Shown here: in pieces, positions 1 through 64,000 of the stretch | How positions within the stretch are numbered: the stretch's first letter is position 1 | Layout of the letters: each line of letters opens with the position of its first letter | Assembly: GCA_964248365.1 (NCBI GenBank) | Contig: CAXTYC010000005.1 | Coordinates: 1-64,000, forward strand | Direction of reading: 5' to 3' | From: an uncultured Chroococcidiopsis sp. | Lineage (GTDB): Bacteria; Cyanobacteriota; Cyanobacteriia; Cyanobacteriales; Chroococcidiopsidaceae | DNA: 64,000 nt | Position numbers and translations under genes: made by a program | Notes under the pieces: model-generated | Told to the model about the DNA's origin: nothing | Databases searched by the model: none | What the model saw: the letters and a program-made list of their open reading frames with translations, nothing else

Positions 1-25
1 CGATAATACTTTACTTGGCTCTCTA

Positions 26-571
26 GTGTTACTCCTTTCTCATTATACTCAAGCATCCAATCTAGAACACCACCGGAAATTCATTCGCAAGCAAGGTAGT
101 TATGACCGACACCGTACAAATCAAGCGATTAAACGCGCATTTCCAAAAGTTTCTTGGTCAGTGAATTCCTTTGTTAAAGTCAAAGGGGATAAATCTCCCT
201 TCAACGGAGACATGATTTATTGGTCGAAACGAGAGAATGCCAATTACGACGGTTTAACGGCAAAACTACTAAGTCAGCAAAAACACACCTGTACTCACTG
301 TAAGTTGAAATTCTATCCAGGGGACACCGCAGAACTACACCATAAGGACAGCGACCATAGAAATTGGAAGCTATCTAACCTGGAGGTTTTGCATCGGGGT
401 CACCAGCACCAAGCCGCCTAAGGTGAGGTGAGAGTTGGAAAGACAAGCAGCCCGTTAAAAGGTAGTAAGTCTTGTTAAGTACATTACGAACTAGGAGCGT
501 GGTGAGGGGAAACTTTCACGCCACGTTCTGAAGCAGAGGTGTCCTCTGGTAACAGAGGCATCGACTCTAAT
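26..571 (+). mobile_element. 3' remnant of a group II intron (inner): C-terminal maturase/HNH part of the intron-encoded protein plus domains V-VI
   Basis: ORF 26..421 has VKGDKSPFNGD..YW, CxxC and HHxD..HxNW HNH motifs. Domain V is GAGCGTGGTGAGGGGAAACTTTCACGCCACGTTC (495-528). A domain VI hairpin follows and ends in CTCTAAT at 571. No RT core is visible upstream. Confidence 0.85.
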
Positions 572-959
572 AAACATATCAATGTTAAGGGTGAAAAATC
601 ACCATTCGACGGCGATATTGCCTACGGTCGCGAACGAAATAGTAAACTCTACGATGGCGAAACCTCTTCTGCTTTAAAAAGGCAAAACCATACGTGCGGA
701 TATTGTGGATTAAAAACGCTTAGTGATGAGAAGGTACATTTACATCATGTTGATGGAAACCATAACAACTGGAAGAAAAATAACCGTTCGGCTGAGCGCG
801 TGAGGCGAAGCCTTCTAGCTGTTCACGCGCCTCTGCCATGATTATCACCACACAAGCAAAACCGTAAGGTAAAGAACATCGGGAGCCAGATGCGGGCAAA
901 CTTGCACGTCTGGATCGCGCATGGGAGCCGCGAGACGTAATAATCTCCTTCGACCCAAC
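572..959 (+). mobile_element. 3' remnant of a second (outer) group II intron with a degraded HNH ORF
   Basis: Reading resumes at 572 with KHINVKGEKSPFDGD..CGYC..HLHHVDGNHNNW and frameshifts before CHDY. Domain V is GAGCCAGATGCGGGCAAACTTGCACGTCTGGATC (883-916). The 3' end is CCCAAC at about 959. Confidence 0.8.
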
Positions 960-1215
960 CAATAAACAGTCAACCCAAGCTAGGTGGATCTGTCGTGCTA
1001 GATGGGTAGTTGGGTGGGTTTGAGGGTTGAGTGTTTATTTCAAGTCCTTACCTCCCACGCCTCTTTTTCTTGTGTTTTCGCCCAAGGGTTGGTAGTGCTT
1101 CTCTTATCTTCCGCCAAGGGGTGCCGAGCTTTAAGTGCTGGCATCCCTTCATTTTTTACCATCAATATCTCGTGCCACTGCAGCTGTGGTAGCCACCTCG
1201 TAGTCTAAACTTCAG

Positions 1216-1736
1216 ATAGTAGTGACACTTGGGATGGGAGAGCAGTTTCCAGATGTCTTGCGGCTTCTGCTGCATCAGGTTTTGGACGTATACCTTTTGG
1301 TCGTCAAGGCGTGAGAATGCCACTTCTAAACTGGAGAGAACACCCTGATTCTGCCATGTTTGCAACTGCTCCTGATAGAGGAAGTCGTTGTAGTTACGGC
1401 AACCGATGGTTTATCTTCCAATTGTGTGCCATCTGCTGTCACGTAACCAGCACTGAAGTAGGTGTCGGGTGTAACACAAAGGCGATCGCACAGTCGCTTG
1501 ACTAGTTGAGGTGGATTGCAAGGATAAATCGCAACGCGATCGCCCGTCTCGTAGTGCAGGTCTGTGCCGGAGAGGTCAAAGGCGATATAGCGGGTGGAAC
1601 GACTGCCTGGAATTACTTCTTTGAGCAGTTCTCGATTTGCCACTAGCGGCACTTCCACTTGTTCTAAATACTGCTGCGCTTTTTTGAGCAATTGCTCCTC
1701 ATTTGGGTAATTGAATGCGCGTTCCAAAGCGCTCAA
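1216..1736 (-). pseudogene. Collapsed remnant of a diflavin reductase / nitric oxide synthase-like gene
   Basis: A FAD-domain piece ([34 protein letters not shown]) is joined out of frame to an NADPH-domain piece ([24 protein letters not shown]). There are large internal deletions and no VCG motif. Confidence 0.75.
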
Positions 1737-2007
1737 GCAATTGTGTGGAATTAAAAGGTTTATAGTGAAAACAACACCAAGCGATAAAAATTACATTTTC
1801 TGTACAGTTCGAGCCTTTACACAGTTATAACTGATGGGGGCTAAAGAGCTAATTGAAAATTGGTCTAAGGTACAGAGAAATTTATCGCTTCAGCCCGCAG
1901 GTAATTTTATTTTAGAACACCTAACCGAGAAAATCGGTTAGATGCACACAATCAGTTTTCTGTCAATTAGTAATTTCTCCTCTCTAGTGGTTGAGGTGAG
2001 AATCAAC

Positions 2008-3615
2008 TTAGCGCACAGACTTGAGACTATCAAAATTCTTGGTAAACAAATCAGTGAAGATGCTCATCACCGTGCGATCGCGCACTTTGATATTGCCACT
2101 CACCGACATTCCTGATTGAAGTGGCACAGTTCGCCCATTTATTAACAGCGACTGCCGCTGTAGACTAATTTTAGCTGGGAACCTATAGTAAGGATGAATT
2201 GAATCCGGTGGTAGAGCATCACTACCAACCCAAATTAACTTGCCTTTAACATCACCAAACTCACTAAAGGGAAATGAATCAATCCGTACATCTACATTCA
2301 TCCCTTCTTTAACAAATCCAATGTCTCGATTGGTAATGAATACCTTAGCAGTCAGAACATCATCAGGCACAATTTTTAGAATCGGTTGACTACTATTGGC
2401 TACAAACCCTGGGCTATGAGCTTGTAAATCAAATACCGTGCCATTAGAGGGAGCGGTAAGTTCCTCGTAGCGTAAATTCTGTTGCGCTTCACTGATTTGG
2501 CTATCGATTTCAGCTAGACGCTTATTGTTTTCCACTATTGTCTTCGTTAGCTGACTATCAATCTCGGCAATGGCTTTGTCATTATCAGCTATTTTGGTCA
2601 ACACGTCTTTGCGGTCAAGGGCAGTCGTATTCTGTAACTTTGAACGAGCTTCATTAATTGCTAGTTTTAGTCGTTCCCGTTCTTGGGTAAGCTGACCTAC
2701 CTGAGCAACACTAGTGCGAACTTCCTGTTCTTGCTTTAGGTATTGGATGCGAGACATCGCCCCTGCTTTGGCTAAGGGACCGAAGTTGTTGAGAATTTCC
2801 TGATTCATCTTTACAGTGTCTTTGGCACTGGCTAGTTGAATCTCGGTTTGGTTTAGTTGGCGAGTTAATTGTTGAACTTCTAATTGAGCTGCTGCAACGC
2901 GAGAGTTTAATTCTGCTTGATTAGATTGAAGACGGTCAATTTGCTCCCCACTGAGGCGAATTCCTGACTGCTGACTACCTAGCTGTGCTTTAAAAAGTTG
3001 ATTTTCTGCGGTTAGGGCAGATCTACTTTGAACTAGGGACAATAATTGAGCAGGTAGCCCCAGTTGCATCATAGCTTGCTGTGTTGACATCGAACCAGCT
3101 TGTTTGCCCATTTGCGCTTGATAAAACTGATTTTCTTGAATCAAGGCGGTGCGAATCTTCAGTAGAGAAGCGAGTTGAGAAACAGATTTAGTGGGGTCGA
3201 AACTGATCAGGCGATCGCCTTTTTTAACTTTTTGTCCGTCCTCAACGTAGATCGTTTTAACTACACCACCTAGAGGCGCTTGCACTTCTTTAACAGCACC
3301 AGTTGGTTCTAAATTTCCTTGTGCCGGAATTGCTTCTTCTATTCTGGCAACGCTTGCCCAAACAATAGAAATAGTTGTCACCGACATTAATCCCCAGAGA
3401 ATCGCCCGTGACCAATTAGAGGATTGTTCAAGAATGACGGGAGATTCAATTTCCTTAGTACGAACCGATGATCTAGAAGTGGGAACTTCTCGATTGGTAG
3501 TCGGTTCAGCGTCACTCCTATCTTCTTTTACTAAAGCGCGCACTGGAAATTGATATAGCTTTAGCTCATTGGCTGCCTGTTTTACTTTAGCTCCGTTGCC
3601 ATTGTTTGTGTTCAT
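2008..3615 (-). CDS. hlyD: HlyD-family type I secretion membrane fusion protein
   Basis: Single N-terminal TM helix, VQAPLGGVVKTIYVEDGQ lipoyl half-motif, long coiled coil, DSFPFSEFG and LQSGM motifs. Confidence 0.92.
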   Translation of the reverse strand: MNTNNGNGAKVKQAANELKLYQFPVRALVKEDRSDAEPTTNREVPTSRSSVRTKEIESPVILEQSSNWSRAILWGLMSVTTISIVWASVARIEEAIPAQGNLEPTGAVKEVQAPLGGVVKTIYVEDGQKVKKGDRLISFDPTKSVSQLASLLKIRTALIQENQFYQAQMGKQAGSMSTQQAMMQLGLPAQLLSLVQSRSALTAENQLFKAQLGSQQSGIRLSGEQIDRLQSNQAELNSRVAAAQLEVQQLTRQLNQTEIQLASAKDTVKMNQEILNNFGPLAKAGAMSRIQYLKQEQEVRTSVAQVGQLTQERERLKLAINEARSKLQNTTALDRKDVLTKIADNDKAIAEIDSQLTKTIVENNKRLAEIDSQISEAQQNLRYEELTAPSNGTVFDLQAHSPGFVANSSQPILKIVPDDVLTAKVFITNRDIGFVKEGMNVDVRIDSFPFSEFGDVKGKLIWVGSDALPPDSIHPYYRFPAKISLQRQSLLINGRTVPLQSGMSVSGNIKVRDRTVMSIFTDLFTKNFDSLKSVR

Positions 3616-3648
3616 AGTTTTAAGCGGTTAGCGGTTAGCTGTTAGCTG

Positions 3649-4007
3649 TTAGCTGTTAGTTTTTAGCTTTTGAATAAATGAATTGAGCATTCGTTTAATT
3701 TCTACTAATTCATCATTCAGCTTTTCGTATAAAGAATTGTCTAGAAAGCCTAAGTCATGAGCAAGTAAAATGTAATATTATAACTCCCTTGCCGAACCCA
3801 TTGCCATTTGCAAAAACCGAGCAAAATCCGCGTCACTACCTCTTCCACAACCAGGGCAATATTTGCTGGAATAGAGGCTGAGCAACGTCTCATTTGACTT
3901 GTTAATCCATATATTTCTTCCTTTGGAAACATGGTAGTAACTTTATAAGTTTCAATGACTAATGGATGACTCTCGTGCCAAATCTTTAACTGCTTAAAGC
4001 CCTTCAA
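3649..4007 (-). pseudogene. Four-helix-bundle (23S rRNA IVP family) protein, inactivated
   Basis: FPKEEIYGLTSQMRR..SIPANIA motif. A 1-nt frameshift precedes GCGRGSDADFARFL, and an in-frame TAA follows MGSAREL. The gene is flanked by GCTAACA-type heptamer repeats. Confidence 0.8.
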
Positions 4008-4058
4008 AATCTCACCCTAAATATGAAACTTAAAAGCTAACAGCGCGCCAGCTAACCG

Positions 4059-7013
4059 CTAAGCGCTAACTACTTCTTGTTGCTGATACAAACAGTAGTA
4101 GCGTCCTTTGTGGGACATAAGTTCGGCATGGGTTCCCTGCTCTACAACTGTACCTTGATGCATCATTAGAATTACATCTGCTTGTTTAATCGTCGCCAGG
4201 CGGTGGGTGATGAAAAAGACAGTGCGATCGCTAAATGCTTCTGCTAGATTTAAACATACTTGGCGCTCGGTGTGATAATCCAAAGCACTCGTGGCTTCGT
4301 CTAACACCAGTAAACTGGGATTTTGCAAAACGGTACGCGCGATCGCTATCCTCTGCCTTTGTCCTCCAGACAAAGCTGATCCCCGCTCTCCTACTCTAGT
4401 GTTATAGCCCTGCGGTAGGGACATAATAAAGTCGTGAGCAACTGCAACTTTGGCAGCTTCTACAATCTCCTCTGGAGTAGCATCAGGATTGGTTAGGGCA
4501 ATATTTTCTTGCACTGTGCCATCAAATAACAGCGTATCTTGCAACACTACCCCAATCTGACGACGCAAGGAATACAGCTCGACTTTGCTAATATCGTAGC
4601 CATCAATTAGAATTCGACCAGAATCAAGATCGTATAGGCGGGGTAGCAACTTTGTCAGCGTACTTTTTCCTGCACCGCTAGAGCCAACTACTCCAATAAA
4701 GCTACCAGCTGCCAAGTCCAAATTAATATTTATTAGCTGAGGTGCGCCACTAGATGCAAAACGAAACGAGACGTTTTCATACCTCACTGCCCCGTGAATT
4801 TCCGGCATTGAAATATTATCTCTACCTGCTTGTTCAATTTCTTGGGGAGTATCGAGAATGTCACTTAGCCGTTCTAGAGATAGAGCGGTTTCTTGGAAGT
4901 TTTGCCACAGTTGAACTAATCGCAGTAAAGGACTGGTGGTGTAGCTTGCGATGATCCGAAAAGCGATTAATTGCCCCAAAGTTAATTTACCTTGCAGTAC
5001 CAAAAATGCTCCCACCCACAATAGTAGCAAACTCGACAATTTGTTGAGAAAGTTACTAGTTGAACTAGCTGTAGTCGAGGTTAGTACACTCTTATACCCT
5101 GCTGACACATAACGGGCATAACGCTCTTGCCATTTCCACCTTGATTTGAGTTCAATATTTTGTGCCTTAACAGTTTGAATTCCTGAGACAACTTCGACTA
5201 AATAAGATTGAGTTTCGGCATTACGTTCAGCCTTGGTACGTGACTGTTGTCGAATGACTGGGGCAACGATAAATGTCAAGGCAGCAAACAAGGGTACAGT
5301 AGCTAAGGCAACGATGGTAAGTAGCCAGCTGTAAAACACCATTACCCCGATGTAGATGAAAGAGAAAACCGCATCTAACACCACTGTTAAGGCAGTACCT
5401 GTCAGAAAGGAGCGAATATTTTCTAATTCGTTGATGCGGGTGGCTAGCTCTCCTACAGGACGGCGTTCAAAATAACGCAATGGCAGACGCAGCAAGTGAT
5501 CGATCACTTGTGAGCCTAAAGCCATGTCTATGCGATTAGTAGTATCAACAAATAAGTTTGTACGTAAGCTGGTGACAATGGCTTCAAATATAGCCACTAT
5601 GACCAGGAAGATACCTAATATATGTAAAGTTCCAATACTGTTTTGAACTAGAACCTTATCAATAATGACTTGCGTCATTAGAGGATTAGCTAAGCCAAAC
5701 AGTTGGACAAAGAAGGAAGCAATCAATACTTCCAGCAGTACTTTGCGGTAACGGTACACAGAAGGTAAAAACCACGATATACCAAACCGCTGCTTGGGGG
5801 TGTAAGGAGTGGGTTGCAGCAGGAGAACTTGTCCTTCCTCTCCCCAAGTTTCAATAAAATCAGCTGGTTTGATTCTCCGAATTCCCATTTCAGGTATAGC
5901 TAGAACCAGTTCTTTTTCACTTGCTTTATAAAGCAGGGCGAAACTGTCTTGCCAACGTAGCATTGCTGGGGCTTGCAAGCGACTGGCTGCAATAGCAGGC
6001 ACATTCACTAGTTGGGAATTTAGTCCCATTAATTCGGCTATACCCCCACATAGTTGCAGGGAAATGCTGCCATGATGCTTAAAAGAATTATTTAATGTTC
6101 GCTTGAGGATATCTCGTTTGAAGGGCATCCCCAAATGTTGACTGAGCATCTGGAAGCAAGCCAGAGTTGCATCGATAGGTCCCCTACCCTGAACATAAGG
6201 GTATTTGGTTTGTTTAGGTTGATATGTATTATTTTCCAGTTCTTGGGGACGCTCTGGAGCATAGGGAATTTCTTGACTGTCGAATGCCGAATGTCGAATG
6301 TCGAATGTCTCTTGTTCTGTGGTTAGTTCTCTTAAGGCTATTAAACGGGCTGATCCTGGGCGTTCTACTTCTATATAGCCCAGCTCGTCTTTAGGATTTA
6401 AACGGCTGCCTACGGTAAAGTTAGTTTTAGCTCCGCCGCTGAGTAACCAGACAAAATTTGGTTCTAATGAGTTTAGTGGCGTTTTACCAGCAGGTAGATT
6501 GAGAATGTGTGCTTGTTCTTTTGCTTTTAGCGCTATCTCGTTGAGATTGTCAGCACCACTAGCTGTGCGCTCTAGTTCAGCACATAGTAAGTCAAATACT
6601 TCAATTATCGAGCAATGATTACGAAAGGCATCGGCGAACTGGGGTTCTTGCTCTAGTAATTCCAAGAAATCAGCTGCTTCTAATGTGAGGCAAATTGTTT
6701 CAGTCGAAGCGAGCGCTGTTTCACAAGCAACACCACGTAAAAGGCTAACCCAACCTAAAACCTGCCCTGGAGGGAGTAATTGTAGGGTAACAGGTGCTAT
6801 TGCACCTGGGGCATAACCCAATAAACGTGCTTGCCCTTCGTAAAGGATGGCAATGTGAGCTGGTATGATTTCTCGCACCACAATTGCTTGTCCCATGCGA
6901 TAGCGCAGTGGTTGCAATTTTTCTGACAGTCGCTGTCTCGATTCGGGAGACAGACAATCAAACGGCGGCGTGTTTTTAAGAAATTCAGATATAGGAATTG
7001 TAGTATAAGTCAT
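4059..7013 (-). CDS. hlyB: Type I secretion ABC transporter (cNMP-binding + C39-like + TM + ATPase)
   Basis: Walker A GSSGAGKST, LSGGQRQR signature, LDEATSALD, ABC membrane domain and N-terminal cNMP-like domain. Confidence 0.92.
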   Translation of the reverse strand: MTYTTIPISEFLKNTPPFDCLSPESRQRLSEKLQPLRYRMGQAIVVREIIPAHIAILYEGQARLLGYAPGAIAPVTLQLLPPGQVLGWVSLLRGVACETALASTETICLTLEAADFLELLEQEPQFADAFRNHCSIIEVFDLLCAELERTASGADNLNEIALKAKEQAHILNLPAGKTPLNSLEPNFVWLLSGGAKTNFTVGSRLNPKDELGYIEVERPGSARLIALRELTTEQETFDIRHSAFDSQEIPYAPERPQELENNTYQPKQTKYPYVQGRGPIDATLACFQMLSQHLGMPFKRDILKRTLNNSFKHHGSISLQLCGGIAELMGLNSQLVNVPAIAASRLQAPAMLRWQDSFALLYKASEKELVLAIPEMGIRRIKPADFIETWGEEGQVLLLQPTPYTPKQRFGISWFLPSVYRYRKVLLEVLIASFFVQLFGLANPLMTQVIIDKVLVQNSIGTLHILGIFLVIVAIFEAIVTSLRTNLFVDTTNRIDMALGSQVIDHLLRLPLRYFERRPVGELATRINELENIRSFLTGTALTVVLDAVFSFIYIGVMVFYSWLLTIVALATVPLFAALTFIVAPVIRQQSRTKAERNAETQSYLVEVVSGIQTVKAQNIELKSRWKWQERYARYVSAGYKSVLTSTTASSTSNFLNKLSSLLLLWVGAFLVLQGKLTLGQLIAFRIIASYTTSPLLRLVQLWQNFQETALSLERLSDILDTPQEIEQAGRDNISMPEIHGAVRYENVSFRFASSGAPQLININLDLAAGSFIGVVGSSGAGKSTLTKLLPRLYDLDSGRILIDGYDISKVELYSLRRQIGVVLQDTLLFDGTVQENIALTNPDATPEEIVEAAKVAVAHDFIMSLPQGYNTRVGERGSALSGGQRQRIAIARTVLQNPSLLVLDEATSALDYHTERQVCLNLAEAFSDRTVFFITHRLATIKQADVILMMHQGTVVEQGTHAELMSHKGRYYCLYQQQEVVSA

Positions 7014-7072
7014 AATGAGGGGCGCTATAGCTAGGGGCTAGGGGCTAGGAGTGTACAAGCGGAGGCGAGAGG

Positions 7073-7858
7073 CTAGACGGTTTGTTTCTCCTCTGCCCCT
7101 CTGCTCCTCTGCTCCTCTACCCCTCTGCCCTCCATCTCCCACTTTTTCATCTCCTGATTAATCTGCTGTGAAATCCAGTTTTCAAATAAGTTATTTAATA
7201 GTTGTTGCCGTATTGGTTCATCTAATACAGCGGGAATAAACTTCTCTAGTCGCACAATCACGATCCATTCTCCTAAGCGAGTAGGAGGCAGTAGCTGACC
7301 TGGTTGAGACACGGAAAGCATCTTTGCCAAAGCTGGGTGGGGTACGCTTAGTTCTACAGGTCCTTGCAACCCGCCTGTTTGTGACTCTGGACCTAAAGAA
7401 TATTCTCGTGCCACTTCAGCAAAGGATTGTTCTTTTGCTTGAATGCGGAAATATAACTCTTGAGCTATTCCCGCATCTTTGGTACGAATCAGAGAATAAA
7501 TTACCTTGTCCAGTTTCGATTTGTAATTCAGAAAATAAGATTCTAATTGCGCTGACCAGGTTGCGATTTTGTATTTCGCAATCCTAAGCTGTCGTGTGGC
7601 TAAGGCTTGTAGTTTTTCCTCAGTAATGCCGTAGCGCGCCAGCCAAGCTTCAAGTGCTTCTTGGGAAGTGATATTATGCTGCCCAAAAAACTTTTGGTAG
7701 GCGATCGCTATTTCTTCCTCGGTGCAGCTTATATCAGCGATCGCCTGATCGATAATCAGTTCGCGTAATAACTGAGGTAGCATCTGATAACCCACTAGTA
7801 AGGGAATAATCTCCTCATATGTAATTGTTTGGCTACCAACTTGTAAAGCTGCGGTCAT
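7073..7858 (-). CDS. PpiC/parvulin-type peptidylprolyl isomerase associated with the T1SS
   Basis: YSLIRT..AQELYFRI..SFAEVAREYSLGPE..GG motif. Start taken at ATG 7858 (MTAALQ). Confidence 0.85.
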   Translation of the reverse strand: MTAALQVGSQTITYEEIIPLLVGYQMLPQLLRELIIDQAIADISCTEEEIAIAYQKFFGQHNITSQEALEAWLARYGITEEKLQALATRQLRIAKYKIATWSAQLESYFLNYKSKLDKVIYSLIRTKDAGIAQELYFRIQAKEQSFAEVAREYSLGPESQTGGLQGPVELSVPHPALAKMLSVSQPGQLLPPTRLGEWIVIVRLEKFIPAVLDEPIRQQLLNNLFENWISQQINQEMKKWEMEGRGVEEQRSRGAEEKQTV

Positions 7859-8083
7859 AGCATCATTGTCAGAAGGTGAGAAGTAAGTAAAATTGCTCTT
7901 ACCACAGTGTAGGCGATCTTGCGAGCATTTTATACTTGGGAACAAATTAGTAAAGGCTGAGGGATAGAATATATCCCCAGCATTAAGGTTTTAGGTTAAA
8001 CGATTGTTTTTGCTTAAACGATCGCACTTGGTATGCGAAGAAATTGGTATTGCTAGCTAGACACCAGGGCGATCGCACTTGTG

Positions 8084-8599
8084 TTAACTCATGGATCCAC
8101 CACTGGTAGAGCCACCACCAAAACCACCGCCACCACTGCCGATGTTTTCAGGGTTAACACCACCTGCAAAGATATTCCAGAAGTTTTCACCAGCAAACGG
8201 GTTCCCGCCATAGGCTAAGTTGCCGCCACCAGCACCGCCTGCGCCGCCGCCAGCACCACCGCCAGCACCGCCTGCGCCGCCGCCAGCACCACCGCCGCCA
8301 CCGAAAACTTGCTCGAAGCTATTAATCCCCACTTCGCTCAATCTACCCCAAGGCGAAGAGCTAAACTGATTGTCCATGTTGCTACCTGGCGTAGCGGAAT
8401 TGTTACCACCTTCGGCTGAGTTTTCACCCTCACCCTGGGAGTTACCACCCATCGAGGAGTTTCCACCACCAAAGCCGCCGCCAGCTCCACCAAAGCCGCC
8501 ACCAGCTCCGCCAAAGCCGCCGCCAGCTCCACCAAAGCCGCCACCAGCTCCACCAAAGCCGCCGCCAGATCCGCCACTAATGAGACTATCGAATTCCAT
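8084..8599 (-). CDS. Small glycine-rich repeat protein (GGAGGGF repeats), putative T1SS substrate
   Basis: AGAAGGA upstream of GTG 8605/ATG 8599. It shares the SPWGxLSEVGIxSFxQVFGG and GGNPFAG motifs with the neighbouring 668-aa ORF. Confidence 0.75.
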   Translation of the reverse strand: MEFDSLISGGSGGGFGGAGGGFGGAGGGFGGAGGGFGGAGGGFGGGNSSMGGNSQGEGENSAEGGNNSATPGSNMDNQFSSSPWGRLSEVGINSFEQVFGGGGGAGGGAGGAGGGAGGGAGGAGGGNLAYGGNPFAGENFWNIFAGGVNPENIGSGGGGFGGGSTSGGSMS

Positions 8600-8869
8600 C
8601 AGCACAATCCTTCTATTTCAATCAGGTAATTTCAAGGTTAAGAGAAACATCAAAAAGACAAATAGGAGCTTGCTTTGTTCGGAGGTTCTCCACTGCGTAT
8701 CTATACTTCTTAAAGCAACACTTAGGTTTCCGACGTGCTAGTTAAACTTAGCAACCATCTACTACTTTTTGATAAATCTCCGAATTAGCTAACTTTATTG
8801 AATTGCTCCCCCAAGCAGTCAACCTAATTGTTTCTTGCAAAAAAGAAATTGCATCTACTACGCTATTTA

Positions 8870-8931
8870 ACTTTATGAGGTATACGGTAATACGACAATG
8901 AACAATCTTTTGATACCCTTGTCAATTTTTT
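8870..8931 (-). promoter_or_regulatory. Shared regulatory motif copy A plus -10 box (TAAAGT)
   Basis: + strand 8898 ATGAACAATCTTTTGATACCCTTGTCAATTTTTT aligns without gaps to copies B-D. The distal end is replaced by heptamer repeats. The -10 box is at 8870-8875. Confidence 0.65.
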
Positions 8932-9019
8932 AGCGGTTAGCGGGGCAGTTATCAGTTACCAGTTACCAGTTACCAGTTACTAAGCCAGCTAACAACTAAC
9001 AGCGCGCCAGCTAATCGCA

Positions 9020-9046
9020 TAGAGACGCGAAATTTCGCGTCTCTAC
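9020..9046. repeat. GTAG-type REP-like perfect palindrome
   Basis: TAGAGACGCGAAATTTCGCGTCTCTA(C), embedded in heptamer repeats. Confidence 0.75.
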
Positions 9047-9071
9047 TCGCTAACAGCGCGCCAGTTAATAG

Positions 9072-11078
9072 CTAAATGCTAGCTAAATTAGAACTTGTGT
9101 TGGTATGAGCTTGCATTCCACTGAGCGAGGACAAAGAATCATTATTGTTGATGATACTGTTTAGGGCATTACTATCACTAGTGCCAGTACCAGAGGTGGA
9201 CATTGGCTGGTTAAGATTCCCACCACTGCTTAGTAGCTTAAGGAAATCATCAGTGATTTGGTTGTAGAAGGAGTCAATAAAAGTAGTGGTTAGAACATTT
9301 CCATCGCTATTTTGTAACTCCTTTAAACCACCGTTAAGCAATTCATCAACCTGATGACTAAGTTCATCACTAATTTCACAGCGATCTACAACTATTGCCC
9401 AGTCATTATTACCAATAACTAGGCTGTTGTTTCCACTAAAAATTTTGCCATTACTAGCGGGACTACCGATAACTATATTGTTATTACCTTCAATCCAATT
9501 GCCATTACCAAGGGTTTGATTATTTTTACCTAAATACCAGTTGCCATTGCCAACGGTTGCGTTGTCTTCCCCAAAATTCCAGTTGCCATTGCCAATGGTT
9601 GCGTTGTCAGTACCATATTGCCAATTACCATTGCCAATAGTTACATTGTCATCACTAAAGTACCAGTTACCATTACCAAAGGTTTTGTTATCACTAGCAA
9701 AGTACCAGTTGCCATTACCAATTGATTCATTATCAGTAGCATTAAATTTGCTGTCTTCACTACTGGCTATATGGCTAATACTAGCGAACCAGTTTGGATT
9801 GTCGAAGGGTAAGGGTAAGCCATTGAAGGTGAAGTTGCTATTGTCACTACTATCACATGAGTTACTACCAAAAAATTCAGCCAAGGGGTTGTTGGTAAAT
9901 GTGAAACCAGCTTCTTGGGCTTGCGCCATCACATTTGCACTTTGGTTATCATCTCCACTGACTGGATGAGCGCTGCTATCTGTCGTAGTATCAGGAGCGA
10001 TCGCATGATCGCCGCTATTTGCCCCAGTATTATTACTATCAGATGGTTTGCTAACGCCAAGGATTGTGAGCAATTTATTGAACGGGTTGTTCGGATCTTG
10101 GAAGTTGCTCTCGTCAAGCCCTGTAAAGTCCCAAGTGTAGACACCATTGGAGGAACTCTCACCACCCGTAATCGAGTTAGTACCATCTGTTGAGGTATTG
10201 CCACCACCCGTAAATGGGTTGTTGCCACCATCAATGCCACCGAAAACTTGAGCGAAGCTAGTAATCCCGACTTCGCTCAAGGAACCCCAAGGTGACTGAG
10301 CAAACAGTTTGTCCAAGTCGCTATTACCTGAAGTCTGTTCATTGCCTTGGCTATTACCGTCACCTGCAAACGGGTTGCCGCCACCTGCAAACAAGTTACC
10401 ACCGCCTGCAAACGGGTTGCTAGCACTAGGGGATGTGTTGCTATCCCCCGTTGTGTTACCACTGCTTGCAAACGGATTAGCAACACCTGCAAATGGGTTG
10501 CTAGCACCACCAGATGTATTGCTACTAGGGGATGTGTTATTTGATGTGTTAATAGCACTTGCTAACTGATTGCTATTACCTACAAACTGATTACCATTAC
10601 CAATCGATCTGTTGTTACCAACCGATGTGTTACCACTGTTTGCAAATGGAATGCCACTGCCTGCAAACGGGTTGCTAGCACCAGCAAACGGATTACTAGC
10701 ACCTGATGTGTTACCGTCACCCGATGTGTCAGTGCCACTTGTGGTGTTGTCACCACCCGATGTGTTACCACCACCTGCAAATGGATTTGAGCCACCTGCA
10801 AACGGGTTGCCACCAGAAAAATTCCCGCCACCAGCGAACAAATTGGAGATATCACCAGAGGGCGAGTCACCACTAGCAGCATTGCCCCCAGCTGGAGATT
10901 CTCCACTACCGCCACCACTTAAGATAGAAGCAAGCTCATCTTCGCTTAGGAATTGGAGTAAAGGACCAAAGGGCGATTCCTTCAGTAGGCTGCTGGTATT
11001 TTCAGAAGCATTGCTATCAGAAGAGTTGCTGTTGCTATTCTCAGAAGAGTTAAGAGTATCTAAATTAGAGGTTTCCAT
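9072..11078 (-). CDS. Large Gly/Asn/Ser-rich acidic repeat protein (NPFAG repeats and 14-aa GNGNW repeats), putative T1SS substrate
   Basis: 668-aa ORF with ATG and upstream AGGA, no signal peptide, many NPFAG(G) units and 6.5 tandem 14-aa repeats. Confidence 0.82.
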   Translation of the reverse strand: METSNLDTLNSSENSNSNSSDSNASENTSSLLKESPFGPLLQFLSEDELASILSGGGSGESPAGGNAASGDSPSGDISNLFAGGGNFSGGNPFAGGSNPFAGGGNTSGGDNTTSGTDTSGDGNTSGASNPFAGASNPFAGSGIPFANSGNTSVGNNRSIGNGNQFVGNSNQLASAINTSNNTSPSSNTSGGASNPFAGVANPFASSGNTTGDSNTSPSASNPFAGGGNLFAGGGNPFAGDGNSQGNEQTSGNSDLDKLFAQSPWGSLSEVGITSFAQVFGGIDGGNNPFTGGGNTSTDGTNSITGGESSSNGVYTWDFTGLDESNFQDPNNPFNKLLTILGVSKPSDSNNTGANSGDHAIAPDTTTDSSAHPVSGDDNQSANVMAQAQEAGFTFTNNPLAEFFGSNSCDSSDNSNFTFNGLPLPFDNPNWFASISHIASSEDSKFNATDNESIGNGNWYFASDNKTFGNGNWYFSDDNVTIGNGNWQYGTDNATIGNGNWNFGEDNATVGNGNWYLGKNNQTLGNGNWIEGNNNIVIGSPASNGKIFSGNNSLVIGNNDWAIVVDRCEISDELSHQVDELLNGGLKELQNSDGNVLTTTFIDSFYNQITDDFLKLLSSGGNLNQPMSTSGTGTSDSNALNSIINNNDSLSSLSGMQAHTNTSSNLASI

Positions 11079-11515
11079 CAGAAATAATTTTCCTATTGCT
11101 ATTACAGAAATTTACTAGAAACATTAAAACTACTGATTTACGTTAGCTTTTTTGTGTTCACAATTACTTATGTATGATCCTATAAATATTGTGAATTTAA
11201 AACTAAAAAAGCTACCACGAGTTGTTAATATCCATGTTGAATTGTACTTGGCTTGAAGTTATTATAGAAACAAACTAAGCACATAATTACTATCAAAACA
11301 AGTCGAGCCAATTTGGAAGCGTCCAATTCAAAGCAGGCAATTATCTACCTGATGTCTGAAAGGCAAAGGCTTGTACGCTTTTAATTCCCAGATCCCCTTG
11401 CCTTGCAATTTGTTTTAGTCATCCATAATCAACAATACCTGTAAAAATTTGCTAGCTAAATCAAGTTAATTTCTATATAACCCCTTGGACACGTGTAGCA
11501 ATTGCTACATCTAAC

Positions 11516-11584
11516 AAGTTAAAATACTTATGGTTCATTGCACATGAATAATCTTTCGATTAATTTGTCAATTTTTTTGATCTT
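11516..11584 (-). promoter_or_regulatory. Shared regulatory motif copy B plus -10 box (TAACTT)
   Basis: + strand 11544 ATGAATAATCTTTCGATTAATTTGTCAATTTTTTTGATCTT. The -10 box is at 11516-11521. Confidence 0.7.
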
Positions 11585-11686
11585 GATTAGACAAAGCAAA
11601 GTAGTAGCCAATTTATGCTTATGGCTGTAGCCCGAGATATATCGTTGTGTGTGGTTGCTTAGAGCTTAATGACCTTGATGGAAATA

Positions 11687-11790
11687 AAAAAATTGGGCAA
11701 ACCTTAATTACCGCGCCCCTCGTTTGAAACGATGGGGGTTCGCTTCCAAGGATCTGGAAGACCCCTGTGTAAAGGTTTGCCCAATTTTTT
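11687..11790. repeat. 19-bp perfect inverted repeat, possible terminator downstream of trpD
   Basis: AAAAAATTGGGCAAACCTT (11687-11705) pairs with AAGGTTTGCCCAATTTTTT (11772-11790). The loop contains small GC-rich hairpins. Confidence 0.6.
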
Positions 11791-11874
11791 AGAAAGGAGG
11801 CTCGCCAAAGGAGCGAACCTCCAAGCCAAGGCTAGTAAGCTAGCGCCTGGAAGCGAGAAATGCCCAATTACAAA

Positions 11875-12876
11875 TTATCTAGCCACTTTCTCGGCAGCCA
11901 TCACGAACTTACGGAAATTCCGAAAGAATGTTTCGACAGTGCCTTCTGCCAATGCAGTACGGACAGTACTAATTGCTTGCTCCAAACTGTAGTTTGTTTC
12001 TACTAATGATAATGCAAATGCTGCGTTTAAAGTTACTAGATCAACAAGAGACTTTCGACCCTGTCCGCCCAATATGGCTAAAAATTCAACGGCATTATCT
12101 GTAGCATTTCCTCCAGAGATATCTGATGGTTGCACGGTCTTCATGCCAAAATCTTCGGGTACTATTTGCTTTGTACTGATGTTAGATTCTTTTACCTCTA
12201 TTAGTTGGGTTGAACCTGCTAAAGTAATTTCATCAAGTCCATCAGAGCCAGTTACTACCAACGCTGTAGCTCCCAGTTCGGACAAAGTTTCAGCGATGAT
12301 TTGAGCAACCTTGCGATCGCCACAACCGATCATCTGATATGCTGGTTGACTGGGATTGAGTAAGGGTCCTAATAAATTAAAGACGGTAGGAGAACCTACC
12401 TCAGCTCGTGCAGAGGCAAGAATACCAAAACTAGGATGCCAATCACGAGCAAACAGAAAAGTTAGCCCAGTGGTGTCTAGACTTTCTATTGAACGTGCTG
12501 TGAGTGCAGGCAGGGACATACCCAGCACTTCTAATAAATCGCAAGACCCATTCGGCTTGACAGAACCTCGGTTGCCATGCTTAGCAACTCGAACGCCAAG
12601 TGCCGCCGCAATAAATGCTACCGTTGTAGAAACGTTGTAGCGTGGTCTACGAACTCCGCCAGTGCCAACTATATCTAAATCAACATCACCAAAATTTGCT
12701 TGTCGCCTTCTGTCCCAGAGGACATCGCGGTATCCTAGTAGCTCTTCGGGTCGGGCATCAGTTATAGGTCGAGCCTGAAGGAAGTTGACAATTTCATTAA
12801 ATTCAGCTTTGCCCGACAAGAGGTACTCCATAACCTCACGAGCCTGAAGGCGGGTACGCGGGATTGATAGTTTCAT
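11875..12876 (-). CDS. trpD: Anthranilate phosphoribosyltransferase (divergent)
   Basis: DIVGTGG, NVST, AKHGNR, PTVFNLLGPLLNP and DGLDE motifs, in trp gene context. Confidence 0.88.
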   Translation of the reverse strand: MKLSIPRTRLQAREVMEYLLSGKAEFNEIVNFLQARPITDARPEELLGYRDVLWDRRRQANFGDVDLDIVGTGGVRRPRYNVSTTVAFIAAALGVRVAKHGNRGSVKPNGSCDLLEVLGMSLPALTARSIESLDTTGLTFLFARDWHPSFGILASARAEVGSPTVFNLLGPLLNPSQPAYQMIGCGDRKVAQIIAETLSELGATALVVTGSDGLDEITLAGSTQLIEVKESNISTKQIVPEDFGMKTVQPSDISGGNATDNAVEFLAILGGQGRKSLVDLVTLNAAFALSLVETNYSLEQAISTVRTALAEGTVETFFRNFRKFVMAAEKVAR

Positions 12877-12931
12877 GACAGATTAGGTTTTCCTTGGGTT
12901 AATCAGAAATCTCGCACCAGAAGGGACACAA

Positions 12932-13111
12932 TAGACCTCTTGCACTCGTCTTTTTTTTTGTTGCTCGCAAAGACACGAAGTGGAGCCTCTCCGTTCCCCG
13001 AACTCTTTGCCGACGGCTAGGGTAGACGCATTCGCGCAGCGGGGTTTGCAGGCTAGCCGCGATCATTCGGACGCAAAAAGGAGCCTTGCGCTCCTTATGC
13101 TAAGAAGTCTA
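12932..13111. mobile_element. MITE-like element with nested small dispersed repeats
   Basis: Imperfect terminal inverted repeats TAGACCTCTTGCA / TGCTAAGAAGTCTA, with GC-rich mini-hairpins inside and no ORF. Confidence 0.55.
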
Positions 13112-13315
13112 ATGGGGAAGTTAGAAGTTTAGAATAAGCTCCTGGCGAGTAGGAATTAGACATAATAGGCGAATTTGTCTAACTCCTAAATTCTTCTGGC
13201 TCATTTTTCTACCTAGAAGATATGAACAGGTCTATTAGGAGTAGATACCACTACTCCTCTTGGTTCGCTATTGAGGGGCATATAGCATATCTAGCCCCTA
13301 CAATTGCTCTTGCTT

Positions 13316-14560
13316 TTAGCTACCAATTCCTAAATTGGCAACGGTATGCACATCTTTATCACCACGCCCAGAGCAGTTGATGACAATGCGTTGATTGGCA
13401 TCTAGCTGCGGACAGAGAGTGTCTAAATAGGCGATCGCATGAGAAGTTTCTAGAGCTGGAATAATCCCCTCTAGTTTGGCGAGGCGATGAAATGCTTCTA
13501 ATGCCTGCTGATCTGTGACGCTATAGTAGTCAGCGCGACCCAAGTCTTTCAAATAACTATGCTCAGGACCTACACCAGGGTAATCTAGTCCAGCGCTAAT
13601 AGAATGCGCCTCGATCACCTGACCATCTTCATCCTGTAGCAAGTAGCTCATTGCTCCATGCAATACACCAACTCGCCCCTGTGTCAAGGTTGCCGCGTGT
13701 TTATCAGTATCTACTCCAGCTCCAGCTGCTTCGACACCAATCAACCGCACGGTTTGTTCATCAACAAACTCATGGAAGATGCCGATCGCATTGGAACCGC
13801 CACCGACACAAGCTAGGATAATATCTGGCATACCGCCCCATTTTTCCAGACACTGAGCGCGGGTTTCTGTACCAATCACGGCATGAAAGTCACGCACGAT
13901 CAATGGGTATGGATGGGGTCCTGCAACGGAACCTAATATATAGTGGGTTGTTTCTACATTAGTTACCCAATCCCGAATTGCTTCACTCGTCGCATCCTTG
14001 AGCGTGCCTGTTCCTGCTTCGACTGGCCGCACTTCTGCTCCCATCAGCCGCATCCGAAACACGTTCAGCGCTTGGCGTTGCATATCATGGACACCCATGT
14101 AAATCACGCAGTTCAAACCAAAACGAGCGCAAACAGTTGCTGTGGCAACTCCGTGCTGACCTGCTCCTGTTTCGGCAATAATCCGCTGTTTGCCCATGCG
14201 TTTAGCTAGCAACACCTGAGCTAAAGCATTATTAATTTTGTGCGCCCCTGTATGGTTTAAATCCTCACGCTTGAGGTAGATTTGTGGTCCTGTACCATCA
14301 GGTCTAGCATAGTGAGCAGTAAGACGCTCAGCAAAGTATAAGGGACTGGGGCGACCCACATAATCCCGCATCAAGCCTTGTAGTTCTGATTGGAAGCTTG
14401 GATCGTTGCGATACTGGTCATAAGCTATTTCTAGCTCACTTAATGCAGGCATTAAGGTTTCAGGAACATACTTACCGCCGAAACGTCCAAATCGACCGAG
14501 ATTATCAGGTCGTATGCGGGCAGCTGAGATTGTATCATTGATATCTGGTGTGCTTACCAT
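13316..14560 (-). CDS. trpB: Tryptophan synthase beta chain
   Basis: [15 protein letters not shown] (PLP lysine), [15 protein letters not shown] and [13 protein letters not shown] motifs. Confidence 0.98.
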
Positions 14561-14721
14561 TTGTCCGATTCCTCTTGTGAAATATAGATTTCTTGTTTGG
14601 GTAGCAGGGGGATCTGCGTGGGAGAGGGGGAAAAGGGGAGAAATTACCTTTTACCTTTTCTCTTTTCCCCTTTCCCTTTTACCTTTTACCTTTACCCTTT
14701 ACTCTTTTTCTAGCCCCTTAC

Positions 14722-15546
14722 TTAGCTGAGCCTACCTGCAGCAAGAGATGCAGGTGTAATTGCTGCTTTTAGTTCTCGACAAAGTTCAGCAATGGCTTGC
14801 AGTCCTTCATCTTGACTACCAGTTGCTAATTTTTTGACAAAGGCGCTGCCGACAATTACGGCATCTGCTCCCCAATCCATTGCTTGACGTGCTTGATCTG
14901 TTCCTGAGATGCCAAAGCCAATTCCAATCGGTTTGTCGGTTATGCTTCGCATCGAAGTTAGCAAATCATGCACTCGGTTTTGGAGTTCTGAGCGCATACC
15001 TGTAACGCCAGTGACACTGACTAGGTAGATAAATCCTTGCGATTGACGCGCGATCGCTTCTATCCGATCCTTAGAACTAGTAGGAGCCACTAGCAAAATC
15101 ACCTCAATTCCAAAGGTGGCAGCAGTAGAAATTAATTCTTCTGCTTCTTCCAAGGGTAAATCTGGAACCACCAACCCGCGCACCCCAACACTGGAAACTC
15201 GCGCTAAAAATTGCTTAATACCTCGATTTAAAATCGGGTTGTAGTAAGTGAATAAAACTAGAGGTGCTTTTAGGCTGGGGCTAACTTCTTCCACCATCTC
15301 TAAAACTTGTTCTAATCCTGTTCCTTTTTGCAGGGCGCGCGTTGCGGCTGCTTGAATCACAGGTCCATCTGCTAGAGGATCAGAGTAGGGTACACCCAAT
15401 TCAATGATGTCAGCACCGCTGCGATCTAAAATGCGTAAAGCTTCTTTTGTGGTTTCTAAATCTGGGTCGCCAGCTGTGATAAAAGGAATCAGAGCGCATT
15501 GTTTGCGATCGCGTAAAGACTTAAAACAATCAGAGATAGAAGTCAT
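14722..15546 (-). CDS. trpA: Tryptophan synthase alpha chain
   Basis: [17 protein letters not shown] and VSVTGVTG motifs. Confidence 0.98.
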
Positions 15547-15716
15547 CTTGACAATTCACCTAAAACGTGATACTAGATAATGAGTAATCGGAGCAGGGAG
15601 AGGGGGAATCAGGGGAGAGTTGGGAGAGTGGAAGAGGGGGAGAATCATTAATTACGAATTACGCGCTGTGCGTTTTACGAATTACCCTTTCACCTTTTCC
15701 CTTTCACCTTTACCAA

Positions 15717-16676
15717 TTAGCAATTAGCAACTTGTAAAACAATCTTGCCGTGTACACCTTCACCGCCTTGTTCGAGCTTTTTGTGTGCTTCTGCAACTTG
15801 ATTGAGTGGAAAGGTCATACCGACAACAGGCTTGATTTGTCCTCGTTCAATTAGCGTCGAGAGTGCTTCTAGTTTAGGACGGGGACGGTCTAAATGGACG
15901 AAGTGAACTGTAATATTTTTGCCTATAGCAGCATTTAGATCCCCCTGTACGCCAGTTACAGTTACAGCGCGACCATCCGCTTTGGTAACATTTAGACTTT
16001 TGGCTAAGACTTCACCGCTGACCGTAGAAAAAGTAACGTCAACTCCTTGACCGTTAGTTTCCTGCATGATGATATCAACAAAGTCTTCGTTGCGATAGTC
16101 GATCGCTCTGTCTGCACCCAGCGACTTCACAAGTTCAGTGTCGTAACCGCCACAGGTTGTATAAACGTATGTACCTGCTGCCTTGGCTATTTGGATGGCA
16201 AAAGAGCCTACACCGCCAGCCCCACCATGTACTAGCACAGTTTCGCCAACTTTTACATCTGCCTTGGTAATGAGTCCTGCCCATGCTGTCCCGCCTGCAA
16301 CTGGCACAGCTGCTGCTTCTAGGTGTGATATATTTGCAGGCTTTTTGGCAACAATCGCTTCATTTGCTACATGATACTCGGCATTTGCGCCGTCACCATC
16401 CAAAAGCCCTATGGCGTAATATACCTCGTCACCTACTTTAAAATCCTTCACGTCGTCAGATATAGCCTCAACAACACCTGAAACGTCGTAGCCAAGAATT
16501 GCAGGCAGTTTAATTCTAGGTCCAAATCTACCTCGACGCACTCCACAATCGGCAGGGTTGACAGAAGTTGCACAAACCTTGACTAAGATTTCATTTCTAC
16601 CTGGTGTGGGTTGATCCACCTCGCGCTCTTCAAAGACTTCTGGATCTCCGAAGCGTGCGATCGCCATAGCCTTCAT
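15717..16676 (-). CDS. Zinc-independent MDR-family NAD(P)H quinone oxidoreductase / enoyl reductase
   Basis: [25 protein letters not shown] and HGKIVL motifs. Start overlaps the trpC stop (ATGA). Confidence 0.88.
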
Positions 16677-17539
16677 TCAGCTACCTCAGCATTCAGCAGA
16701 GTACGCACAGCCTGCTCTATATCAGGTTGTTTGACTAAAGACTCTCCTACCAAAACCGCCCTCACGCCAGCTTCAGCCACCAGGGATAAATCAGCAGATG
16801 TGTACAATCCTGATTCACTTACAAGCGTTATGCTTTGACTGGATAATTTCTCCTGGCGCTGTGCAATCAGTTTTTGGGTAATTCCTATATCAACCGTAAA
16901 ATTCTCCAAATTACGGTTATTAATTCCCACTAAGCGCACATCTTGTAAAGCTAGCACTCGGTCAAGTTCTTCCAGAGTATGCACTTCCACCAAAGCAGTC
17001 ATGCCCAAACTGTGGACAATTTGCAAAAATTCCTCAAGCTTCTGATCTGACAAAACAGCCGCAATTAGCAGGATAGCATCTGCCCCTGCTGTTCGTGCTA
17101 GATATATCTGATACGGGTCAATAACGAACTCTTTGCACAAAAGTGGTATTGACACGTTCGGGCGAATAGCACGTAGATTGTCAAAACTGCCTTGGAAGAA
17201 TTTCTGATCCGTCAGCACTGATAAACAGCTTGCACCGCCGCGCTCATATGCTTGGGCGATTTTCACCGGATCGAAGTCAGCCCGAATAACCCCTTTACTA
17301 GGTGACGCTTTTTTGACTTCTGCAATTAGGCTTGGTCGATTGGGACTTTCTTGCAAGGCTAGCAAGAAATCTTTTGCCAAAGGTGCATCTTTTACCTGTT
17401 GTTCCAGGTCAATCAAAGGTAAATCTGCCCGCATTTGAGCAACTTCTTGCTCTTTATACCACACAATTTCTTCTAGAATATGGCGTGGTTTGGCATCACG
17501 GGTAATGCTAGGACTTGGGGGATGAGGACTGATTTGCAT
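16673..17539 (-). CDS. trpC: Indole-3-glycerol phosphate synthase
   Basis: [25 protein letters not shown] and SESG motifs. Confidence 0.97.
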
Positions 17540-17747
17540 ACTTGGGGCGCTTGGGCTTATGGTAATCGATGAGCGGGAACGTGGTAGTTGGTAGACGTAG
17601 CACTGCTACGTCTTTCCTGGTAATTGGTAGTTGGAAGCTTGGTAGTTGGGAGCTTGGTATTTCCCCTACTCCCTCTGTTACCTTGTTCTGATCGGAGGAA
17701 ACCACATCTCAGACTCCGCGCTACTCCCTACTCCCTTCTTCCATTAC

Positions 17748-19958
17748 CTATTTAGCAAACAAAGACTGTTTTGAGGAGTCTTTAGATTTAGCATAATTAC
17801 CGACCACGTTCTGGATCATTTTCAGACCTACTTCACCAGCTAAGGTCATGATTGATTCTGGGTGGAACTGAACGGCGGCAATTGGCAGTGTTTTATGCTC
17901 GATGCCCATAATTACATCATCGTGGGAAATAGCTGTCACCTTCAGATCTTGCGGCATTCGGTCGGGCAAAGCAAACAATGAGTGATATCTACCCACTTCT
18001 AAGGATTGCGGTAAGTCTTTGAATGTTACCGAATCAGGATCTGTGACAAAAATCCGAGATGTCTTACCGTGCTGGGGATAATTGAGAACTCCAAGTTCAC
18101 CCCCAAAAGCTTCAACAATTCCTTGCAATCCTAAACAAACTCCGAAAATCGGAATTTTACGGCTTACGCAAGCGGATACTATCTCTGGTACACGGAAGTC
18201 ACTCGGTCTACCAGGACCTGGAGATAAGACTACTAGGTCTGGTTGTTCGGTATCAAAAACATCTTCGGGGAAACCATGACGCAGTGTTGTGACGATCGCC
18301 CCTGTCTGACGGATGTAGTTTGCCAGAGTGTGAACAAATGAGTCTTCATGGTCAATTAGTAACACTCGCTTGCCTCGTGCAGAAGGAGCGATCGCCTGTA
18401 AAATTTCTGAATCCCTTGACAAATTCGCCTGATTCTGCTTTTGACTGCGGTGAATTGTCTCAAACAGAGCGGCGGCTTTGGTGTGAGTTTCTTGTTCTTC
18501 TGCTTCTGGAACGGAGTCATAAAGGACTGTAGCACCAACTCGCACTTCGGCGATCGCGTTTTGCAAGCGTATAGTCCGCAAAATCAAACCAGTATTCAGG
18601 CTACCGTTGAAGTTTAACCAGCCAACCGCTCCACCATACCAACGCCGCGCACTGCGCTCATGCTGTTCAATAAACTGCATAGCCGCCCGTTTTGGTGCGC
18701 CTGTCACTGTTACTGCCCAAGTATGGGTAAGAAATGCATCCAAGGCATCAAACTCAGGACGCAGTATTCCTTCAACATGATCTACTGTATGAATTAGGTG
18801 ACTATACGCCTCAATTTGGCGACGACCAATTACTCTTACCGATCCAGGTTCACAGATGCGCGATTTGTCGTTGCGATCGACATCTGTACACATCGTCAGT
18901 TCAGATTCATCTTTGCGAGAATTGAGCAGCTGACGAATTTGATCTGCATCTTCGATCGCATCCTGTCCCCGCCCAATTGTTCCACTAATCGGGCAAGTTT
19001 CAACACGCCTACCTTCGACACGTACAAACATCTCTGGAGATGCACCAATCAGATACTCTCCACCTAAATTAAAAATGAATCCATAGGGGCTAGGATTGAG
19101 TTGCTGTAGCGTTTGAAACAGCTTGCTGGGCGCTTCGATACACGCTTCAAAAAAAGTTTGACTAGGAACAACCTCAAATAAATCGCCTCGGCGAAAATAA
19201 TTAAGTGCTTCCTTTACTCCTTGGGCATATTCGCCCCGCTCATGATCGGAATTTTGAGTAGGAGTACAACGCTTACCCTGATACTCAATGAATTCATTGG
19301 TACGCGGTAAACCTACTGTGCTTCCATGCTCTGTCTCAAATTCATACTGGTAACGAAAAGCCGATTGCTGATAGTAGTCAACAATCACCAGTTCATCAGG
19401 CAAATATAATACTAAATCCCGCTGATCTGTGGGACGAGAGCGAAACTTTGGCATTGACTCAAACTGAAATACCAAGTCGTAGCCAAACGCACCGTACAAA
19501 CCTAGGTGTTCGTCTTCGGTGCTGTAGAAGGTATGTAGAAGCTCACGCACGACAGTGAAAACAGACGGTTGCTTGCTTCGCTCTTCCTCTGAATATAATC
19601 TTTCTGCTGACTTGACCCTACCAGTTATAAAACTTTTTTCTACCCTAAGTTCCTCAAGCTGCGATTGTTCAGAAAGACGTGCTGCTAAATACGGTAGTAG
19701 TACTTCGCCTCGCTCGTTAAGTGCAGTAAGCGTGAAAGAATTTTCCCTGGTGGCTAGTTCCAATGGCGGATTAATAAAGCCAATCGCCCATCTTTTGTAT
19801 CTTCCAGGGTATTCGTAGCTACTAGTGAGCAAACCTCCTCGTTGGGAATTAAGGCACAGTAAAATTTCTTCCAGCGCGGTGTCCATTGATGCTTCAAAGA
19901 TGGAGCGAGATACATGAATACCGCTATTGGTTGTGTAACTGTGGGATTCTAGATTCAT
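17748..19958 (-). CDS. trpE: Fused anthranilate synthase TrpE(G)
   Basis: Chorismate-binding domain (ASPEMF, PISGT, GAPKRAAM) plus a glutamine amidotransferase domain (SPGPG, GVCLG, QFHPES). Confidence 0.96.
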   Translation of the reverse strand: MNLESHSYTTNSGIHVSRSIFEASMDTALEEILLCLNSQRGGLLTSSYEYPGRYKRWAIGFINPPLELATRENSFTLTALNERGEVLLPYLAARLSEQSQLEELRVEKSFITGRVKSAERLYSEEERSKQPSVFTVVRELLHTFYSTEDEHLGLYGAFGYDLVFQFESMPKFRSRPTDQRDLVLYLPDELVIVDYYQQSAFRYQYEFETEHGSTVGLPRTNEFIEYQGKRCTPTQNSDHERGEYAQGVKEALNYFRRGDLFEVVPSQTFFEACIEAPSKLFQTLQQLNPSPYGFIFNLGGEYLIGASPEMFVRVEGRRVETCPISGTIGRGQDAIEDADQIRQLLNSRKDESELTMCTDVDRNDKSRICEPGSVRVIGRRQIEAYSHLIHTVDHVEGILRPEFDALDAFLTHTWAVTVTGAPKRAAMQFIEQHERSARRWYGGAVGWLNFNGSLNTGLILRTIRLQNAIAEVRVGATVLYDSVPEAEEQETHTKAAALFETIHRSQKQNQANLSRDSEILQAIAPSARGKRVLLIDHEDSFVHTLANYIRQTGAIVTTLRHGFPEDVFDTEQPDLVVLSPGPGRPSDFRVPEIVSACVSRKIPIFGVCLGLQGIVEAFGGELGVLNYPQHGKTSRIFVTDPDSVTFKDLPQSLEVGRYHSLFALPDRMPQDLKVTAISHDDVIMGIEHKTLPIAAVQFHPESIMTLAGEVGLKMIQNVVGNYAKSKDSSKQSLFAK

Positions 19959-20145
19959 AACGAAGGATGAAGTATAAAGGCTAAAGGATAAAGGGTGAAG
20001 GATAAAAATTAGGGTAGGGGTAGGGGTAATTCCTGGTTCGTAGTTATTTATACTCTATATAGCTATATATCGCGTTTGTACCACTACTCGTAGTTCATCC
20101 TTCACACTTCACAAGTTGTGTATTTGATCAATGCACTCTTAAAAA

Positions 20146-20215
20146 AGCTTATAAAATGCCCTGTAGCAGTCGCCATGAGCATTGTTTTGACAGCCTTGTC
20201 AATTCTTTCGATCTT
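20146..20215 (-). promoter_or_regulatory. Shared regulatory motif copy C plus -10 box (TAAGCT) upstream of trpE
   Basis: + strand 20175 ATGAGCATTGTTTTGACAGCCTTGTCAATTCTTTCGATCTT. The -10 box is at 20146-20151. Confidence 0.7.
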
Positions 20216-20272
20216 AGTTTTGGCAAATACAGCTTTTAGAATTCGCGCATTCGCGCATTTGCAATTCGGAAT

Positions 20273-22621
20273 TTATAATTCTGCTGGGGGGCAACTCTGC
20301 TGGGGGGCAACTCTGCCCTCTTGTGCGGGTAACAACAAAGTATTCTCAATTTGCGATCGCACCTTACGAGTCACATAATAATTGCTATTTAGGCATTCAA
20401 CTAGCAATTGATTGGCACCATAGTATTGTTTGAGTGCTTCCTTTTGCTGCTGATTAAATTGCCAATTGTGACCAATGTTACGCTCGGAAATAATTACATT
20501 TCTTAATTGTTCAAGCCAAGCCATACCGTTGGCTTTCCACCACTTTAAAAATTGTTTTTTGTCTTTATCATTCTGGGGCAATTGTCCTTTAAGTTGTTGC
20601 AGAAGTTGCTCTAGCCTCGCCTCACATCCATGAGCATAAGTTATTGCTCGATCTAGAACACTCTCAAATACTAGGGCAGGTTCGAGCGATCGCTCAACAA
20701 TCTGATCGAGAGCTAAGGTACGGTCAAGAGCCAGGTCAAGGGCAAGGCTATGCTCAAGATCGCTCGTCAAATTACGATCAAGTAACCTAGCAAGCTCAAG
20801 GCTACTGGCAAAAACAGCCAAAATTCGGGCAACAGCCAAGTCAAAATAAAAAGCCCTTACAATTTCTGGTTTGTAAGAGACAGATACGGCAGAGGATTTT
20901 TGATTTACCCATGTGACAAAAGCTTGTAATTGTACATCAGAGGCTAATAATTCATCAATCTTTTGCTTAATTAATAGCAGCAGGTAATCAGCAGTTCGTA
21001 ACATTCCCGCTGTCAGAAAAAAGACTTCGCGCCATCGTTTTTCATTGATGTGATTGACCAGTTGCTTTAAAGATATCTCTAATAATTGAGGGTCAGAACT
21101 GTTAACAATTTCTCTAGCAGTCAAATACTCTTGAAATGTTAAATGAGAAAATGAATAAATTCCCTGCGCTCGTTCTACTAATAATCCATGCTGTGCTTCA
21201 ATTGACTTAAGTACGGCAGCGCTCTCAAGATGCAATGCCGAAGGTAAGGTATTCACACCTGGTAAGTGGCTAATATAATCCGCAATATACTGCTCTATTT
21301 TTTCTTGGGTAAAAAAGTATTCACCTCGCTCAAAGGTAGTCAAAGCAATTTGACTGAGTAAGTCTTTTTTATGCTGGATGGATAGCTTTTTGTATATTTG
21401 ATCTCGCTCAATATTACGTTTAGCATCCCATTTTTTCAATAATATATCCAATCCTTCTTTATAAAGCTCTGAACGATTCATAGGAAAGTCAGCTAATTCT
21501 TCAAATACCAAACATAGCAGTGTCAGTAAAAGAGGATTGGTAGCTAATTCTCGAATCGAAATGTTTGTTTGTAGCTTTTGGATGAAGGTTTTACTTTTAT
21601 TTGAGTTTTTAGCGGCAAACCACTTGTTAGCAAAATCCTTCACATCAGAATCATCAAAATCGGCTATTTCTACCTCTGTAAACTCTTTAAAAGTGTATTC
21701 TTTGGCAGCAATTCGACAAGTTAGGATAAAACGATTAGCATGAAATTGAGTAAAACAGTCTATAACTGAATTTAAAACTCGTTGACTATCTATTTCTTTG
21801 ACTTCATCGAGTCCATCTAGTAGAATGAGCATTTTGCCTTGGCTTAATAATTTTTCAGCAACTTTCGCATCAGTAATGCCATAGGCTGAAAATTGTTCTG
21901 TAATGTATTCAAGTAAGCTCAATTGCTGTTCCATTTCTGCAAAGTCCTTGAGCGTGATAAAAATCGGCACAAGATTTGCTAGCATCTGACCATTATTACA
22001 ACCAATCGCTATATGCTTTAAAAACGTTGTTTTGCCTGCACCTGGTTTACCTAAAACAATCAGCTTTGGGTATTGTTCGACCGCTTTTACTCCAAGTACT
22101 CGTTCTTGAATAATTGTGCCTAAGTTCGGGCGTTCAAATTCATCAGCTAGAGAAATTTTCAGTAAGTCTGTAAGTTTTAGCCGTTGTCGTCCGCTGATTT
22201 TTTCCAAAATGTTGACGTTAGTATAGATTTCACCCAGATCAATCGGCTGGGACATATCTAGCGCCCGCATCACGCCGCACTTTAATTGGACTTGGGCGTA
22301 TCCCTTCTGCCGCACCTCTTGTACAAGAGCATCAATATCAAAATCTTCGTCGCTGGCTAAATTTTCCCCAGCAAATTCATCTTCTTGGGGTAAATCAGCA
22401 ATATCTTCCCAAGGAAGTTGTAGCTTTTGGCAAATCTTATGAAAGTTTTCCCGCCCGATCGCTTTACCTGCAATAAACTTGTGGATCGTGGCGCGAGATA
22501 TGTCCAATTCATCGGCTAGAGCAACCTTAGACTCAATGTTCAGCAGGGCATTTTTTACTTTATTGATGCCTGCTGATGATACTTTGAGCGATCGCGTTGC
22601 TCGTTTTCTCACTAAAAACAC
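20273..22621 (-). CDS. NACHT-domain NTPase with N-terminal HTH-like domain and cyanobacterial C-terminal helical domain
   Basis: Walker A GKPGAGKTT, Walker B LILLDGLDE, TCR, NPLLL and FSHLTFQEYL motifs; C-terminal RNIGHNWQF..YY.ANQLLVECL. Confidence 0.9.
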   Translation of the reverse strand: MFLVRKRATRSLKVSSAGINKVKNALLNIESKVALADELDISRATIHKFIAGKAIGRENFHKICQKLQLPWEDIADLPQEDEFAGENLASDEDFDIDALVQEVRQKGYAQVQLKCGVMRALDMSQPIDLGEIYTNVNILEKISGRQRLKLTDLLKISLADEFERPNLGTIIQERVLGVKAVEQYPKLIVLGKPGAGKTTFLKHIAIGCNNGQMLANLVPIFITLKDFAEMEQQLSLLEYITEQFSAYGITDAKVAEKLLSQGKMLILLDGLDEVKEIDSQRVLNSVIDCFTQFHANRFILTCRIAAKEYTFKEFTEVEIADFDDSDVKDFANKWFAAKNSNKSKTFIQKLQTNISIRELATNPLLLTLLCLVFEELADFPMNRSELYKEGLDILLKKWDAKRNIERDQIYKKLSIQHKKDLLSQIALTTFERGEYFFTQEKIEQYIADYISHLPGVNTLPSALHLESAAVLKSIEAQHGLLVERAQGIYSFSHLTFQEYLTAREIVNSSDPQLLEISLKQLVNHINEKRWREVFFLTAGMLRTADYLLLLIKQKIDELLASDVQLQAFVTWVNQKSSAVSVSYKPEIVRAFYFDLAVARILAVFASSLELARLLDRNLTSDLEHSLALDLALDRTLALDQIVERSLEPALVFESVLDRAITYAHGCEARLEQLLQQLKGQLPQNDKDKKQFLKWWKANGMAWLEQLRNVIISERNIGHNWQFNQQQKEALKQYYGANQLLVECLNSNYYVTRKVRSQIENTLLLPAQEGRVAPQQSCPPAEL

Positions 22622-22662
22622 TTTCCTTAATTGAGTAATCGATCAGTGGTAGGTTTTCATTT

Positions 22663-22909
22663 TAGGACTTACGCAGTGACACAAAAGACGATTATGGGTG
22701 GAAGCTATAATTTCTCATGAAAGCGATACTCTTGTAACTGCGAGAAGCACCTGTTTACCTAACAACTAAAAGAATAACTTCAATTTAGCTAGAGTTGCAT
22801 CCTCCTTTTTGGGAACTACATTTCCAACTTGAGATTTGGCTTTTCTAAACAGTCCTTTACCTGCTGCATAGTGTACACATCACTATCTATCTGTACCAAG
22901 TAAGTCCTA
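22663..22909. mobile_element. MITE-like remnant upstream of the NACHT gene
   Basis: TAGGACTTAC (22663-22672) pairs with GTAAGTCCTA (22900-22909). A second degenerate partner lies near 22733-22753. Confidence 0.45.
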
Positions 22910-22960
22910 GATTTTTGACTTGTATGGTAACGCCCCTACTCACCCCTTTTCCCCTCACTC

Positions 22961-24331
22961 CTATTTAAGATGCCCTAAAATTAGCCCATAAATATCAGTT
23001 GGCTCAAGCGCTGTTGTACCCTCGGTTAGGTGGGATTGCTGAGTGATGAAAAGTGGACCATCTGCTAAAGAAGTGATGCTACCATGAGAACCGCGTACCA
23101 GTGAAGCATCTAGCCCAATTACGTCCATTAGGTAACGAAAACCTAGTTTTTTCTTGAGTAGGGTTAAGCCTACCTTTGCCTTGGAAAATGGTATCTGGGG
23201 GTCAACAAATAATTCTACAGGGTCGTAACCAGGTTTACGATGGATATCAACTGTCCTAGCAAAATCAGGTGCTTTACTGTCATCAAGCCAGTAGTAGTAG
23301 GTAAACCAAGCATTCGGATCGGCGATCGCCACTAATTCCCCTGATCTGGGATGAGCGAGATGATATTGGGACTTTTGCTCCTCGTCTAAGACTAAGGCTA
23401 CACCTGGAGTTGCTTCTAGTATTGCCCGCACCTTGGGGATATAGTCTGGATCGTTGACATAAACATGGGCAATTTGATGATCGGCAACTGCAAATGCAAT
23501 ACTAGCTCCTGCATCTAGCAGTTCTCGTCCTAGTTCTTCCCGTACTGTCAATAAACCATTTTCACGCAGCATCCGATTTAGGTGAATCGGTTGAGTTACT
23601 GATGTGATGCCATATTCTGACAGTACAATCACTTGGGCATTGCGATCTTGATAATATTGAATCAAATCCCCACAAACTGCATCAATTTCTTGTAAGTCCT
23701 TTGCTACCAAGTTTTGCTCCGAACCAACACGTTGCAGGCAGTAATCGAGGTGGGGCAGATACACTAATGTTAAAGTCGGGTTGTGGCGTTGTTCAACCCA
23801 TTTGGCAGAGTCGGCAATCCACTTGGTAGAATCAATTGATGTATTAGGACCCCAGAAATTGAATAGGGGAAATTGACCCAGATCGGTTTGGAGTTGCGAT
23901 CGCATCTCGACTGGCTGCGTGTAAATATCAGGAATTTTCCTGCCATCAGCGGGATACATCGGTCGGGGAGTAACCGCATAATCTACCGATGAGTACATAT
24001 TATACCACCAAAACAAGTTGGCGCAGGTAAAACTAGGATCGAGCGATCGCGCTACTTCCCACACCTTGCTCGCCTGAACGAGTTTATTCGATTGTCGCCA
24101 GAACTTAATTTCACACTCATCCCGAAAATACCAGCCATTAGCGACAATTCCATGCTCACTGGGAAACTTACCTGTAAGATAAGTTGCCTGAACTGAACAA
24201 GTAACAGCGGGTAACATTGATTTGACTGGAACCATTTGCCCATTCGCCGCCCAACGGGACAAAAACGGCGTATGCTGCCCGATAAGGCTGGGTGTCAATC
24301 CTACTACGTTCAGAACAACAGTCTTTTTCAT
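22961..24331 (-). CDS. eboF: Alkaline phosphatase / nucleotide pyrophosphatase family protein EboF
   Basis: VLNVVGLT, PAVTCSVQ, YLPHLDY, DIHRKPGYDP and GSHG motifs, in ebo context. Confidence 0.92.
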   Translation of the reverse strand: MKKTVVLNVVGLTPSLIGQHTPFLSRWAANGQMVPVKSMLPAVTCSVQATYLTGKFPSEHGIVANGWYFRDECEIKFWRQSNKLVQASKVWEVARSLDPSFTCANLFWWYNMYSSVDYAVTPRPMYPADGRKIPDIYTQPVEMRSQLQTDLGQFPLFNFWGPNTSIDSTKWIADSAKWVEQRHNPTLTLVYLPHLDYCLQRVGSEQNLVAKDLQEIDAVCGDLIQYYQDRNAQVIVLSEYGITSVTQPIHLNRMLRENGLLTVREELGRELLDAGASIAFAVADHQIAHVYVNDPDYIPKVRAILEATPGVALVLDEEQKSQYHLAHPRSGELVAIADPNAWFTYYYWLDDSKAPDFARTVDIHRKPGYDPVELFVDPQIPFSKAKVGLTLLKKKLGFRYLMDVIGLDASLVRGSHGSITSLADGPLFITQQSHLTEGTTALEPTDIYGLILGHLK

Positions 24332-24479
24332 TAGGGGCTAGGGGCTAGGGGCTAGAGGCTAGTGTTGAGGACAAGGGGACAAGGGGACAAGGGGGAATTA
24401 AATATTCACAACTTCACAACTTCACAACTTCACAACTCCTGACTTGGAGACTTCCGACTTCCGCGCTTCCGAATTGTGA

Positions 24480-25100
24480 TTAGACTTTGTAGCGTGAGCC
24501 GATGCTTTTTTGAAAGGCAGGACGTGAGGACAGCTGCTTGATATAATTTAAAACTGCTGGGTAGGTGTTCAAGTCTAGCTTGCTCATTAGCTGCTTGGTT
24601 TCGTTCACAACTTCAGGGTAGGCGCTTACGTCTAGTTTGAGCATGATCGGAATGTAAGCGAGTATTGATCCTACTGCCACATCTGCTATAGTGAAGCGAT
24701 CGCCCAGTAAGTAAGGTTGATGCGCCAGAATTTGATTGATTGCAGTCAATAAGCCAGGTGCTTCACGCACCATATTCTCTTTTACCAAAATCGCTGATGA
24801 CAGCGTGGAATTACCAAACAAAACCCATTGAGTCAAGATAGCGCGTTGCTCTAGATCTGAAGAGATTTTGCCGTATTTCTCAGCCAGATACAGCAAAATT
24901 GCCCCAGATTCCCAAAGCTGAAAATCTCCGTCTATAATTGCTGGGACTCTTCCCATTGGGTTAATTGCCAGAAATTCGGGCTGTTTGTGCGCTTCGGCGT
25001 GCATATCTAATTGCACATATTCGTAGGGAACTTGCAGTTCCTCTAGATACCACTGGACAATTGAGGCGCGGCTAAGCGCACCACCATAAAGTTTCAACAT
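24480..25100 (-). CDS. Glutathione S-transferase
   Basis: INPMGRVPAI, LWESGAILLYL and FTIADV motifs. Confidence 0.93.
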   Translation of the reverse strand: MLKLYGGALSRASIVQWYLEELQVPYEYVQLDMHAEAHKQPEFLAINPMGRVPAIIDGDFQLWESGAILLYLAEKYGKISSDLEQRAILTQWVLFGNSTLSSAILVKENMVREAPGLLTAINQILAHQPYLLGDRFTIADVAVGSILAYIPIMLKLDVSAYPEVVNETKQLMSKLDLNTYPAVLNYIKQLSSRPAFQKSIGSRYKV

Positions 25101-25108
25101 AGTCTTTC

Positions 25109-26356
25109 TCAGTTCACAGCTAAAGGAATTTGTGAAGCGAGTGCTTTTTCACATACCCAATCATATTCGCGCACAAGGGAGGCTAGCAAATCCAACTTCA
25201 TTCCTTCTGGCAGTACATCCCAGGTGTAAGTTTCAATTTCTAGGTGATTGCAGGCATGATTAGTGCGTAGCAAATCTAGCACAGTAACAATGTCTTCTTG
25301 GGTAGAGTGTAACAGTTGGTAATCGTGGATAAAAATTGGAACGTGAAAGTGAATCCGCCATTCGGTAGATGTAGTATGCTCAAAATTGGGTAAAGCGGTT
25401 TCTAGATCTTGATAGTGATGTAGATCTCCATTAATATCCCGTTCAATTACCTGGTGTAGATAGGTAGACTCAGCAAAGGGACGCAACCGCTCTACTACCT
25501 GGCGGCGCTGTTTTGCATCTTCCGGCACGTTCACTTGCAAAGCTGCACTAATTTGAATCTTACCAATTTGAATCCCAACGGCTTCAAATTGCTTGAAGAC
25601 TTTGCCAGGTTCTTCATACTCTAGGGCAAAATGGCAGGTGTCATAACAAATACGTATATGTTCAAGTAGATAAGATTCTGCTGTTGAACGCGAAATTCCT
25701 AAATGCTCTGCCAGGTAAGCTCCACCAATCGGTAATAAATGCTTTTGGAAATAATCAACTACTTCGGCAGCATTTTCAATTAATCCATCGGGTTCTGGTT
25801 CCAAACCCAGGTGCAGCAGTTTTCCTGTTTCGGCTCGAATGCGTACCATTTGAGCCGCCACCTGTGCTAATTGAATACTGGCTGTGTCTATGACGGATGC
25901 CTGTAGAACTTGATTTCCCTCAAACCAAGGCTTGTACGATAACGGTAGTGTGGAAATGCTACCATCCATACCATCTGGCAACAGATTTGCCAAGATGCTT
26001 GTTAGTCTTAAGGTGTAATCTAATCGCTCTTTTTTAGACCAATCTGGGGCATAAACTTGGTCTTTCACTACCTGCCGATGAAATCCGCCATAAGGAAAGC
26101 CATTCAAGGTAAACACGTATAAGTCTTGTTCAATCAACCAGGAATGAAACTGGGTCAAGGTGTTTCCTTGCAACAGTTCGGTTGCTGCTACATTGGCTAA
26201 GCGCAACCCAATGCCGAATGGTTGGTTTGGGGAAAGCTGTGCTTTGAGAACTGGAATGTAATGTTTTAGATTTGCAAAGACTTCCTTCCATTCTTCACCA
26301 GGGTGAATGTTGGTGCAGTATGTTACGTGAAAGCCGTTATTTGTTCCTATCTTCAT
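25109..26356 (-). CDS. eboE: TIM-barrel metabolite traffic protein EboE
   Basis: TYCTNIHPGE, NGFPYGGFH, LEPEP, WRIHFHVP and EIETYTW motifs. Confidence 0.94.
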   Translation of the reverse strand: MKIGTNNGFHVTYCTNIHPGEEWKEVFANLKHYIPVLKAQLSPNQPFGIGLRLANVAATELLQGNTLTQFHSWLIEQDLYVFTLNGFPYGGFHRQVVKDQVYAPDWSKKERLDYTLRLTSILANLLPDGMDGSISTLPLSYKPWFEGNQVLQASVIDTASIQLAQVAAQMVRIRAETGKLLHLGLEPEPDGLIENAAEVVDYFQKHLLPIGGAYLAEHLGISRSTAESYLLEHIRICYDTCHFALEYEEPGKVFKQFEAVGIQIGKIQISAALQVNVPEDAKQRRQVVERLRPFAESTYLHQVIERDINGDLHHYQDLETALPNFEHTTSTEWRIHFHVPIFIHDYQLLHSTQEDIVTVLDLLRTNHACNHLEIETYTWDVLPEGMKLDLLASLVREYDWVCEKALASQIPLAVN

Positions 26357-26409
26357 CTTTTAGCTACTTGCTCATGGGTAATGGCTAATGGGTAATGGCT
26401 AATGGGTGT

Positions 26410-26565
26410 TACCAACTACCGTACGCGCGGGTTTATCAGACATACTTGTGAGGCGCAAGATAACTCGTTTAAACCCGCCCCTACCAACTACCGTACGGGC
26501 GGGTTTATCAGACATACTTGTGAGGCTCCAAATAACTGGTTTAAAGAGCGCCCCTACCAACTACC
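26410..26565. repeat. Tandem duplication of a 72-73-bp REP-doublet-like hairpin unit
   Basis: Two copies of TACCAACTACCGTAC(G/C)..GCGGGTTTATCAGACATACTTGTGAGG..TTTAAA..CGCCCC start at 26410 and 26482. Confidence 0.85.
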
Positions 26566-26567
26566 AA

Positions 26568-27758
26568 TTACCAATCAGCTAACAGCGAAATTGCTTGCCT
26601 GTACAATGATATATCTACTTCGTGAACCTCAATTCCCTGCCCAATACTTTGTAGCAGCATCAGTGTTAATTCTCCGCCTAAGTGTTCCCGAAACTCGGTC
26701 AATCCTCTGAATAGACAGCGGGATTCTAGTTGAGAATTAGCTGGCGACAGTTCTGACACGTACAATGTGAAACCGAGTGCCTTTAGGGTATTCATTACCC
26801 GTTGCCACTCGGGGCATGAAAGCAATCCTCGCAGGTAAGAATAGGTTGTATCTAGAGCTATACCGATCGCTACTGCTTCGCCATGACGCAGGCGGTAATC
26901 CGTCAATTGCTCCAATTTATGTGCCGCCCAGTGACCAAAATCCAAAGGACGAGATGAACCCTTCTCAAAGGCATCGCCGCTATTGGCAATATGCTCTAAG
27001 TGCAACCCAGCGCAACGATAGATCAACTGTTGCATGGTGTCCATGTCTCGATCTACCAGAGCTGAGGTATGTTCGGCAATGAACTCAAAGAAGGTTGCAT
27101 CTTTGATCAAAGCTACTTTGATTGCTTCGGCAATACCAGATCGCCAGTCGCGCTCATCCAGGGTTGTCAAGAAATCAAAGTCATTTAGAACAGCATAAGG
27201 TGGTGCGAATGTGCCAAGAAAGTTCTTCTTATTGAAGGCATTGATACCGTTTTTTACACCAACGCCGGAATCATTTTGTGCTAATACCGTTGTTGGCACT
27301 CGCAGCAGTCGAACGCCTCGGTGAGCGGTTGCGGCGGCATATCCCACCATATCCAGTACAGATCCGCCACCGATCGCTAATACGTAAGAGTGGCGACACA
27401 ATCCAACTCGTTCAATCACCTGGTGAATTTGATCTACCAAGCTAGGAGTGTTCTTGGCGGCTTCTCCACCTGGCACAATTATTGGATCGCCGATCAATCT
27501 GAGAATATGTTCATAGCGATCGCTATAGTCTGCTAATTGCTTTAGCAATCGATCATGATGCTGCAATACTCCTGAATCTACGACAGCGATCGCGTGGCTG
27601 GGGCTTGAATGTCGATCTGCAACAACTTGCGCTAGCAATGGATTGTCCACGTTGAACAATCCATTGGTAAAGTGTACGTTATATTCAAAGATTACTGGAA
27701 CTCTTTGATGTATGGGCTGAATACCATATCTAGTCTTGGGCTTGATGTCAACTGCCAT
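26568..27758 (-). CDS. eboD: 3-dehydroquinate synthase-like sugar phosphate cyclase EboD (AroB-like)
   Basis: GGEAAKN, IGGGSVLD, PTTVLAQNDSGVGVKNG, LDFGHW and HGEAVAIG motifs. Start taken at ATG 27758. Confidence 0.92.
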   Translation of the reverse strand: MAVDIKPKTRYGIQPIHQRVPVIFEYNVHFTNGLFNVDNPLLAQVVADRHSSPSHAIAVVDSGVLQHHDRLLKQLADYSDRYEHILRLIGDPIIVPGGEAAKNTPSLVDQIHQVIERVGLCRHSYVLAIGGGSVLDMVGYAAATAHRGVRLLRVPTTVLAQNDSGVGVKNGINAFNKKNFLGTFAPPYAVLNDFDFLTTLDERDWRSGIAEAIKVALIKDATFFEFIAEHTSALVDRDMDTMQQLIYRCAGLHLEHIANSGDAFEKGSSRPLDFGHWAAHKLEQLTDYRLRHGEAVAIGIALDTTYSYLRGLLSCPEWQRVMNTLKALGFTLYVSELSPANSQLESRCLFRGLTEFREHLGGELTLMLLQSIGQGIEVHEVDISLYRQAISLLADW

Positions 27759-28064
27759 ATTATTTAGGATGCAAAATTTATGAGTGAGGGGAGAGCGATA
27801 AAAGTATAAAGTGAAGTTTTGCAAGTATTAATTGTGAAAATTTATACCCTTCAACTCCATTTTGAATTTCTTTTTCTAAAGCAATCCACACCCAACAGAA
27901 ATTTGAACAAAGGAAATTCAAAGGAAAACTTCAGCATTAAAAGCCTCTTTAATATTTTAAATTTTTTTTAACTTTTTTGGTGTAAACTTTAGGGCAATTT
28001 TGTGTTTAATTAAAGGTGGATTTGGGAAACTGTCTTATATATATTTTGAATTAAAAAACCTGAG

Positions 28065-28718
28065 TTATAATTTCAGGGCATTTGTTGATACTTGCAGAAA
28101 CTCAGCCCTGGTCAAAGCTTGTAGAAATACTTCAACCCTGTGAGAACCGTCAACCCTAATTTGGTTGTTGATGATGAAGAAAGGTACACTAGTGATGCCA
28201 TTAAGCCGAGCAAATGTTGATTGGGCTACAACTGCATCCAGCGCCACACCATTGTTTAATTGATGCCCAGCAACAGCTGCGTTCATGCCAGCAGCTTTGC
28301 CTATGGCAACAAGAACGTCAATGTCTCCGATATTCAAACCGTCTTCAAAGTAAGCTTTGTAAATCGCTTCTACTAGGGCATTTTTAATCTTTTCTGGTGC
28401 TATAGTAATAAGTTGATGGGAAAGTGTTGTATTGACAGCCAAAGATATTTTGTCGAAATTTAGTTTTACCCCAGCTTCGTCACCCACTTGCCGAGTGTAG
28501 TCAAACATTTGTTCGAGTTCTTCTAATCCCATTTCTTTCCTTGACTGCATGAAGGTACGAAACTCGTATCCTTGAGGAGGAATGGTGCTATCTAACAAGA
28601 ATGGATGCCACCGAATATCTACTGGTTTGCCTTGCCATTGTTCGAGTGCATCGAAAAGATGCTTTTTACCAATCCAACACCAAGGGCAGGCGGTATCGTG
28701 GAAGATGTCAATGAGCAT
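28065..28718 (-). CDS. dsbA: DsbA/FrnE-family oxidoreductase of the scytonemin cluster
   Basis: DTACPWCWIG CxxC motif and ITSVPFF cis-Pro loop. Confidence 0.88.
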   Translation of the reverse strand: MLIDIFHDTACPWCWIGKKHLFDALEQWQGKPVDIRWHPFLLDSTIPPQGYEFRTFMQSRKEMGLEELEQMFDYTRQVGDEAGVKLNFDKISLAVNTTLSHQLITIAPEKIKNALVEAIYKAYFEDGLNIGDIDVLVAIGKAAGMNAAVAGHQLNNGVALDAVVAQSTFARLNGITSVPFFIINNQIRVDGSHRVEVFLQALTRAEFLQVSTNALKL

Positions 28719-28760
28719 AGTTTTGTTTTTTTGTTCTCTAACCACAATCGGTAGTACTTT

Positions 28761-29870
28761 CTACACCTGGACTACTTTAGCAGCGATGGAAGGACTGTTG
28801 CCTTCGTGGGCTGCATAACTACTTTGCTCTGGTGGAGATTGGGTTTCTTTGTTAAAAAAGCTTGCTGCTGCTTCAAATTCTCGAATTAGAGCAACTCTAT
28901 CTTTCTGTGCGACTAGCTGCGCCAAGCGACTGTAGGTGTTTGCTAACTTTTCAATTGTTTGGCATCTTTCTTCTGTAGCCAGCATGATGTCCACACACAG
29001 AGTTGGATTTTGAGCAAACAAACGATTTACTATGTCAATCTCTTGGCGGTAGCTTGGACTTGCCATCGACAAGCTACGGTCTATGTCAAAATTTTCTGCC
29101 GCTAAAAAGACTCCGAAGCTAAACCGAGAGAAGTGCTGCGTCGCCTGAATGATTACCATCATGCTGTCATGCTCTTGGGGAGTGCATTCGATTAGCTTTG
29201 CACCCTGATTTTGCATGAAGTCAAGCAACCATTGAAATGAATCATCATTTCTGCCTGAGCAAACTACAACTTTTTGTCCCGAAAAAGATTTTACGCTGGG
29301 ACCAAACATAGGATGTAGCCCCATTACAGGTCCTGTGTGTTGCTCAAGCATCGCTTCTACTGGCTCGGTCTTGAGGCTAGTGATATCAGCAAGAGCTGTA
29401 GTTGGGGCAAGATATTTGGCTGCACGTTTAATTATATCTACAGTCTTTTCAATTGGAACGCTGACTAATACTAGCTCTGCCTCACCTAGCAATTTATCTG
29501 CATTTTCCCAATCAGAGTTTCCCAGATTACTAACGCTGTGACCTGCGGCTGAAAGATGCTGGGTGAAGAATTTTCCCATTCTGCCACGTCCACCGATTAT
29601 GGTGATTCGTCGGGACTTGACGAAATTGTTGTTATTGTTATTATTTAGACTACTTACAGACCCAACTTTATTGGTAAGTACAGCAATACAACTCATGATC
29701 GCATTGCTTGCCCAAACATACTCAGGAACATCAAGCTGTTCGAGCAAGGGAGCAACATAAGAAAGTTGCTCCTCAATATTTGGCATTCCTGATTGGGCTA
29801 GAATTGATAAGCGATCGCGTAAAAGCTCGATTATACGCTCGTCAGTTTGTTTAAGCTTTTCTGGTATCAT
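28761..29870 (-). CDS. tyrA: Chorismate mutase-like / prephenate dehydrogenase
   Basis: IIGGRGRMG, DITSLK, LHPMFGP and EHDSMM motifs. Confidence 0.93.
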   Translation of the reverse strand: MIPEKLKQTDERIIELLRDRLSILAQSGMPNIEEQLSYVAPLLEQLDVPEYVWASNAIMSCIAVLTNKVGSVSSLNNNNNNNFVKSRRITIIGGRGRMGKFFTQHLSAAGHSVSNLGNSDWENADKLLGEAELVLVSVPIEKTVDIIKRAAKYLAPTTALADITSLKTEPVEAMLEQHTGPVMGLHPMFGPSVKSFSGQKVVVCSGRNDDSFQWLLDFMQNQGAKLIECTPQEHDSMMVIIQATQHFSRFSFGVFLAAENFDIDRSLSMASPSYRQEIDIVNRLFAQNPTLCVDIMLATEERCQTIEKLANTYSRLAQLVAQKDRVALIREFEAAASFFNKETQSPPEQSSYAAHEGNSPSIAAKVVQV

Positions 29871-30030
29871 ATTCGCTAATTAGTGGTTGGTAATTGGTAG
29901 TTGGTAAAGAGTTAAAGGTTAAAGGTTAAAGGTTAAAGGTTAAAGGTTAAATCAATTCCCTTTTCCCTTTTCCCTTTCCCCTTTTCCCTTCTTCCATTAC
30001 CCATTACCCATTACCGATTTACAGACAATT

Positions 30031-30960
30031 TCAAGTCACAGCGAAAGCCTTAGCCAGTATGATTGAGATTGGCAATAGGCACAAGACAAGCAATCCGTAG
30101 GGCAAACCTGCAAAACCAGCAGCAACTGTGGCATCTAAAACGATTAGTGACAACACACCAGCCTTTACAGCGATTCGGATTTGCTCTGGAGAAGGTTCGC
30201 GCAAAGCTTTGACAAAAGGCAGCAACACCCGAACAGCAAACAGAGTAATAAAGGGTAATGACTGGAGAACTTGATAATCTTTTAATAGCCCCAGCCCTAA
30301 AAGTCCAGCAATCACTAGGACAATTAGCACTAGGGCTATGACTCCAGTAATACGCTTTGCTCCATGTACTTCACCTCGGCTGAGGGTAGTAATAGCAGCA
30401 ATGTAAACGACGGGAATAAGAGCTAAAAACCAATACTCCCCTAACATTGCAGGTACAACGCTAACGCCTAGTAAAAGGTTGCCTCCCCGACAAATCCCCA
30501 TGTTAAGCGGACCAATAACAGCGTAGTGCTTGCCAAAAGCATCATAAAGTAATGCCGCAACAGCGATACTCGCAGCTAAAATACCGCTCAACCACGAAAC
30601 TTGAGCAGCTGCAACTACACCTACAACTAAAAGCAGGCTTCCCAGTAAAGTTGCTTCTACAAGGGACGCTCTACCACTAGGAATTGGTCGCTCTGGTCGC
30701 TCTTGGGCATCCAATTCGGCATCAAATACATCATTGAATACAACACCACCGCCATATAAACCAGTAGTAGCAAGCAGCAGCCATGCTAGTGGCATCATAC
30801 TGGCAAGGGTTATTTGCCCAAACATTTCTGTGTTTAAAAGCAAAAAACCAGAAGCCGCGAAGCCAACCAAAATATCTGCCCAAGCAGTGACAATATTAGC
30901 TGGTCGCATCATCTGTAGATATGCCAACAAGCGATTGGTACTTAAACTTGCACTATTCAT
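30031..30960 (-). CDS. eboC: UbiA-like prenyltransferase EboC
   Basis: RPAN and NDVFDAELDAQERPERPIPSG motifs with multiple TM helices. Confidence 0.94.
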   Translation of the reverse strand: MNSASLSTNRLLAYLQMMRPANIVTAWADILVGFAASGFLLLNTEMFGQITLASMMPLAWLLLATTGLYGGGVVFNDVFDAELDAQERPERPIPSGRASLVEATLLGSLLLVVGVVAAAQVSWLSGILAASIAVAALLYDAFGKHYAVIGPLNMGICRGGNLLLGVSVVPAMLGEYWFLALIPVVYIAAITTLSRGEVHGAKRITGVIALVLIVLVIAGLLGLGLLKDYQVLQSLPFITLFAVRVLLPFVKALREPSPEQIRIAVKAGVLSLIVLDATVAAGFAGLPYGLLVLCLLPISIILAKAFAVT

Positions 30961-31067
30961 ATCAAATTCGGATTAATCGCTTCATTTATAATGATCTTCT
31001 TTGTCTTTCTTAGCGTCTTAGCGTCTTTGCGTGACACTAATACAGTGCGTCGCAAAACGCACCTCGT

Positions 31068-31976
31068 TCACTCAATCAATACGTAGTCGCGGCTAGACTG
31101 CACAATCGGCTCTTGTCCGCGCAGGACGGAATTACCATTGAATAACTGTCGCTGGTCAATAGAGGGCGGGTTAAGCCAGTCAGATTCTTGCATCTGACCA
31201 CTTTGGCTGTAAGCAGCTAGGGCATTTTTGTAACAAACAGCCTCGACGTGAGATAGGGGAATTCCCCGCTCTAACATCAGTTGGGCAGTTTTAGGTACAG
31301 CGAGAGTGTCGCTAATTCCCCAATCAGCACTACTGTCCACGATGATGCGATCGCACCCATAAGAGCGTACAATTTCTACCATCCTGGCATTCCCCATCTT
31401 TGTATATGGGTAAATCGTAAAAGCTGCCCAAAACCCTCTATCTAGTACTTCCTCGACTGTTTCTTCATTGTTGTGATCTACAATCACGAGGGAAGGATCT
31501 AACCCATGCTCAAGGCAAACATCCATACTTCGGCTAGCGCCTGCCTTTTTATTGCGATGGGGTGTGTGAATCAACACCACCATATCTAGTTCTTTTGCCA
31601 ATTCTAGCTGTTGGCGAAAGAATTTATCTTCGGCTGGGGTTTGGTCGTCGTAGCCAATTTCACCAATGGCGACTACACCCTCTTTGCAAGCAAAAAGAGG
31701 CAACAATTCCATTACAGCTTCAGCCAATGGTTCGTTGTTGGCTTCTTTTGGGTTTAACCCAATTGTGCAGTAATGGCGAATACCAAACTGAGCAGCCCGA
31801 AATCTTTCCCACCCCACTAAGCTACTAAAGTAGTCTTGAAACGAGCCTGCATTGGTACGAAGCTGTCCTAACCAAAAGGCTGGCTCAATCACAGCTACAA
31901 TACCTGATTCTCGCATCACCAGGTAATCATAGGTTGTGCGAGCAGTCATATGAATGTGAGGATCAATAAACATCAT
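31068..31976 (-). CDS. eboB: TatD-family hydrolase EboB
   Basis: DPHIH, GEIGYD, IHTPH and DSSADWG motifs. Confidence 0.94.
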   Translation of the reverse strand: MMFIDPHIHMTARTTYDYLVMRESGIVAVIEPAFWLGQLRTNAGSFQDYFSSLVGWERFRAAQFGIRHYCTIGLNPKEANNEPLAEAVMELLPLFACKEGVVAIGEIGYDDQTPAEDKFFRQQLELAKELDMVVLIHTPHRNKKAGASRSMDVCLEHGLDPSLVIVDHNNEETVEEVLDRGFWAAFTIYPYTKMGNARMVEIVRSYGCDRIIVDSSADWGISDTLAVPKTAQLMLERGIPLSHVEAVCYKNALAAYSQSGQMQESDWLNPPSIDQRQLFNGNSVLRGQEPIVQSSRDYVLIE

Positions 31977-32065
31977 AGTAATTAGTAATTGTTAATTGGT
32001 AATTGGTAATTGGTAATTGGGGAAAAGGGTAAAGGTAATTGTCCCCTTGTCCCCTTGTCCTCCCC

Positions 32066-32968
32066 CTAGCCCCTAGCCCCTAGCCCCTCGCTTAAGCTGT
32101 TCCAAGTCAGGAGTCCTGATTGGATGGAGGCTTGTAAGTTTGGGTAACGGGCGAGGAGAGTTTGAGCTTGCGGTAAGGGACACTCGGCACAAGCAAGGGC
32201 GGCGGCGGCTTGCCCTTTTGGATCGCTTTGCGCGATCGCTTGCTCTAAATCGGATATTATGGTACAATCTGCAAACTTTCCCACCAATCGCCAAAGTAGG
32301 GGAGATACTGTGCGAGAAGCGCGAAAGCGTTCATGGGCATAGTCAATTGCCATTTTAGTTAGTTCGGGATTAGTGCGATCGTCCAATCCCTGAATTAAAT
32401 GCAGAGGACTACCCACAAACAGAGCTTTTAATACCATTTGGTTCCAAGCAAGATTGTCAAAATACTCTGCTGGATATGGATTTCGTAAAGCCACAGCGTT
32501 GAAAACTGCTGTCATATTGCTGCGAACTCCTTCCGCAGCACGTACTTTAAGCCGTTCTGGATAAGGTAAAAGGGGAAGGGCTTGATAAAGTGCTACTCCT
32601 TCTCCTACATCAGCGGTGGTAAATACTTGCTCCAAAGTTTGCAAATATTTCTCTGCATTATCTTGGGGTAGAGCCAGTACTAGTATTGTACGAGCGACTT
32701 GATCCACGCTCCAATGAGCAGGAAACCAGCCTTTGCGCATTGTCGAGGCTGCTTGTAAGTCTTCTTGTGTTAGCTCCAGGTCTTTTTTTCCTACATAGCG
32801 AGGTACTGCGCTAAAAGCAGTGAAAAATACTCTTGCACTTGCTCCCTGGCTAATTTGCCAGCTTTTTTCATCGAGCCAAGTCAGACCTTCTTTGGTAATA
32901 TGCTGTCCCAGCCAGCGACGCATTAAGTCACTTACACTTGTTTGGTTTAAATAAGTTGCAGAAGACAT
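32066..32968 (-). CDS. eboA: EboA family protein
   Basis: EGVRSNM..NPYP..WNQMVLKALF motif; first gene of the ebo block. Confidence 0.92.
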   Translation of the reverse strand: MSSATYLNQTSVSDLMRRWLGQHITKEGLTWLDEKSWQISQGASARVFFTAFSAVPRYVGKKDLELTQEDLQAASTMRKGWFPAHWSVDQVARTILVLALPQDNAEKYLQTLEQVFTTADVGEGVALYQALPLLPYPERLKVRAAEGVRSNMTAVFNAVALRNPYPAEYFDNLAWNQMVLKALFVGSPLHLIQGLDDRTNPELTKMAIDYAHERFRASRTVSPLLWRLVGKFADCTIISDLEQAIAQSDPKGQAAAALACAECPLPQAQTLLARYPNLQASIQSGLLTWNSLSEGLGARG

Positions 32969-33057
32969 AAATCTTATTACTTATAGGAGAGTTGCTTTAT
33001 TTCCTTTTACGCTTGCTTATGAATGTTTTAATTTGCTTTAACCCACTTGTGCTATTA

Positions 33058-33079
33058 GCCCAGAAATTAATTTCTGGGC
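33058..33079. repeat. 22-bp perfect palindrome between scyF and eboA
   Basis: GCCCAGAAATTAATTTCTGGGC. Confidence 0.7.
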
Positions 33080-33176
33080 GGGGTATCAGTCTAATAAAAC
33101 AGCCAGGTTCTTGAAAGGTTACTTTTGAAAGAGCAATCCCTTCTCCAAACAAGAGCTTTGAAGGTTCAACTAGCCT

Positions 33177-34373
33177 CTAGCTGGCTGAATTGAAGCTTTG
33201 CTTTTGCTGCAAATATTTCTTCAATCTGACAGCACCAGCTCCAATTCCCAGGACGGTTAATCCTAGTAATGTGCTTGGTTCAGGAACTTCGGTACTACCT
33301 TTATCGCCTTCCTTATAGTTGACATCTAACACTTGGACACGACCTTGGAAGAAATCGTTCACATAGTACTTGTCACCTTGTATGGCTGCACCTGACGTCC
33401 AGTTAAATCTACCTGGTGTGAGGTCGAGGGGATCACCATAGGGAGAGGGTGCGCCCAACGCTACAGGTGGTACGACATTGCCATTTGCATCGCGGGCAGG
33501 TTCGCCAAATGCAGTCAGGAATTTTCCGTCTTTATCGAATACTTGGACGCGGCTATTGATCGAATCGGTCACGAAGATATTATCTTTGCTGTCCACTTTC
33601 ACATCAATTGGCTGATTAAACTGCCCAGATCCGGTTCCTTGTTCGCCAATAATCTTAATCGGTTCTCCTTGTGGATTAAGTACCTGAAGGCGGTTATTGA
33701 GCTGGTCGGCGACAACGATATTGCCATCAGAGGTTATCCCTATGCCTGATGGTCCTTGAAATTGTCCAGGTGCACTACCCGTAGTGCCGCCAATAGTACC
33801 AACTATGTCGCCATTTGAATTAAATTTCAGGATGCGATCGCCAGTATAATCACCAACATAGCCAACGCCATCTTTGTCAAATGTAATTTGTGATGGTCCA
33901 AAGAAAGGTCTACCTTCAATCAGACCGCCAAATTGACCTTGAGCAATCGATTTGATATAGTTACCGTCGCCATCGAATACATTGACGCGGTTGTTGAAAA
34001 CATCACCCGCATACAGATTGCCAGTACCAGGCTCGAAGGCGAGCGCTGCTGGCTCGTCGAACTGTCCAGGTCCGCTGCCCGTACCGCCAATTCCTTTGAT
34101 ATAGTTACCTTGAGAATCGAAGACCTCAACGCGATCGACTCCGCGAGCGTTAGCTACGAAGACATCCCCAGTTGATTCCTGCACGGCTACGCCTTGGGGA
34201 ACGGCAAGCGTGCCAGGAGCGCCTGGAAACTCGCCTTGGGCTAGGTTAGCAGGTCTACCAATCTGACTGTCATATTGTAAAGTTACCGACTGCGCAAAGG
34301 CTTGCGCTCCTCCTGCTAATACCACACATCCGGCACTAGCAACAGCAATTGATACATTTTTTACTAATTTCAC
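33177..34373 (-). CDS. scyF: Scytonemin biosynthesis protein ScyF (NHL repeats, PEP-CTERM)
   Basis: Signal peptide, repeated G.G.GQF..P..D..N.RVQVFD NHL units, and C-terminal VPEP + TM + basic tail. Confidence 0.9.
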   Translation of the reverse strand: MKLVKNVSIAVASAGCVVLAGGAQAFAQSVTLQYDSQIGRPANLAQGEFPGAPGTLAVPQGVAVQESTGDVFVANARGVDRVEVFDSQGNYIKGIGGTGSGPGQFDEPAALAFEPGTGNLYAGDVFNNRVNVFDGDGNYIKSIAQGQFGGLIEGRPFFGPSQITFDKDGVGYVGDYTGDRILKFNSNGDIVGTIGGTTGSAPGQFQGPSGIGITSDGNIVVADQLNNRLQVLNPQGEPIKIIGEQGTGSGQFNQPIDVKVDSKDNIFVTDSINSRVQVFDKDGKFLTAFGEPARDANGNVVPPVALGAPSPYGDPLDLTPGRFNWTSGAAIQGDKYYVNDFFQGRVQVLDVNYKEGDKGSTEVPEPSTLLGLTVLGIGAGAVRLKKYLQQKQSFNSAS

Positions 34374-34761
34374 GAGGTTTCACTCCTAGTTTTGAACCAA
34401 ATAATCGTTGGTTTCGCGTAGTGCGATTGTATTTACAAGCACACCGTCTTTTAAATTATCACTGAGTAGATGACTTCCCTGTATAAGTACTTATCAGAAA
34501 ACTGCCAGAATTTCTATGTCTGAAATTTCGATCTATTGTGGGCGATCGCTCTATTTGGAACAAAGGCATCACTTTAGTACTCAGATAAGTCTGGGATCAG
34601 AAACTTGCCTCACCTAACAAATCGTCAGTAATTGCACTCTTTCTGTCCCAGACTGTATTGTGCGATCAACTGTAGTGTTTGCTACACTTATCCCGAATAA
34701 CAAGAGCCTCTACAGTTGAAAATTAGATCTCTATTGAGCCTGCTTTCGTCTCAACTTTGTT

Positions 34762-36222
34762 CTAATCATCCAAGCCATTAGCAAATTTGACTCGATCAAG
34801 TAGCTGCTGACGCTTGCGCTTCAACATTGCGCCACCGCCTATAGCACCAAGAGCTAACACTCCTAGCATAGAAGTAGGTTCGGGGACTTCTTCTGTTTTA
34901 CCTTGATTACCGTAGCCATCCACGCCATCAACTCGAACTACTTCCCCATTTCCAGGACCAACGCCCTTGTTTACCAGGTAGATCTCATTGTTAGGACCAA
35001 CTGCGATCCCAGTACCAGACCGTAGCCCGTCAACTTCAGAAACTAAAGTTGTCCTCGTACCATCTGGAGCTACTCGAATTAAAGAACCTGGTAGATTTGC
35101 TTCGTCTGCACCCTTCCACTGTGACTGGTCAGCGAATTGTAAGACTAGCAAATTGCCGTTCTTATCAAACTTGATGTCTGTAGTTTGCGTAAACCCATCA
35201 GCGTAGAGTTGTGGCTTACCATCATCTCCTATGCGCCAAATGCGGGCTTTACCTTCGGGAAAAGGAAAACCTGAATATTCGCTAACATATACAGCGCCAT
35301 CGGGACCAACTGCGATACCTGTGGGTACTGATTGAAGAGTCGCCTGATTTGCACTAGGGGCAGGGGGCGTAGTTGCTCCTTGCTGACCAGCAGGCGGTAG
35401 TGCTTCTCCGCTCGACCCTGTTCCTGTCGTAGGTACGGCAGAACCGGGCGCAGGAGGTGGATACACTGGGTTGTCTACGGTTCGTGTAGGAATTACAATT
35501 GGTGTGAGGTTACTGCCATCGAGATTCGTCTTCCATACAACGTTCGCACCTCCATCAGCGATATAAAGATTATCACCCTTAATTGCCAGACCATAAGGGT
35601 TGCTAATTACGTCGCCTTTGTCAGGATTAGTCGTCAGCTCAGCTTTCGCCAAGTCAGCAATAGCTGTGTATTGACCTGTGCTTACATCGATTTTGTATAA
35701 TTTGCCCAAGTCAGGAGCATTAATTACTTGATCCGCTGGGAGTGGTGGAGCAATTTGCGCTTGCTGCGGTGGGAATTGGACATTTGCAGAAAGGGCATTT
35801 AGCTCTGAATCTCGGTTTGCTGGATTACCAGCCCACCCTGAAATAAAGTAACCATTGCCTTGATCGTCAAATTTGACATCTTGAGGACCTGCTCCCTCAT
35901 ACCCAGAAGGCTGTAATGCTAGAGACTCAAAATTGCTGATTACATTGCTAGTCTCACCAGTTTCTGGGTTAATTTTGGCGATCGCACCAGTATTACCTTC
36001 ACAGATCTGGGCATACGCTACGCTAGGCGATGGCTGACATTTGCCATCTCCCCCACGACCTGTCTCTCCTAGGTAGAGATCACCGTCAGGACCATAGGTT
36101 AGACCGCGTGCATTATCAAATCCTTCGGCAATTGTTGTTAAACTGGCAGCGTGAGCAGCTGGCATTCCTGCCAAGGCAATACATGAACTTAAAAGCGTAA
36201 GAGTTAACAGCCTAGTCTTCAT
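34762..36222 (-). CDS. scyE: ScyD/ScyE family periplasmic protein with PEP-CTERM (single copy, probably ScyE)
   Basis: Signal peptide, SNPY, QSVPTGIAVGPDGA and GFPFPEG motifs, VPEP tail, and position between scyC and scyF. The D-versus-E assignment is inferred. Confidence 0.75.
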   Translation of the reverse strand: MKTRLLTLTLLSSCIALAGMPAAHAASLTTIAEGFDNARGLTYGPDGDLYLGETGRGGDGKCQPSPSVAYAQICEGNTGAIAKINPETGETSNVISNFESLALQPSGYEGAGPQDVKFDDQGNGYFISGWAGNPANRDSELNALSANVQFPPQQAQIAPPLPADQVINAPDLGKLYKIDVSTGQYTAIADLAKAELTTNPDKGDVISNPYGLAIKGDNLYIADGGANVVWKTNLDGSNLTPIVIPTRTVDNPVYPPPAPGSAVPTTGTGSSGEALPPAGQQGATTPPAPSANQATLQSVPTGIAVGPDGAVYVSEYSGFPFPEGKARIWRIGDDGKPQLYADGFTQTTDIKFDKNGNLLVLQFADQSQWKGADEANLPGSLIRVAPDGTRTTLVSEVDGLRSGTGIAVGPNNEIYLVNKGVGPGNGEVVRVDGVDGYGNQGKTEEVPEPTSMLGVLALGAIGGGAMLKRKRQQLLDRVKFANGLDD

Positions 36223-36338
36223 ATTTTCGAGAGTGGTCGTTTAATAGTTGTTAGTTGTAGATACTACTTGATGATTGTTACAGAAAGAATATTGATTACT
36301 GGACATCAGGCATCAAAGATGCACTACGAGTGGCGGGA

Positions 36339-37283
36339 TTATGAAGGCATATAGCTCATTCCACGCGCAAACGTTTCTAGATTACCAGCCTTTGCCTCCA
36401 GAAAACGTTTGATGTTCATGCTTTCTGCACCAAAGTCCTCGAGTTGTAGCTTACCTCTGCGGGGAGTTTTGCCTACTTCCCAGAAGGTGAGTCGGTGCTG
36501 AATGCAACCAGGAGCAGACGGATCGCCGAAAGCATAGGAGGTGGGAATTAGAATCGTGGGGCAGCGCTGAATATAATTTTCATCAGGATAGTAGAAATCC
36601 TGTTCAATTAGGTAATAATTCTTCAGATCGTGGGTTCTGAATGTAACTTTTACCTTCTGGTTATATTCATCGAGAAATTCACCAGAGCTAGGAGCAATTT
36701 CGCCCTGAGATCGCAGTAGATGCGCCCATTGAGTCATGTTACGCAAATCTCCTAGGTAGGCGATCCCTTCTTCAAGGGGAGCATCGATATAGATTGTATC
36801 TACATCAATTCTGTAACGTCCCTGTGCCGCTTCTGTACATCCTGAAGAGCGTTCCAAAATCGCTTTGAGAGATCGACACTCAGAAGTATGTACTGTGTGA
36901 ATTCCCTCCATGATCATTGGATTGCGCCGCTTTGGATCTACAAAGCTCAACCAGTGGAAGTATACTCCCTTTTCGTCTGTGCCAGGCTCAATATATTCTG
37001 GAGGAAATAGAAAGACTGGGTAAACCTGGAAGTACTTTTGGTACTCAAGCCCACAGTGCCATTCTATACCAAAAAAGTCAGAATTTTCAATCTTTCTTAC
37101 GTGATAATACAGATCTGCATGATAGCCCGAAGCTGTACCACGCCAGGTATTCTCGTCGATCTGCTCTTTCATCCGACTGAAAAGAGTCCAATCGTCTAAG
37201 TTCTTTAAACTACACAGGTAGTCGAAAGCCGTTTGGGGAGAAGTTGCTATATAAGCAGAGGTAGCAAACGTATTTTTTTCCAT
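36339..37283 (-). CDS. scyC: Scytonemin cyclase/decarboxylase ScyC
   Basis: NTFATSAYIATSP..AF.YLCSLKNL N-terminus; lies directly after scyB. Confidence 0.92.
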   Translation of the reverse strand: MEKNTFATSAYIATSPQTAFDYLCSLKNLDDWTLFSRMKEQIDENTWRGTASGYHADLYYHVRKIENSDFFGIEWHCGLEYQKYFQVYPVFLFPPEYIEPGTDEKGVYFHWLSFVDPKRRNPMIMEGIHTVHTSECRSLKAILERSSGCTEAAQGRYRIDVDTIYIDAPLEEGIAYLGDLRNMTQWAHLLRSQGEIAPSSGEFLDEYNQKVKVTFRTHDLKNYYLIEQDFYYPDENYIQRCPTILIPTSYAFGDPSAPGCIQHRLTFWEVGKTPRRGKLQLEDFGAESMNIKRFLEAKAGNLETFARGMSYMPS

Positions 37284-37303
37284 TGGTAACTCCTTTAAGG
37301 CAA

Positions 37304-38356
37304 CTAAGCCGCAACCTTGATTTTTTTGGCTCTCATAATCCGCTCTTCAGCCAAACGCTTAGAAGCCTCTTGCGTAGTTATTCCCTCGTGTTTAGCCTTG
37401 CTAAAAATTTCCAAGAGAGTGTCATAGATGTTATTAACTTGTTCTAAAGACTCGGCATCATCTAGATCAATCAGTTCACTGTAAACATTAATTAAGCCTC
37501 CTGCATTTATGACATAATCTGGGCAATAGAGGATGCCTTTTGCTTCAAGCATCTTGCTATGCATTTGCTCATCTTGCAACTGATTGTTAGCACAGCCTGC
37601 AATAATAGAAGCTTTAATAGAAGGAATTGTCAAACTGTTAAGAATTGCTCCTAAAGCACAAGGAGCAAAAACATCAACATCAAGCGAGTAAATTTCCTCT
37701 GGTTCTACTACTGTTGCGCCGTAGAGTTGTTTAATCTCCTCTGCCTTCTTCCTATCTACATCAGTTACAAAAAGTTCTACACCTTGCTTATGCAGGTAAT
37801 CACAAAGGTTTTTGCCTACATTACCAGCTCCTTGAACTGCAACTCGAAGTCCACTCAGTTCTTGTTTTTTGAGTTGAAATTCGCTGGCAGCTTTGATGCC
37901 TAAATACACGCCTAAAGCTGTTGCTGGGGCAGGTCCTCCAGCTTTTTCTGTTACACCCACAACATATTTCGTTTCACGCCCCATCGTCCTTACGTCTTCA
38001 GGGCAGATATTCATATCTTGACCTGTAACAAAACGTCCTTTGAGGCTATCAACAAAACGCCCGTATGCTCTGAGCATTTCATCTGTTTTGTGTTCAGGAT
38101 TAGCAATAATTACTGCTTTTCCACCACCTACAGGAATGTTCGCACAGGCAGCTTTGTAGGTCATACCGCGACTCAGACGCAGCACGTCTTGCAAAGCATC
38201 TTCCTCGCTGGCATAAGGAAACAGACGAGTAGCGCCCATAGCTCGACCAGGGCTGGTATCATGTAATGCGATAATTGCCTTAAAATTTAAATCTTTGTCA
38301 TGGCAAAACAGAACTTGTTCATGACCCATTTCTCTAACAGTCTCAAACAGCTTCAC
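37304..38356 (-). CDS. scyB: Tryptophan dehydrogenase ScyB (Glu/Leu/Phe/Val dehydrogenase family)
   Basis: LRLSRGMTYK, GGGKAVI, QGAGNVG and PDYVINAGG motifs. GTG start at 38356 lies 6 nt after GAGGAG (alternative ATG at 38374). Confidence 0.93.
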   Translation of the reverse strand: MKLFETVREMGHEQVLFCHDKDLNFKAIIALHDTSPGRAMGATRLFPYASEEDALQDVLRLSRGMTYKAACANIPVGGGKAVIIANPEHKTDEMLRAYGRFVDSLKGRFVTGQDMNICPEDVRTMGRETKYVVGVTEKAGGPAPATALGVYLGIKAASEFQLKKQELSGLRVAVQGAGNVGKNLCDYLHKQGVELFVTDVDRKKAEEIKQLYGATVVEPEEIYSLDVDVFAPCALGAILNSLTIPSIKASIIAGCANNQLQDEQMHSKMLEAKGILYCPDYVINAGGLINVYSELIDLDDAESLEQVNNIYDTLLEIFSKAKHEGITTQEASKRLAEERIMRAKKIKVAA

Positions 38357-38501
38357 ACATATCTCCTCATACATAGGGATTAGGGATTAGCGATTAGCTA
38401 TTAGCACAGATTAACTTGTTAGTATTAAGAGTTTATAGCTCAAATGCAATAACTCGAAAAACCAAAAGCTAATAGCTAACAGCTAACAGCTAATAGCTTT
38501 G

Positions 38502-40403
38502 TTAAACCATTGGGAATGAAATCTGTTCCTTCTTAGCTGAAGAATTTGATTTCACTCCTTGTGCTTGCAAGCTCTTATTTCGTCCGCCAGAGGGTGCAAT
38601 CCGAGTATGATCGATGATTACGTCAACCACAAACGGGGTAGGAGATGCGAGCGCACTCTCTAAGGCTGACGAAATCTCCGACTCTTTTTCGACGCGGATA
38701 CCGTCGGCTCCCATACTCCGAGCCAGCATGACAAAATCAGTTTCTGGCATCTGAGCATCTGCACCCTGAAGCCCCAGCATCTTCATGCCTTGTTCGCACA
38801 TATTGTATCGGGAGTCGTTCAGGATAATCCAGACAGCCTTCGTGTTGTACTTCACCGCTGTGCTGACTTCCCCGCTGTTCATCAGCATTGATCCGTCCCC
38901 AGTAATCGCAACGGCTTTGCCGTTCCGTGCTTGGGCTGCTCCCACAACTCCGGCGACCATGTGACCCATCGAGCCTACACCAGTGCTGACTCGGTAACGA
39001 TTCGTTTTGTCAATGCGTAGAAAATGAGTTGCCCAAGTAAACGAGTTACCAGACTCAGCCATAATCACTGCATCGCTACCTTCGACGAATACGCGCTGAA
39101 TAGCCTCCATCACCACTTCAGGACGCACCATTTCGGTCGTAGCTGGACTAATTGCTTCTTGTTCTGGACGAGGCAGTTTTACACTTGAGGGACTCTTTTG
39201 AGGTAGACGCTTGAGCAGCGCCCGCAAAAATGCTCCTACATCAGAGTGAATGGGCAAGGTTTCAACAGATGAATACGCAACTCCTGGCACTTCGGGATCA
39301 ATGTCAACGTGTATGAATCCTCTTAAAGGAACCATCGTCGGATTCCAGAACGAAGTTGGTTCACCTAAGCGAGTTCCCAGTACCAAAGTCCGTAAAGGCG
39401 GTTGCTCCTGCATATATTTGATTACCGAAGCGTGTCCGCCCAAGCCTGTCACGCCGACAAATTGAGGATGGTCTTCGCTTAAAATTCCTTTACCACGCGG
39501 CGAACACATTACAGCGGCTCCGGTTCTCTCTGCTAAAGCGCGAATCTCTTCTGCCGCACCTCTAGCACCAAAGCCAACCCAGATTGCAAACGGTCCTTCA
39601 GATAGCAGATCTACGCATTGCTCGATTGTTTCCTCACTTGGAGTCGTTAGAGAATGAGACAGATCTGGGGGAGACATTGGTGTAATCAGACAACTTGTTT
39701 GTACTCCTGTAGGAATACTCAAGTGAGCAACAAAGCCGCCAGGTTGTGACAAGCCCAGAGCAAGTCGGCGAGAAATTTGTGGGAGTTGCTCAGCCGACTC
39801 GACCGTAGTGGCAAAATTGAACAGCGCTCCAGAGGTAAAGATCCCTGAGCTTGGCAATGTGTATCCGCTGGTTTCCTGAATCGCCCACCGTCCGCGTTGG
39901 GGTGCTGAGGTGCAAGCAGATATTAAAATCACTTTTGCACCCTCACCGCGTCCGGCAAATAATCCGGTTAGTGCGTTGGTCAGTCCGGGACCTGCTGTTG
40001 TAAATGCCACAACAGGGCGATCGCTTGCGAAATATGCTTCAACAGCTGCAAAAGCTGCTCCCCCTTCGTGGCGGCAATGAATCACTTCAATACTACTATT
40101 AGACATCGCTCCCCAAAGCGTTGCCATTGCTCCTCCAGAGACACCAAAGGCTTGGCTGATGCCTAGATCTACTAGCATCTGGGCGATCGCTTCTGAAACC
40201 GATGGTAATGTGGCTGGCTCGTCGTCTGGAAAAGGAACAATATTCTCGTCGTTTGCTCGGTCTTCTACGTCGTTATCTGTTTCATTGAACCTTTTGTAAT
40301 CGTAAGTAGGATCAATTGACGGCGTAGATTCTACGTAGGTACTTGAGTCAAAGTGAGAGTCAGTGACGATGGGCGTTGTTGATTGGGTATAGTTTTCAGT
40401 CAT
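38502..40403 (-). CDS. scyA: ThDP-dependent acyloin synthase ScyA
   Basis: CRHEGGAAF, TTAGPG.TN and GDGS..NDS ThDP motifs; heads the cluster. Confidence 0.94.
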   Translation of the reverse strand: MTENYTQSTTPIVTDSHFDSSTYVESTPSIDPTYDYKRFNETDNDVEDRANDENIVPFPDDEPATLPSVSEAIAQMLVDLGISQAFGVSGGAMATLWGAMSNSSIEVIHCRHEGGAAFAAVEAYFASDRPVVAFTTAGPGLTNALTGLFAGRGEGAKVILISACTSAPQRGRWAIQETSGYTLPSSGIFTSGALFNFATTVESAEQLPQISRRLALGLSQPGGFVAHLSIPTGVQTSCLITPMSPPDLSHSLTTPSEETIEQCVDLLSEGPFAIWVGFGARGAAEEIRALAERTGAAVMCSPRGKGILSEDHPQFVGVTGLGGHASVIKYMQEQPPLRTLVLGTRLGEPTSFWNPTMVPLRGFIHVDIDPEVPGVAYSSVETLPIHSDVGAFLRALLKRLPQKSPSSVKLPRPEQEAISPATTEMVRPEVVMEAIQRVFVEGSDAVIMAESGNSFTWATHFLRIDKTNRYRVSTGVGSMGHMVAGVVGAAQARNGKAVAITGDGSMLMNSGEVSTAVKYNTKAVWIILNDSRYNMCEQGMKMLGLQGADAQMPETDFVMLARSMGADGIRVEKESEISSALESALASPTPFVVDVIIDHTRIAPSGGRNKSLQAQGVKSNSSAKKEQISFPMV

Positions 40404-40746
40404 TGCCTTGCGGTAATTATAAGAAGTTCAACGAGTAGCTAGTGCCTATTTGAAGCCTCGAAGCGTTATTACACTCTATGAGGATTTGTAATTTCTAAAA
40501 TCTGTTGAAGTTTCTGATCTGGCTCGACTGGCGGTAAGGATCTCATTGCAAAGGTGTTGCCTAGGTAATCCCTAAGTTGGAGCGAGTATTGAGTTGTCCT
40601 TGATAAAAGCTATTAGCTATTAGCTGTTAGCTTTTTGTACGAGTGTCCTTTGAAGAATCACTAATAACCAATGAATAATCACTCAAAGGCGAATGACTCT
40701 TGACCGCTCTGGGCGTTGCTAGTAGACTCAGCAACGCTGAACAGTA

Positions 40747-40816
40747 ATTTTACCTAATGTTAAGTAGCCACCCCAATGAGTAATCTTTTGATCGTGTTGG
40801 CTATTTTTTCGATCTT
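40747..40816 (-). promoter_or_regulatory. Shared regulatory motif copy D plus -10 box (TAAAAT): predicted scyA promoter
   Basis: + strand 40776 ATGAGTAATCTTTTGATCGTGTTGGCTATTTTTTCGATCTT. The -10 box is at 40747-40752. Confidence 0.7.
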
Positions 40817-40824
40817 GTTCGTAC

Positions 40825-41643
40825 TTAACTAGCAGAGATGCGGCAGCGCTGCATATTTCTCCAAGCCTGGGGACTTGTGCCGTAAAATTGACGAAAATAG
40901 CGACTGAAATGGCACACATCTTGATAGCCAACTGTTTCAGCAATCTGGCTTACTGTCTTGTCGGTTTTCAGCAGTAAGGCGATCGCCTGAGCCATCCGAC
41001 GCTCGACTAGCCAGCGGTGTACGCTCTTTCCTGTTTGCTGTCGCATTAGGTTAGTCAGATAAGCTGGAGAGTAACCGACTGCTTGTGCTACGTCGCAAAG
41101 AGTAATCTGTTGGTGATAATTGTCCTCGATAAAACGGAAGACTTTACTCATTTGCGAACAATCAGGAAAAATCGAATGAGTCGTATTTAAGCTCACAGTA
41201 TTATTATTTTGTGGTTGTTCAGTTGGCACAGACTCGTCTTTATACCAGCGATGGAGGGTAGTGCGCTTTTTTAGTTGAGCAGCGATCGCAGCCATTAATT
41301 CCTTCAAAGTACAAGGTTTAGTGAGAAAGTCATCTGCTCCTAACTCCATCGCTTTGCGAAAATCAGTCCGGCTCGTCTTATTAGTGACAAAAATCAAGGG
41401 GATAACACTTGTAATCGGATCGGAGCGAAGCTTAGCGAGGACACTGTAACCATCGAGCATCGGTAGTGCGATTTCGCAAACTATCAAATCAGGTAACTTT
41501 TCTTTTACCCGTTGAAGAGCAACAATACCGTTCTCAGCACCACTTGCGTAAAAACCTTTAGCTTTCAGGCATTCTAGAAAAAGGTTTCTAGTTGGTAGGT
41601 TGTCTTCGATTACGAGAATTTTTTTCACGAGTTCCTCTCTCAC
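40825..41643 (-). CDS. Response regulator (REC + AraC HTH), putative scytonemin regulator
   Basis: KILVIED..GADDFLTKP receiver and AraC C-terminus (VGYSPAYLT..IAETVGYQDVCHFSRYF..GTSPQAWR); lies directly upstream of scyA. Confidence 0.9.
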   Translation of the reverse strand: MREELVKKILVIEDNLPTRNLFLECLKAKGFYASGAENGIVALQRVKEKLPDLIVCEIALPMLDGYSVLAKLRSDPITSVIPLIFVTNKTSRTDFRKAMELGADDFLTKPCTLKELMAAIAAQLKKRTTLHRWYKDESVPTEQPQNNNTVSLNTTHSIFPDCSQMSKVFRFIEDNYHQQITLCDVAQAVGYSPAYLTNLMRQQTGKSVHRWLVERRMAQAIALLLKTDKTVSQIAETVGYQDVCHFSRYFRQFYGTSPQAWRNMQRCRISAS

Positions 41644-43163
41644 AAAACCTCAATTTAATTCTTAAGCGCGTATTTTCTCAGACCTAATTGTTTTCTAGAT
41701 CTGGGCTAACTCTAAGAGTAAATTAGCGTATGCTGCTTTTATTCTGGGCTTTTTGTATTCATAACCAAAAATCAAATTGCTCGATAATACTAATTTTTTA
41801 TTTGGGCATCTATATATAAATTCTTAGTTATATATAGCTTAATATTGCCAGATTTACAAGTAAAACTCAAAACATCATTAGGTGAAATTCAATTGCTTTT
41901 CTCTAGACCGTATTTAACTTTTACTTACTTAATTATTAACCGATTAATTCTATTTTAAACATCCTACCTGAGAATTAATTTTAAAAAAAAATAATTACTT
42001 AACCCATTTAAATATACTTTTCCTTAATGATACAATATTAAATTAGCTTTTTAATATTCATTGAACATAACATTTAAAATTGTACTCTACCAGCAAATTT
42101 TAGGCTTTGAACACTAACAATATTTTGTCCATTTCTGGGCTGAAATATTGTGATTGGCTAAATTTATTTAAAACTCAATTACAGCCAGGAAAAGCTAATG
42201 AGTTTGTTTGACTTGAGCCAACACACTATTAGAAAATTTTTAAACCTACTTTAAAGCTTTCTTTGGTAACGCATTGAGTCCAAACACACTTACGGTTATA
42301 GTGTGTAGATTAACTCGCTTTACCGCACCCACTTTTGCCAAGTTCAACTTAGCAGTCATAGCAGAAGAATCGCAGCTAAAGTATTCTTGGTAGTTTGCTT
42401 CATAGCTATTGAATTCCTATTCCACCTTGATTAGCGTTATTGAATTTAGGAATTCATTTGAGTAGAAACACCTTTCAAAGGCAAACTATCGACATAACAC
42501 TCCTGTTCTTTGTTTAGTACGACAACTGCTAAAACCTATAATTAGCAATCAATTAAATCCAATAAATCCAAGCAGTTGCGTTGCGAAGAATTAGATGCTT
42601 CTTGGTCAAATTCAAGTAAACTATCAATCGCTTCATCACCTCTGCTTTAGAACAGATTAGCGCCAACGCCAACTTTTTACACTGTACTTACCAGGGTAGG
42701 TAACTGGTTACTAAACTTGAGACTATCAAACAATACCACTGCTTGGAAAGTCTCAAGTGTCTACCTTATGTCTGTGTTGTGTATGATTTGTGCTATTGTT
42801 AGTATTAAAGGTACTATTACCGCTTCAATTGGAGCTATAGCAAGGCGTGGAGCAACAAGCTCGCATTTAGTGCCTAACTCAATTTTCGCAACAAAACTGC
42901 AAAAACTTTATACTCGTAATAATTATTGTTATTGTAACTTAGACTTGTAATAAGCTATACAAGATAAATTAACATTAGCCTCATTCTGAAGGTAGAAGCG
43001 ATCGCAAAACAACAAACGATATGCTTATGTCTGCAATCAATTTGCAGATTCACTTAAAAGCTTTAACGTAGGCGAGGATCTGATTGGTAACTAGTAATTG
43101 GTAGTTGGTAGTTGGTAACTGATAACTGACCACTGATAGCTGGTAACTGATAACTGCTAAGTG

Positions 43164-45785
43164 TCACCAGACTGGATTTTCCCTGAGTAAAGCCTCCACT
43201 GCTTCGCATTCTAGTGGTTGAGAGAAAAAGTGTCCTTGCCCATACTCACATTGCAAAGCTCTAAGTTTTGCTAACTGTGCGGCTGTTTCCACCCCTTCCG
43301 CTGTCACATCTAGGTCTAACTTGTGAGCAAGTGTAATAATTGTCTCAACAATAAGTGAATTCTCTTGAGCGGTTGCCATCTGAGAAACAAAAGAACGGTC
43401 AATCTTCAACCCATTGATCGGAAACTGGTAGAGACGACCCAAAGATGAATAGCCTGTACCAAAGTCGTCAATACACAACTGCACACCTAGCTCTCTTAAT
43501 TGCCAAAGAATTTGGGTTGCACACTCAGCCCCATCCATGATCGCGCCTTCGGTAATCTCTAACCTCAAGCTAGAAGCATCTAAGCCTGTTTGCTGCAAAA
43601 TTTGACCAACTTGGTCGATCAAAAGCGGTTGATTAAATTGTTTTCCAGAAAGATTTACACTGATAGTCAAAGGAGTTGCTGTGGGTAGCTGTAATTGCCA
43701 TTGACGCAGATGGGAGCAGGCTGTTTCAAGTACCCATTCACAGATACGAACAATTAGTCCGGCTTCTTCTGCTGCTGCGATAAATTGACTTGGGTTGAGA
43801 AGACCAGATTCTGGATGCTGCCAACGTATCAGTGCCTCAAAACCAACAATTTTACCAGTTTGTAGCGAGACTATCGGCTGATATTGCAAACGAAACTCTT
43901 GGCGTTCCAGAGCGTTTCTCAGATCAGTTTCTAGCTGCAAAAGTGCCACTGCCCTAGCATACATTTCTTGGTTAAATATCTGGTAGTGTGCTGAGTCTTG
44001 GCTCTTGGCTTGGTACATGGCAATATCTGCATCGCGCAGTATATCTTCAGGATTGTCATAAGCTGTAGTACTCAGGGCAATGCCAATACTGGCACAAGTG
44101 AATACTTCTTGTCCATTTAGAGCAAAGGGCAAACTAAGTGAGGCTTGTACCCGTTCGGCAACACGGATTGCGTCGCCCACATCTTCAATATCTTCAATTA
44201 AGATCGTGAATTCGTCTCCCCCCAGCCGTGCTACCGTATCTATCGGGCGCAGACACGCTTTTAACCGCACGGCGATCGCTTTGAGTAACTGATCCCCCAG
44301 CAGATGACCTAAGCTATCATTGATGATCTTGAACCGATTTAAGTCTAGAAATAGTACAGCAAATAAAAAATCCTGGTTTCGTTTAGCGTGTTCCAAGGTA
44401 AGCCCCAAACGATCCATAAATAAAACTCGGTTGGGTAAACCTGTCAGTGCATCTTGTAAAGCATTCTGCCGCAGCTGTTCCTCCATCTGCTTGCGCTCAG
44501 TCACGTCTCTGCAAATCATGTTCAGTTCAATTGCCGTCCCATCGCCGTCCAATAACAACTTACTTCGTTCCCGAACCCAGAAAACTGAACCATCTTTACG
44601 GACTTTACGCATTTCTGTTTCACTGATTAGCAACCTGTCACGAAAAAGATTAGCAACCCGCTGTTGCACCCACTGGCGATCTGGTTCATAAACAGTGTTC
44701 CAAGCAGACTTACCTATGAGTTCTTCTTTGCTATAACCCATATAGTCAGCACAAAACTGATTTACATATTTGATTGTGCCGTCGGCTGCAATAGTAATAT
44801 AAGCATCAGGAGCCAAATCATATAAGTTTTGATATTGCTTTTCACTTTCTCGCAGTGCTTCTGCTGTGGCAATTTCAGCGCTCAGACGTTGACCAAAATA
44901 AGAAGCCAACAGCGCTAGAATTAAGATGGTGACAACAGCGCTACCAATTGTAACCGCTAGCACATAATTGTCAATTCCCTCTCCCACTAGGCTTAATTTT
45001 TTCGCGCTGGGATAGTAGCTCAGTGCTGCCATTGCAATATAGTGCATCCCGTCAATGGCTGATCCCAACAGCAACGCACCACCAATCTTACGTATGCTGT
45101 CAGTGGAAACGTTAGTTTTAGCACTTGGATGAAATATTAACCACAATGCACCCAAAGATAGACTAATTGCCCACACCTGGGAGAGTATAACTAGCTGTAT
45201 GTTATGTGAAGGTTCTGCTGCCAGTATCATTGCTTGCATGGCAGTAAAGTGCATCGCAATAATGGCAAGCCCTATGAAAAAACCTCCTGATGACAACAGC
45301 TGCCACCCCAATGGTCGGCAACTAACGAGAAAAAGCCCAACGCCAGACCCTATAATTGCCACTGCCATTGAGACTAAGACAATACAGTAATTGTAGGTGA
45401 TTTTGATTGGCAGCTGATAAGCTAATATGGCAATGAAGTGCATTACCCAAATACTAATTCCCAAGGCGATCGCGCCTCCAGTTAGCCAATATTTATGCGC
45501 TAACTTCTTCGCTACTATAACTTGCCCAGCTAGATCCAATGCTGTATACGAACCAAATACTGCGATTACAAGTGATAGACAAACCAAGCGCAGGTCGTAG
45601 GTAACGCTGAAGGCTTTGCCTATCTGGGTTATTTGTTTAACAGCATTTGGTTGTATTGCTGCTACATTTAAATTTATCAAATTCGCACTTACTAGGAACG
45701 GGTTGAAAGAACACATCTGTAGGAAAACAGATAAATTAGAAAAATCCCTTGCTACCCATTTCAAAATCTCAAGTCCCAAATCCAA
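43164..45785 (-). CDS. MHYT-PAS-GGDEF-EAL c-di-GMP signalling protein
   Basis: MHF/MHF/MHY TM motifs, PAS/PAC, RxxD + GGDEF, EAL and DDFGTGYSS. The start codon is uncertain. Confidence 0.93.
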   Translation of the reverse strand: MDLGLEILKWVARDFSNLSVFLQMCSFNPFLVSANLINLNVAAIQPNAVKQITQIGKAFSVTYDLRLVCLSLVIAVFGSYTALDLAGQVIVAKKLAHKYWLTGGAIALGISIWVMHFIAILAYQLPIKITYNYCIVLVSMAVAIIGSGVGLFLVSCRPLGWQLLSSGGFFIGLAIIAMHFTAMQAMILAAEPSHNIQLVILSQVWAISLSLGALWLIFHPSAKTNVSTDSIRKIGGALLLGSAIDGMHYIAMAALSYYPSAKKLSLVGEGIDNYVLAVTIGSAVVTILILALLASYFGQRLSAEIATAEALRESEKQYQNLYDLAPDAYITIAADGTIKYVNQFCADYMGYSKEELIGKSAWNTVYEPDRQWVQQRVANLFRDRLLISETEMRKVRKDGSVFWVRERSKLLLDGDGTAIELNMICRDVTERKQMEEQLRQNALQDALTGLPNRVLFMDRLGLTLEHAKRNQDFLFAVLFLDLNRFKIINDSLGHLLGDQLLKAIAVRLKACLRPIDTVARLGGDEFTILIEDIEDVGDAIRVAERVQASLSLPFALNGQEVFTCASIGIALSTTAYDNPEDILRDADIAMYQAKSQDSAHYQIFNQEMYARAVALLQLETDLRNALERQEFRLQYQPIVSLQTGKIVGFEALIRWQHPESGLLNPSQFIAAAEEAGLIVRICEWVLETACSHLRQWQLQLPTATPLTISVNLSGKQFNQPLLIDQVGQILQQTGLDASSLRLEITEGAIMDGAECATQILWQLRELGVQLCIDDFGTGYSSLGRLYQFPINGLKIDRSFVSQMATAQENSLIVETIITLAHKLDLDVTAEGVETAAQLAKLRALQCEYGQGHFFSQPLECEAVEALLRENPVW

Positions 45786-46007
45786 AATGGTATAACCTCC
45801 ATGCTGTCTGCTTCTGGTGGGGTAGATGATTTAATCACTCAATATCTATTTTTTAATAATAAGCAGATACTTTGCTTGTATGAACATATACAAGCTCTTA
45901 TTAGAATCGCATTGAGTATTTAGTTGTTCGCCTTCAAAAAGGTAGAAATTTTAACCATGCTCCCACCTTACTCTGGTTGGAGCAAAATCAAGTGTCAAAA
46001 GAAAGAT

Positions 46008-47576
46008 TTATTTTTGTTGCCATAAATTTTGCAACGCTGGTATCAAATACTGTGTCAAAGTAAAAGCATCCACACCCAATTGTGTCCGCTCCCCAGCTGC
46101 TAAAATTCCAGCTTGAGAGTGCCACATGGCAGCAGTTGCTACAATCGCTTCTAAGGATATATGCTGGGAGGTAGCTGGGGCTACCAGTCCGCCCAGTAAA
46201 CCAGTTAAAACATCTCCACTTCCACCCCTCGCCAAAGCAGGCGTACTTTCGGGATTAATCCAAACAGAACCAGATGGATCGGATATCGCTGTTCTTGCAC
46301 CCTTCAACAATACTACAGCCCCACTCATCTGCGCTGCCGATCTAACTGCACTCACTCTATCTTTCATTGGATCAGGTGCATCGGGAAATAGACGCTTAAA
46401 CTCACCTGTATGAGGTGTGAGAACTGTTGGTGCTTGTCTTTGGGTAATGGTGGGGATTGTTCCCAATTTTGCCAAAATATTCAAACCATCGGCATCGAGA
46501 ATGAGGGGGCGATCGCACTTTAAAACTTGTTGTATTATAGGCGTTGCCTCAATTGTTAAACCAGGTCCACAAGCGATCGCACTAAATGAACTTAAATCAG
46601 TACCATCTGGTAAATTTAAATGAGCGATCGCGCCGTTTTCTGTCTCTGGACAACCCACTACCAACGCCTCTGGTAGTTGAGCATTTAACATTAATTTGAT
46701 CGAATCTGGCACGGCAATTGAAAGCATCCCCACACCGCTAGATCTAGCTCCTAGTGCGGCGAGAATCGCACCTCCCGCATACCGCCTGGAACCACAAATT
46801 AGTAAAAGATGCCCTTGTTTGTATTTGTGAGTAACTGGGGGACGGGGTATAGGAAGAGTTGGGATCGCGTTACTGCGCGTGATCCGCCTAATTTTCGGCT
46901 CTTTCAGTACCGCCTGCACATCGGATTCGGGAATACCAAAATCTATCAGTTCAGCTTTGCCAACGTATTCTAATGCCCAGTCTTGCAGCAAACCTACCTT
47001 CCACAACCCTAAGCAAAATGTCTGCGTTGCCCGTACCGCTGTTCCCAGCACTTCACCAGTATCTGTATGTATACCAGAAGGTACATCTATACTAATAATA
47101 GGCAAAGACCAAGAATTGAGTTGATTTATTGCAGCAGCAATAGGATCGGTAAGCGTTCTTTCTAACCCAAACCCAAATAACCCATCAATCAGCAAATCAC
47201 ACTCTTGCAAAGGTTCAATTTCGTCAAAACTGGGAATACCCAAATTATTAGCATAAGAGGCGTGTTGGGAAGTTAATTCTTTTAACTTGGAGAAAGGACA
47301 ATATAGCAAGACTTGATAGCCTTGAAAGTGCAATTCACGGGCAACTACTAAGGCATCGCCTCCATTATGTCCAGGTCCTACCAAAATTCCTACCCGCTGC
47401 TTGGGTGAAGAGGGATAAAGCAAGCATACTTGTCGGGCGATTAACCCCCCTACCTTTTCCATCAAAGCCGCAACTGGCATCCCAGCAGCAAATATCCGCG
47501 CTTCAATATCACGCATCTGCTCGGCTGTTACTACAACTTGCTCAATTTCTTCGCTGCGTTTCTGAGTTTGTGCCAA
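46008..47576 (-). CDS. nnr: Bifunctional NAD(P)H-hydrate epimerase/dehydratase
   Basis: GPGHNGGD, DVPSG, HKYKQG, DADGL, LTPHTGEF and ARGGSGDVL motifs. Confidence 0.95.
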   Translation of the reverse strand: MAQTQKRSEEIEQVVVTAEQMRDIEARIFAAGMPVAALMEKVGGLIARQVCLLYPSSPKQRVGILVGPGHNGGDALVVARELHFQGYQVLLYCPFSKLKELTSQHASYANNLGIPSFDEIEPLQECDLLIDGLFGFGLERTLTDPIAAAINQLNSWSLPIISIDVPSGIHTDTGEVLGTAVRATQTFCLGLWKVGLLQDWALEYVGKAELIDFGIPESDVQAVLKEPKIRRITRSNAIPTLPIPRPPVTHKYKQGHLLLICGSRRYAGGAILAALGARSSGVGMLSIAVPDSIKLMLNAQLPEALVVGCPETENGAIAHLNLPDGTDLSSFSAIACGPGLTIEATPIIQQVLKCDRPLILDADGLNILAKLGTIPTITQRQAPTVLTPHTGEFKRLFPDAPDPMKDRVSAVRSAAQMSGAVVLLKGARTAISDPSGSVWINPESTPALARGGSGDVLTGLLGGLVAPATSQHISLEAIVATAAMWHSQAGILAAGERTQLGVDAFTLTQYLIPALQNLWQQK

Positions 47577-47634
47577 AGCTCTATCCCAAAGTTCACACTT
47601 CTAGAATATAACTGGTAGTTGGTAGTTGGTATTT

Positions 47635-48330
47635 TTACTGTCCATAATAAACTTGTGCTTTTCTTACCCCAGAAGCCTTTAAGTAGCGTTTCCAGTTTTC
47701 AGCTTGTTTTCGATTGAGAAATGGTCCTAATCTAATATGCGATCGCGGCTGAGCTTTTTGGCTAATGGTAATTGGCATCCCCATTTTTAGTTGGTTTACT
47801 TCGTTTTCAATTGCGGCTAATTTCTCTGGCTTTGCCGGAATCACAACAAAATAAAATTTGCTAACAAAGTCTATGTCTTTTCCAGTAGTAAGACTAACAA
47901 TCCGTGCATCAATACCATTAAATTCCAGTTTGTAAGCTAGACTTTGAGCGTTAGAGTTTTGGCTAAAAACACCTGCTTGGATTACCGAATGTCCTTGGTA
48001 CTGGCGCACGAAAGCTGTTGGTTCTAGCTGCTGCACTTGTTGCAGGCGGGGTGCGCTATCTTCATTGATATAAACTAAGTAGCTTTCAGGCTTAGCGACA
48101 GGTATTGCTGACTGCTTTGGTGGTGGTGCTGGTAGTGTTGGCTGTACTTGAAAGTCAACTTCGCGGGGAGTAAATGAAGTTGTGGGTGATTTAGGCGATC
48201 GCGCAAAAGCATTTGTTGCTAAACTTAACCATCCCCCCAATGCCAGTATTATAAATGTCGTCCTAGTCAGCCAAAGCGTGATTTGAGCAGAAAATCTGGC
48301 AAACGTTAACGATTGATTTTGCTGCTTCAT
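47635..48330 (-). CDS. Exported hypothetical protein with SPOR-like regions
   Basis: N-terminal hydrophobic segment; IQAGVFS..NA and RLGPF..RKQAE SPOR-like motifs. Confidence 0.65.
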   Translation of the reverse strand: MKQQNQSLTFARFSAQITLWLTRTTFIILALGGWLSLATNAFARSPKSPTTSFTPREVDFQVQPTLPAPPPKQSAIPVAKPESYLVYINEDSAPRLQQVQQLEPTAFVRQYQGHSVIQAGVFSQNSNAQSLAYKLEFNGIDARIVSLTTGKDIDFVSKFYFVVIPAKPEKLAAIENEVNQLKMGMPITISQKAQPRSHIRLGPFLNRKQAENWKRYLKASGVRKAQVYYGQ

Positions 48331-48518
48331 CTTACCTGGTCTTTGTGCTTGAGATTGTGTATTGCTGAAAACACCAACATCGGCTCAATGCCTTGCTGAT
48401 ATGTAGATTTCATAACTGATCATTTATAATTCATAATTTTTGCCTTTATAAGCCCCCAAGTTACAAAATGTTAGCCTACAATAAGTGTCCTTTCCATTTT
48501 TCTGTTCATCCACGTACT

Positions 48519-49574
48519 ATGAATAAAGTCGTAGTCGGTCTTTCTGGTGGGGTTGATAGTTCTACGGCAGCCGCTATCCTACAAAATCAAGGCTATGAAG
48601 TTGTTGGTCTGACCCTTTGGCTAATGAAAGGGAAAGGTCAGTGCTGTTCAGAAGGCATGGTGGATGCAGCATATATATGTGAACAAATGGGCATTCCCCA
48701 TCATATTGTTGATATCCGAGAAGTCTTCGAGGCAAATATAGTTGATTATCTGCTAGAAGGTTACAGCAGCGGGATCACTCCTTTGCCTTGTTCACAGTGC
48801 AATAGAACTGTGAAATTTGGTCCAATGGTGCAGTATGCCCGTGAAAAACTTGGCATTGATAAAATTGCTACAGGTCACTATGCCCGAATTACTTATGATG
48901 CACAATTAGGGCGTTATCAGCTGCGACGGGCAGTAGATAGAAATAAAGATCAGTCCTACTTTTTGTATGACTTGACGCAAGATTTGTTAGCTGCGTCTAT
49001 GTTTCCGCTGGGTGAAATGCACAAAACCCAAACGCGACAGATTGCAGCTCAACACGAATTAAAGACTGCTGATAAGCCCGAAAGCCAGGATTTATGCCTA
49101 ATTGAAAGTCACGGTTCCATGAAATCTTTTCTGGACAAGTATATTACTGCCAAGAAAGGCGATATTGTTGACTCTACGGGTAAGGTATTGGGACAGCATG
49201 AAGGTGTGCATCATTATACCATAGGTCAGCGCAAAGGGCTAGGAATAGCTGCGGCTGAACCGCTATATGTAATTGGGTTGGATGCAGCAAACAATCGCGT
49301 AATTGTGGGCGATCGCACCAGTGCTACTCTGTCAGAATGTACCATACAGCGCGTTAATTGGGTGGCAATTTCTGAACCCTCAGCACCCATTCGCGCCTCA
49401 GTCCAAGTACGCTATCGTTCCCAACCTGTTGCAGTAACAGTAATTCCTTTGTCAGATTCCCGCGTCAAGCTGGTATTTGATGAACCCCAGTTTAGCATTA
49501 CCCCAGGACAAGCCGCTGTCTGGTATGAGGGGGATATAGTGCTAGGTGGCGGCATTATCGAAAGGCAAAATTAA
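48519..49574 (+). CDS. mnmA: tRNA 2-thiouridine(34) synthase
   Basis: SGGVDS, ATGHYA, KDQSYFL, ESQDLC and TPGQAAV motifs. Start taken at ATG 48519. Confidence 0.97.
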
Positions 49575-49576
49575 TT

Positions 49577-49606
49577 GTAGGGTGCGTTAATTAACGCACC
49601 TTTTTT
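49577..49606 (+). terminator. GTAG-REP hairpin with T-tract, likely intrinsic terminator of mnmA
   Basis: GGTGCGTTAATTAACGCACC followed by TTTTTT. A second REP, GTAGGGTGGGCATTGCCCACC, lies at 49638-49658. Confidence 0.7.
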
Positions 49607-49764
49607 ATTAATAAAACGAACCGCAAAGAACGCTGTCGTAGGGTGGGCATTGCCCACCTTACCTGACATTTATAGCTGATGCAATAGAAAATCGTTATAA
49701 ATAAAATTACAAGTAAATACAGATATTTTATCTCTATATTCCTCTACGTTAAAAATATCAATTT

Positions 49765-50802
49765 ATGACTTTGGCAAAAAATATAATGATTACTCACCTA
49801 ACTGCTGAACAAGAAGCTTTGATTCCGGTTTATCTAGAAAAGTGGAGAAAACTCGGTCTATCTACTGAACCACTCGTTCGTAATAAAGCTCAAGAAACAG
49901 TAAAAATGATTTATAGCACAATCAACGAACTTGAGCCAGAGGTTATTTTTTTTAATAGTCCTTACGCAGCTGTCAATAATGTTTTAAGCCAGCGTAATAA
50001 TCGAGAATTAAGAACTAAGATATATAGTGCCTTTCATCAGAAATTATGGTATGAAATCGAGTCGAAAGTAGAAGACGAACTGTGGACTTATCTCCAAAAT
50101 TGTTTGTATAAGCCGTTATGGCGACAACTACACGCTCAACTGTCTATGTGCCTGTGGTTTAATCTAGGTTGTAAATATCAAATAGACTACCGCATAGCGC
50201 TCGGACAAGCGGCTTGTCATGGAAGTTTGTTTGATTTTTGTATTTCCGTCTTAAATTCTCCTCATGATGCAAGCACTTGGCTGTATTTTCAAACAATGGT
50301 CAAAGATTGCGATTGGATTTTCCCTTTTGAAAAGCTCTGCATGGTGTGCGATCGCCCCCGTATTCTTTCCTTTGATAATCAACAACGTCTCCACGCAGAA
50401 GGAAAACCAGCAATTTCTTTCGCTGATGGCTTTAGCGTATATGCTTATCATGGTGTAACCTTACCTGAAAAATACGGTAAATTGCACCCCAGCGAGTGGC
50501 GATCGCAATGGCTTTTAGAAGAAAAAAACGCTGAAATACGACGAGTTTTAATTCAAGGAATTGGTTACAGTCGAATTTGCCAAGAGTTGCAAGCCACCCA
50601 ATTAGATTATTGGCAAGAATACACGCTATTAAAAATATATAATGATGTCGATGTAGAAGCGATTTATCTGTTAAAAATGACTTGTCCTAGCACAGGATAT
50701 ATTCACGCCTTGCGAGTACCACCTGATATTAATTCAGCTAGACAGGCTATTTGTTGGGTAAACTGGGGAACAGATCCAGAGGAATTTTCTGTACAAACCT
50801 GA
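49765..50802 (+). CDS. Conserved hypothetical protein (DUF6745-like)
   Basis: LTAEQEALIPVY.EKW, CDRP..LH..G.PAI.F.DG, NAEIRRV and KMTCPSTG..HALRVPP motifs. Confidence 0.8.
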   Translation: MTLAKNIMITHLTAEQEALIPVYLEKWRKLGLSTEPLVRNKAQETVKMIYSTINELEPEVIFFNSPYAAVNNVLSQRNNRELRTKIYSAFHQKLWYEIESKVEDELWTYLQNCLYKPLWRQLHAQLSMCLWFNLGCKYQIDYRIALGQAACHGSLFDFCISVLNSPHDASTWLYFQTMVKDCDWIFPFEKLCMVCDRPRILSFDNQQRLHAEGKPAISFADGFSVYAYHGVTLPEKYGKLHPSEWRSQWLLEEKNAEIRRVLIQGIGYSRICQELQATQLDYWQEYTLLKIYNDVDVEAIYLLKMTCPSTGYIHALRVPPDINSARQAICWVNWGTDPEEFSVQT

Positions 50803-50971
50803 TTTATGTTAATTCCACATTGGGCAAATTAACGACTGGTAAGGGCAGATTGTGGTTTTACATCGTTTATATACCAAGATACAGGTTAAACCCGCCTCCC
50901 TACGCTGATGCTGCCATATCTTGCTAACATAATGCACAGCAGTAAGAATATAAACAAAATCTAAAATAGTT

Positions 50972-52150
50972 ATGAGTTATCGAGACGGCATTCCCCCTCA
51001 CGGTGGACATTTAGTTAATCGCATTGCTAACCACACACAACGAGAAGAATTTTTAGACAAAGCCGACTTCCTACCCAGAGTTACACTTGACCAACGGGCA
51101 GTCTCTGATTTACAGATGATTGCAATTGGGGCATTTAGTCCCTTGACTGGCTTTATGGATCAAGCGAACTACGAGTCAGTTGTTGAAAATATGCGCTTGT
51201 CTAATGGTCTGCCTTGGACAATCCCGATTACACTTTCTGTAAACGAGGCAATAGCAGAGCCACTCAAGGAAGGCGGATTTATTCGTTTGGATGACTCAGA
51301 GGGAAAGTTCATTGGTGTTTTAGAACTGACTCAAAAGTATCGTTATGACAAAATTCGTGAGGCATTTAATGTTTATCGCACAGATGACGAAGCACATCCA
51401 GGCGTTCAGGTAGTCTACAACCAAGGAGACATTAATCTAGCAGGTCCTGTTTGGTTGCTGCATCGTGACCCTCATCCGCTGTTTCCAGATTACCAAATAG
51501 ACCCAGCTAAGTCCCGCGAATTATTCAAAGAAAAAGGTTGGCACACAATTGTAGGCTTCCAGACGCGCAATCCTATCCACAGAGCGCATGAATATATTAT
51601 TAAGTGCGCTTTGGAAGTTGTAGATGGTTTATTCCTGCATCCGCTAGTGGGGGTAACAAAAAGCGATGACATCGCAGCTGAAGTACGAATGCGCTGCTAT
51701 GAGATTATGCTGGAACTTTACTTTCCTGAAACGAGAGTGATTCTGGCAATTAATCCAGCTGCCATGCGCTACGCAGGTCCAAGAGAAGCAATTTTCCACG
51801 CCCTGATCCGCAAAAACTATGGCTGTACTCACTTTATTGTCGGGCGCGACCATGCCGGAGTCGGGAGTTATTATGGAACTTATGATGCCCAGCACATCTT
51901 TGATGAGTTTGAGCCAGGTGAATTGGGGATTATGCCGCTAAAGTTTGAACACGCTTTCTACTGCAAGCGCACTGACCAAATGGCAACCACAAAGACTAGT
52001 CCTAGCAGACCAGAGGAGCGAATTCATCTATCAGGAACGAAAGTACGTGAGATGTTGCGTCGGGGTGAGTTACCGCCACCGCAGTTTTCCCGCCCAGAGG
52101 TAGCAGCCGAGTTGGCAAAGGCAATGAATATTACAAATTTTGAAATTTGA
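50972..52150 (+). CDS. sat: Sulfate adenylyltransferase
   Basis: [29 protein letters not shown] and LSGTKVR motifs. Confidence 0.98.
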
Positions 52151-52294
52151 TCCAGATGCTAACTGAGGTAAAAATTGTACTGGGTAGTTGGCAAATTCTA
52201 AATGTTAGATTTGGGTCTCTAGCAATAATCCAAAATTAAAAATCTACATTCCTGGTAGGCTGGTAGCTGATGGCTAATAGCAGTAAATGCTCAA

Positions 52295-54784
52295 ATGAAG
52301 CGGCGGGAATTTCAAAGACGGGTAGCAGGGGCGATCGCAGGCTGGGGATTAATAGATGCTGCTTGGTTACGTTATGGCGTAGACGCGGCAGCGGCAAGCC
52401 GCAGGTATCCCTACTACCAAGTTGCCCCCCCCACAGGGCGTAAGTTAGCCCTGTTAGTGGGTATCAATCAATACCCATCTACCCAGTCTCTAAATGGTTG
52501 TCTCACCGATGTGGAATTACAAAGAGAACTGTTAATCCATCGCTTTGGTTTTAAAGCTGCTGATATTCTCACCCTGACAGAGCAACAAGCAACTAGGCAG
52601 CAGATTGAAACTGCTTTCTTAGAACATTTAATTGGGCAAGCTCAACCAGATGATGTGGTAGTCTTCCACTTTAGTGGTTATGGTCGTCGTGTCGAGAAGA
52701 GAGCTGAGGGATCTGAGGGAGAAAAGCCTGTCGCGTACAACAGCTTGGTTGCTGTCGATGGTGAGGATTTGCTGGATGAAACACTTTGGCTACTGCTGCG
52801 ATCGCTCTCGACAAAACACATCACTACAATTTTAGATACCAGTTTCAATGCCTGGGGTAAAATTCTCCCAGGCAACCTGCTAATTCGTTCTTTTCCTCAA
52901 GCAGTCCAAGGGCAGATCAGTGAAGCCGAACTAGACTTTCAAAAACAGATCCAGCAAAACTCAAAGTTCAAAACTTCCATCATGCCAGGAGTTATCCTCC
53001 TAGCAGCAGGCTCAACCGGAGCAGCTACTGAAGCGAAATGGAATGGTTTTAGTGCTGGATTATTTACTTATGCCTTAACACAGTACCTTTGGGAAACAAC
53101 TAAGGCAACTACTGTGCAAGTTAGTCTCAGCCGCACCTGGAGCGTAGTAGATCGGATAGTGGGCAATCAACAGCCCCAGCCTCTTGAGCAAAAAAATCAA
53201 GATCAGTTTGACTTTGTCTATCATTTGACTCCTGAACCCAACATCAGTGCTAATGGCGTAGTTAAGCTTGTAGAAGAAGACGGCAAAACAGTACAACTGT
53301 GGCTAGCAGGAATATTGCCAACAGTTTTGGAATACTACGAAGTAGGCTCTAAGCTCACCCTAGTTCCTCTACAAGCAGGGGAGCAGGGGAGAGGGGGAGT
53401 AGGGGAGAGGGGGAGCAAAGAAGAAATTTTAATCCCTTATCCAAAATCTAAAATCCAAAATTCCCTAGCCTCTAGCCCCCAGCCCCCAGCCCCCCCTCTG
53501 TTACAAATGCGATCGCGTGCTGGTTTAATCGCCAAAGCCCAAATTGTTGGTGATAGCAATAGATCGGTTCAAGTCGGGCAACTTGTTCAGGAAGCTGTCA
53601 GAGTTTTACCTCGCAATATTCGCTTAACCATCGCTCTTGATCCGAATTTAGAAAGAATTGAGCGTGTGGATGCTACTAGTGCATTTGCTGCTATTCCTTA
53701 TGTATCATTAGTAACAGCAGGAGAACAGCTAATAGACTATGTCTTTGGTCGAGTACCAGAGACAAAACCGCCAGAAACACCAACAACTCAATTAAGTGCA
53801 TCGTCTGCAAGTCGCTACGGTCTATTTTCCCTCGCTCAAAAACTTATCCCTAATACTGGGGGAGAATGGGGAGAAGCGGTGAAAGTAGCAGTACAGCGAT
53901 TATCTCCTAAACTGCAAACATTGCTAGCTGCAAAGTTATGGCGATTAACAACCAATGAAGGTTCTTCACTACTGAATGTTAAGGCAACGCTAGAGATAGC
54001 GGAAAGTGGGGGGGTTTTTAGAGATGGGGAAACCCCATCGGGTGGCAAACTTTTCAAGACAATCAATACCCCAAATCAGGTGCTAATGCAACGAGAAACA
54101 CAGCGTTCTCAAAAGCAGGAACCTATATGGGCGAGTAAACAGTCAAAAAAACTATTTTCTACTCCTGTAAGGGCGGATTTTTCCGAGATACCTTTGATTA
54201 AACCAGCACAATCAAACTCGTCCCTACAACTGTCTGCTTCCTCCCAGATTCTGATCCCCATTGGTAGCCGCATTCAATATCGAGTGCATAACGACGGCGA
54301 TCGCCTCCTCTACCTGCTTTTACTCGGTTTAGATAGCAGCAAAAATGCGATCGCTCTTTTTTCTGGCAAACCAGATCCCACTGTTAATAATACAAACCCG
54401 AAACCACTACTAATAGATGTAGCGATCGCCCCTGGAGAAACGCTAATTATACCACCTCCTGCTGTTGATTTTGAATGGGTAATTCACAAACCAACTGGAC
54501 TAGCAGAACATCAATTAATTTTCAGCACTGCTAAATTCACCACTACCTTAGCAGCGCTTGGCATCGCGGGGCAAACTACAGAAGATCATCAATATATAGG
54601 TGCGTTATCAAACCCCCTTGAAGTAGCACAAGCAATAATGCAAGACTTGCACCGAGCCTGTGCGATCGCCAAAGCGCAAACCCCCACCAGCAACACACCC
54701 GAAGCAGCCAGTTCCCCTACTGACACTTATTGGCTAGATGTAAATCAATGGGCAAGTCTTAGCTTTGTTTACCAAGTAACATGA
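52295..54784 (+). CDS. Caspase-like (C14) pseudo-orthocaspase with twin-arginine-like N-terminus
   Basis: KLALLVGINQY, L.GCLTDV, FHFSGYG (His to Tyr), ILDTS (Cys to Ser) and GLFTYAL motifs; N-terminus MKRREF. Confidence 0.88.
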   Translation: MKRREFQRRVAGAIAGWGLIDAAWLRYGVDAAAASRRYPYYQVAPPTGRKLALLVGINQYPSTQSLNGCLTDVELQRELLIHRFGFKAADILTLTEQQATRQQIETAFLEHLIGQAQPDDVVVFHFSGYGRRVEKRAEGSEGEKPVAYNSLVAVDGEDLLDETLWLLLRSLSTKHITTILDTSFNAWGKILPGNLLIRSFPQAVQGQISEAELDFQKQIQQNSKFKTSIMPGVILLAAGSTGAATEAKWNGFSAGLFTYALTQYLWETTKATTVQVSLSRTWSVVDRIVGNQQPQPLEQKNQDQFDFVYHLTPEPNISANGVVKLVEEDGKTVQLWLAGILPTVLEYYEVGSKLTLVPLQAGEQGRGGVGERGSKEEILIPYPKSKIQNSLASSPQPPAPPLLQMRSRAGLIAKAQIVGDSNRSVQVGQLVQEAVRVLPRNIRLTIALDPNLERIERVDATSAFAAIPYVSLVTAGEQLIDYVFGRVPETKPPETPTTQLSASSASRYGLFSLAQKLIPNTGGEWGEAVKVAVQRLSPKLQTLLAAKLWRLTTNEGSSLLNVKATLEIAESGGVFRDGETPSGGKLFKTINTPNQVLMQRETQRSQKQEPIWASKQSKKLFSTPVRADFSEIPLIKPAQSNSSLQLSASSQILIPIGSRIQYRVHNDGDRLLYLLLLGLDSSKNAIALFSGKPDPTVNNTNPKPLLIDVAIAPGETLIIPPPAVDFEWVIHKPTGLAEHQLIFSTAKFTTTLAALGIAGQTTEDHQYIGALSNPLEVAQAIMQDLHRACAIAKAQTPTSNTPEAASSPTDTYWLDVNQWASLSFVYQVT

Positions 54785-54844
54785 AAATTCGTAATTCGTA
54801 ATTCGTAATTCGTAATTAATGATTCTCCCCCTCTCCCCCTCTCC

Positions 54845-55363
54845 CTAGCCCCTGGTTCCTCTAGCCTCTTGCCTCTCGCCTTTAAAATATCCTTCCCAAG
54901 TTTCCACCAGTTCCCCTGCGGCGGCTGTTCCCTCAGCAGGAAACATACCAATAAATTCTTTATCTGTACTAGAGTCATAAGGTCCTTCTTTGAGTTCCAG
55001 AATAATAGTATCTGGAGCTAAAGCAACTAGGGTGTGATAAGTCCCTTCCGCTAGTTCAATTCCACGCACCTCACCATTAGCACTAATTAGCTCTCGATGG
55101 AGAATTTGACCACTTTCATCCAGAATAATTATTCCTAGTTTGCCTTGGCAAACCAAAAAAAACTCAAACCCATTTACTCCACTAACTCGACAATGGCGGT
55201 GTGGACGAATGTAAGTACCAGGCTGGAGGACGTTGATAAAGCGTTGAACTTTTTCTGATGAGTCGTGCAAGTTGTAGTTCTGACGTAGACGCGGACTACT
55301 ACGAGCTTGCTGAGCAATATTATCCAGCAATTCTTGACTAAGGCGCTTGATCGATGGATACAC
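54845..55363 (-). CDS. WbuC-family cupin-fold metalloprotein
   Basis: SPRLRQNYNLH, QPGTYIRPHRH, YHTLVAL and ELKEGPY motifs. Confidence 0.88.
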   Translation of the reverse strand: MYPSIKRLSQELLDNIAQQARSSPRLRQNYNLHDSSEKVQRFINVLQPGTYIRPHRHCRVSGVNGFEFFLVCQGKLGIIILDESGQILHRELISANGEVRGIELAEGTYHTLVALAPDTIILELKEGPYDSSTDKEFIGMFPAEGTAAAGELVETWEGYFKGERQEARGTRG

Positions 55364-55620
55364 CAGGTAAATCTCCTTTAGGTAACATACACTAGCACAA
55401 TTCTAAAATCAACCAACTGCTCTATTTAGAAATTTACCTAATTAGCGGCGAGTAGCAAAGGGCTGTAAGATTGCTGCTGTAATTGGGAATACTAAATAAA
55501 AGCGATTAGCCATGTAAGAAGAACTAGTGACTGGTGACTAGTGGCTAGGGGCTAGGTTTTTCTAGTCACTAGCCATCGGTTCCACTAGCCACTGAGAAAG
55601 CCCTAGCCCCTTTCTTAGAG

Positions 55621-57183
55621 GTGTCAATGAATAATGTAATTATGCAAAACTTGATTCAATTGATTTCTACTTATACGGGTTTACAGATTCGTGAACAAGA
55701 TCAAATTCATTTCTGTAACAAAATTTCATCACGTATGAAAGTTTTAAAATTGAATACACCACAAGAATATTATCAACTGCTATTAAGTATTAGTAAAAAT
55801 TCCGAAAATTTTACAGACAAAAATAATAGAAATGAATGGAAAGAGCTATTACTATTATTAACAACAGGCGAAACTTATTTTTTTCGGGATCAAGGACAGC
55901 TTAATTTATTAAAAAATAAATTAATTCCTGAATTAATCGCAAACAAAATAAAAACTTGTGAACTAGGTGGAAATAAAAAACCGTCTTTGAAAATTTGGAG
56001 TGCTGGATGCTCCAGTGGTGAAGAGCCTTATTCTCTTGCTATTATTGTCAAAGAATTAATTCCTGATTTAAATGAGTGGAATATTTCAATTTTAGGAACA
56101 GATATTAATCGAGAATCTATAGCAAAAGCGGAAAAAGGAATGTATGATACTTGGTCTTTTCGGCAAGTAAATCCTCAAATACAAAAGCAATATTTTCATC
56201 AAAGAAAGATGCGTTGGGAAATTGACGAGCAAATTCGGAAAATGGTTAAATTCCGTTGTATGAATTTGTTTCAAGAAGCATTTCCAAGTCAGGTGACTGA
56301 AATCCAAAATATAGATGTTATCATCTGCCGTAATGTTTTTATATATTTTAACTCAGGAGCGATCGCTACTGTTTTAGAAAAGTTTTATCACACCCTTACT
56401 CCTGGTGGATATCTGATCGCTGGACACGCTGAACTTCATGGGCAAAATTTAGGTAAACTACAGCAGAAGGCTTTTCCAGAATCAGTAGTTTATCACCGTA
56501 GTGATTTACAAGTTGCATCAACTGGGGTAACTAATTTTTCTCATGCAAATTTACTCAAACAGTCATTTACTCAGTCAGATACTACTATTAAACAAAAGTT
56601 TCCTGTCCAAAACTTGAATAATTCTAATGTTGCTTTAATTAGGACTCAAACACAGAGGCGATCGCCCCTTTTGACTGATTTAGCCCAATCATCTGAGTCA
56701 GTTTTGAGTTGGGCAAAAGAATTGTTTAATTCTGGTGAATATACTAGAGCAATTCAAACCGCACAACAATTGCTCCAGCAGCATCCCAAACATTTTGAGG
56801 CTCATTGTCTCCTAGCCCAAGCTTGGGCTAATTTAGGAGATTATAAACAAGCATCTGACTCGTGTCAACAAGCACTACAAATAGATAATTTATCAGAAAA
56901 GCCATATTATATTTTAGCGCATATTGCCGAAGAAAAAGGGGACATTGAGCAAGCTAAAGCTTTGTTTAAAAAAATTATTTATCTTGCACCTTCATCTGTA
57001 GGCGCATATCTTGAAATTAGTTTTCTTTATACCAAAGAAGGAGATCATAACAGAGCTAAAAAGATGCTAACTACAGCCTTAGATTTCCTTAAAAATGTTT
57101 CAGATATCCCAATAGAATCTTATCACCAAACTCCAGCTAGCGAGTTAATTTTACAAATTGAAGATATGTTAACAACAATATAA
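55621..57183 (+). CDS. cheR: CheR-type methyltransferase with C-terminal TPR repeats
   Basis: ETYFFRD, WSAGCSSGEEPYS, GTDIN and ICRNVFIYF motifs plus TPR helices. Confidence 0.93.
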   Translation: MSMNNVIMQNLIQLISTYTGLQIREQDQIHFCNKISSRMKVLKLNTPQEYYQLLLSISKNSENFTDKNNRNEWKELLLLLTTGETYFFRDQGQLNLLKNKLIPELIANKIKTCELGGNKKPSLKIWSAGCSSGEEPYSLAIIVKELIPDLNEWNISILGTDINRESIAKAEKGMYDTWSFRQVNPQIQKQYFHQRKMRWEIDEQIRKMVKFRCMNLFQEAFPSQVTEIQNIDVIICRNVFIYFNSGAIATVLEKFYHTLTPGGYLIAGHAELHGQNLGKLQQKAFPESVVYHRSDLQVASTGVTNFSHANLLKQSFTQSDTTIKQKFPVQNLNNSNVALIRTQTQRRSPLLTDLAQSSESVLSWAKELFNSGEYTRAIQTAQQLLQQHPKHFEAHCLLAQAWANLGDYKQASDSCQQALQIDNLSEKPYYILAHIAEEKGDIEQAKALFKKIIYLAPSSVGAYLEISFLYTKEGDHNRAKKMLTTALDFLKNVSDIPIESYHQTPASELILQIEDMLTTI

Positions 57184-57612
57184 TTATTTTGCCACTCATG
57201 CCCACCTTAATTAAGTAAATTAATAATAATTTATGCTATTTATTTTGCATTTTACGCAGTTTGCCGCCCATGCCCACCTTAATTAAGTAAGTTGCCTTTT
57301 TGGCAAAAAGTTGTAAAGTTATAACAGTGGAAATAAAAAATTATAACAGCTCGTCTTATAGATTAGGACAAGTCAATTTACTATGAGTTTTATTGTGTAA
57401 GACTTTTAACCTACTCCAAGACGAGCTGCTAAGCTAATCGTCATCAAAGCTTGCATATCTGTAATGTGAGGGAGACCCACGACAGGAGACCCTTCACAAC
57501 TTCACAACTTCACAACTCCTAAAACGACTATCTTTTGTGCAACGGTAGTGAACATTAGCTTATAAAAGGTTGTCAAATTAAATATTTTGGCTAATGTTTA
57601 AATATCTACAAT

Positions 57613-57919
57613 TGGTGTAGGTGGTGGTGTGATTATAGTTACACTACAAATGTTGCTACTACGAGAGCAAATCAAAGTAGCAATTCAAACTAGCCTGGGT
57701 GTAATTATTATTACTGCTGTATCTACTTGTATCGGACATACTTTAAAGGGAAATGTTTTGTTTATTCCTGGTGTGCTTCTGGGAATAGGTGATTTAATTG
57801 GAGCGCAGATTAGTACTCGCGTTTTACCCAGGCTACTAGATAGAACTGTTAGCTTTGTCTTTCGGCTTTTTCTAGGAATACTGTCAATATATGTTTTTTG
57901 GCAAGCCTGGAATAGTTAG
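57613..57919 (+). pseudogene. C-terminal fragment of a TauE/SafE-family membrane protein
   Basis: GVGGGVII..LQMLLL.EQIKVAIQTSL..GAQISTR. The N-terminal half is missing and there is an upstream in-frame stop. Confidence 0.7.
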
Positions 57920-58224
57920 AGTGCAGATGAGGATGGGTTAGTAGTAGCTTACGTTATTACCGCACCTTAGTAACATGAAATTTTCACATTTTTTGACATA
58001 ACCCTGAGATGATTAGTCAATGTTTCTGCTGGCTCAGTACTGTAATAACACTGAGATGAATCATCTTAGCTTAATAATTCGGTAATGATACCGAACCAGT
58101 TATTTTTTATTATTTGCCATACTAAGAGCGCAAACGTCTAGCATAACTCCTAAGAAAAAAATTCAAATATTACTTAGCCGTAAGCAATTATTCTTAAGGC
58201 TGGTAATATTATGACTTAAATTGG

Positions 58225-59388
58225 TTGATTATGACTCAAAATCAATACCAAACTCAACAATTACCTAACCTGCTCGAAGCTTTACAAAATAAACAAGTCA
58301 GTGGAGTTTTGTACTTAGATAGTGAAATAAATTCTGCTCAAAAGCTAAGACATCGCATCTTGATTTGGAAAGATGGTCGCATGATCTATGGTGGTAGTAA
58401 AGTTCCAGATCCTATAAGCTTAGTTAAAACGCTGGAACAGAAATTAAGTCGAGAATGGATTTCTTCGGTTATAGCTTTTGCTATGCGGCAAGCGACAGAT
58501 CAAACATCAATTCGATCGCTATTAGAACGATTGGTTGAAATGCAACTTTTTAGTTGGGAACAAATTGAAAATGTAGTTTATAACCAACTTGTATTAACTT
58601 TAGAACAAGTATTACCTTATGGTGGAAAATTTCGATTTGATAGCAATACACAATTTAACTTTTGTCGGGGAGTTGAATTATCTAGGTTGATGGTAGATAT
58701 ATCTCAACGTCAGGAACACTGGTTTAACTTGAAACCTTTGATTCCCTCAATGGATGCAGTACCACAACTGGGGGAGAATCTACAAACAATTACCGAGCAA
58801 AACGTGCGAAATCATTTGCAGGAATGGGTTGATGGGCAGCGATCGCTCGTTGATATTGCCGAAGGATTGAATAAAGATCCCTTAAGCATAGCGAAATCTT
58901 ATATGCATTGGGTGCAGTCAGGTTGGGTAGTTATGGAAGATAACAATACACCCAATAATTTACAGACTGAATTACCAATAATTCTATCTGTGGATGATAG
59001 TGCTGTGATGCAAGAACTAATCAAAAGAGCGCTAGCTAGTTATTGCAATGTTATCGCCGCCAGTAATGCTGTAGATGCCTTGAACTTACTCTATCGTGAG
59101 AATATTTCCCTACTATTGCTTGATGTTTCAATGCCAGATATTGATGGTTTAGAACTATGCCGTACTATACGTAGTATTGATCAGTTCCGCGAGATACCGA
59201 TCATTATGGTGACAGCTAGAGATGGTTTTTTTGATAAAGTCAAAGGGAAGTTTGCTGGTTCCAATGAATATTTAACCAAACCATTTGATGCTGAAAAGTT
59301 GCGTCATACAGTAAGTAAATTTATTAGCTTAGGTAGTTATAATTTTTATGATTATAAACTCGAAGTAGATATCTCAACTTCCAATTAA
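58225..59388 (+). CDS. PatA-type response regulator (PATAN/DUF4388-like + REC)
   Basis: N-terminal SGVLYL..G.MIYGG domain; receiver with SVDDS, LLDVSMP and YLTKPF. Confidence 0.88.
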   Translation: MIMTQNQYQTQQLPNLLEALQNKQVSGVLYLDSEINSAQKLRHRILIWKDGRMIYGGSKVPDPISLVKTLEQKLSREWISSVIAFAMRQATDQTSIRSLLERLVEMQLFSWEQIENVVYNQLVLTLEQVLPYGGKFRFDSNTQFNFCRGVELSRLMVDISQRQEHWFNLKPLIPSMDAVPQLGENLQTITEQNVRNHLQEWVDGQRSLVDIAEGLNKDPLSIAKSYMHWVQSGWVVMEDNNTPNNLQTELPIILSVDDSAVMQELIKRALASYCNVIAASNAVDALNLLYRENISLLLLDVSMPDIDGLELCRTIRSIDQFREIPIIMVTARDGFFDKVKGKFAGSNEYLTKPFDAEKLRHTVSKFISLGSYNFYDYKLEVDISTSN

Positions 59389-59616
59389 TTTAATAATATT
59401 GCTGAAGTTTTACTAAGTTAATGCAGGATTGTTTAAGATTTATAGGATTTGCATGCAACTAGTTATCAGTTACTAATTGTTGTGCTTCAAAAATCAAGTT
59501 TTTACTTCTAGACTCGTTCTAAGGCTAAGCCTTGGAACGGAAGTATTCAGCCTCCGAGTCAACTAAATACTGCTGCAAGGTACGAGACAACAGTCAATTG
59601 ATCCTCTTGGCTGAAT

Positions 59617-60744
59617 ATGTTGCATGACATAAATTTTTCAGAGCTAAAAACACTTATGGAAAAACCATTTATAACTTTCAGTTTACACGGTTTGCTTTAT
59701 GGAATAGATGCACTGTTAGTTCAAGAGATTTTCTATCTCCCAGAACTGACACCAATTGTCGAAGCACCCGATGACATTGTAGGGTTACTGAATTTGCGGG
59801 GTAAACTTTTACCTGTTATGCATCTAGCTCTACGATTAGGACAGCATCTACCCGAATGCAGTTTAAGTGATAGTGTTATCGTTTTGGCATGGGAAGAATT
59901 ACAGATTGGCATCATTGTCAATTCTGTAAATGAAGTAAAAAATATTAGTCCAGAATTCATAGAAAGCAAAATATCTTATGGACGAGAAAAAGGCATTAAT
60001 TCCAGATTTATAGCTGGTGTTGCTAAGCTCGATGCAGATTTGATTATGCTGCTTGCTCCAGAGATGTTGCTTTGCCATTCTGAAGAATTGGACACAGTGG
60101 AAGTTAAAAAAACTGATGATGATTTGATAGAAGAATACCCACATCAAGTTTCACCACCTAATAGTAAAGTATCAGAAAAATTAAACACAGTTAGCAATTT
60201 TTATGCCCGTTGTTGCCCGAATGCAACGCCAGCAGAAAAAGCAATTTTTCAAGATCGATCTGAAAACTTAAGACAATCTACACAAAGCTCAGATTTTTCT
60301 GGATTGATACCAATGGCGGTGATTGGTTTAAATGGCGAATACTTCGGGCTGGATCTGGAGGTAGTGCGAGAGTTCACCAGTCTGCGTAACGTTACTCCTA
60401 TTCCCTGCTGTCCCCCTCATGTTATCGGCAATATGAATTTGCGGGGTGAAATTGTCACTTTAGTTGATATTCGTACTACTTTACAGATGCCAATTGCTGC
60501 TAAAAGTACCTCGAAAGCGATTGTAATTCAGTTTGATGATGTGGTTGCTGGGTTGCCTGTTGATGAGGTATTTGATGTGTTGTATTTGCACCCGTTAGAT
60601 GTAAAACACATACCAGTAGCTATAGATTCTGGGAGTAATGAATTTCTCCGAGGTACTGCTTTCTACTCGGAAAAAATGCTGAGCATTCTTAATCTGCCCA
60701 AAATTCTCTCTCAAGGTGGGCTAGCTGTTAATCAAGAGGTTTAG
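59617..60744 (+). CDS. cheW: Tandem-domain CheW coupling protein
   Basis: Two NLRG-containing CheW domains (GLLNLRGK and GNMNLRGE). Confidence 0.92.
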   Translation: MLHDINFSELKTLMEKPFITFSLHGLLYGIDALLVQEIFYLPELTPIVEAPDDIVGLLNLRGKLLPVMHLALRLGQHLPECSLSDSVIVLAWEELQIGIIVNSVNEVKNISPEFIESKISYGREKGINSRFIAGVAKLDADLIMLLAPEMLLCHSEELDTVEVKKTDDDLIEEYPHQVSPPNSKVSEKLNTVSNFYARCCPNATPAEKAIFQDRSENLRQSTQSSDFSGLIPMAVIGLNGEYFGLDLEVVREFTSLRNVTPIPCCPPHVIGNMNLRGEIVTLVDIRTTLQMPIAAKSTSKAIVIQFDDVVAGLPVDEVFDVLYLHPLDVKHIPVAIDSGSNEFLRGTAFYSEKMLSILNLPKILSQGGLAVNQEV

Positions 60745-60754
60745 ATAACTTGCT

Positions 60755-62107
60755 ATGAAAATTACTACTCAACTGCGAGTTACAACAATCGGGCTTTTTA
60801 TTTTTGCTATTAGCAATGTAGTTTCTGTTTATATTAATGCAGTAAAAAATGACAGCAGAGTAGTGAATTATGCAGGTATAGTCAGGGGAGCTACTCAAAG
60901 GCTGGTTAAATTAGAGATTACCGGAAAAAATAGTGATGATTTGATTGCCAAATTAGATAAGATAGTTAATGGATTAATTAAAGGCGATCGCACCCTAGAA
61001 TTACCGACAGCATCCGATGAAAAATTCCTTTCTAAAATGAAGGAAGTTGAAAGCGCCTGGCTAAATCTCAAGCAAACAATTGAGAAAGTAAGGCAAAATC
61101 CAAAATATCGTAACGAGCTGGTAAAGCAAAGCGAAGATTACTTTGAGTTAGCTAATCAAGCTGTATTTGCTGCTGAAAAATTCTCTCAAGAAAAAGCACA
61201 GAGATTACAAGCAATACAACTATTGATTTTTGCGCTCAATTTAATAACTTTAGGCATCATTTTAGTCATAGTTCGCAATATGGCATCAACTCTGCAAAAG
61301 TCTGTAAGTACTATTGCGGCTACTTCCACTCAAATTGCTTGTGCAATTGAACAACAGGAAAGAATCACTGTTCAACAAGCTATGTCTGTCAAGCAAGTAA
61401 CCAGCACTATGGATGAGTTAGATGCTTCTTCCCAGCAGTCAGCCGAGCAAGCAGAAGCATCAGCAGGGGGAGCAAGCCAAGCGTTAATACTAGCTGAGGG
61501 AGGAACTTTAGCTGTACAACATACTCTCAAAGAGATGTCGTTGCTTAAAGAAGATGTAGAGGCGATCGCGCAGCAAATCCTAAACCTCTCAGAACAAACC
61601 GATCAAATCGGTGGTATTTCAACTTTGGTAGCAGATTTAGCTAGCCAAACTAATATGCTAGCTCTCAACGCAGCTGTCGAAGCAGCACGAGCAGGAGAAA
61701 ACGGCAAAGGATTTGCAGTTGTAGCTGGGGAAATTCGCAAATTAGCCGAGCAAAGTAAGAAATCTGCTGACAAGATTAATACCCTTGTTACTGATATTCA
61801 ATCTGCCATTAATTCAACCGTAATGGTGACAGATAAAGGCACAAAAACAGTAGCAGAAGGAATGCAATTTACTCAAAAAACCGCAGCATCCTTCATTGGT
61901 GTGGCTGATTCTATCAATAATATCTTTTTGCACAGCCAACAAATTTCACTTAATGCCAAACAACAAGCACTTGCTACTGGGCAAGTGGTAACAGCTATGA
62001 ATAATCTCACCTTGGCAGCTGGGGAAACAGCAGGTGGCATTACTCAAATTAAAGTCGGTACTCAACAACTAAAAGAAGCAACACAGAATCTCAAAGCAAT
62101 GGTTTAG
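60755..62107 (+). CDS. Methyl-accepting chemotaxis protein with NarX/PilJ-like periplasmic domain
   Basis: VNYAG..R..TQRL P-box-like motif, two TM helices and [27 protein letters not shown]. Confidence 0.93.
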   Translation: MKITTQLRVTTIGLFIFAISNVVSVYINAVKNDSRVVNYAGIVRGATQRLVKLEITGKNSDDLIAKLDKIVNGLIKGDRTLELPTASDEKFLSKMKEVESAWLNLKQTIEKVRQNPKYRNELVKQSEDYFELANQAVFAAEKFSQEKAQRLQAIQLLIFALNLITLGIILVIVRNMASTLQKSVSTIAATSTQIACAIEQQERITVQQAMSVKQVTSTMDELDASSQQSAEQAEASAGGASQALILAEGGTLAVQHTLKEMSLLKEDVEAIAQQILNLSEQTDQIGGISTLVADLASQTNMLALNAAVEAARAGENGKGFAVVAGEIRKLAEQSKKSADKINTLVTDIQSAINSTVMVTDKGTKTVAEGMQFTQKTAASFIGVADSINNIFLHSQQISLNAKQQALATGQVVTAMNNLTLAAGETAGGITQIKVGTQQLKEATQNLKAMV

Positions 62108-62151
62108 TTGATTGTTCATATTCAGCGACACTCAATTATCAACTATAAACA

Positions 62152-62298
62152 CTAAACACTCAACTAATATAGGAAAAATAAAATGTTTAAGTCTACGTAG
62201 GGTGGGCAATGCCCACCATTATCAGAAGGAGTGGGCAGGGGTGACAAACTAAATCTAAACACTCAACTAATATAGGAAGAATAAAATGTTTAAGTCTA
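62152..62298 (+). repeat. 44-bp direct repeat (RBS + start of the MCP gene) flanking a GTAG-REP hairpin
   Basis: CTAAACACTCAACTAATATAGGAA(A/G)AATAAAATGTTTAAGTCTA occurs at 62152-62195 and 62255-62298. GTAGGGTGGGCAATGCCCACC starts at 62197. Confidence 0.85.
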
Positions 62299-64000
62299 TG
62301 TCATTAAGAAATAAAGCAGTCGCTTTTGCAATTGCGCTTGGCACTTTACCAGTTGTAGGCTGCGGTGCGATCGCTTATCATTTTGCTAACACCAACATTG
62401 TTAAATCTGAGATTAAATATCAAGAATCTAGTGCTGTTAGTTTAAGTAGTAACGTTAATCGCTTCTTATTTGAACGTTATGGAGACATTCAGACTCTTGC
62501 TAATTTATCTATTCTCAATGCTCCTAAATACACCACAGATATTACACCACAAACAAAGCAAAATATTCTGAATAAATTCATAGAAACTTCTAGAGTTTAC
62601 GACAGCATAGCTGCATTCGATCTAAATGGTAACGTAATTTTACAATCATCAGGAACGCCGATTTCTAACCATAAAAATAGGGCTTATTTCCAGCAAGTCA
62701 TTCAAACCGGACAGCCTGTAATTAGCAATCCTGAAAAATCAACATCGACCCACGAAGTAGTGATTCACTTTGCTGCACCTGTGAGAGATGTAGATACAGG
62801 AAAAATTATTGCTGTAGTACGTTCCAGAATGCCAGTAAAAGCTTTGAATGACCTGATAGCAGACTTTGGCAGTAATGGAAACGAATGGCATTTGCTCGAT
62901 AATTCGTCAGGCAAATTCTTTGCCGCAGCCGAAACAAAACAGATAGGAAGAGATGCTAAATCAGATTTTGCTATCTTGCCCCAACTGCAAGCAGAAAATA
63001 AGGTAAATACTGCAATAGATGTTCAAAAGAGCAATCGCCGTGAACAATTAATCACTTATGCTCCTTCTGAAAAACTAGAAGGTTTACCACAACTCAACTG
63101 GAGCGTAGTTCTTGCGAGGGATACAAAAGACGTATTTGCCACCCAAAGACAATTAGTGTGGACTCTCCTTTTTGGTACTGGATTGACAGCATTAGTTGGT
63201 AGTGGGTTAGCCGTGCTATTAGCTAACCGCACGACAAAATTGGTTCAACACATTGCAGGTGAGATCGCCGCATCATCAACAGAAATTGCTGCGACAGTAG
63301 AGCAACAAGAACGCACCGTTTCCCTGCAAGCTTCATCAGTTAATCAAACCACGACGACGATGGATGAACTAGATGCATCCAGTCGCCAATCTGCTGAGCA
63401 AGCCGAAGCATCAGCCTCTGGTGCTAGACAAGCCTTAGCCCTAGCAGAAAACGGCACACAAGCCGTCCAGCAAACGATGCAAGGCATGACAACACTCAAA
63501 GACAAGGTGGGAGCTATAGCCGAGCAAATTCTGCGTCTATCCGAACAAACTATGCAAATCGGCGGCATATCGGGGTTAGTCGGAGACTTAGCCAACCAAA
63601 CCAATATGCTGGCTTTGAATGCAGCAGTAGAAGCAGCACGAGCCGGAGAGCATGGCAAAGGCTTTAGCGTTGTTGCTGGAGAAATTCGCAAATTAGCTGA
63701 TGAAAGTAAGAAATCAGCCCAGAAAATCACCGCTCTGGTGGCAGATATTCAAGGCTCAATCAACACTACTGTCATGGTGACTGATGAGGGAACTAAAACA
63801 GTAGATCAAGGTATCAATTTAGCGCAAGGTACTGCCGAAACCTTTAATCATGTTGCAGATTCAGTCAACAACGTATTTTTGAACAGCCAACAGATTTCCC
63901 TCAATGTCAAACAGCAAGCGATCGCTGTACGTCAAGTAGTCGAGGCGATGAATGCAATCAACTTGGGAGCCAGAGAAAGTGCGACTGGCATTACTCAAGT
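62286..64000 (+). CDS. Methyl-accepting chemotaxis protein with Cache-like sensor (runs off the window end; absent from the ORF track)
   Basis: ATG 62286 [19 protein letters not shown].., ERYGDIQ, RAYFQQ, second TM helix and [23 protein letters not shown]. Confidence 0.9.

Follow-up and report, generated by a model that had tools for sequence, protein, structure and literature searches.

We identified a repeated DNA motif preceding the scytonemin biosynthesis genes of a Chroococcidiopsis sp. that is probably, judging from comparative sequence evidence, the operator at which the AraC-type regulator ScyR switches on both these genes and those of a family of Gly/Asn-rich proteins. The motif occurs four times in the window, the 64,000-nucleotide stretch of DNA analyzed here (Table 1), where its letters read as quoted in a preliminary description of this DNA. 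Each copy is oriented toward its own gene, as that description had stated: gly173 and gly668, which encode Gly-rich proteins of 173 and 668 residues, trpE, and scyA. The comparisons described below strongly support both of its proposals: the motif as the binding site of the local regulator, a receiver-AraC protein, and co-regulation of the Gly-rich genes with scyA and trpE.

Table 1. Features of the window, with the basis or context of each assignment.
Feature	Position	Strand	Basis or context
ppiC-like, hlyB, hlyD type I exporter	2008..7945	-	adjoins the Gly-rich genes
173-aa Gly-rich protein (gly173)	8084..8605	-	SPWG.LSEVG segment in common with the 668-aa protein
Predicted -10 TAAAGT, gly173 promoter	8870..8875	-	sequence
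Operator copy A	8898..8939	-	5' of gly173; same place in G005
668-aa acidic Gly/Asn/Ser-rich protein (gly668)	9072..11078	-	10 NPF motifs, six GNGNW 14-residue repeats
Predicted -10 TAACTT, gly668 promoter	11516..11521	-	sequence
Operator copy B	11544..11585	-	5' of gly668; top score in genome
trpE trpC qor trpA trpB trpD	11875..19958	-	predicted unit under copy C; NCBIfam, Pfam
Predicted -10 TAAGCT, trpE promoter	20146..20151	-	sequence
Operator copy C	20175..20216	-	5' of trpE
HTH-NACHT-NCH2 gene between eboF and trpE	20273..22621	-	same position in G004
scyA scyB scyC scyE scyF eboA eboB eboC tyrA dsbA aroB eboE gst eboF	22961..40403	-	predicted unit under copy D; NCBIfam, Pfam; co-transcription inferred
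Predicted -10 TAAAAT, scyA promoter	40747..40752	-	sequence and spacing statistics; start site inferred near 40740
Operator copy D	40776..40817 (core 40776-40813)	-	upstream of scyA; regulator stop codon 8 nt away
ScyR-type receiver-AraC regulator, candidate binder	40825..41643	-	Pfam Response_reg and HTH_18; alignment, tree

The motif consists of two 17-bp direct repeats that lie 4 bp apart (17+4+17 = 38 bp). The self-match maximum is 0.52 at 21 bp compared with 0.22–0.40 for other periods from 15 to 25, which bears out the 21-bp period noted earlier. The four window copies are identical to one another at 29–33 of 42 positions, and when each is held out in turn, a matrix made from the remainder ranks it first in the 5.58-Mb genome in all four cases (34.7–36.5 bits). 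Copy A had been thought to lack the distal core. However, its distal half-site is present, with AAA.AATTGACAA unaltered, and only the outer four bases differ.

Predicted promoters of the sigma-70 type follow the motif, which runs up to their -35 position. A TAnnnT hexamer, which was left out of the motif matrix, follows the motif after 22–23 nt in 30 of the 32 sites, while non-overlapping offsets reach at most 9 of 32. In the window the minus-strand -10 hexamers are found, as previously described, 22, 22, 23, and 23 nt past copies A, B, C, and D. The -35 element is weak (consensus TTGCAA) and shares one base with the proximal half-site. A generic promoter scan of positions 6900–12000 did not list the operator-linked promoters, as expected from the weak -35, and its yield was at chance level (12 predictions versus 9.3 +/- 3.8).

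The araI half-sites are 17 bp long and separated by 4 bp. Like araI1-araI2 at PBAD and the XylS sites at Pm, the motif described here is made of two half-sites in direct repeat that are spaced by roughly two turns of the helix, with a 21-bp period, and the proximal copy extends to the -35 with fixed spacing and orientation relative to the -10 (nine of ten matches in the organism's own genome). AraC-family sites are described as lying around the -35, with activation on occupancy of I1 and I2, in the account given in PMC6018408. The system here differs in that the half-site sequence is another one, the input domain is a receiver rather than a sugar- or aromatic-binding domain, and binding is predicted. 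One ScyR subunit would occupy each half-site, the distal one at about -72 to -56 and the proximal one at about -51 to -35. Bound ScyR would bring RNA polymerase to these promoters with their weak -35 and would activate the scy genes and the Gly/Asn-rich genes alike.

A matrix built from 25 sites outside this genome gives exactly ten matches of at least 16 bits within it, and the reversed matrix gives none. Nine of the ten are intergenic, face a gene, and are accompanied by a -10. The tenth, a 30-bit match at C6:167286, was set aside as it lies inside coding sequence and has no -10. The nine sites precede scyA, trpE, five Gly-rich genes (the two in the window and those of C2, C12, and C29), a scyD-like gene displaced from the cluster (C17), and a peroxidase-like gene for a di-haem protein of MauG-like type (C13). 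The direct regulon in this genome is predicted to consist of these nine promoters, with scyA to eboF and trpE to trpD as its multigene members. The motif is real at the four places first reported and is not limited to them, five more lying elsewhere in the genome; the proposed co-regulated set of scyA, trpE, and the two window Gly-rich genes is supported by these comparisons, and proved too narrow by three Gly-rich loci and the scyD-like and peroxidase-like genes. Copy B ranks first with matrices made solely from other genomes. One of these, built on nine scyA sites, ranks the two window Gly-rich sites first and fifth. The site preceding the peroxidase-like gene is kept only in G005 among five relatives.

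Scanning of the whole genome and of the scyA upstream regions of other producers, as suggested in the preliminary description, recovered the motif. Using a matrix from the organism's own non-scyA sites, we found it at 19 of the 23 true scyA loci that were fetched motif-blind from other genomes. Left out of the 23 were 12 loci fetched with the motif pattern, the window's own locus, and four ScyA-related genes that lie apart from scy clusters (L003, L004, L021, and the ambiguous L006); none of these four genes has the site. The true scyA loci without an upstream site are G060, G113, G167, and L005. In G060, sites are present before trpE and before a Gly-rich gene, though none precedes scyA. The site precedes trpE in G004, G005, G011, G012, G060, G130, G163, G173, and G292 as well, and it tracks cluster rearrangements, being found before scyA, trpE, eboA, or aroG, whichever leads the unit. 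In G284 it lies 3.5 kb upstream of eboA, in front of another gene. Of all 53 pattern matches in 10 other genomes, 16 belong to scyA, 4 to trpE, 2 to scyD-like genes, 20 to the Gly/NPF family, and 5 to another low-complexity repeat gene, and 6 fall elsewhere. Within family f7, at least two sites occur in 57 of 95 genomes with scyC and in 0 of 106 without it, and the reversed pattern in 0 of 201. As related genomes do not represent independent observations, the counts given here and below overstate significance.

The Gly-rich proteins probably serve as structural components, not as catalysts. Signal peptide, RTX motif, and PEP-CTERM tail are all missing from the 668-aa protein, and no family in Pfam (E 0.001) or NCBIfam matches it; PF21300 is carried by a few of its homologues. 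Its GNGNW repeat region is predicted to form a beta-roll with 14 residues per coil (model pLDDT 85.7). This model resembles the beta-roll of the Lolium perenne ice-binding protein, which has the same coil length (PDB 3ULT; Z 18.3, rmsd 2.0, 111 residues), and the heads of YadA-like adhesins (Z 12–15), and a profile match to 3ULT has an E value of 0.0014. Unlike the grass beta-roll (PF21300), the window protein lacks a Pfam match and its repeats carry a Trp ladder. The solenoid fold common to the model, 3ULT, and the adhesin heads shows neither ice binding nor adhesion. Leads from an ESM Atlas search were all below 0.9.

Many Gly-rich homologues end in a VPE-hydrophobic-basic tail of the type found in the PEP-CTERM/exosortase substrates ScyD, ScyE, and ScyF. 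However, the two window proteins have neither this PEP-CTERM tail (PEP motif, transmembrane helix, basic tail) nor a hydrophobic leader, and the C12 paralogue gives a weak PEP-CTERM match (E 0.043). Read by eye, the tailed homologues show no evident signal peptide at the start. A cyanoexosortase A cassette is found at the cluster tail in G011. Among the matches and cluster members listed for the Gly-rich genes, none is named as coming from N. punctiforme or N. flagelliforme.

The GNGNW gene follows the scytonemin genes closely. Strong matches occur in 13 of 13 genomes with scyA and 0 of 27 without; order-wide, the gene is in 7 of 9 genomes bearing scytonemin genes compared with 0 of 141 others, and in f7 it is in 83 of 95 scyC-positive genomes compared with 1 of 106 scyC-negative ones, and in most cases it has a site of its own or is part of the operon. 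In G012, G018, G037, and G163 it lies in the scy operon, after scyF. An upstream site is found at 25 of the 30 top f7 GNGNW loci and at all 11 further cluster-tail loci; no site was seen at the other five of the 30. Among cluster-tail Gly cassettes of the same genus, there is a weak site (15.8–16.7 bits) in G003 and G006 and none at 15 bits in G001, G002, and G004.

A link between the Gly-rich proteins and the neighboring type I exporter is not supported beyond adjacency. No site precedes ppiC-hlyB-hlyD, and the exporter does not follow the Gly-rich genes in other genomes mapped, with a possible exception in G005 where the contig breaks; it was thus rejected as a conserved partner. RTX-type substrates were likewise rejected, as the GGxGxD nonapeptide does not occur in any of the seven Gly-rich proteins of the genome.

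The genes under copy D comprise scyA, scyB, scyC, scyE, scyF, and ebo genes along with dedicated genes for aromatic amino acids, the content of a scytonemin cluster. ScyA, ScyB, ScyC, the ScyD/E family member, ScyF, EboC, and EboE exceed NCBIfam cut-offs, and EboA is assigned by family and domain models. A ScyD/E tree indicates that scyD is absent from the cluster, the displaced scyD-like gene with its own site lying elsewhere. It has been proposed that scyD persists only through its operon position (PMC4870267); a scyD-like gene with its own operator argues against operon position as the sole reason. In G005 the HTH-NACHT-NCH2 gene lies directly before the trpE site.

Among the closest known systems is that of N. 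punctiforme, where, as far as the accounts in PMC9127174 and PMC7997468 extend, an 18-gene cluster goes with the kinase Npun_F1277 and the regulator ScyR (Npun_F1278), which is needed for scy expression. Common to both organisms are a receiver-AraC regulator next to scyA and a cluster in which scy and ebo genes are combined with genes for aromatic amino acids. The regulator here differs in being co-oriented with scyA, in lacking the phosphoacceptor Asp, and in that no ScyHK orthologue was found; in addition, the site here extends to Gly-rich, displaced scyD-like, and peroxidase-like genes, unlike the N. punctiforme system as described. Deletion of the N. punctiforme regulator is reported in PMC9127174 to reduce the scy operon about 200-fold, with no lowering of a satellite ebo cluster in the data given there. 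Satellite ebo clusters have no site within 1.4 kb in five of five genomes, and the operator offers a reason for the ScyR-independence of the satellite cluster.

The ScyR-type protein next to copy D has the only ScyR-like HTH of the genome, identity falling to 35% for the next AraC domain, and the regulator adjoins the site in the clusters mapped. Its phosphoacceptor position is Glu, as in G005, and Gly in five other genomes of the genus; the Asp of the canonical ScyHK-ScyR pair is kept in cluster-linked regulators of other genera. The best match to ScyHK (NF045595) in the genome scores 328 bits against a cut-off of 865 and covers the C-terminal part only, while the kinase of G012 scores 864 over its full length. 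Given the Glu at the phosphoacceptor site and the missing ScyHK orthologue, ScyR here likely acts independently of phosphorylation, under the control of its own expression or of some other input.

It is improbable that the operator is real and bound by a different protein, either a paralogous receiver-AraC regulator or an unrelated factor, with ScyR acting indirectly. The local regulator could be impaired by the loss of its phosphoacceptor Asp, and a variant site also occurs, singly, in 21 of the 106 scyC-negative f7 genomes. It precedes a hetP-like gene in all six of these that were checked and in G134 and G283; in the three genomes mapped fully (G134, G167, G283) this gene adjoins a paralogous kinase-regulator pair, and the variant site before the hetP-like gene or trpC beside such a pair in scyC-negative, Nostocaceae-type genomes would suit another binder. 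The motif is thus not exclusive to scytonemin. However, the paralogue, at about 50% identity, belongs to the ScyR family too and so links the motif with that family, and in this genome nine sites are accompanied by one ScyR-type protein. The HTH region is also well conserved in the Asp-less genus (77–81% to the window protein), and G113, in which only a truncated regulator frame was found, has no detected site.

We consider it very unlikely that the motif was merely copied with duplicated Gly-rich genes, or is a small dispersed repeat, with no functional co-regulation with scyA. The Gly-rich genes are paralogous, so some common upstream sequence is expected, and some same-genus copies have decayed. 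However, the flanks and spacer diverge while the half-sites and -10 spacing are kept across families, and the same site precedes the unrelated genes scyA, trpE, and scyD-like. In several lineages the scy operon itself contains Gly-rich genes, and across 201 genomes their occurrence follows that of scyC. A structured RNA or mobile repeat was also rejected, as the sites show no hairpin tendency (mean fold z -0.19) and no Rfam match lies at these positions. It is also very unlikely that the block is an alternative-sigma core promoter, or a second promoter using the TTGACA consensus at motif columns 15–20 of the distal half-site, rather than an operator: no TAnnnT lies 16–18 nt past TTGACA, the conserved -10 sits 44–45 nt on, the information spans 38 bp, in which the 4-bp spacer varies and the period is 21 bp, and some genomes have additional copies further upstream of scyA without a -10.

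Beyond the operator itself, a broader scheme is conceivable but doubtful. ScyR might directly run a second, structural arm in which leaderless Gly/Asn-rich proteins with Trp-laddered beta-rolls, produced along with the pigment, build a scaffold for capturing and stacking scytonemin in the sheath or at the cell surface. ScyD would be a functional part of this arm and for that reason have its own operator outside the operon, and the light-sensing kinase would have been shed in the genus, with no phosphorylation.

We found neither an operator nor a direct regulon of N. punctiforme ScyR in print, and no description of this operator in the literature searched. That scytonemin depends on ScyR is established. 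A 2021 review includes the statement that the interaction of ScyR with cis elements is still to be elucidated (PMC7997468), and in the 2022 knockout RNA-seq many targets are, by the account in PMC9127174, uninformative hypothetical genes. A sharp operator separates direct from indirect ScyR targets and is applicable to existing data (PRJNA728749). For engineering, it would supply promoter parts that are defined and UV-responsive, and it also points to versions of the switch that have no kinase. An unannotated protein family is added to a much-studied pathway and, if the operator reading is true, the Gly-rich proteins would be overlooked members of the sunscreen response.

The scytonemin cluster in the window lies on the minus strand. 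It comprises the receiver-AraC regulator and scyA, scyB, scyC, scyE and scyF, then ebo and precursor genes and a NACHT gene. Beyond these come trpE, trpC, qor, trpA, trpB and trpD, a pair of Gly-rich genes without annotation, and an exporter (ppiC-hlyB-hlyD). The four motif copies of the preliminary description were found with their letters as given, with 29–33 of 42 bases in common, and stand ahead of scyA, trpE and both Gly-rich genes. In a leave-one-out analysis, every held-out copy scored above all other positions of the 5.58-Mb genome. The NACHT gene (HTH-NACHT-NCH2) lies between eboF and trpE; it has an equal position in G004, with glycosylation-type genes after it there, and stands ahead of trpE in G005. 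A perfect 19-bp inverted repeat with arms 66 nt apart is located between trpD and copy B.

Coordinates of the features in the window and in comparison loci
Feature	Position	Strand	Sequence
Receiver-AraC regulator (ScyR-type)	40825-41643	minus	window
Operator copy A (173-aa Gly-rich gene)	8898	minus	window
Operator copy B (668-aa Gly-rich gene)	11544	minus	window
Operator copy C (trpE)	20175	minus	window
Operator copy D (scyA)	40776	minus	window
AT-rich stretch upstream of regulator	41644-43163		window
HTH-NACHT-NCH2 gene	20273-22621		window
Inverted repeat	11687-11790		window
Group II intron domain V/VI (RF00029)	493-571, 881-959		window
Exporter paralogue	2618-8472		L042 (G000:C46)
MauG-like gene	216-2519		L041 (G000:C13)
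Tandem operators	11984-12400		L212
Tandem operators	17161-17330		L211
Four Gly-rich genes	10341-13464		L224 (G113)
ScyD/E-GDSL fusion	11462-14698		L121 (G011)
Exosortase group	4956-7294		L134 (G011)
HpsJ-like gene	2607-3311		L125 (G004)
Variant operator	9928		L131
Variant operator	5001		L240
Variant operator	7349		L241

The motif was derived from 32 non-redundant sites (collapsed from 37), each with a score of 24 or more against a matrix of scyA sites only. Read as transcribed, it consists of ATCRAAAGAATTGACAA, four variable bases and ATCAAAARATTRTTCAT, and its self-similarity peaks at a period of 21. A TAnnnT hexamer, which is outside the matrix that selected the sites, occurs 22 or 23 nt past the motif in 30 of the 32, compared with at most nine at non-overlapping offsets. 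The hexamer beginning at the final motif base has the consensus TTGCAA, a weak -35. Based on the TAnnnT spacing, the half-sites would lie at about -72 to -56 and -51 to -35. The araI1-araI2 and XylS sites have the same geometry. The motif folds no better than shuffled sequences, and an Rfam scan of the window identified only two group II intron pieces, 388 bp apart and both away from the motif copies. AraC-family sites are generally positioned around -35 (PMC6018408, available part).

With a matrix built from nine scyA sites, all from other genomes, the window Gly-rich sites take ranks 1 and 5 in this genome. With a matrix from 25 non-own sites there are exactly 10 matches of at least 16 bits, and none with the same matrix reversed. 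Nine of these are intergenic, have a -10 and face a gene; the tenth is inside coding sequence and has no -10. Five sites beyond the window precede Gly-rich loci on contigs C2, C12 and C29 (two of them detectable paralogues of the window Gly-rich genes), a ScyD/E-family gene on C17 that clusters with ScyD with moderate support (89/88), and a gene for a MauG-like di-haem protein on C13. The product of the last has two CxxCH motifs and might, speculatively, serve in an oxidative step or in defence against peroxide; besides this genome, G005 has the operator at this gene. The site at the peroxidase-like gene is retained in G005 alone of five relatives, and displaced scyD-like genes retain theirs in G003, G004 and G005. 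Chroococcidiopsis thermalis also has a displaced scyD, and scyD was proposed to be retained by position (PMC4870267, available part). The operator on displaced copies counts against that proposal.

A matrix from the genome's own non-scyA sites recovered the scyA site in 31 of the 40 loci examined. In a filtered set of 23 loci, which leaves out the window's own locus, 12 pattern-fetched loci and four ScyA-related or ambiguous genes, the site was present in 19 (three with a 1-bp shorter spacer) and was not found in G060, G113, G167 and L005. The site tracks rearrangements, occurring ahead of scyA and eboA in G037, divergent scyA and trpE in G130 and G163, aroG-scyA in G154, and divergent trpE and a Gly-rich gene in G060. 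At two loci scyA is preceded by two or three tandem operator copies spaced approximately 125 bp apart; in a set of three, a -10 accompanies only the nearest. In G113, four tandem Gly-rich genes lie directly upstream of scyA; the only regulator frame there is truncated, and no operator was detected. The scy operon of G011 includes a 1078-aa fusion of a ScyD/E-family domain to a GDSL lipase-like domain.

Strong matches to the GNGNW-repeat region occur in 13 of 13 relatives with scyA vs none of 27 without it, where two weak matches both contain stops. Order-wide the region occurs in 7 of 9 scyC-containing vs 0 of 141 scyC-lacking genomes, and in f7, a cyanobacterial family of 201 genomes, in 83 of 95 vs 1 of 106 (a 125-aa fragment); the genomes are related, so these counts are not an independent test. 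The Gly-rich genes are within the operon, after scyF, in G012, G018, G037 and G163, and in other genomes they are mostly scattered or sit at the tail of the cluster. Among the best 30 f7 loci, 22 have a same-strand site within 1.5 kb upstream and none elsewhere, and shuffled loci have none (0/600). Longer stretches of these loci gave three more upstream sites, and all 11 further cluster-tail loci have one. Counting against this pattern, the tail Gly-rich cassette of five same-genus genomes is preceded by a weak site or none. The repeat region is a predicted beta-solenoid (pLDDT 85.7); its nearest matches, in fold alone, are the ice-binding beta-roll of ryegrass and YadA-like heads. Both window proteins (173 and 668 aa) are acidic and lack a hydrophobic leader, an RTX motif and a PEP-CTERM tail; the tail is present in many homologues. 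In G011, cyanoexosortase A, its associated protein and an HpsJ-like gene are at the scy tail just 5' of a Gly-rich gene; the G004 tail has the HpsJ-like gene only.

For the type I exporter beside the Gly-rich genes, a link beyond adjacency is not supported: no site precedes the exporter, and the adjacency is not kept in the other genomes mapped, with G005 as a possible exception. Its nearest homologue in G011 (78%) has a different neighbour, and in G012 a search at E 1e-200 gave no match, though Gly-rich genes are present. The junction may be common to G005, where a contig break intervenes, and read-through from copy A into the exporter is possible. The C39 domain apparently lacks its catalytic Cys. 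A close exporter paralogue (78%) on C46 is split by a small opposite-strand gene and has no Gly-rich neighbours.

The 53 pattern matches in 10 other genomes precede scyA (16), trpE (4), scyD-like (2) and Gly/NPF-family genes (20), another low-complexity repeat gene (5) and other genes (6). In genus g130, the operator recurs at an FDKYGIP-type low-complexity repeat gene in four genomes (L307, L311, L318, L327). It is also seen repeatedly at genes for a small secreted protein (L326, L330, L354) and for what may be a methyltransferase (L343, L346; judged by eye). Within f7, a site occurs in 80 of 95 scyC-containing genomes (at least two sites in 57) and in 21 of 106 scyC-lacking ones, each of which has a single site; with the pattern reversed, none of the 201 genomes has a match. 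A hetP-like gene follows each of the six sites inspected in scyC-lacking genomes and the sites of G134 and G283; in G134, G167 and G283 the site is at a trpC-hetP-like locus adjoining a paralogous kinase-regulator pair. The motif is therefore best read as a ScyR-family operator, which would be common to a paralogue where present. A variant operator precedes hetP-like and trpC genes beside kinase/receiver-AraC paralogues at three loci. The variant is present, too, where scy genes are lacking, and may be connected with heterocyst commitment or the supply of tryptophan.

A search of the openly available literature found no account of a site for ScyR, nor of the Gly-rich genes. The terms searched gave no motif or additional genes in the available parts of PMC13707963, PMC2726228 and PMC6529634, and start-site data for these promoters were not found in those of PMC12188702, PMC3610870 and PMC9045159. 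The available part of PMC7997468 treats the interaction of the scytonemin regulator with DNA as an open question. In regulator mutants the scy operon is down approximately 200-fold and ebo is unchanged (PMC9127174, available part). The latter fits the satellite eboA genes, which in each of five genomes lack a site in the 1.4 kb ahead of them (G284 has one 3.5 kb upstream).

The window regulator is the sole ScyR-like protein of this genome. At the phosphoacceptor position it has Glu, as does its counterpart in G005; five further genomes of the genus have Gly there, and in other genera the regulators linked to the cluster retain Asp. No orthologue of ScyHK, the sensor kinase, was found in this genome or in G001, G003, G004, G005, G010, G011, G037 and G163, and one is present in G012. 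These features suggest that the regulator of this genus would work independently of phosphorylation. Upstream of it, where other clusters carry the kinase gene, are 1.5 kb of AT-rich sequence with no ORF of 100 aa, where the sequences controlling the regulator gene itself may lie. The operator is real, conserved and apparently undescribed, and from the sequence comparisons it is quite probable that it belongs to ScyR and that the Gly-rich genes are co-regulated.
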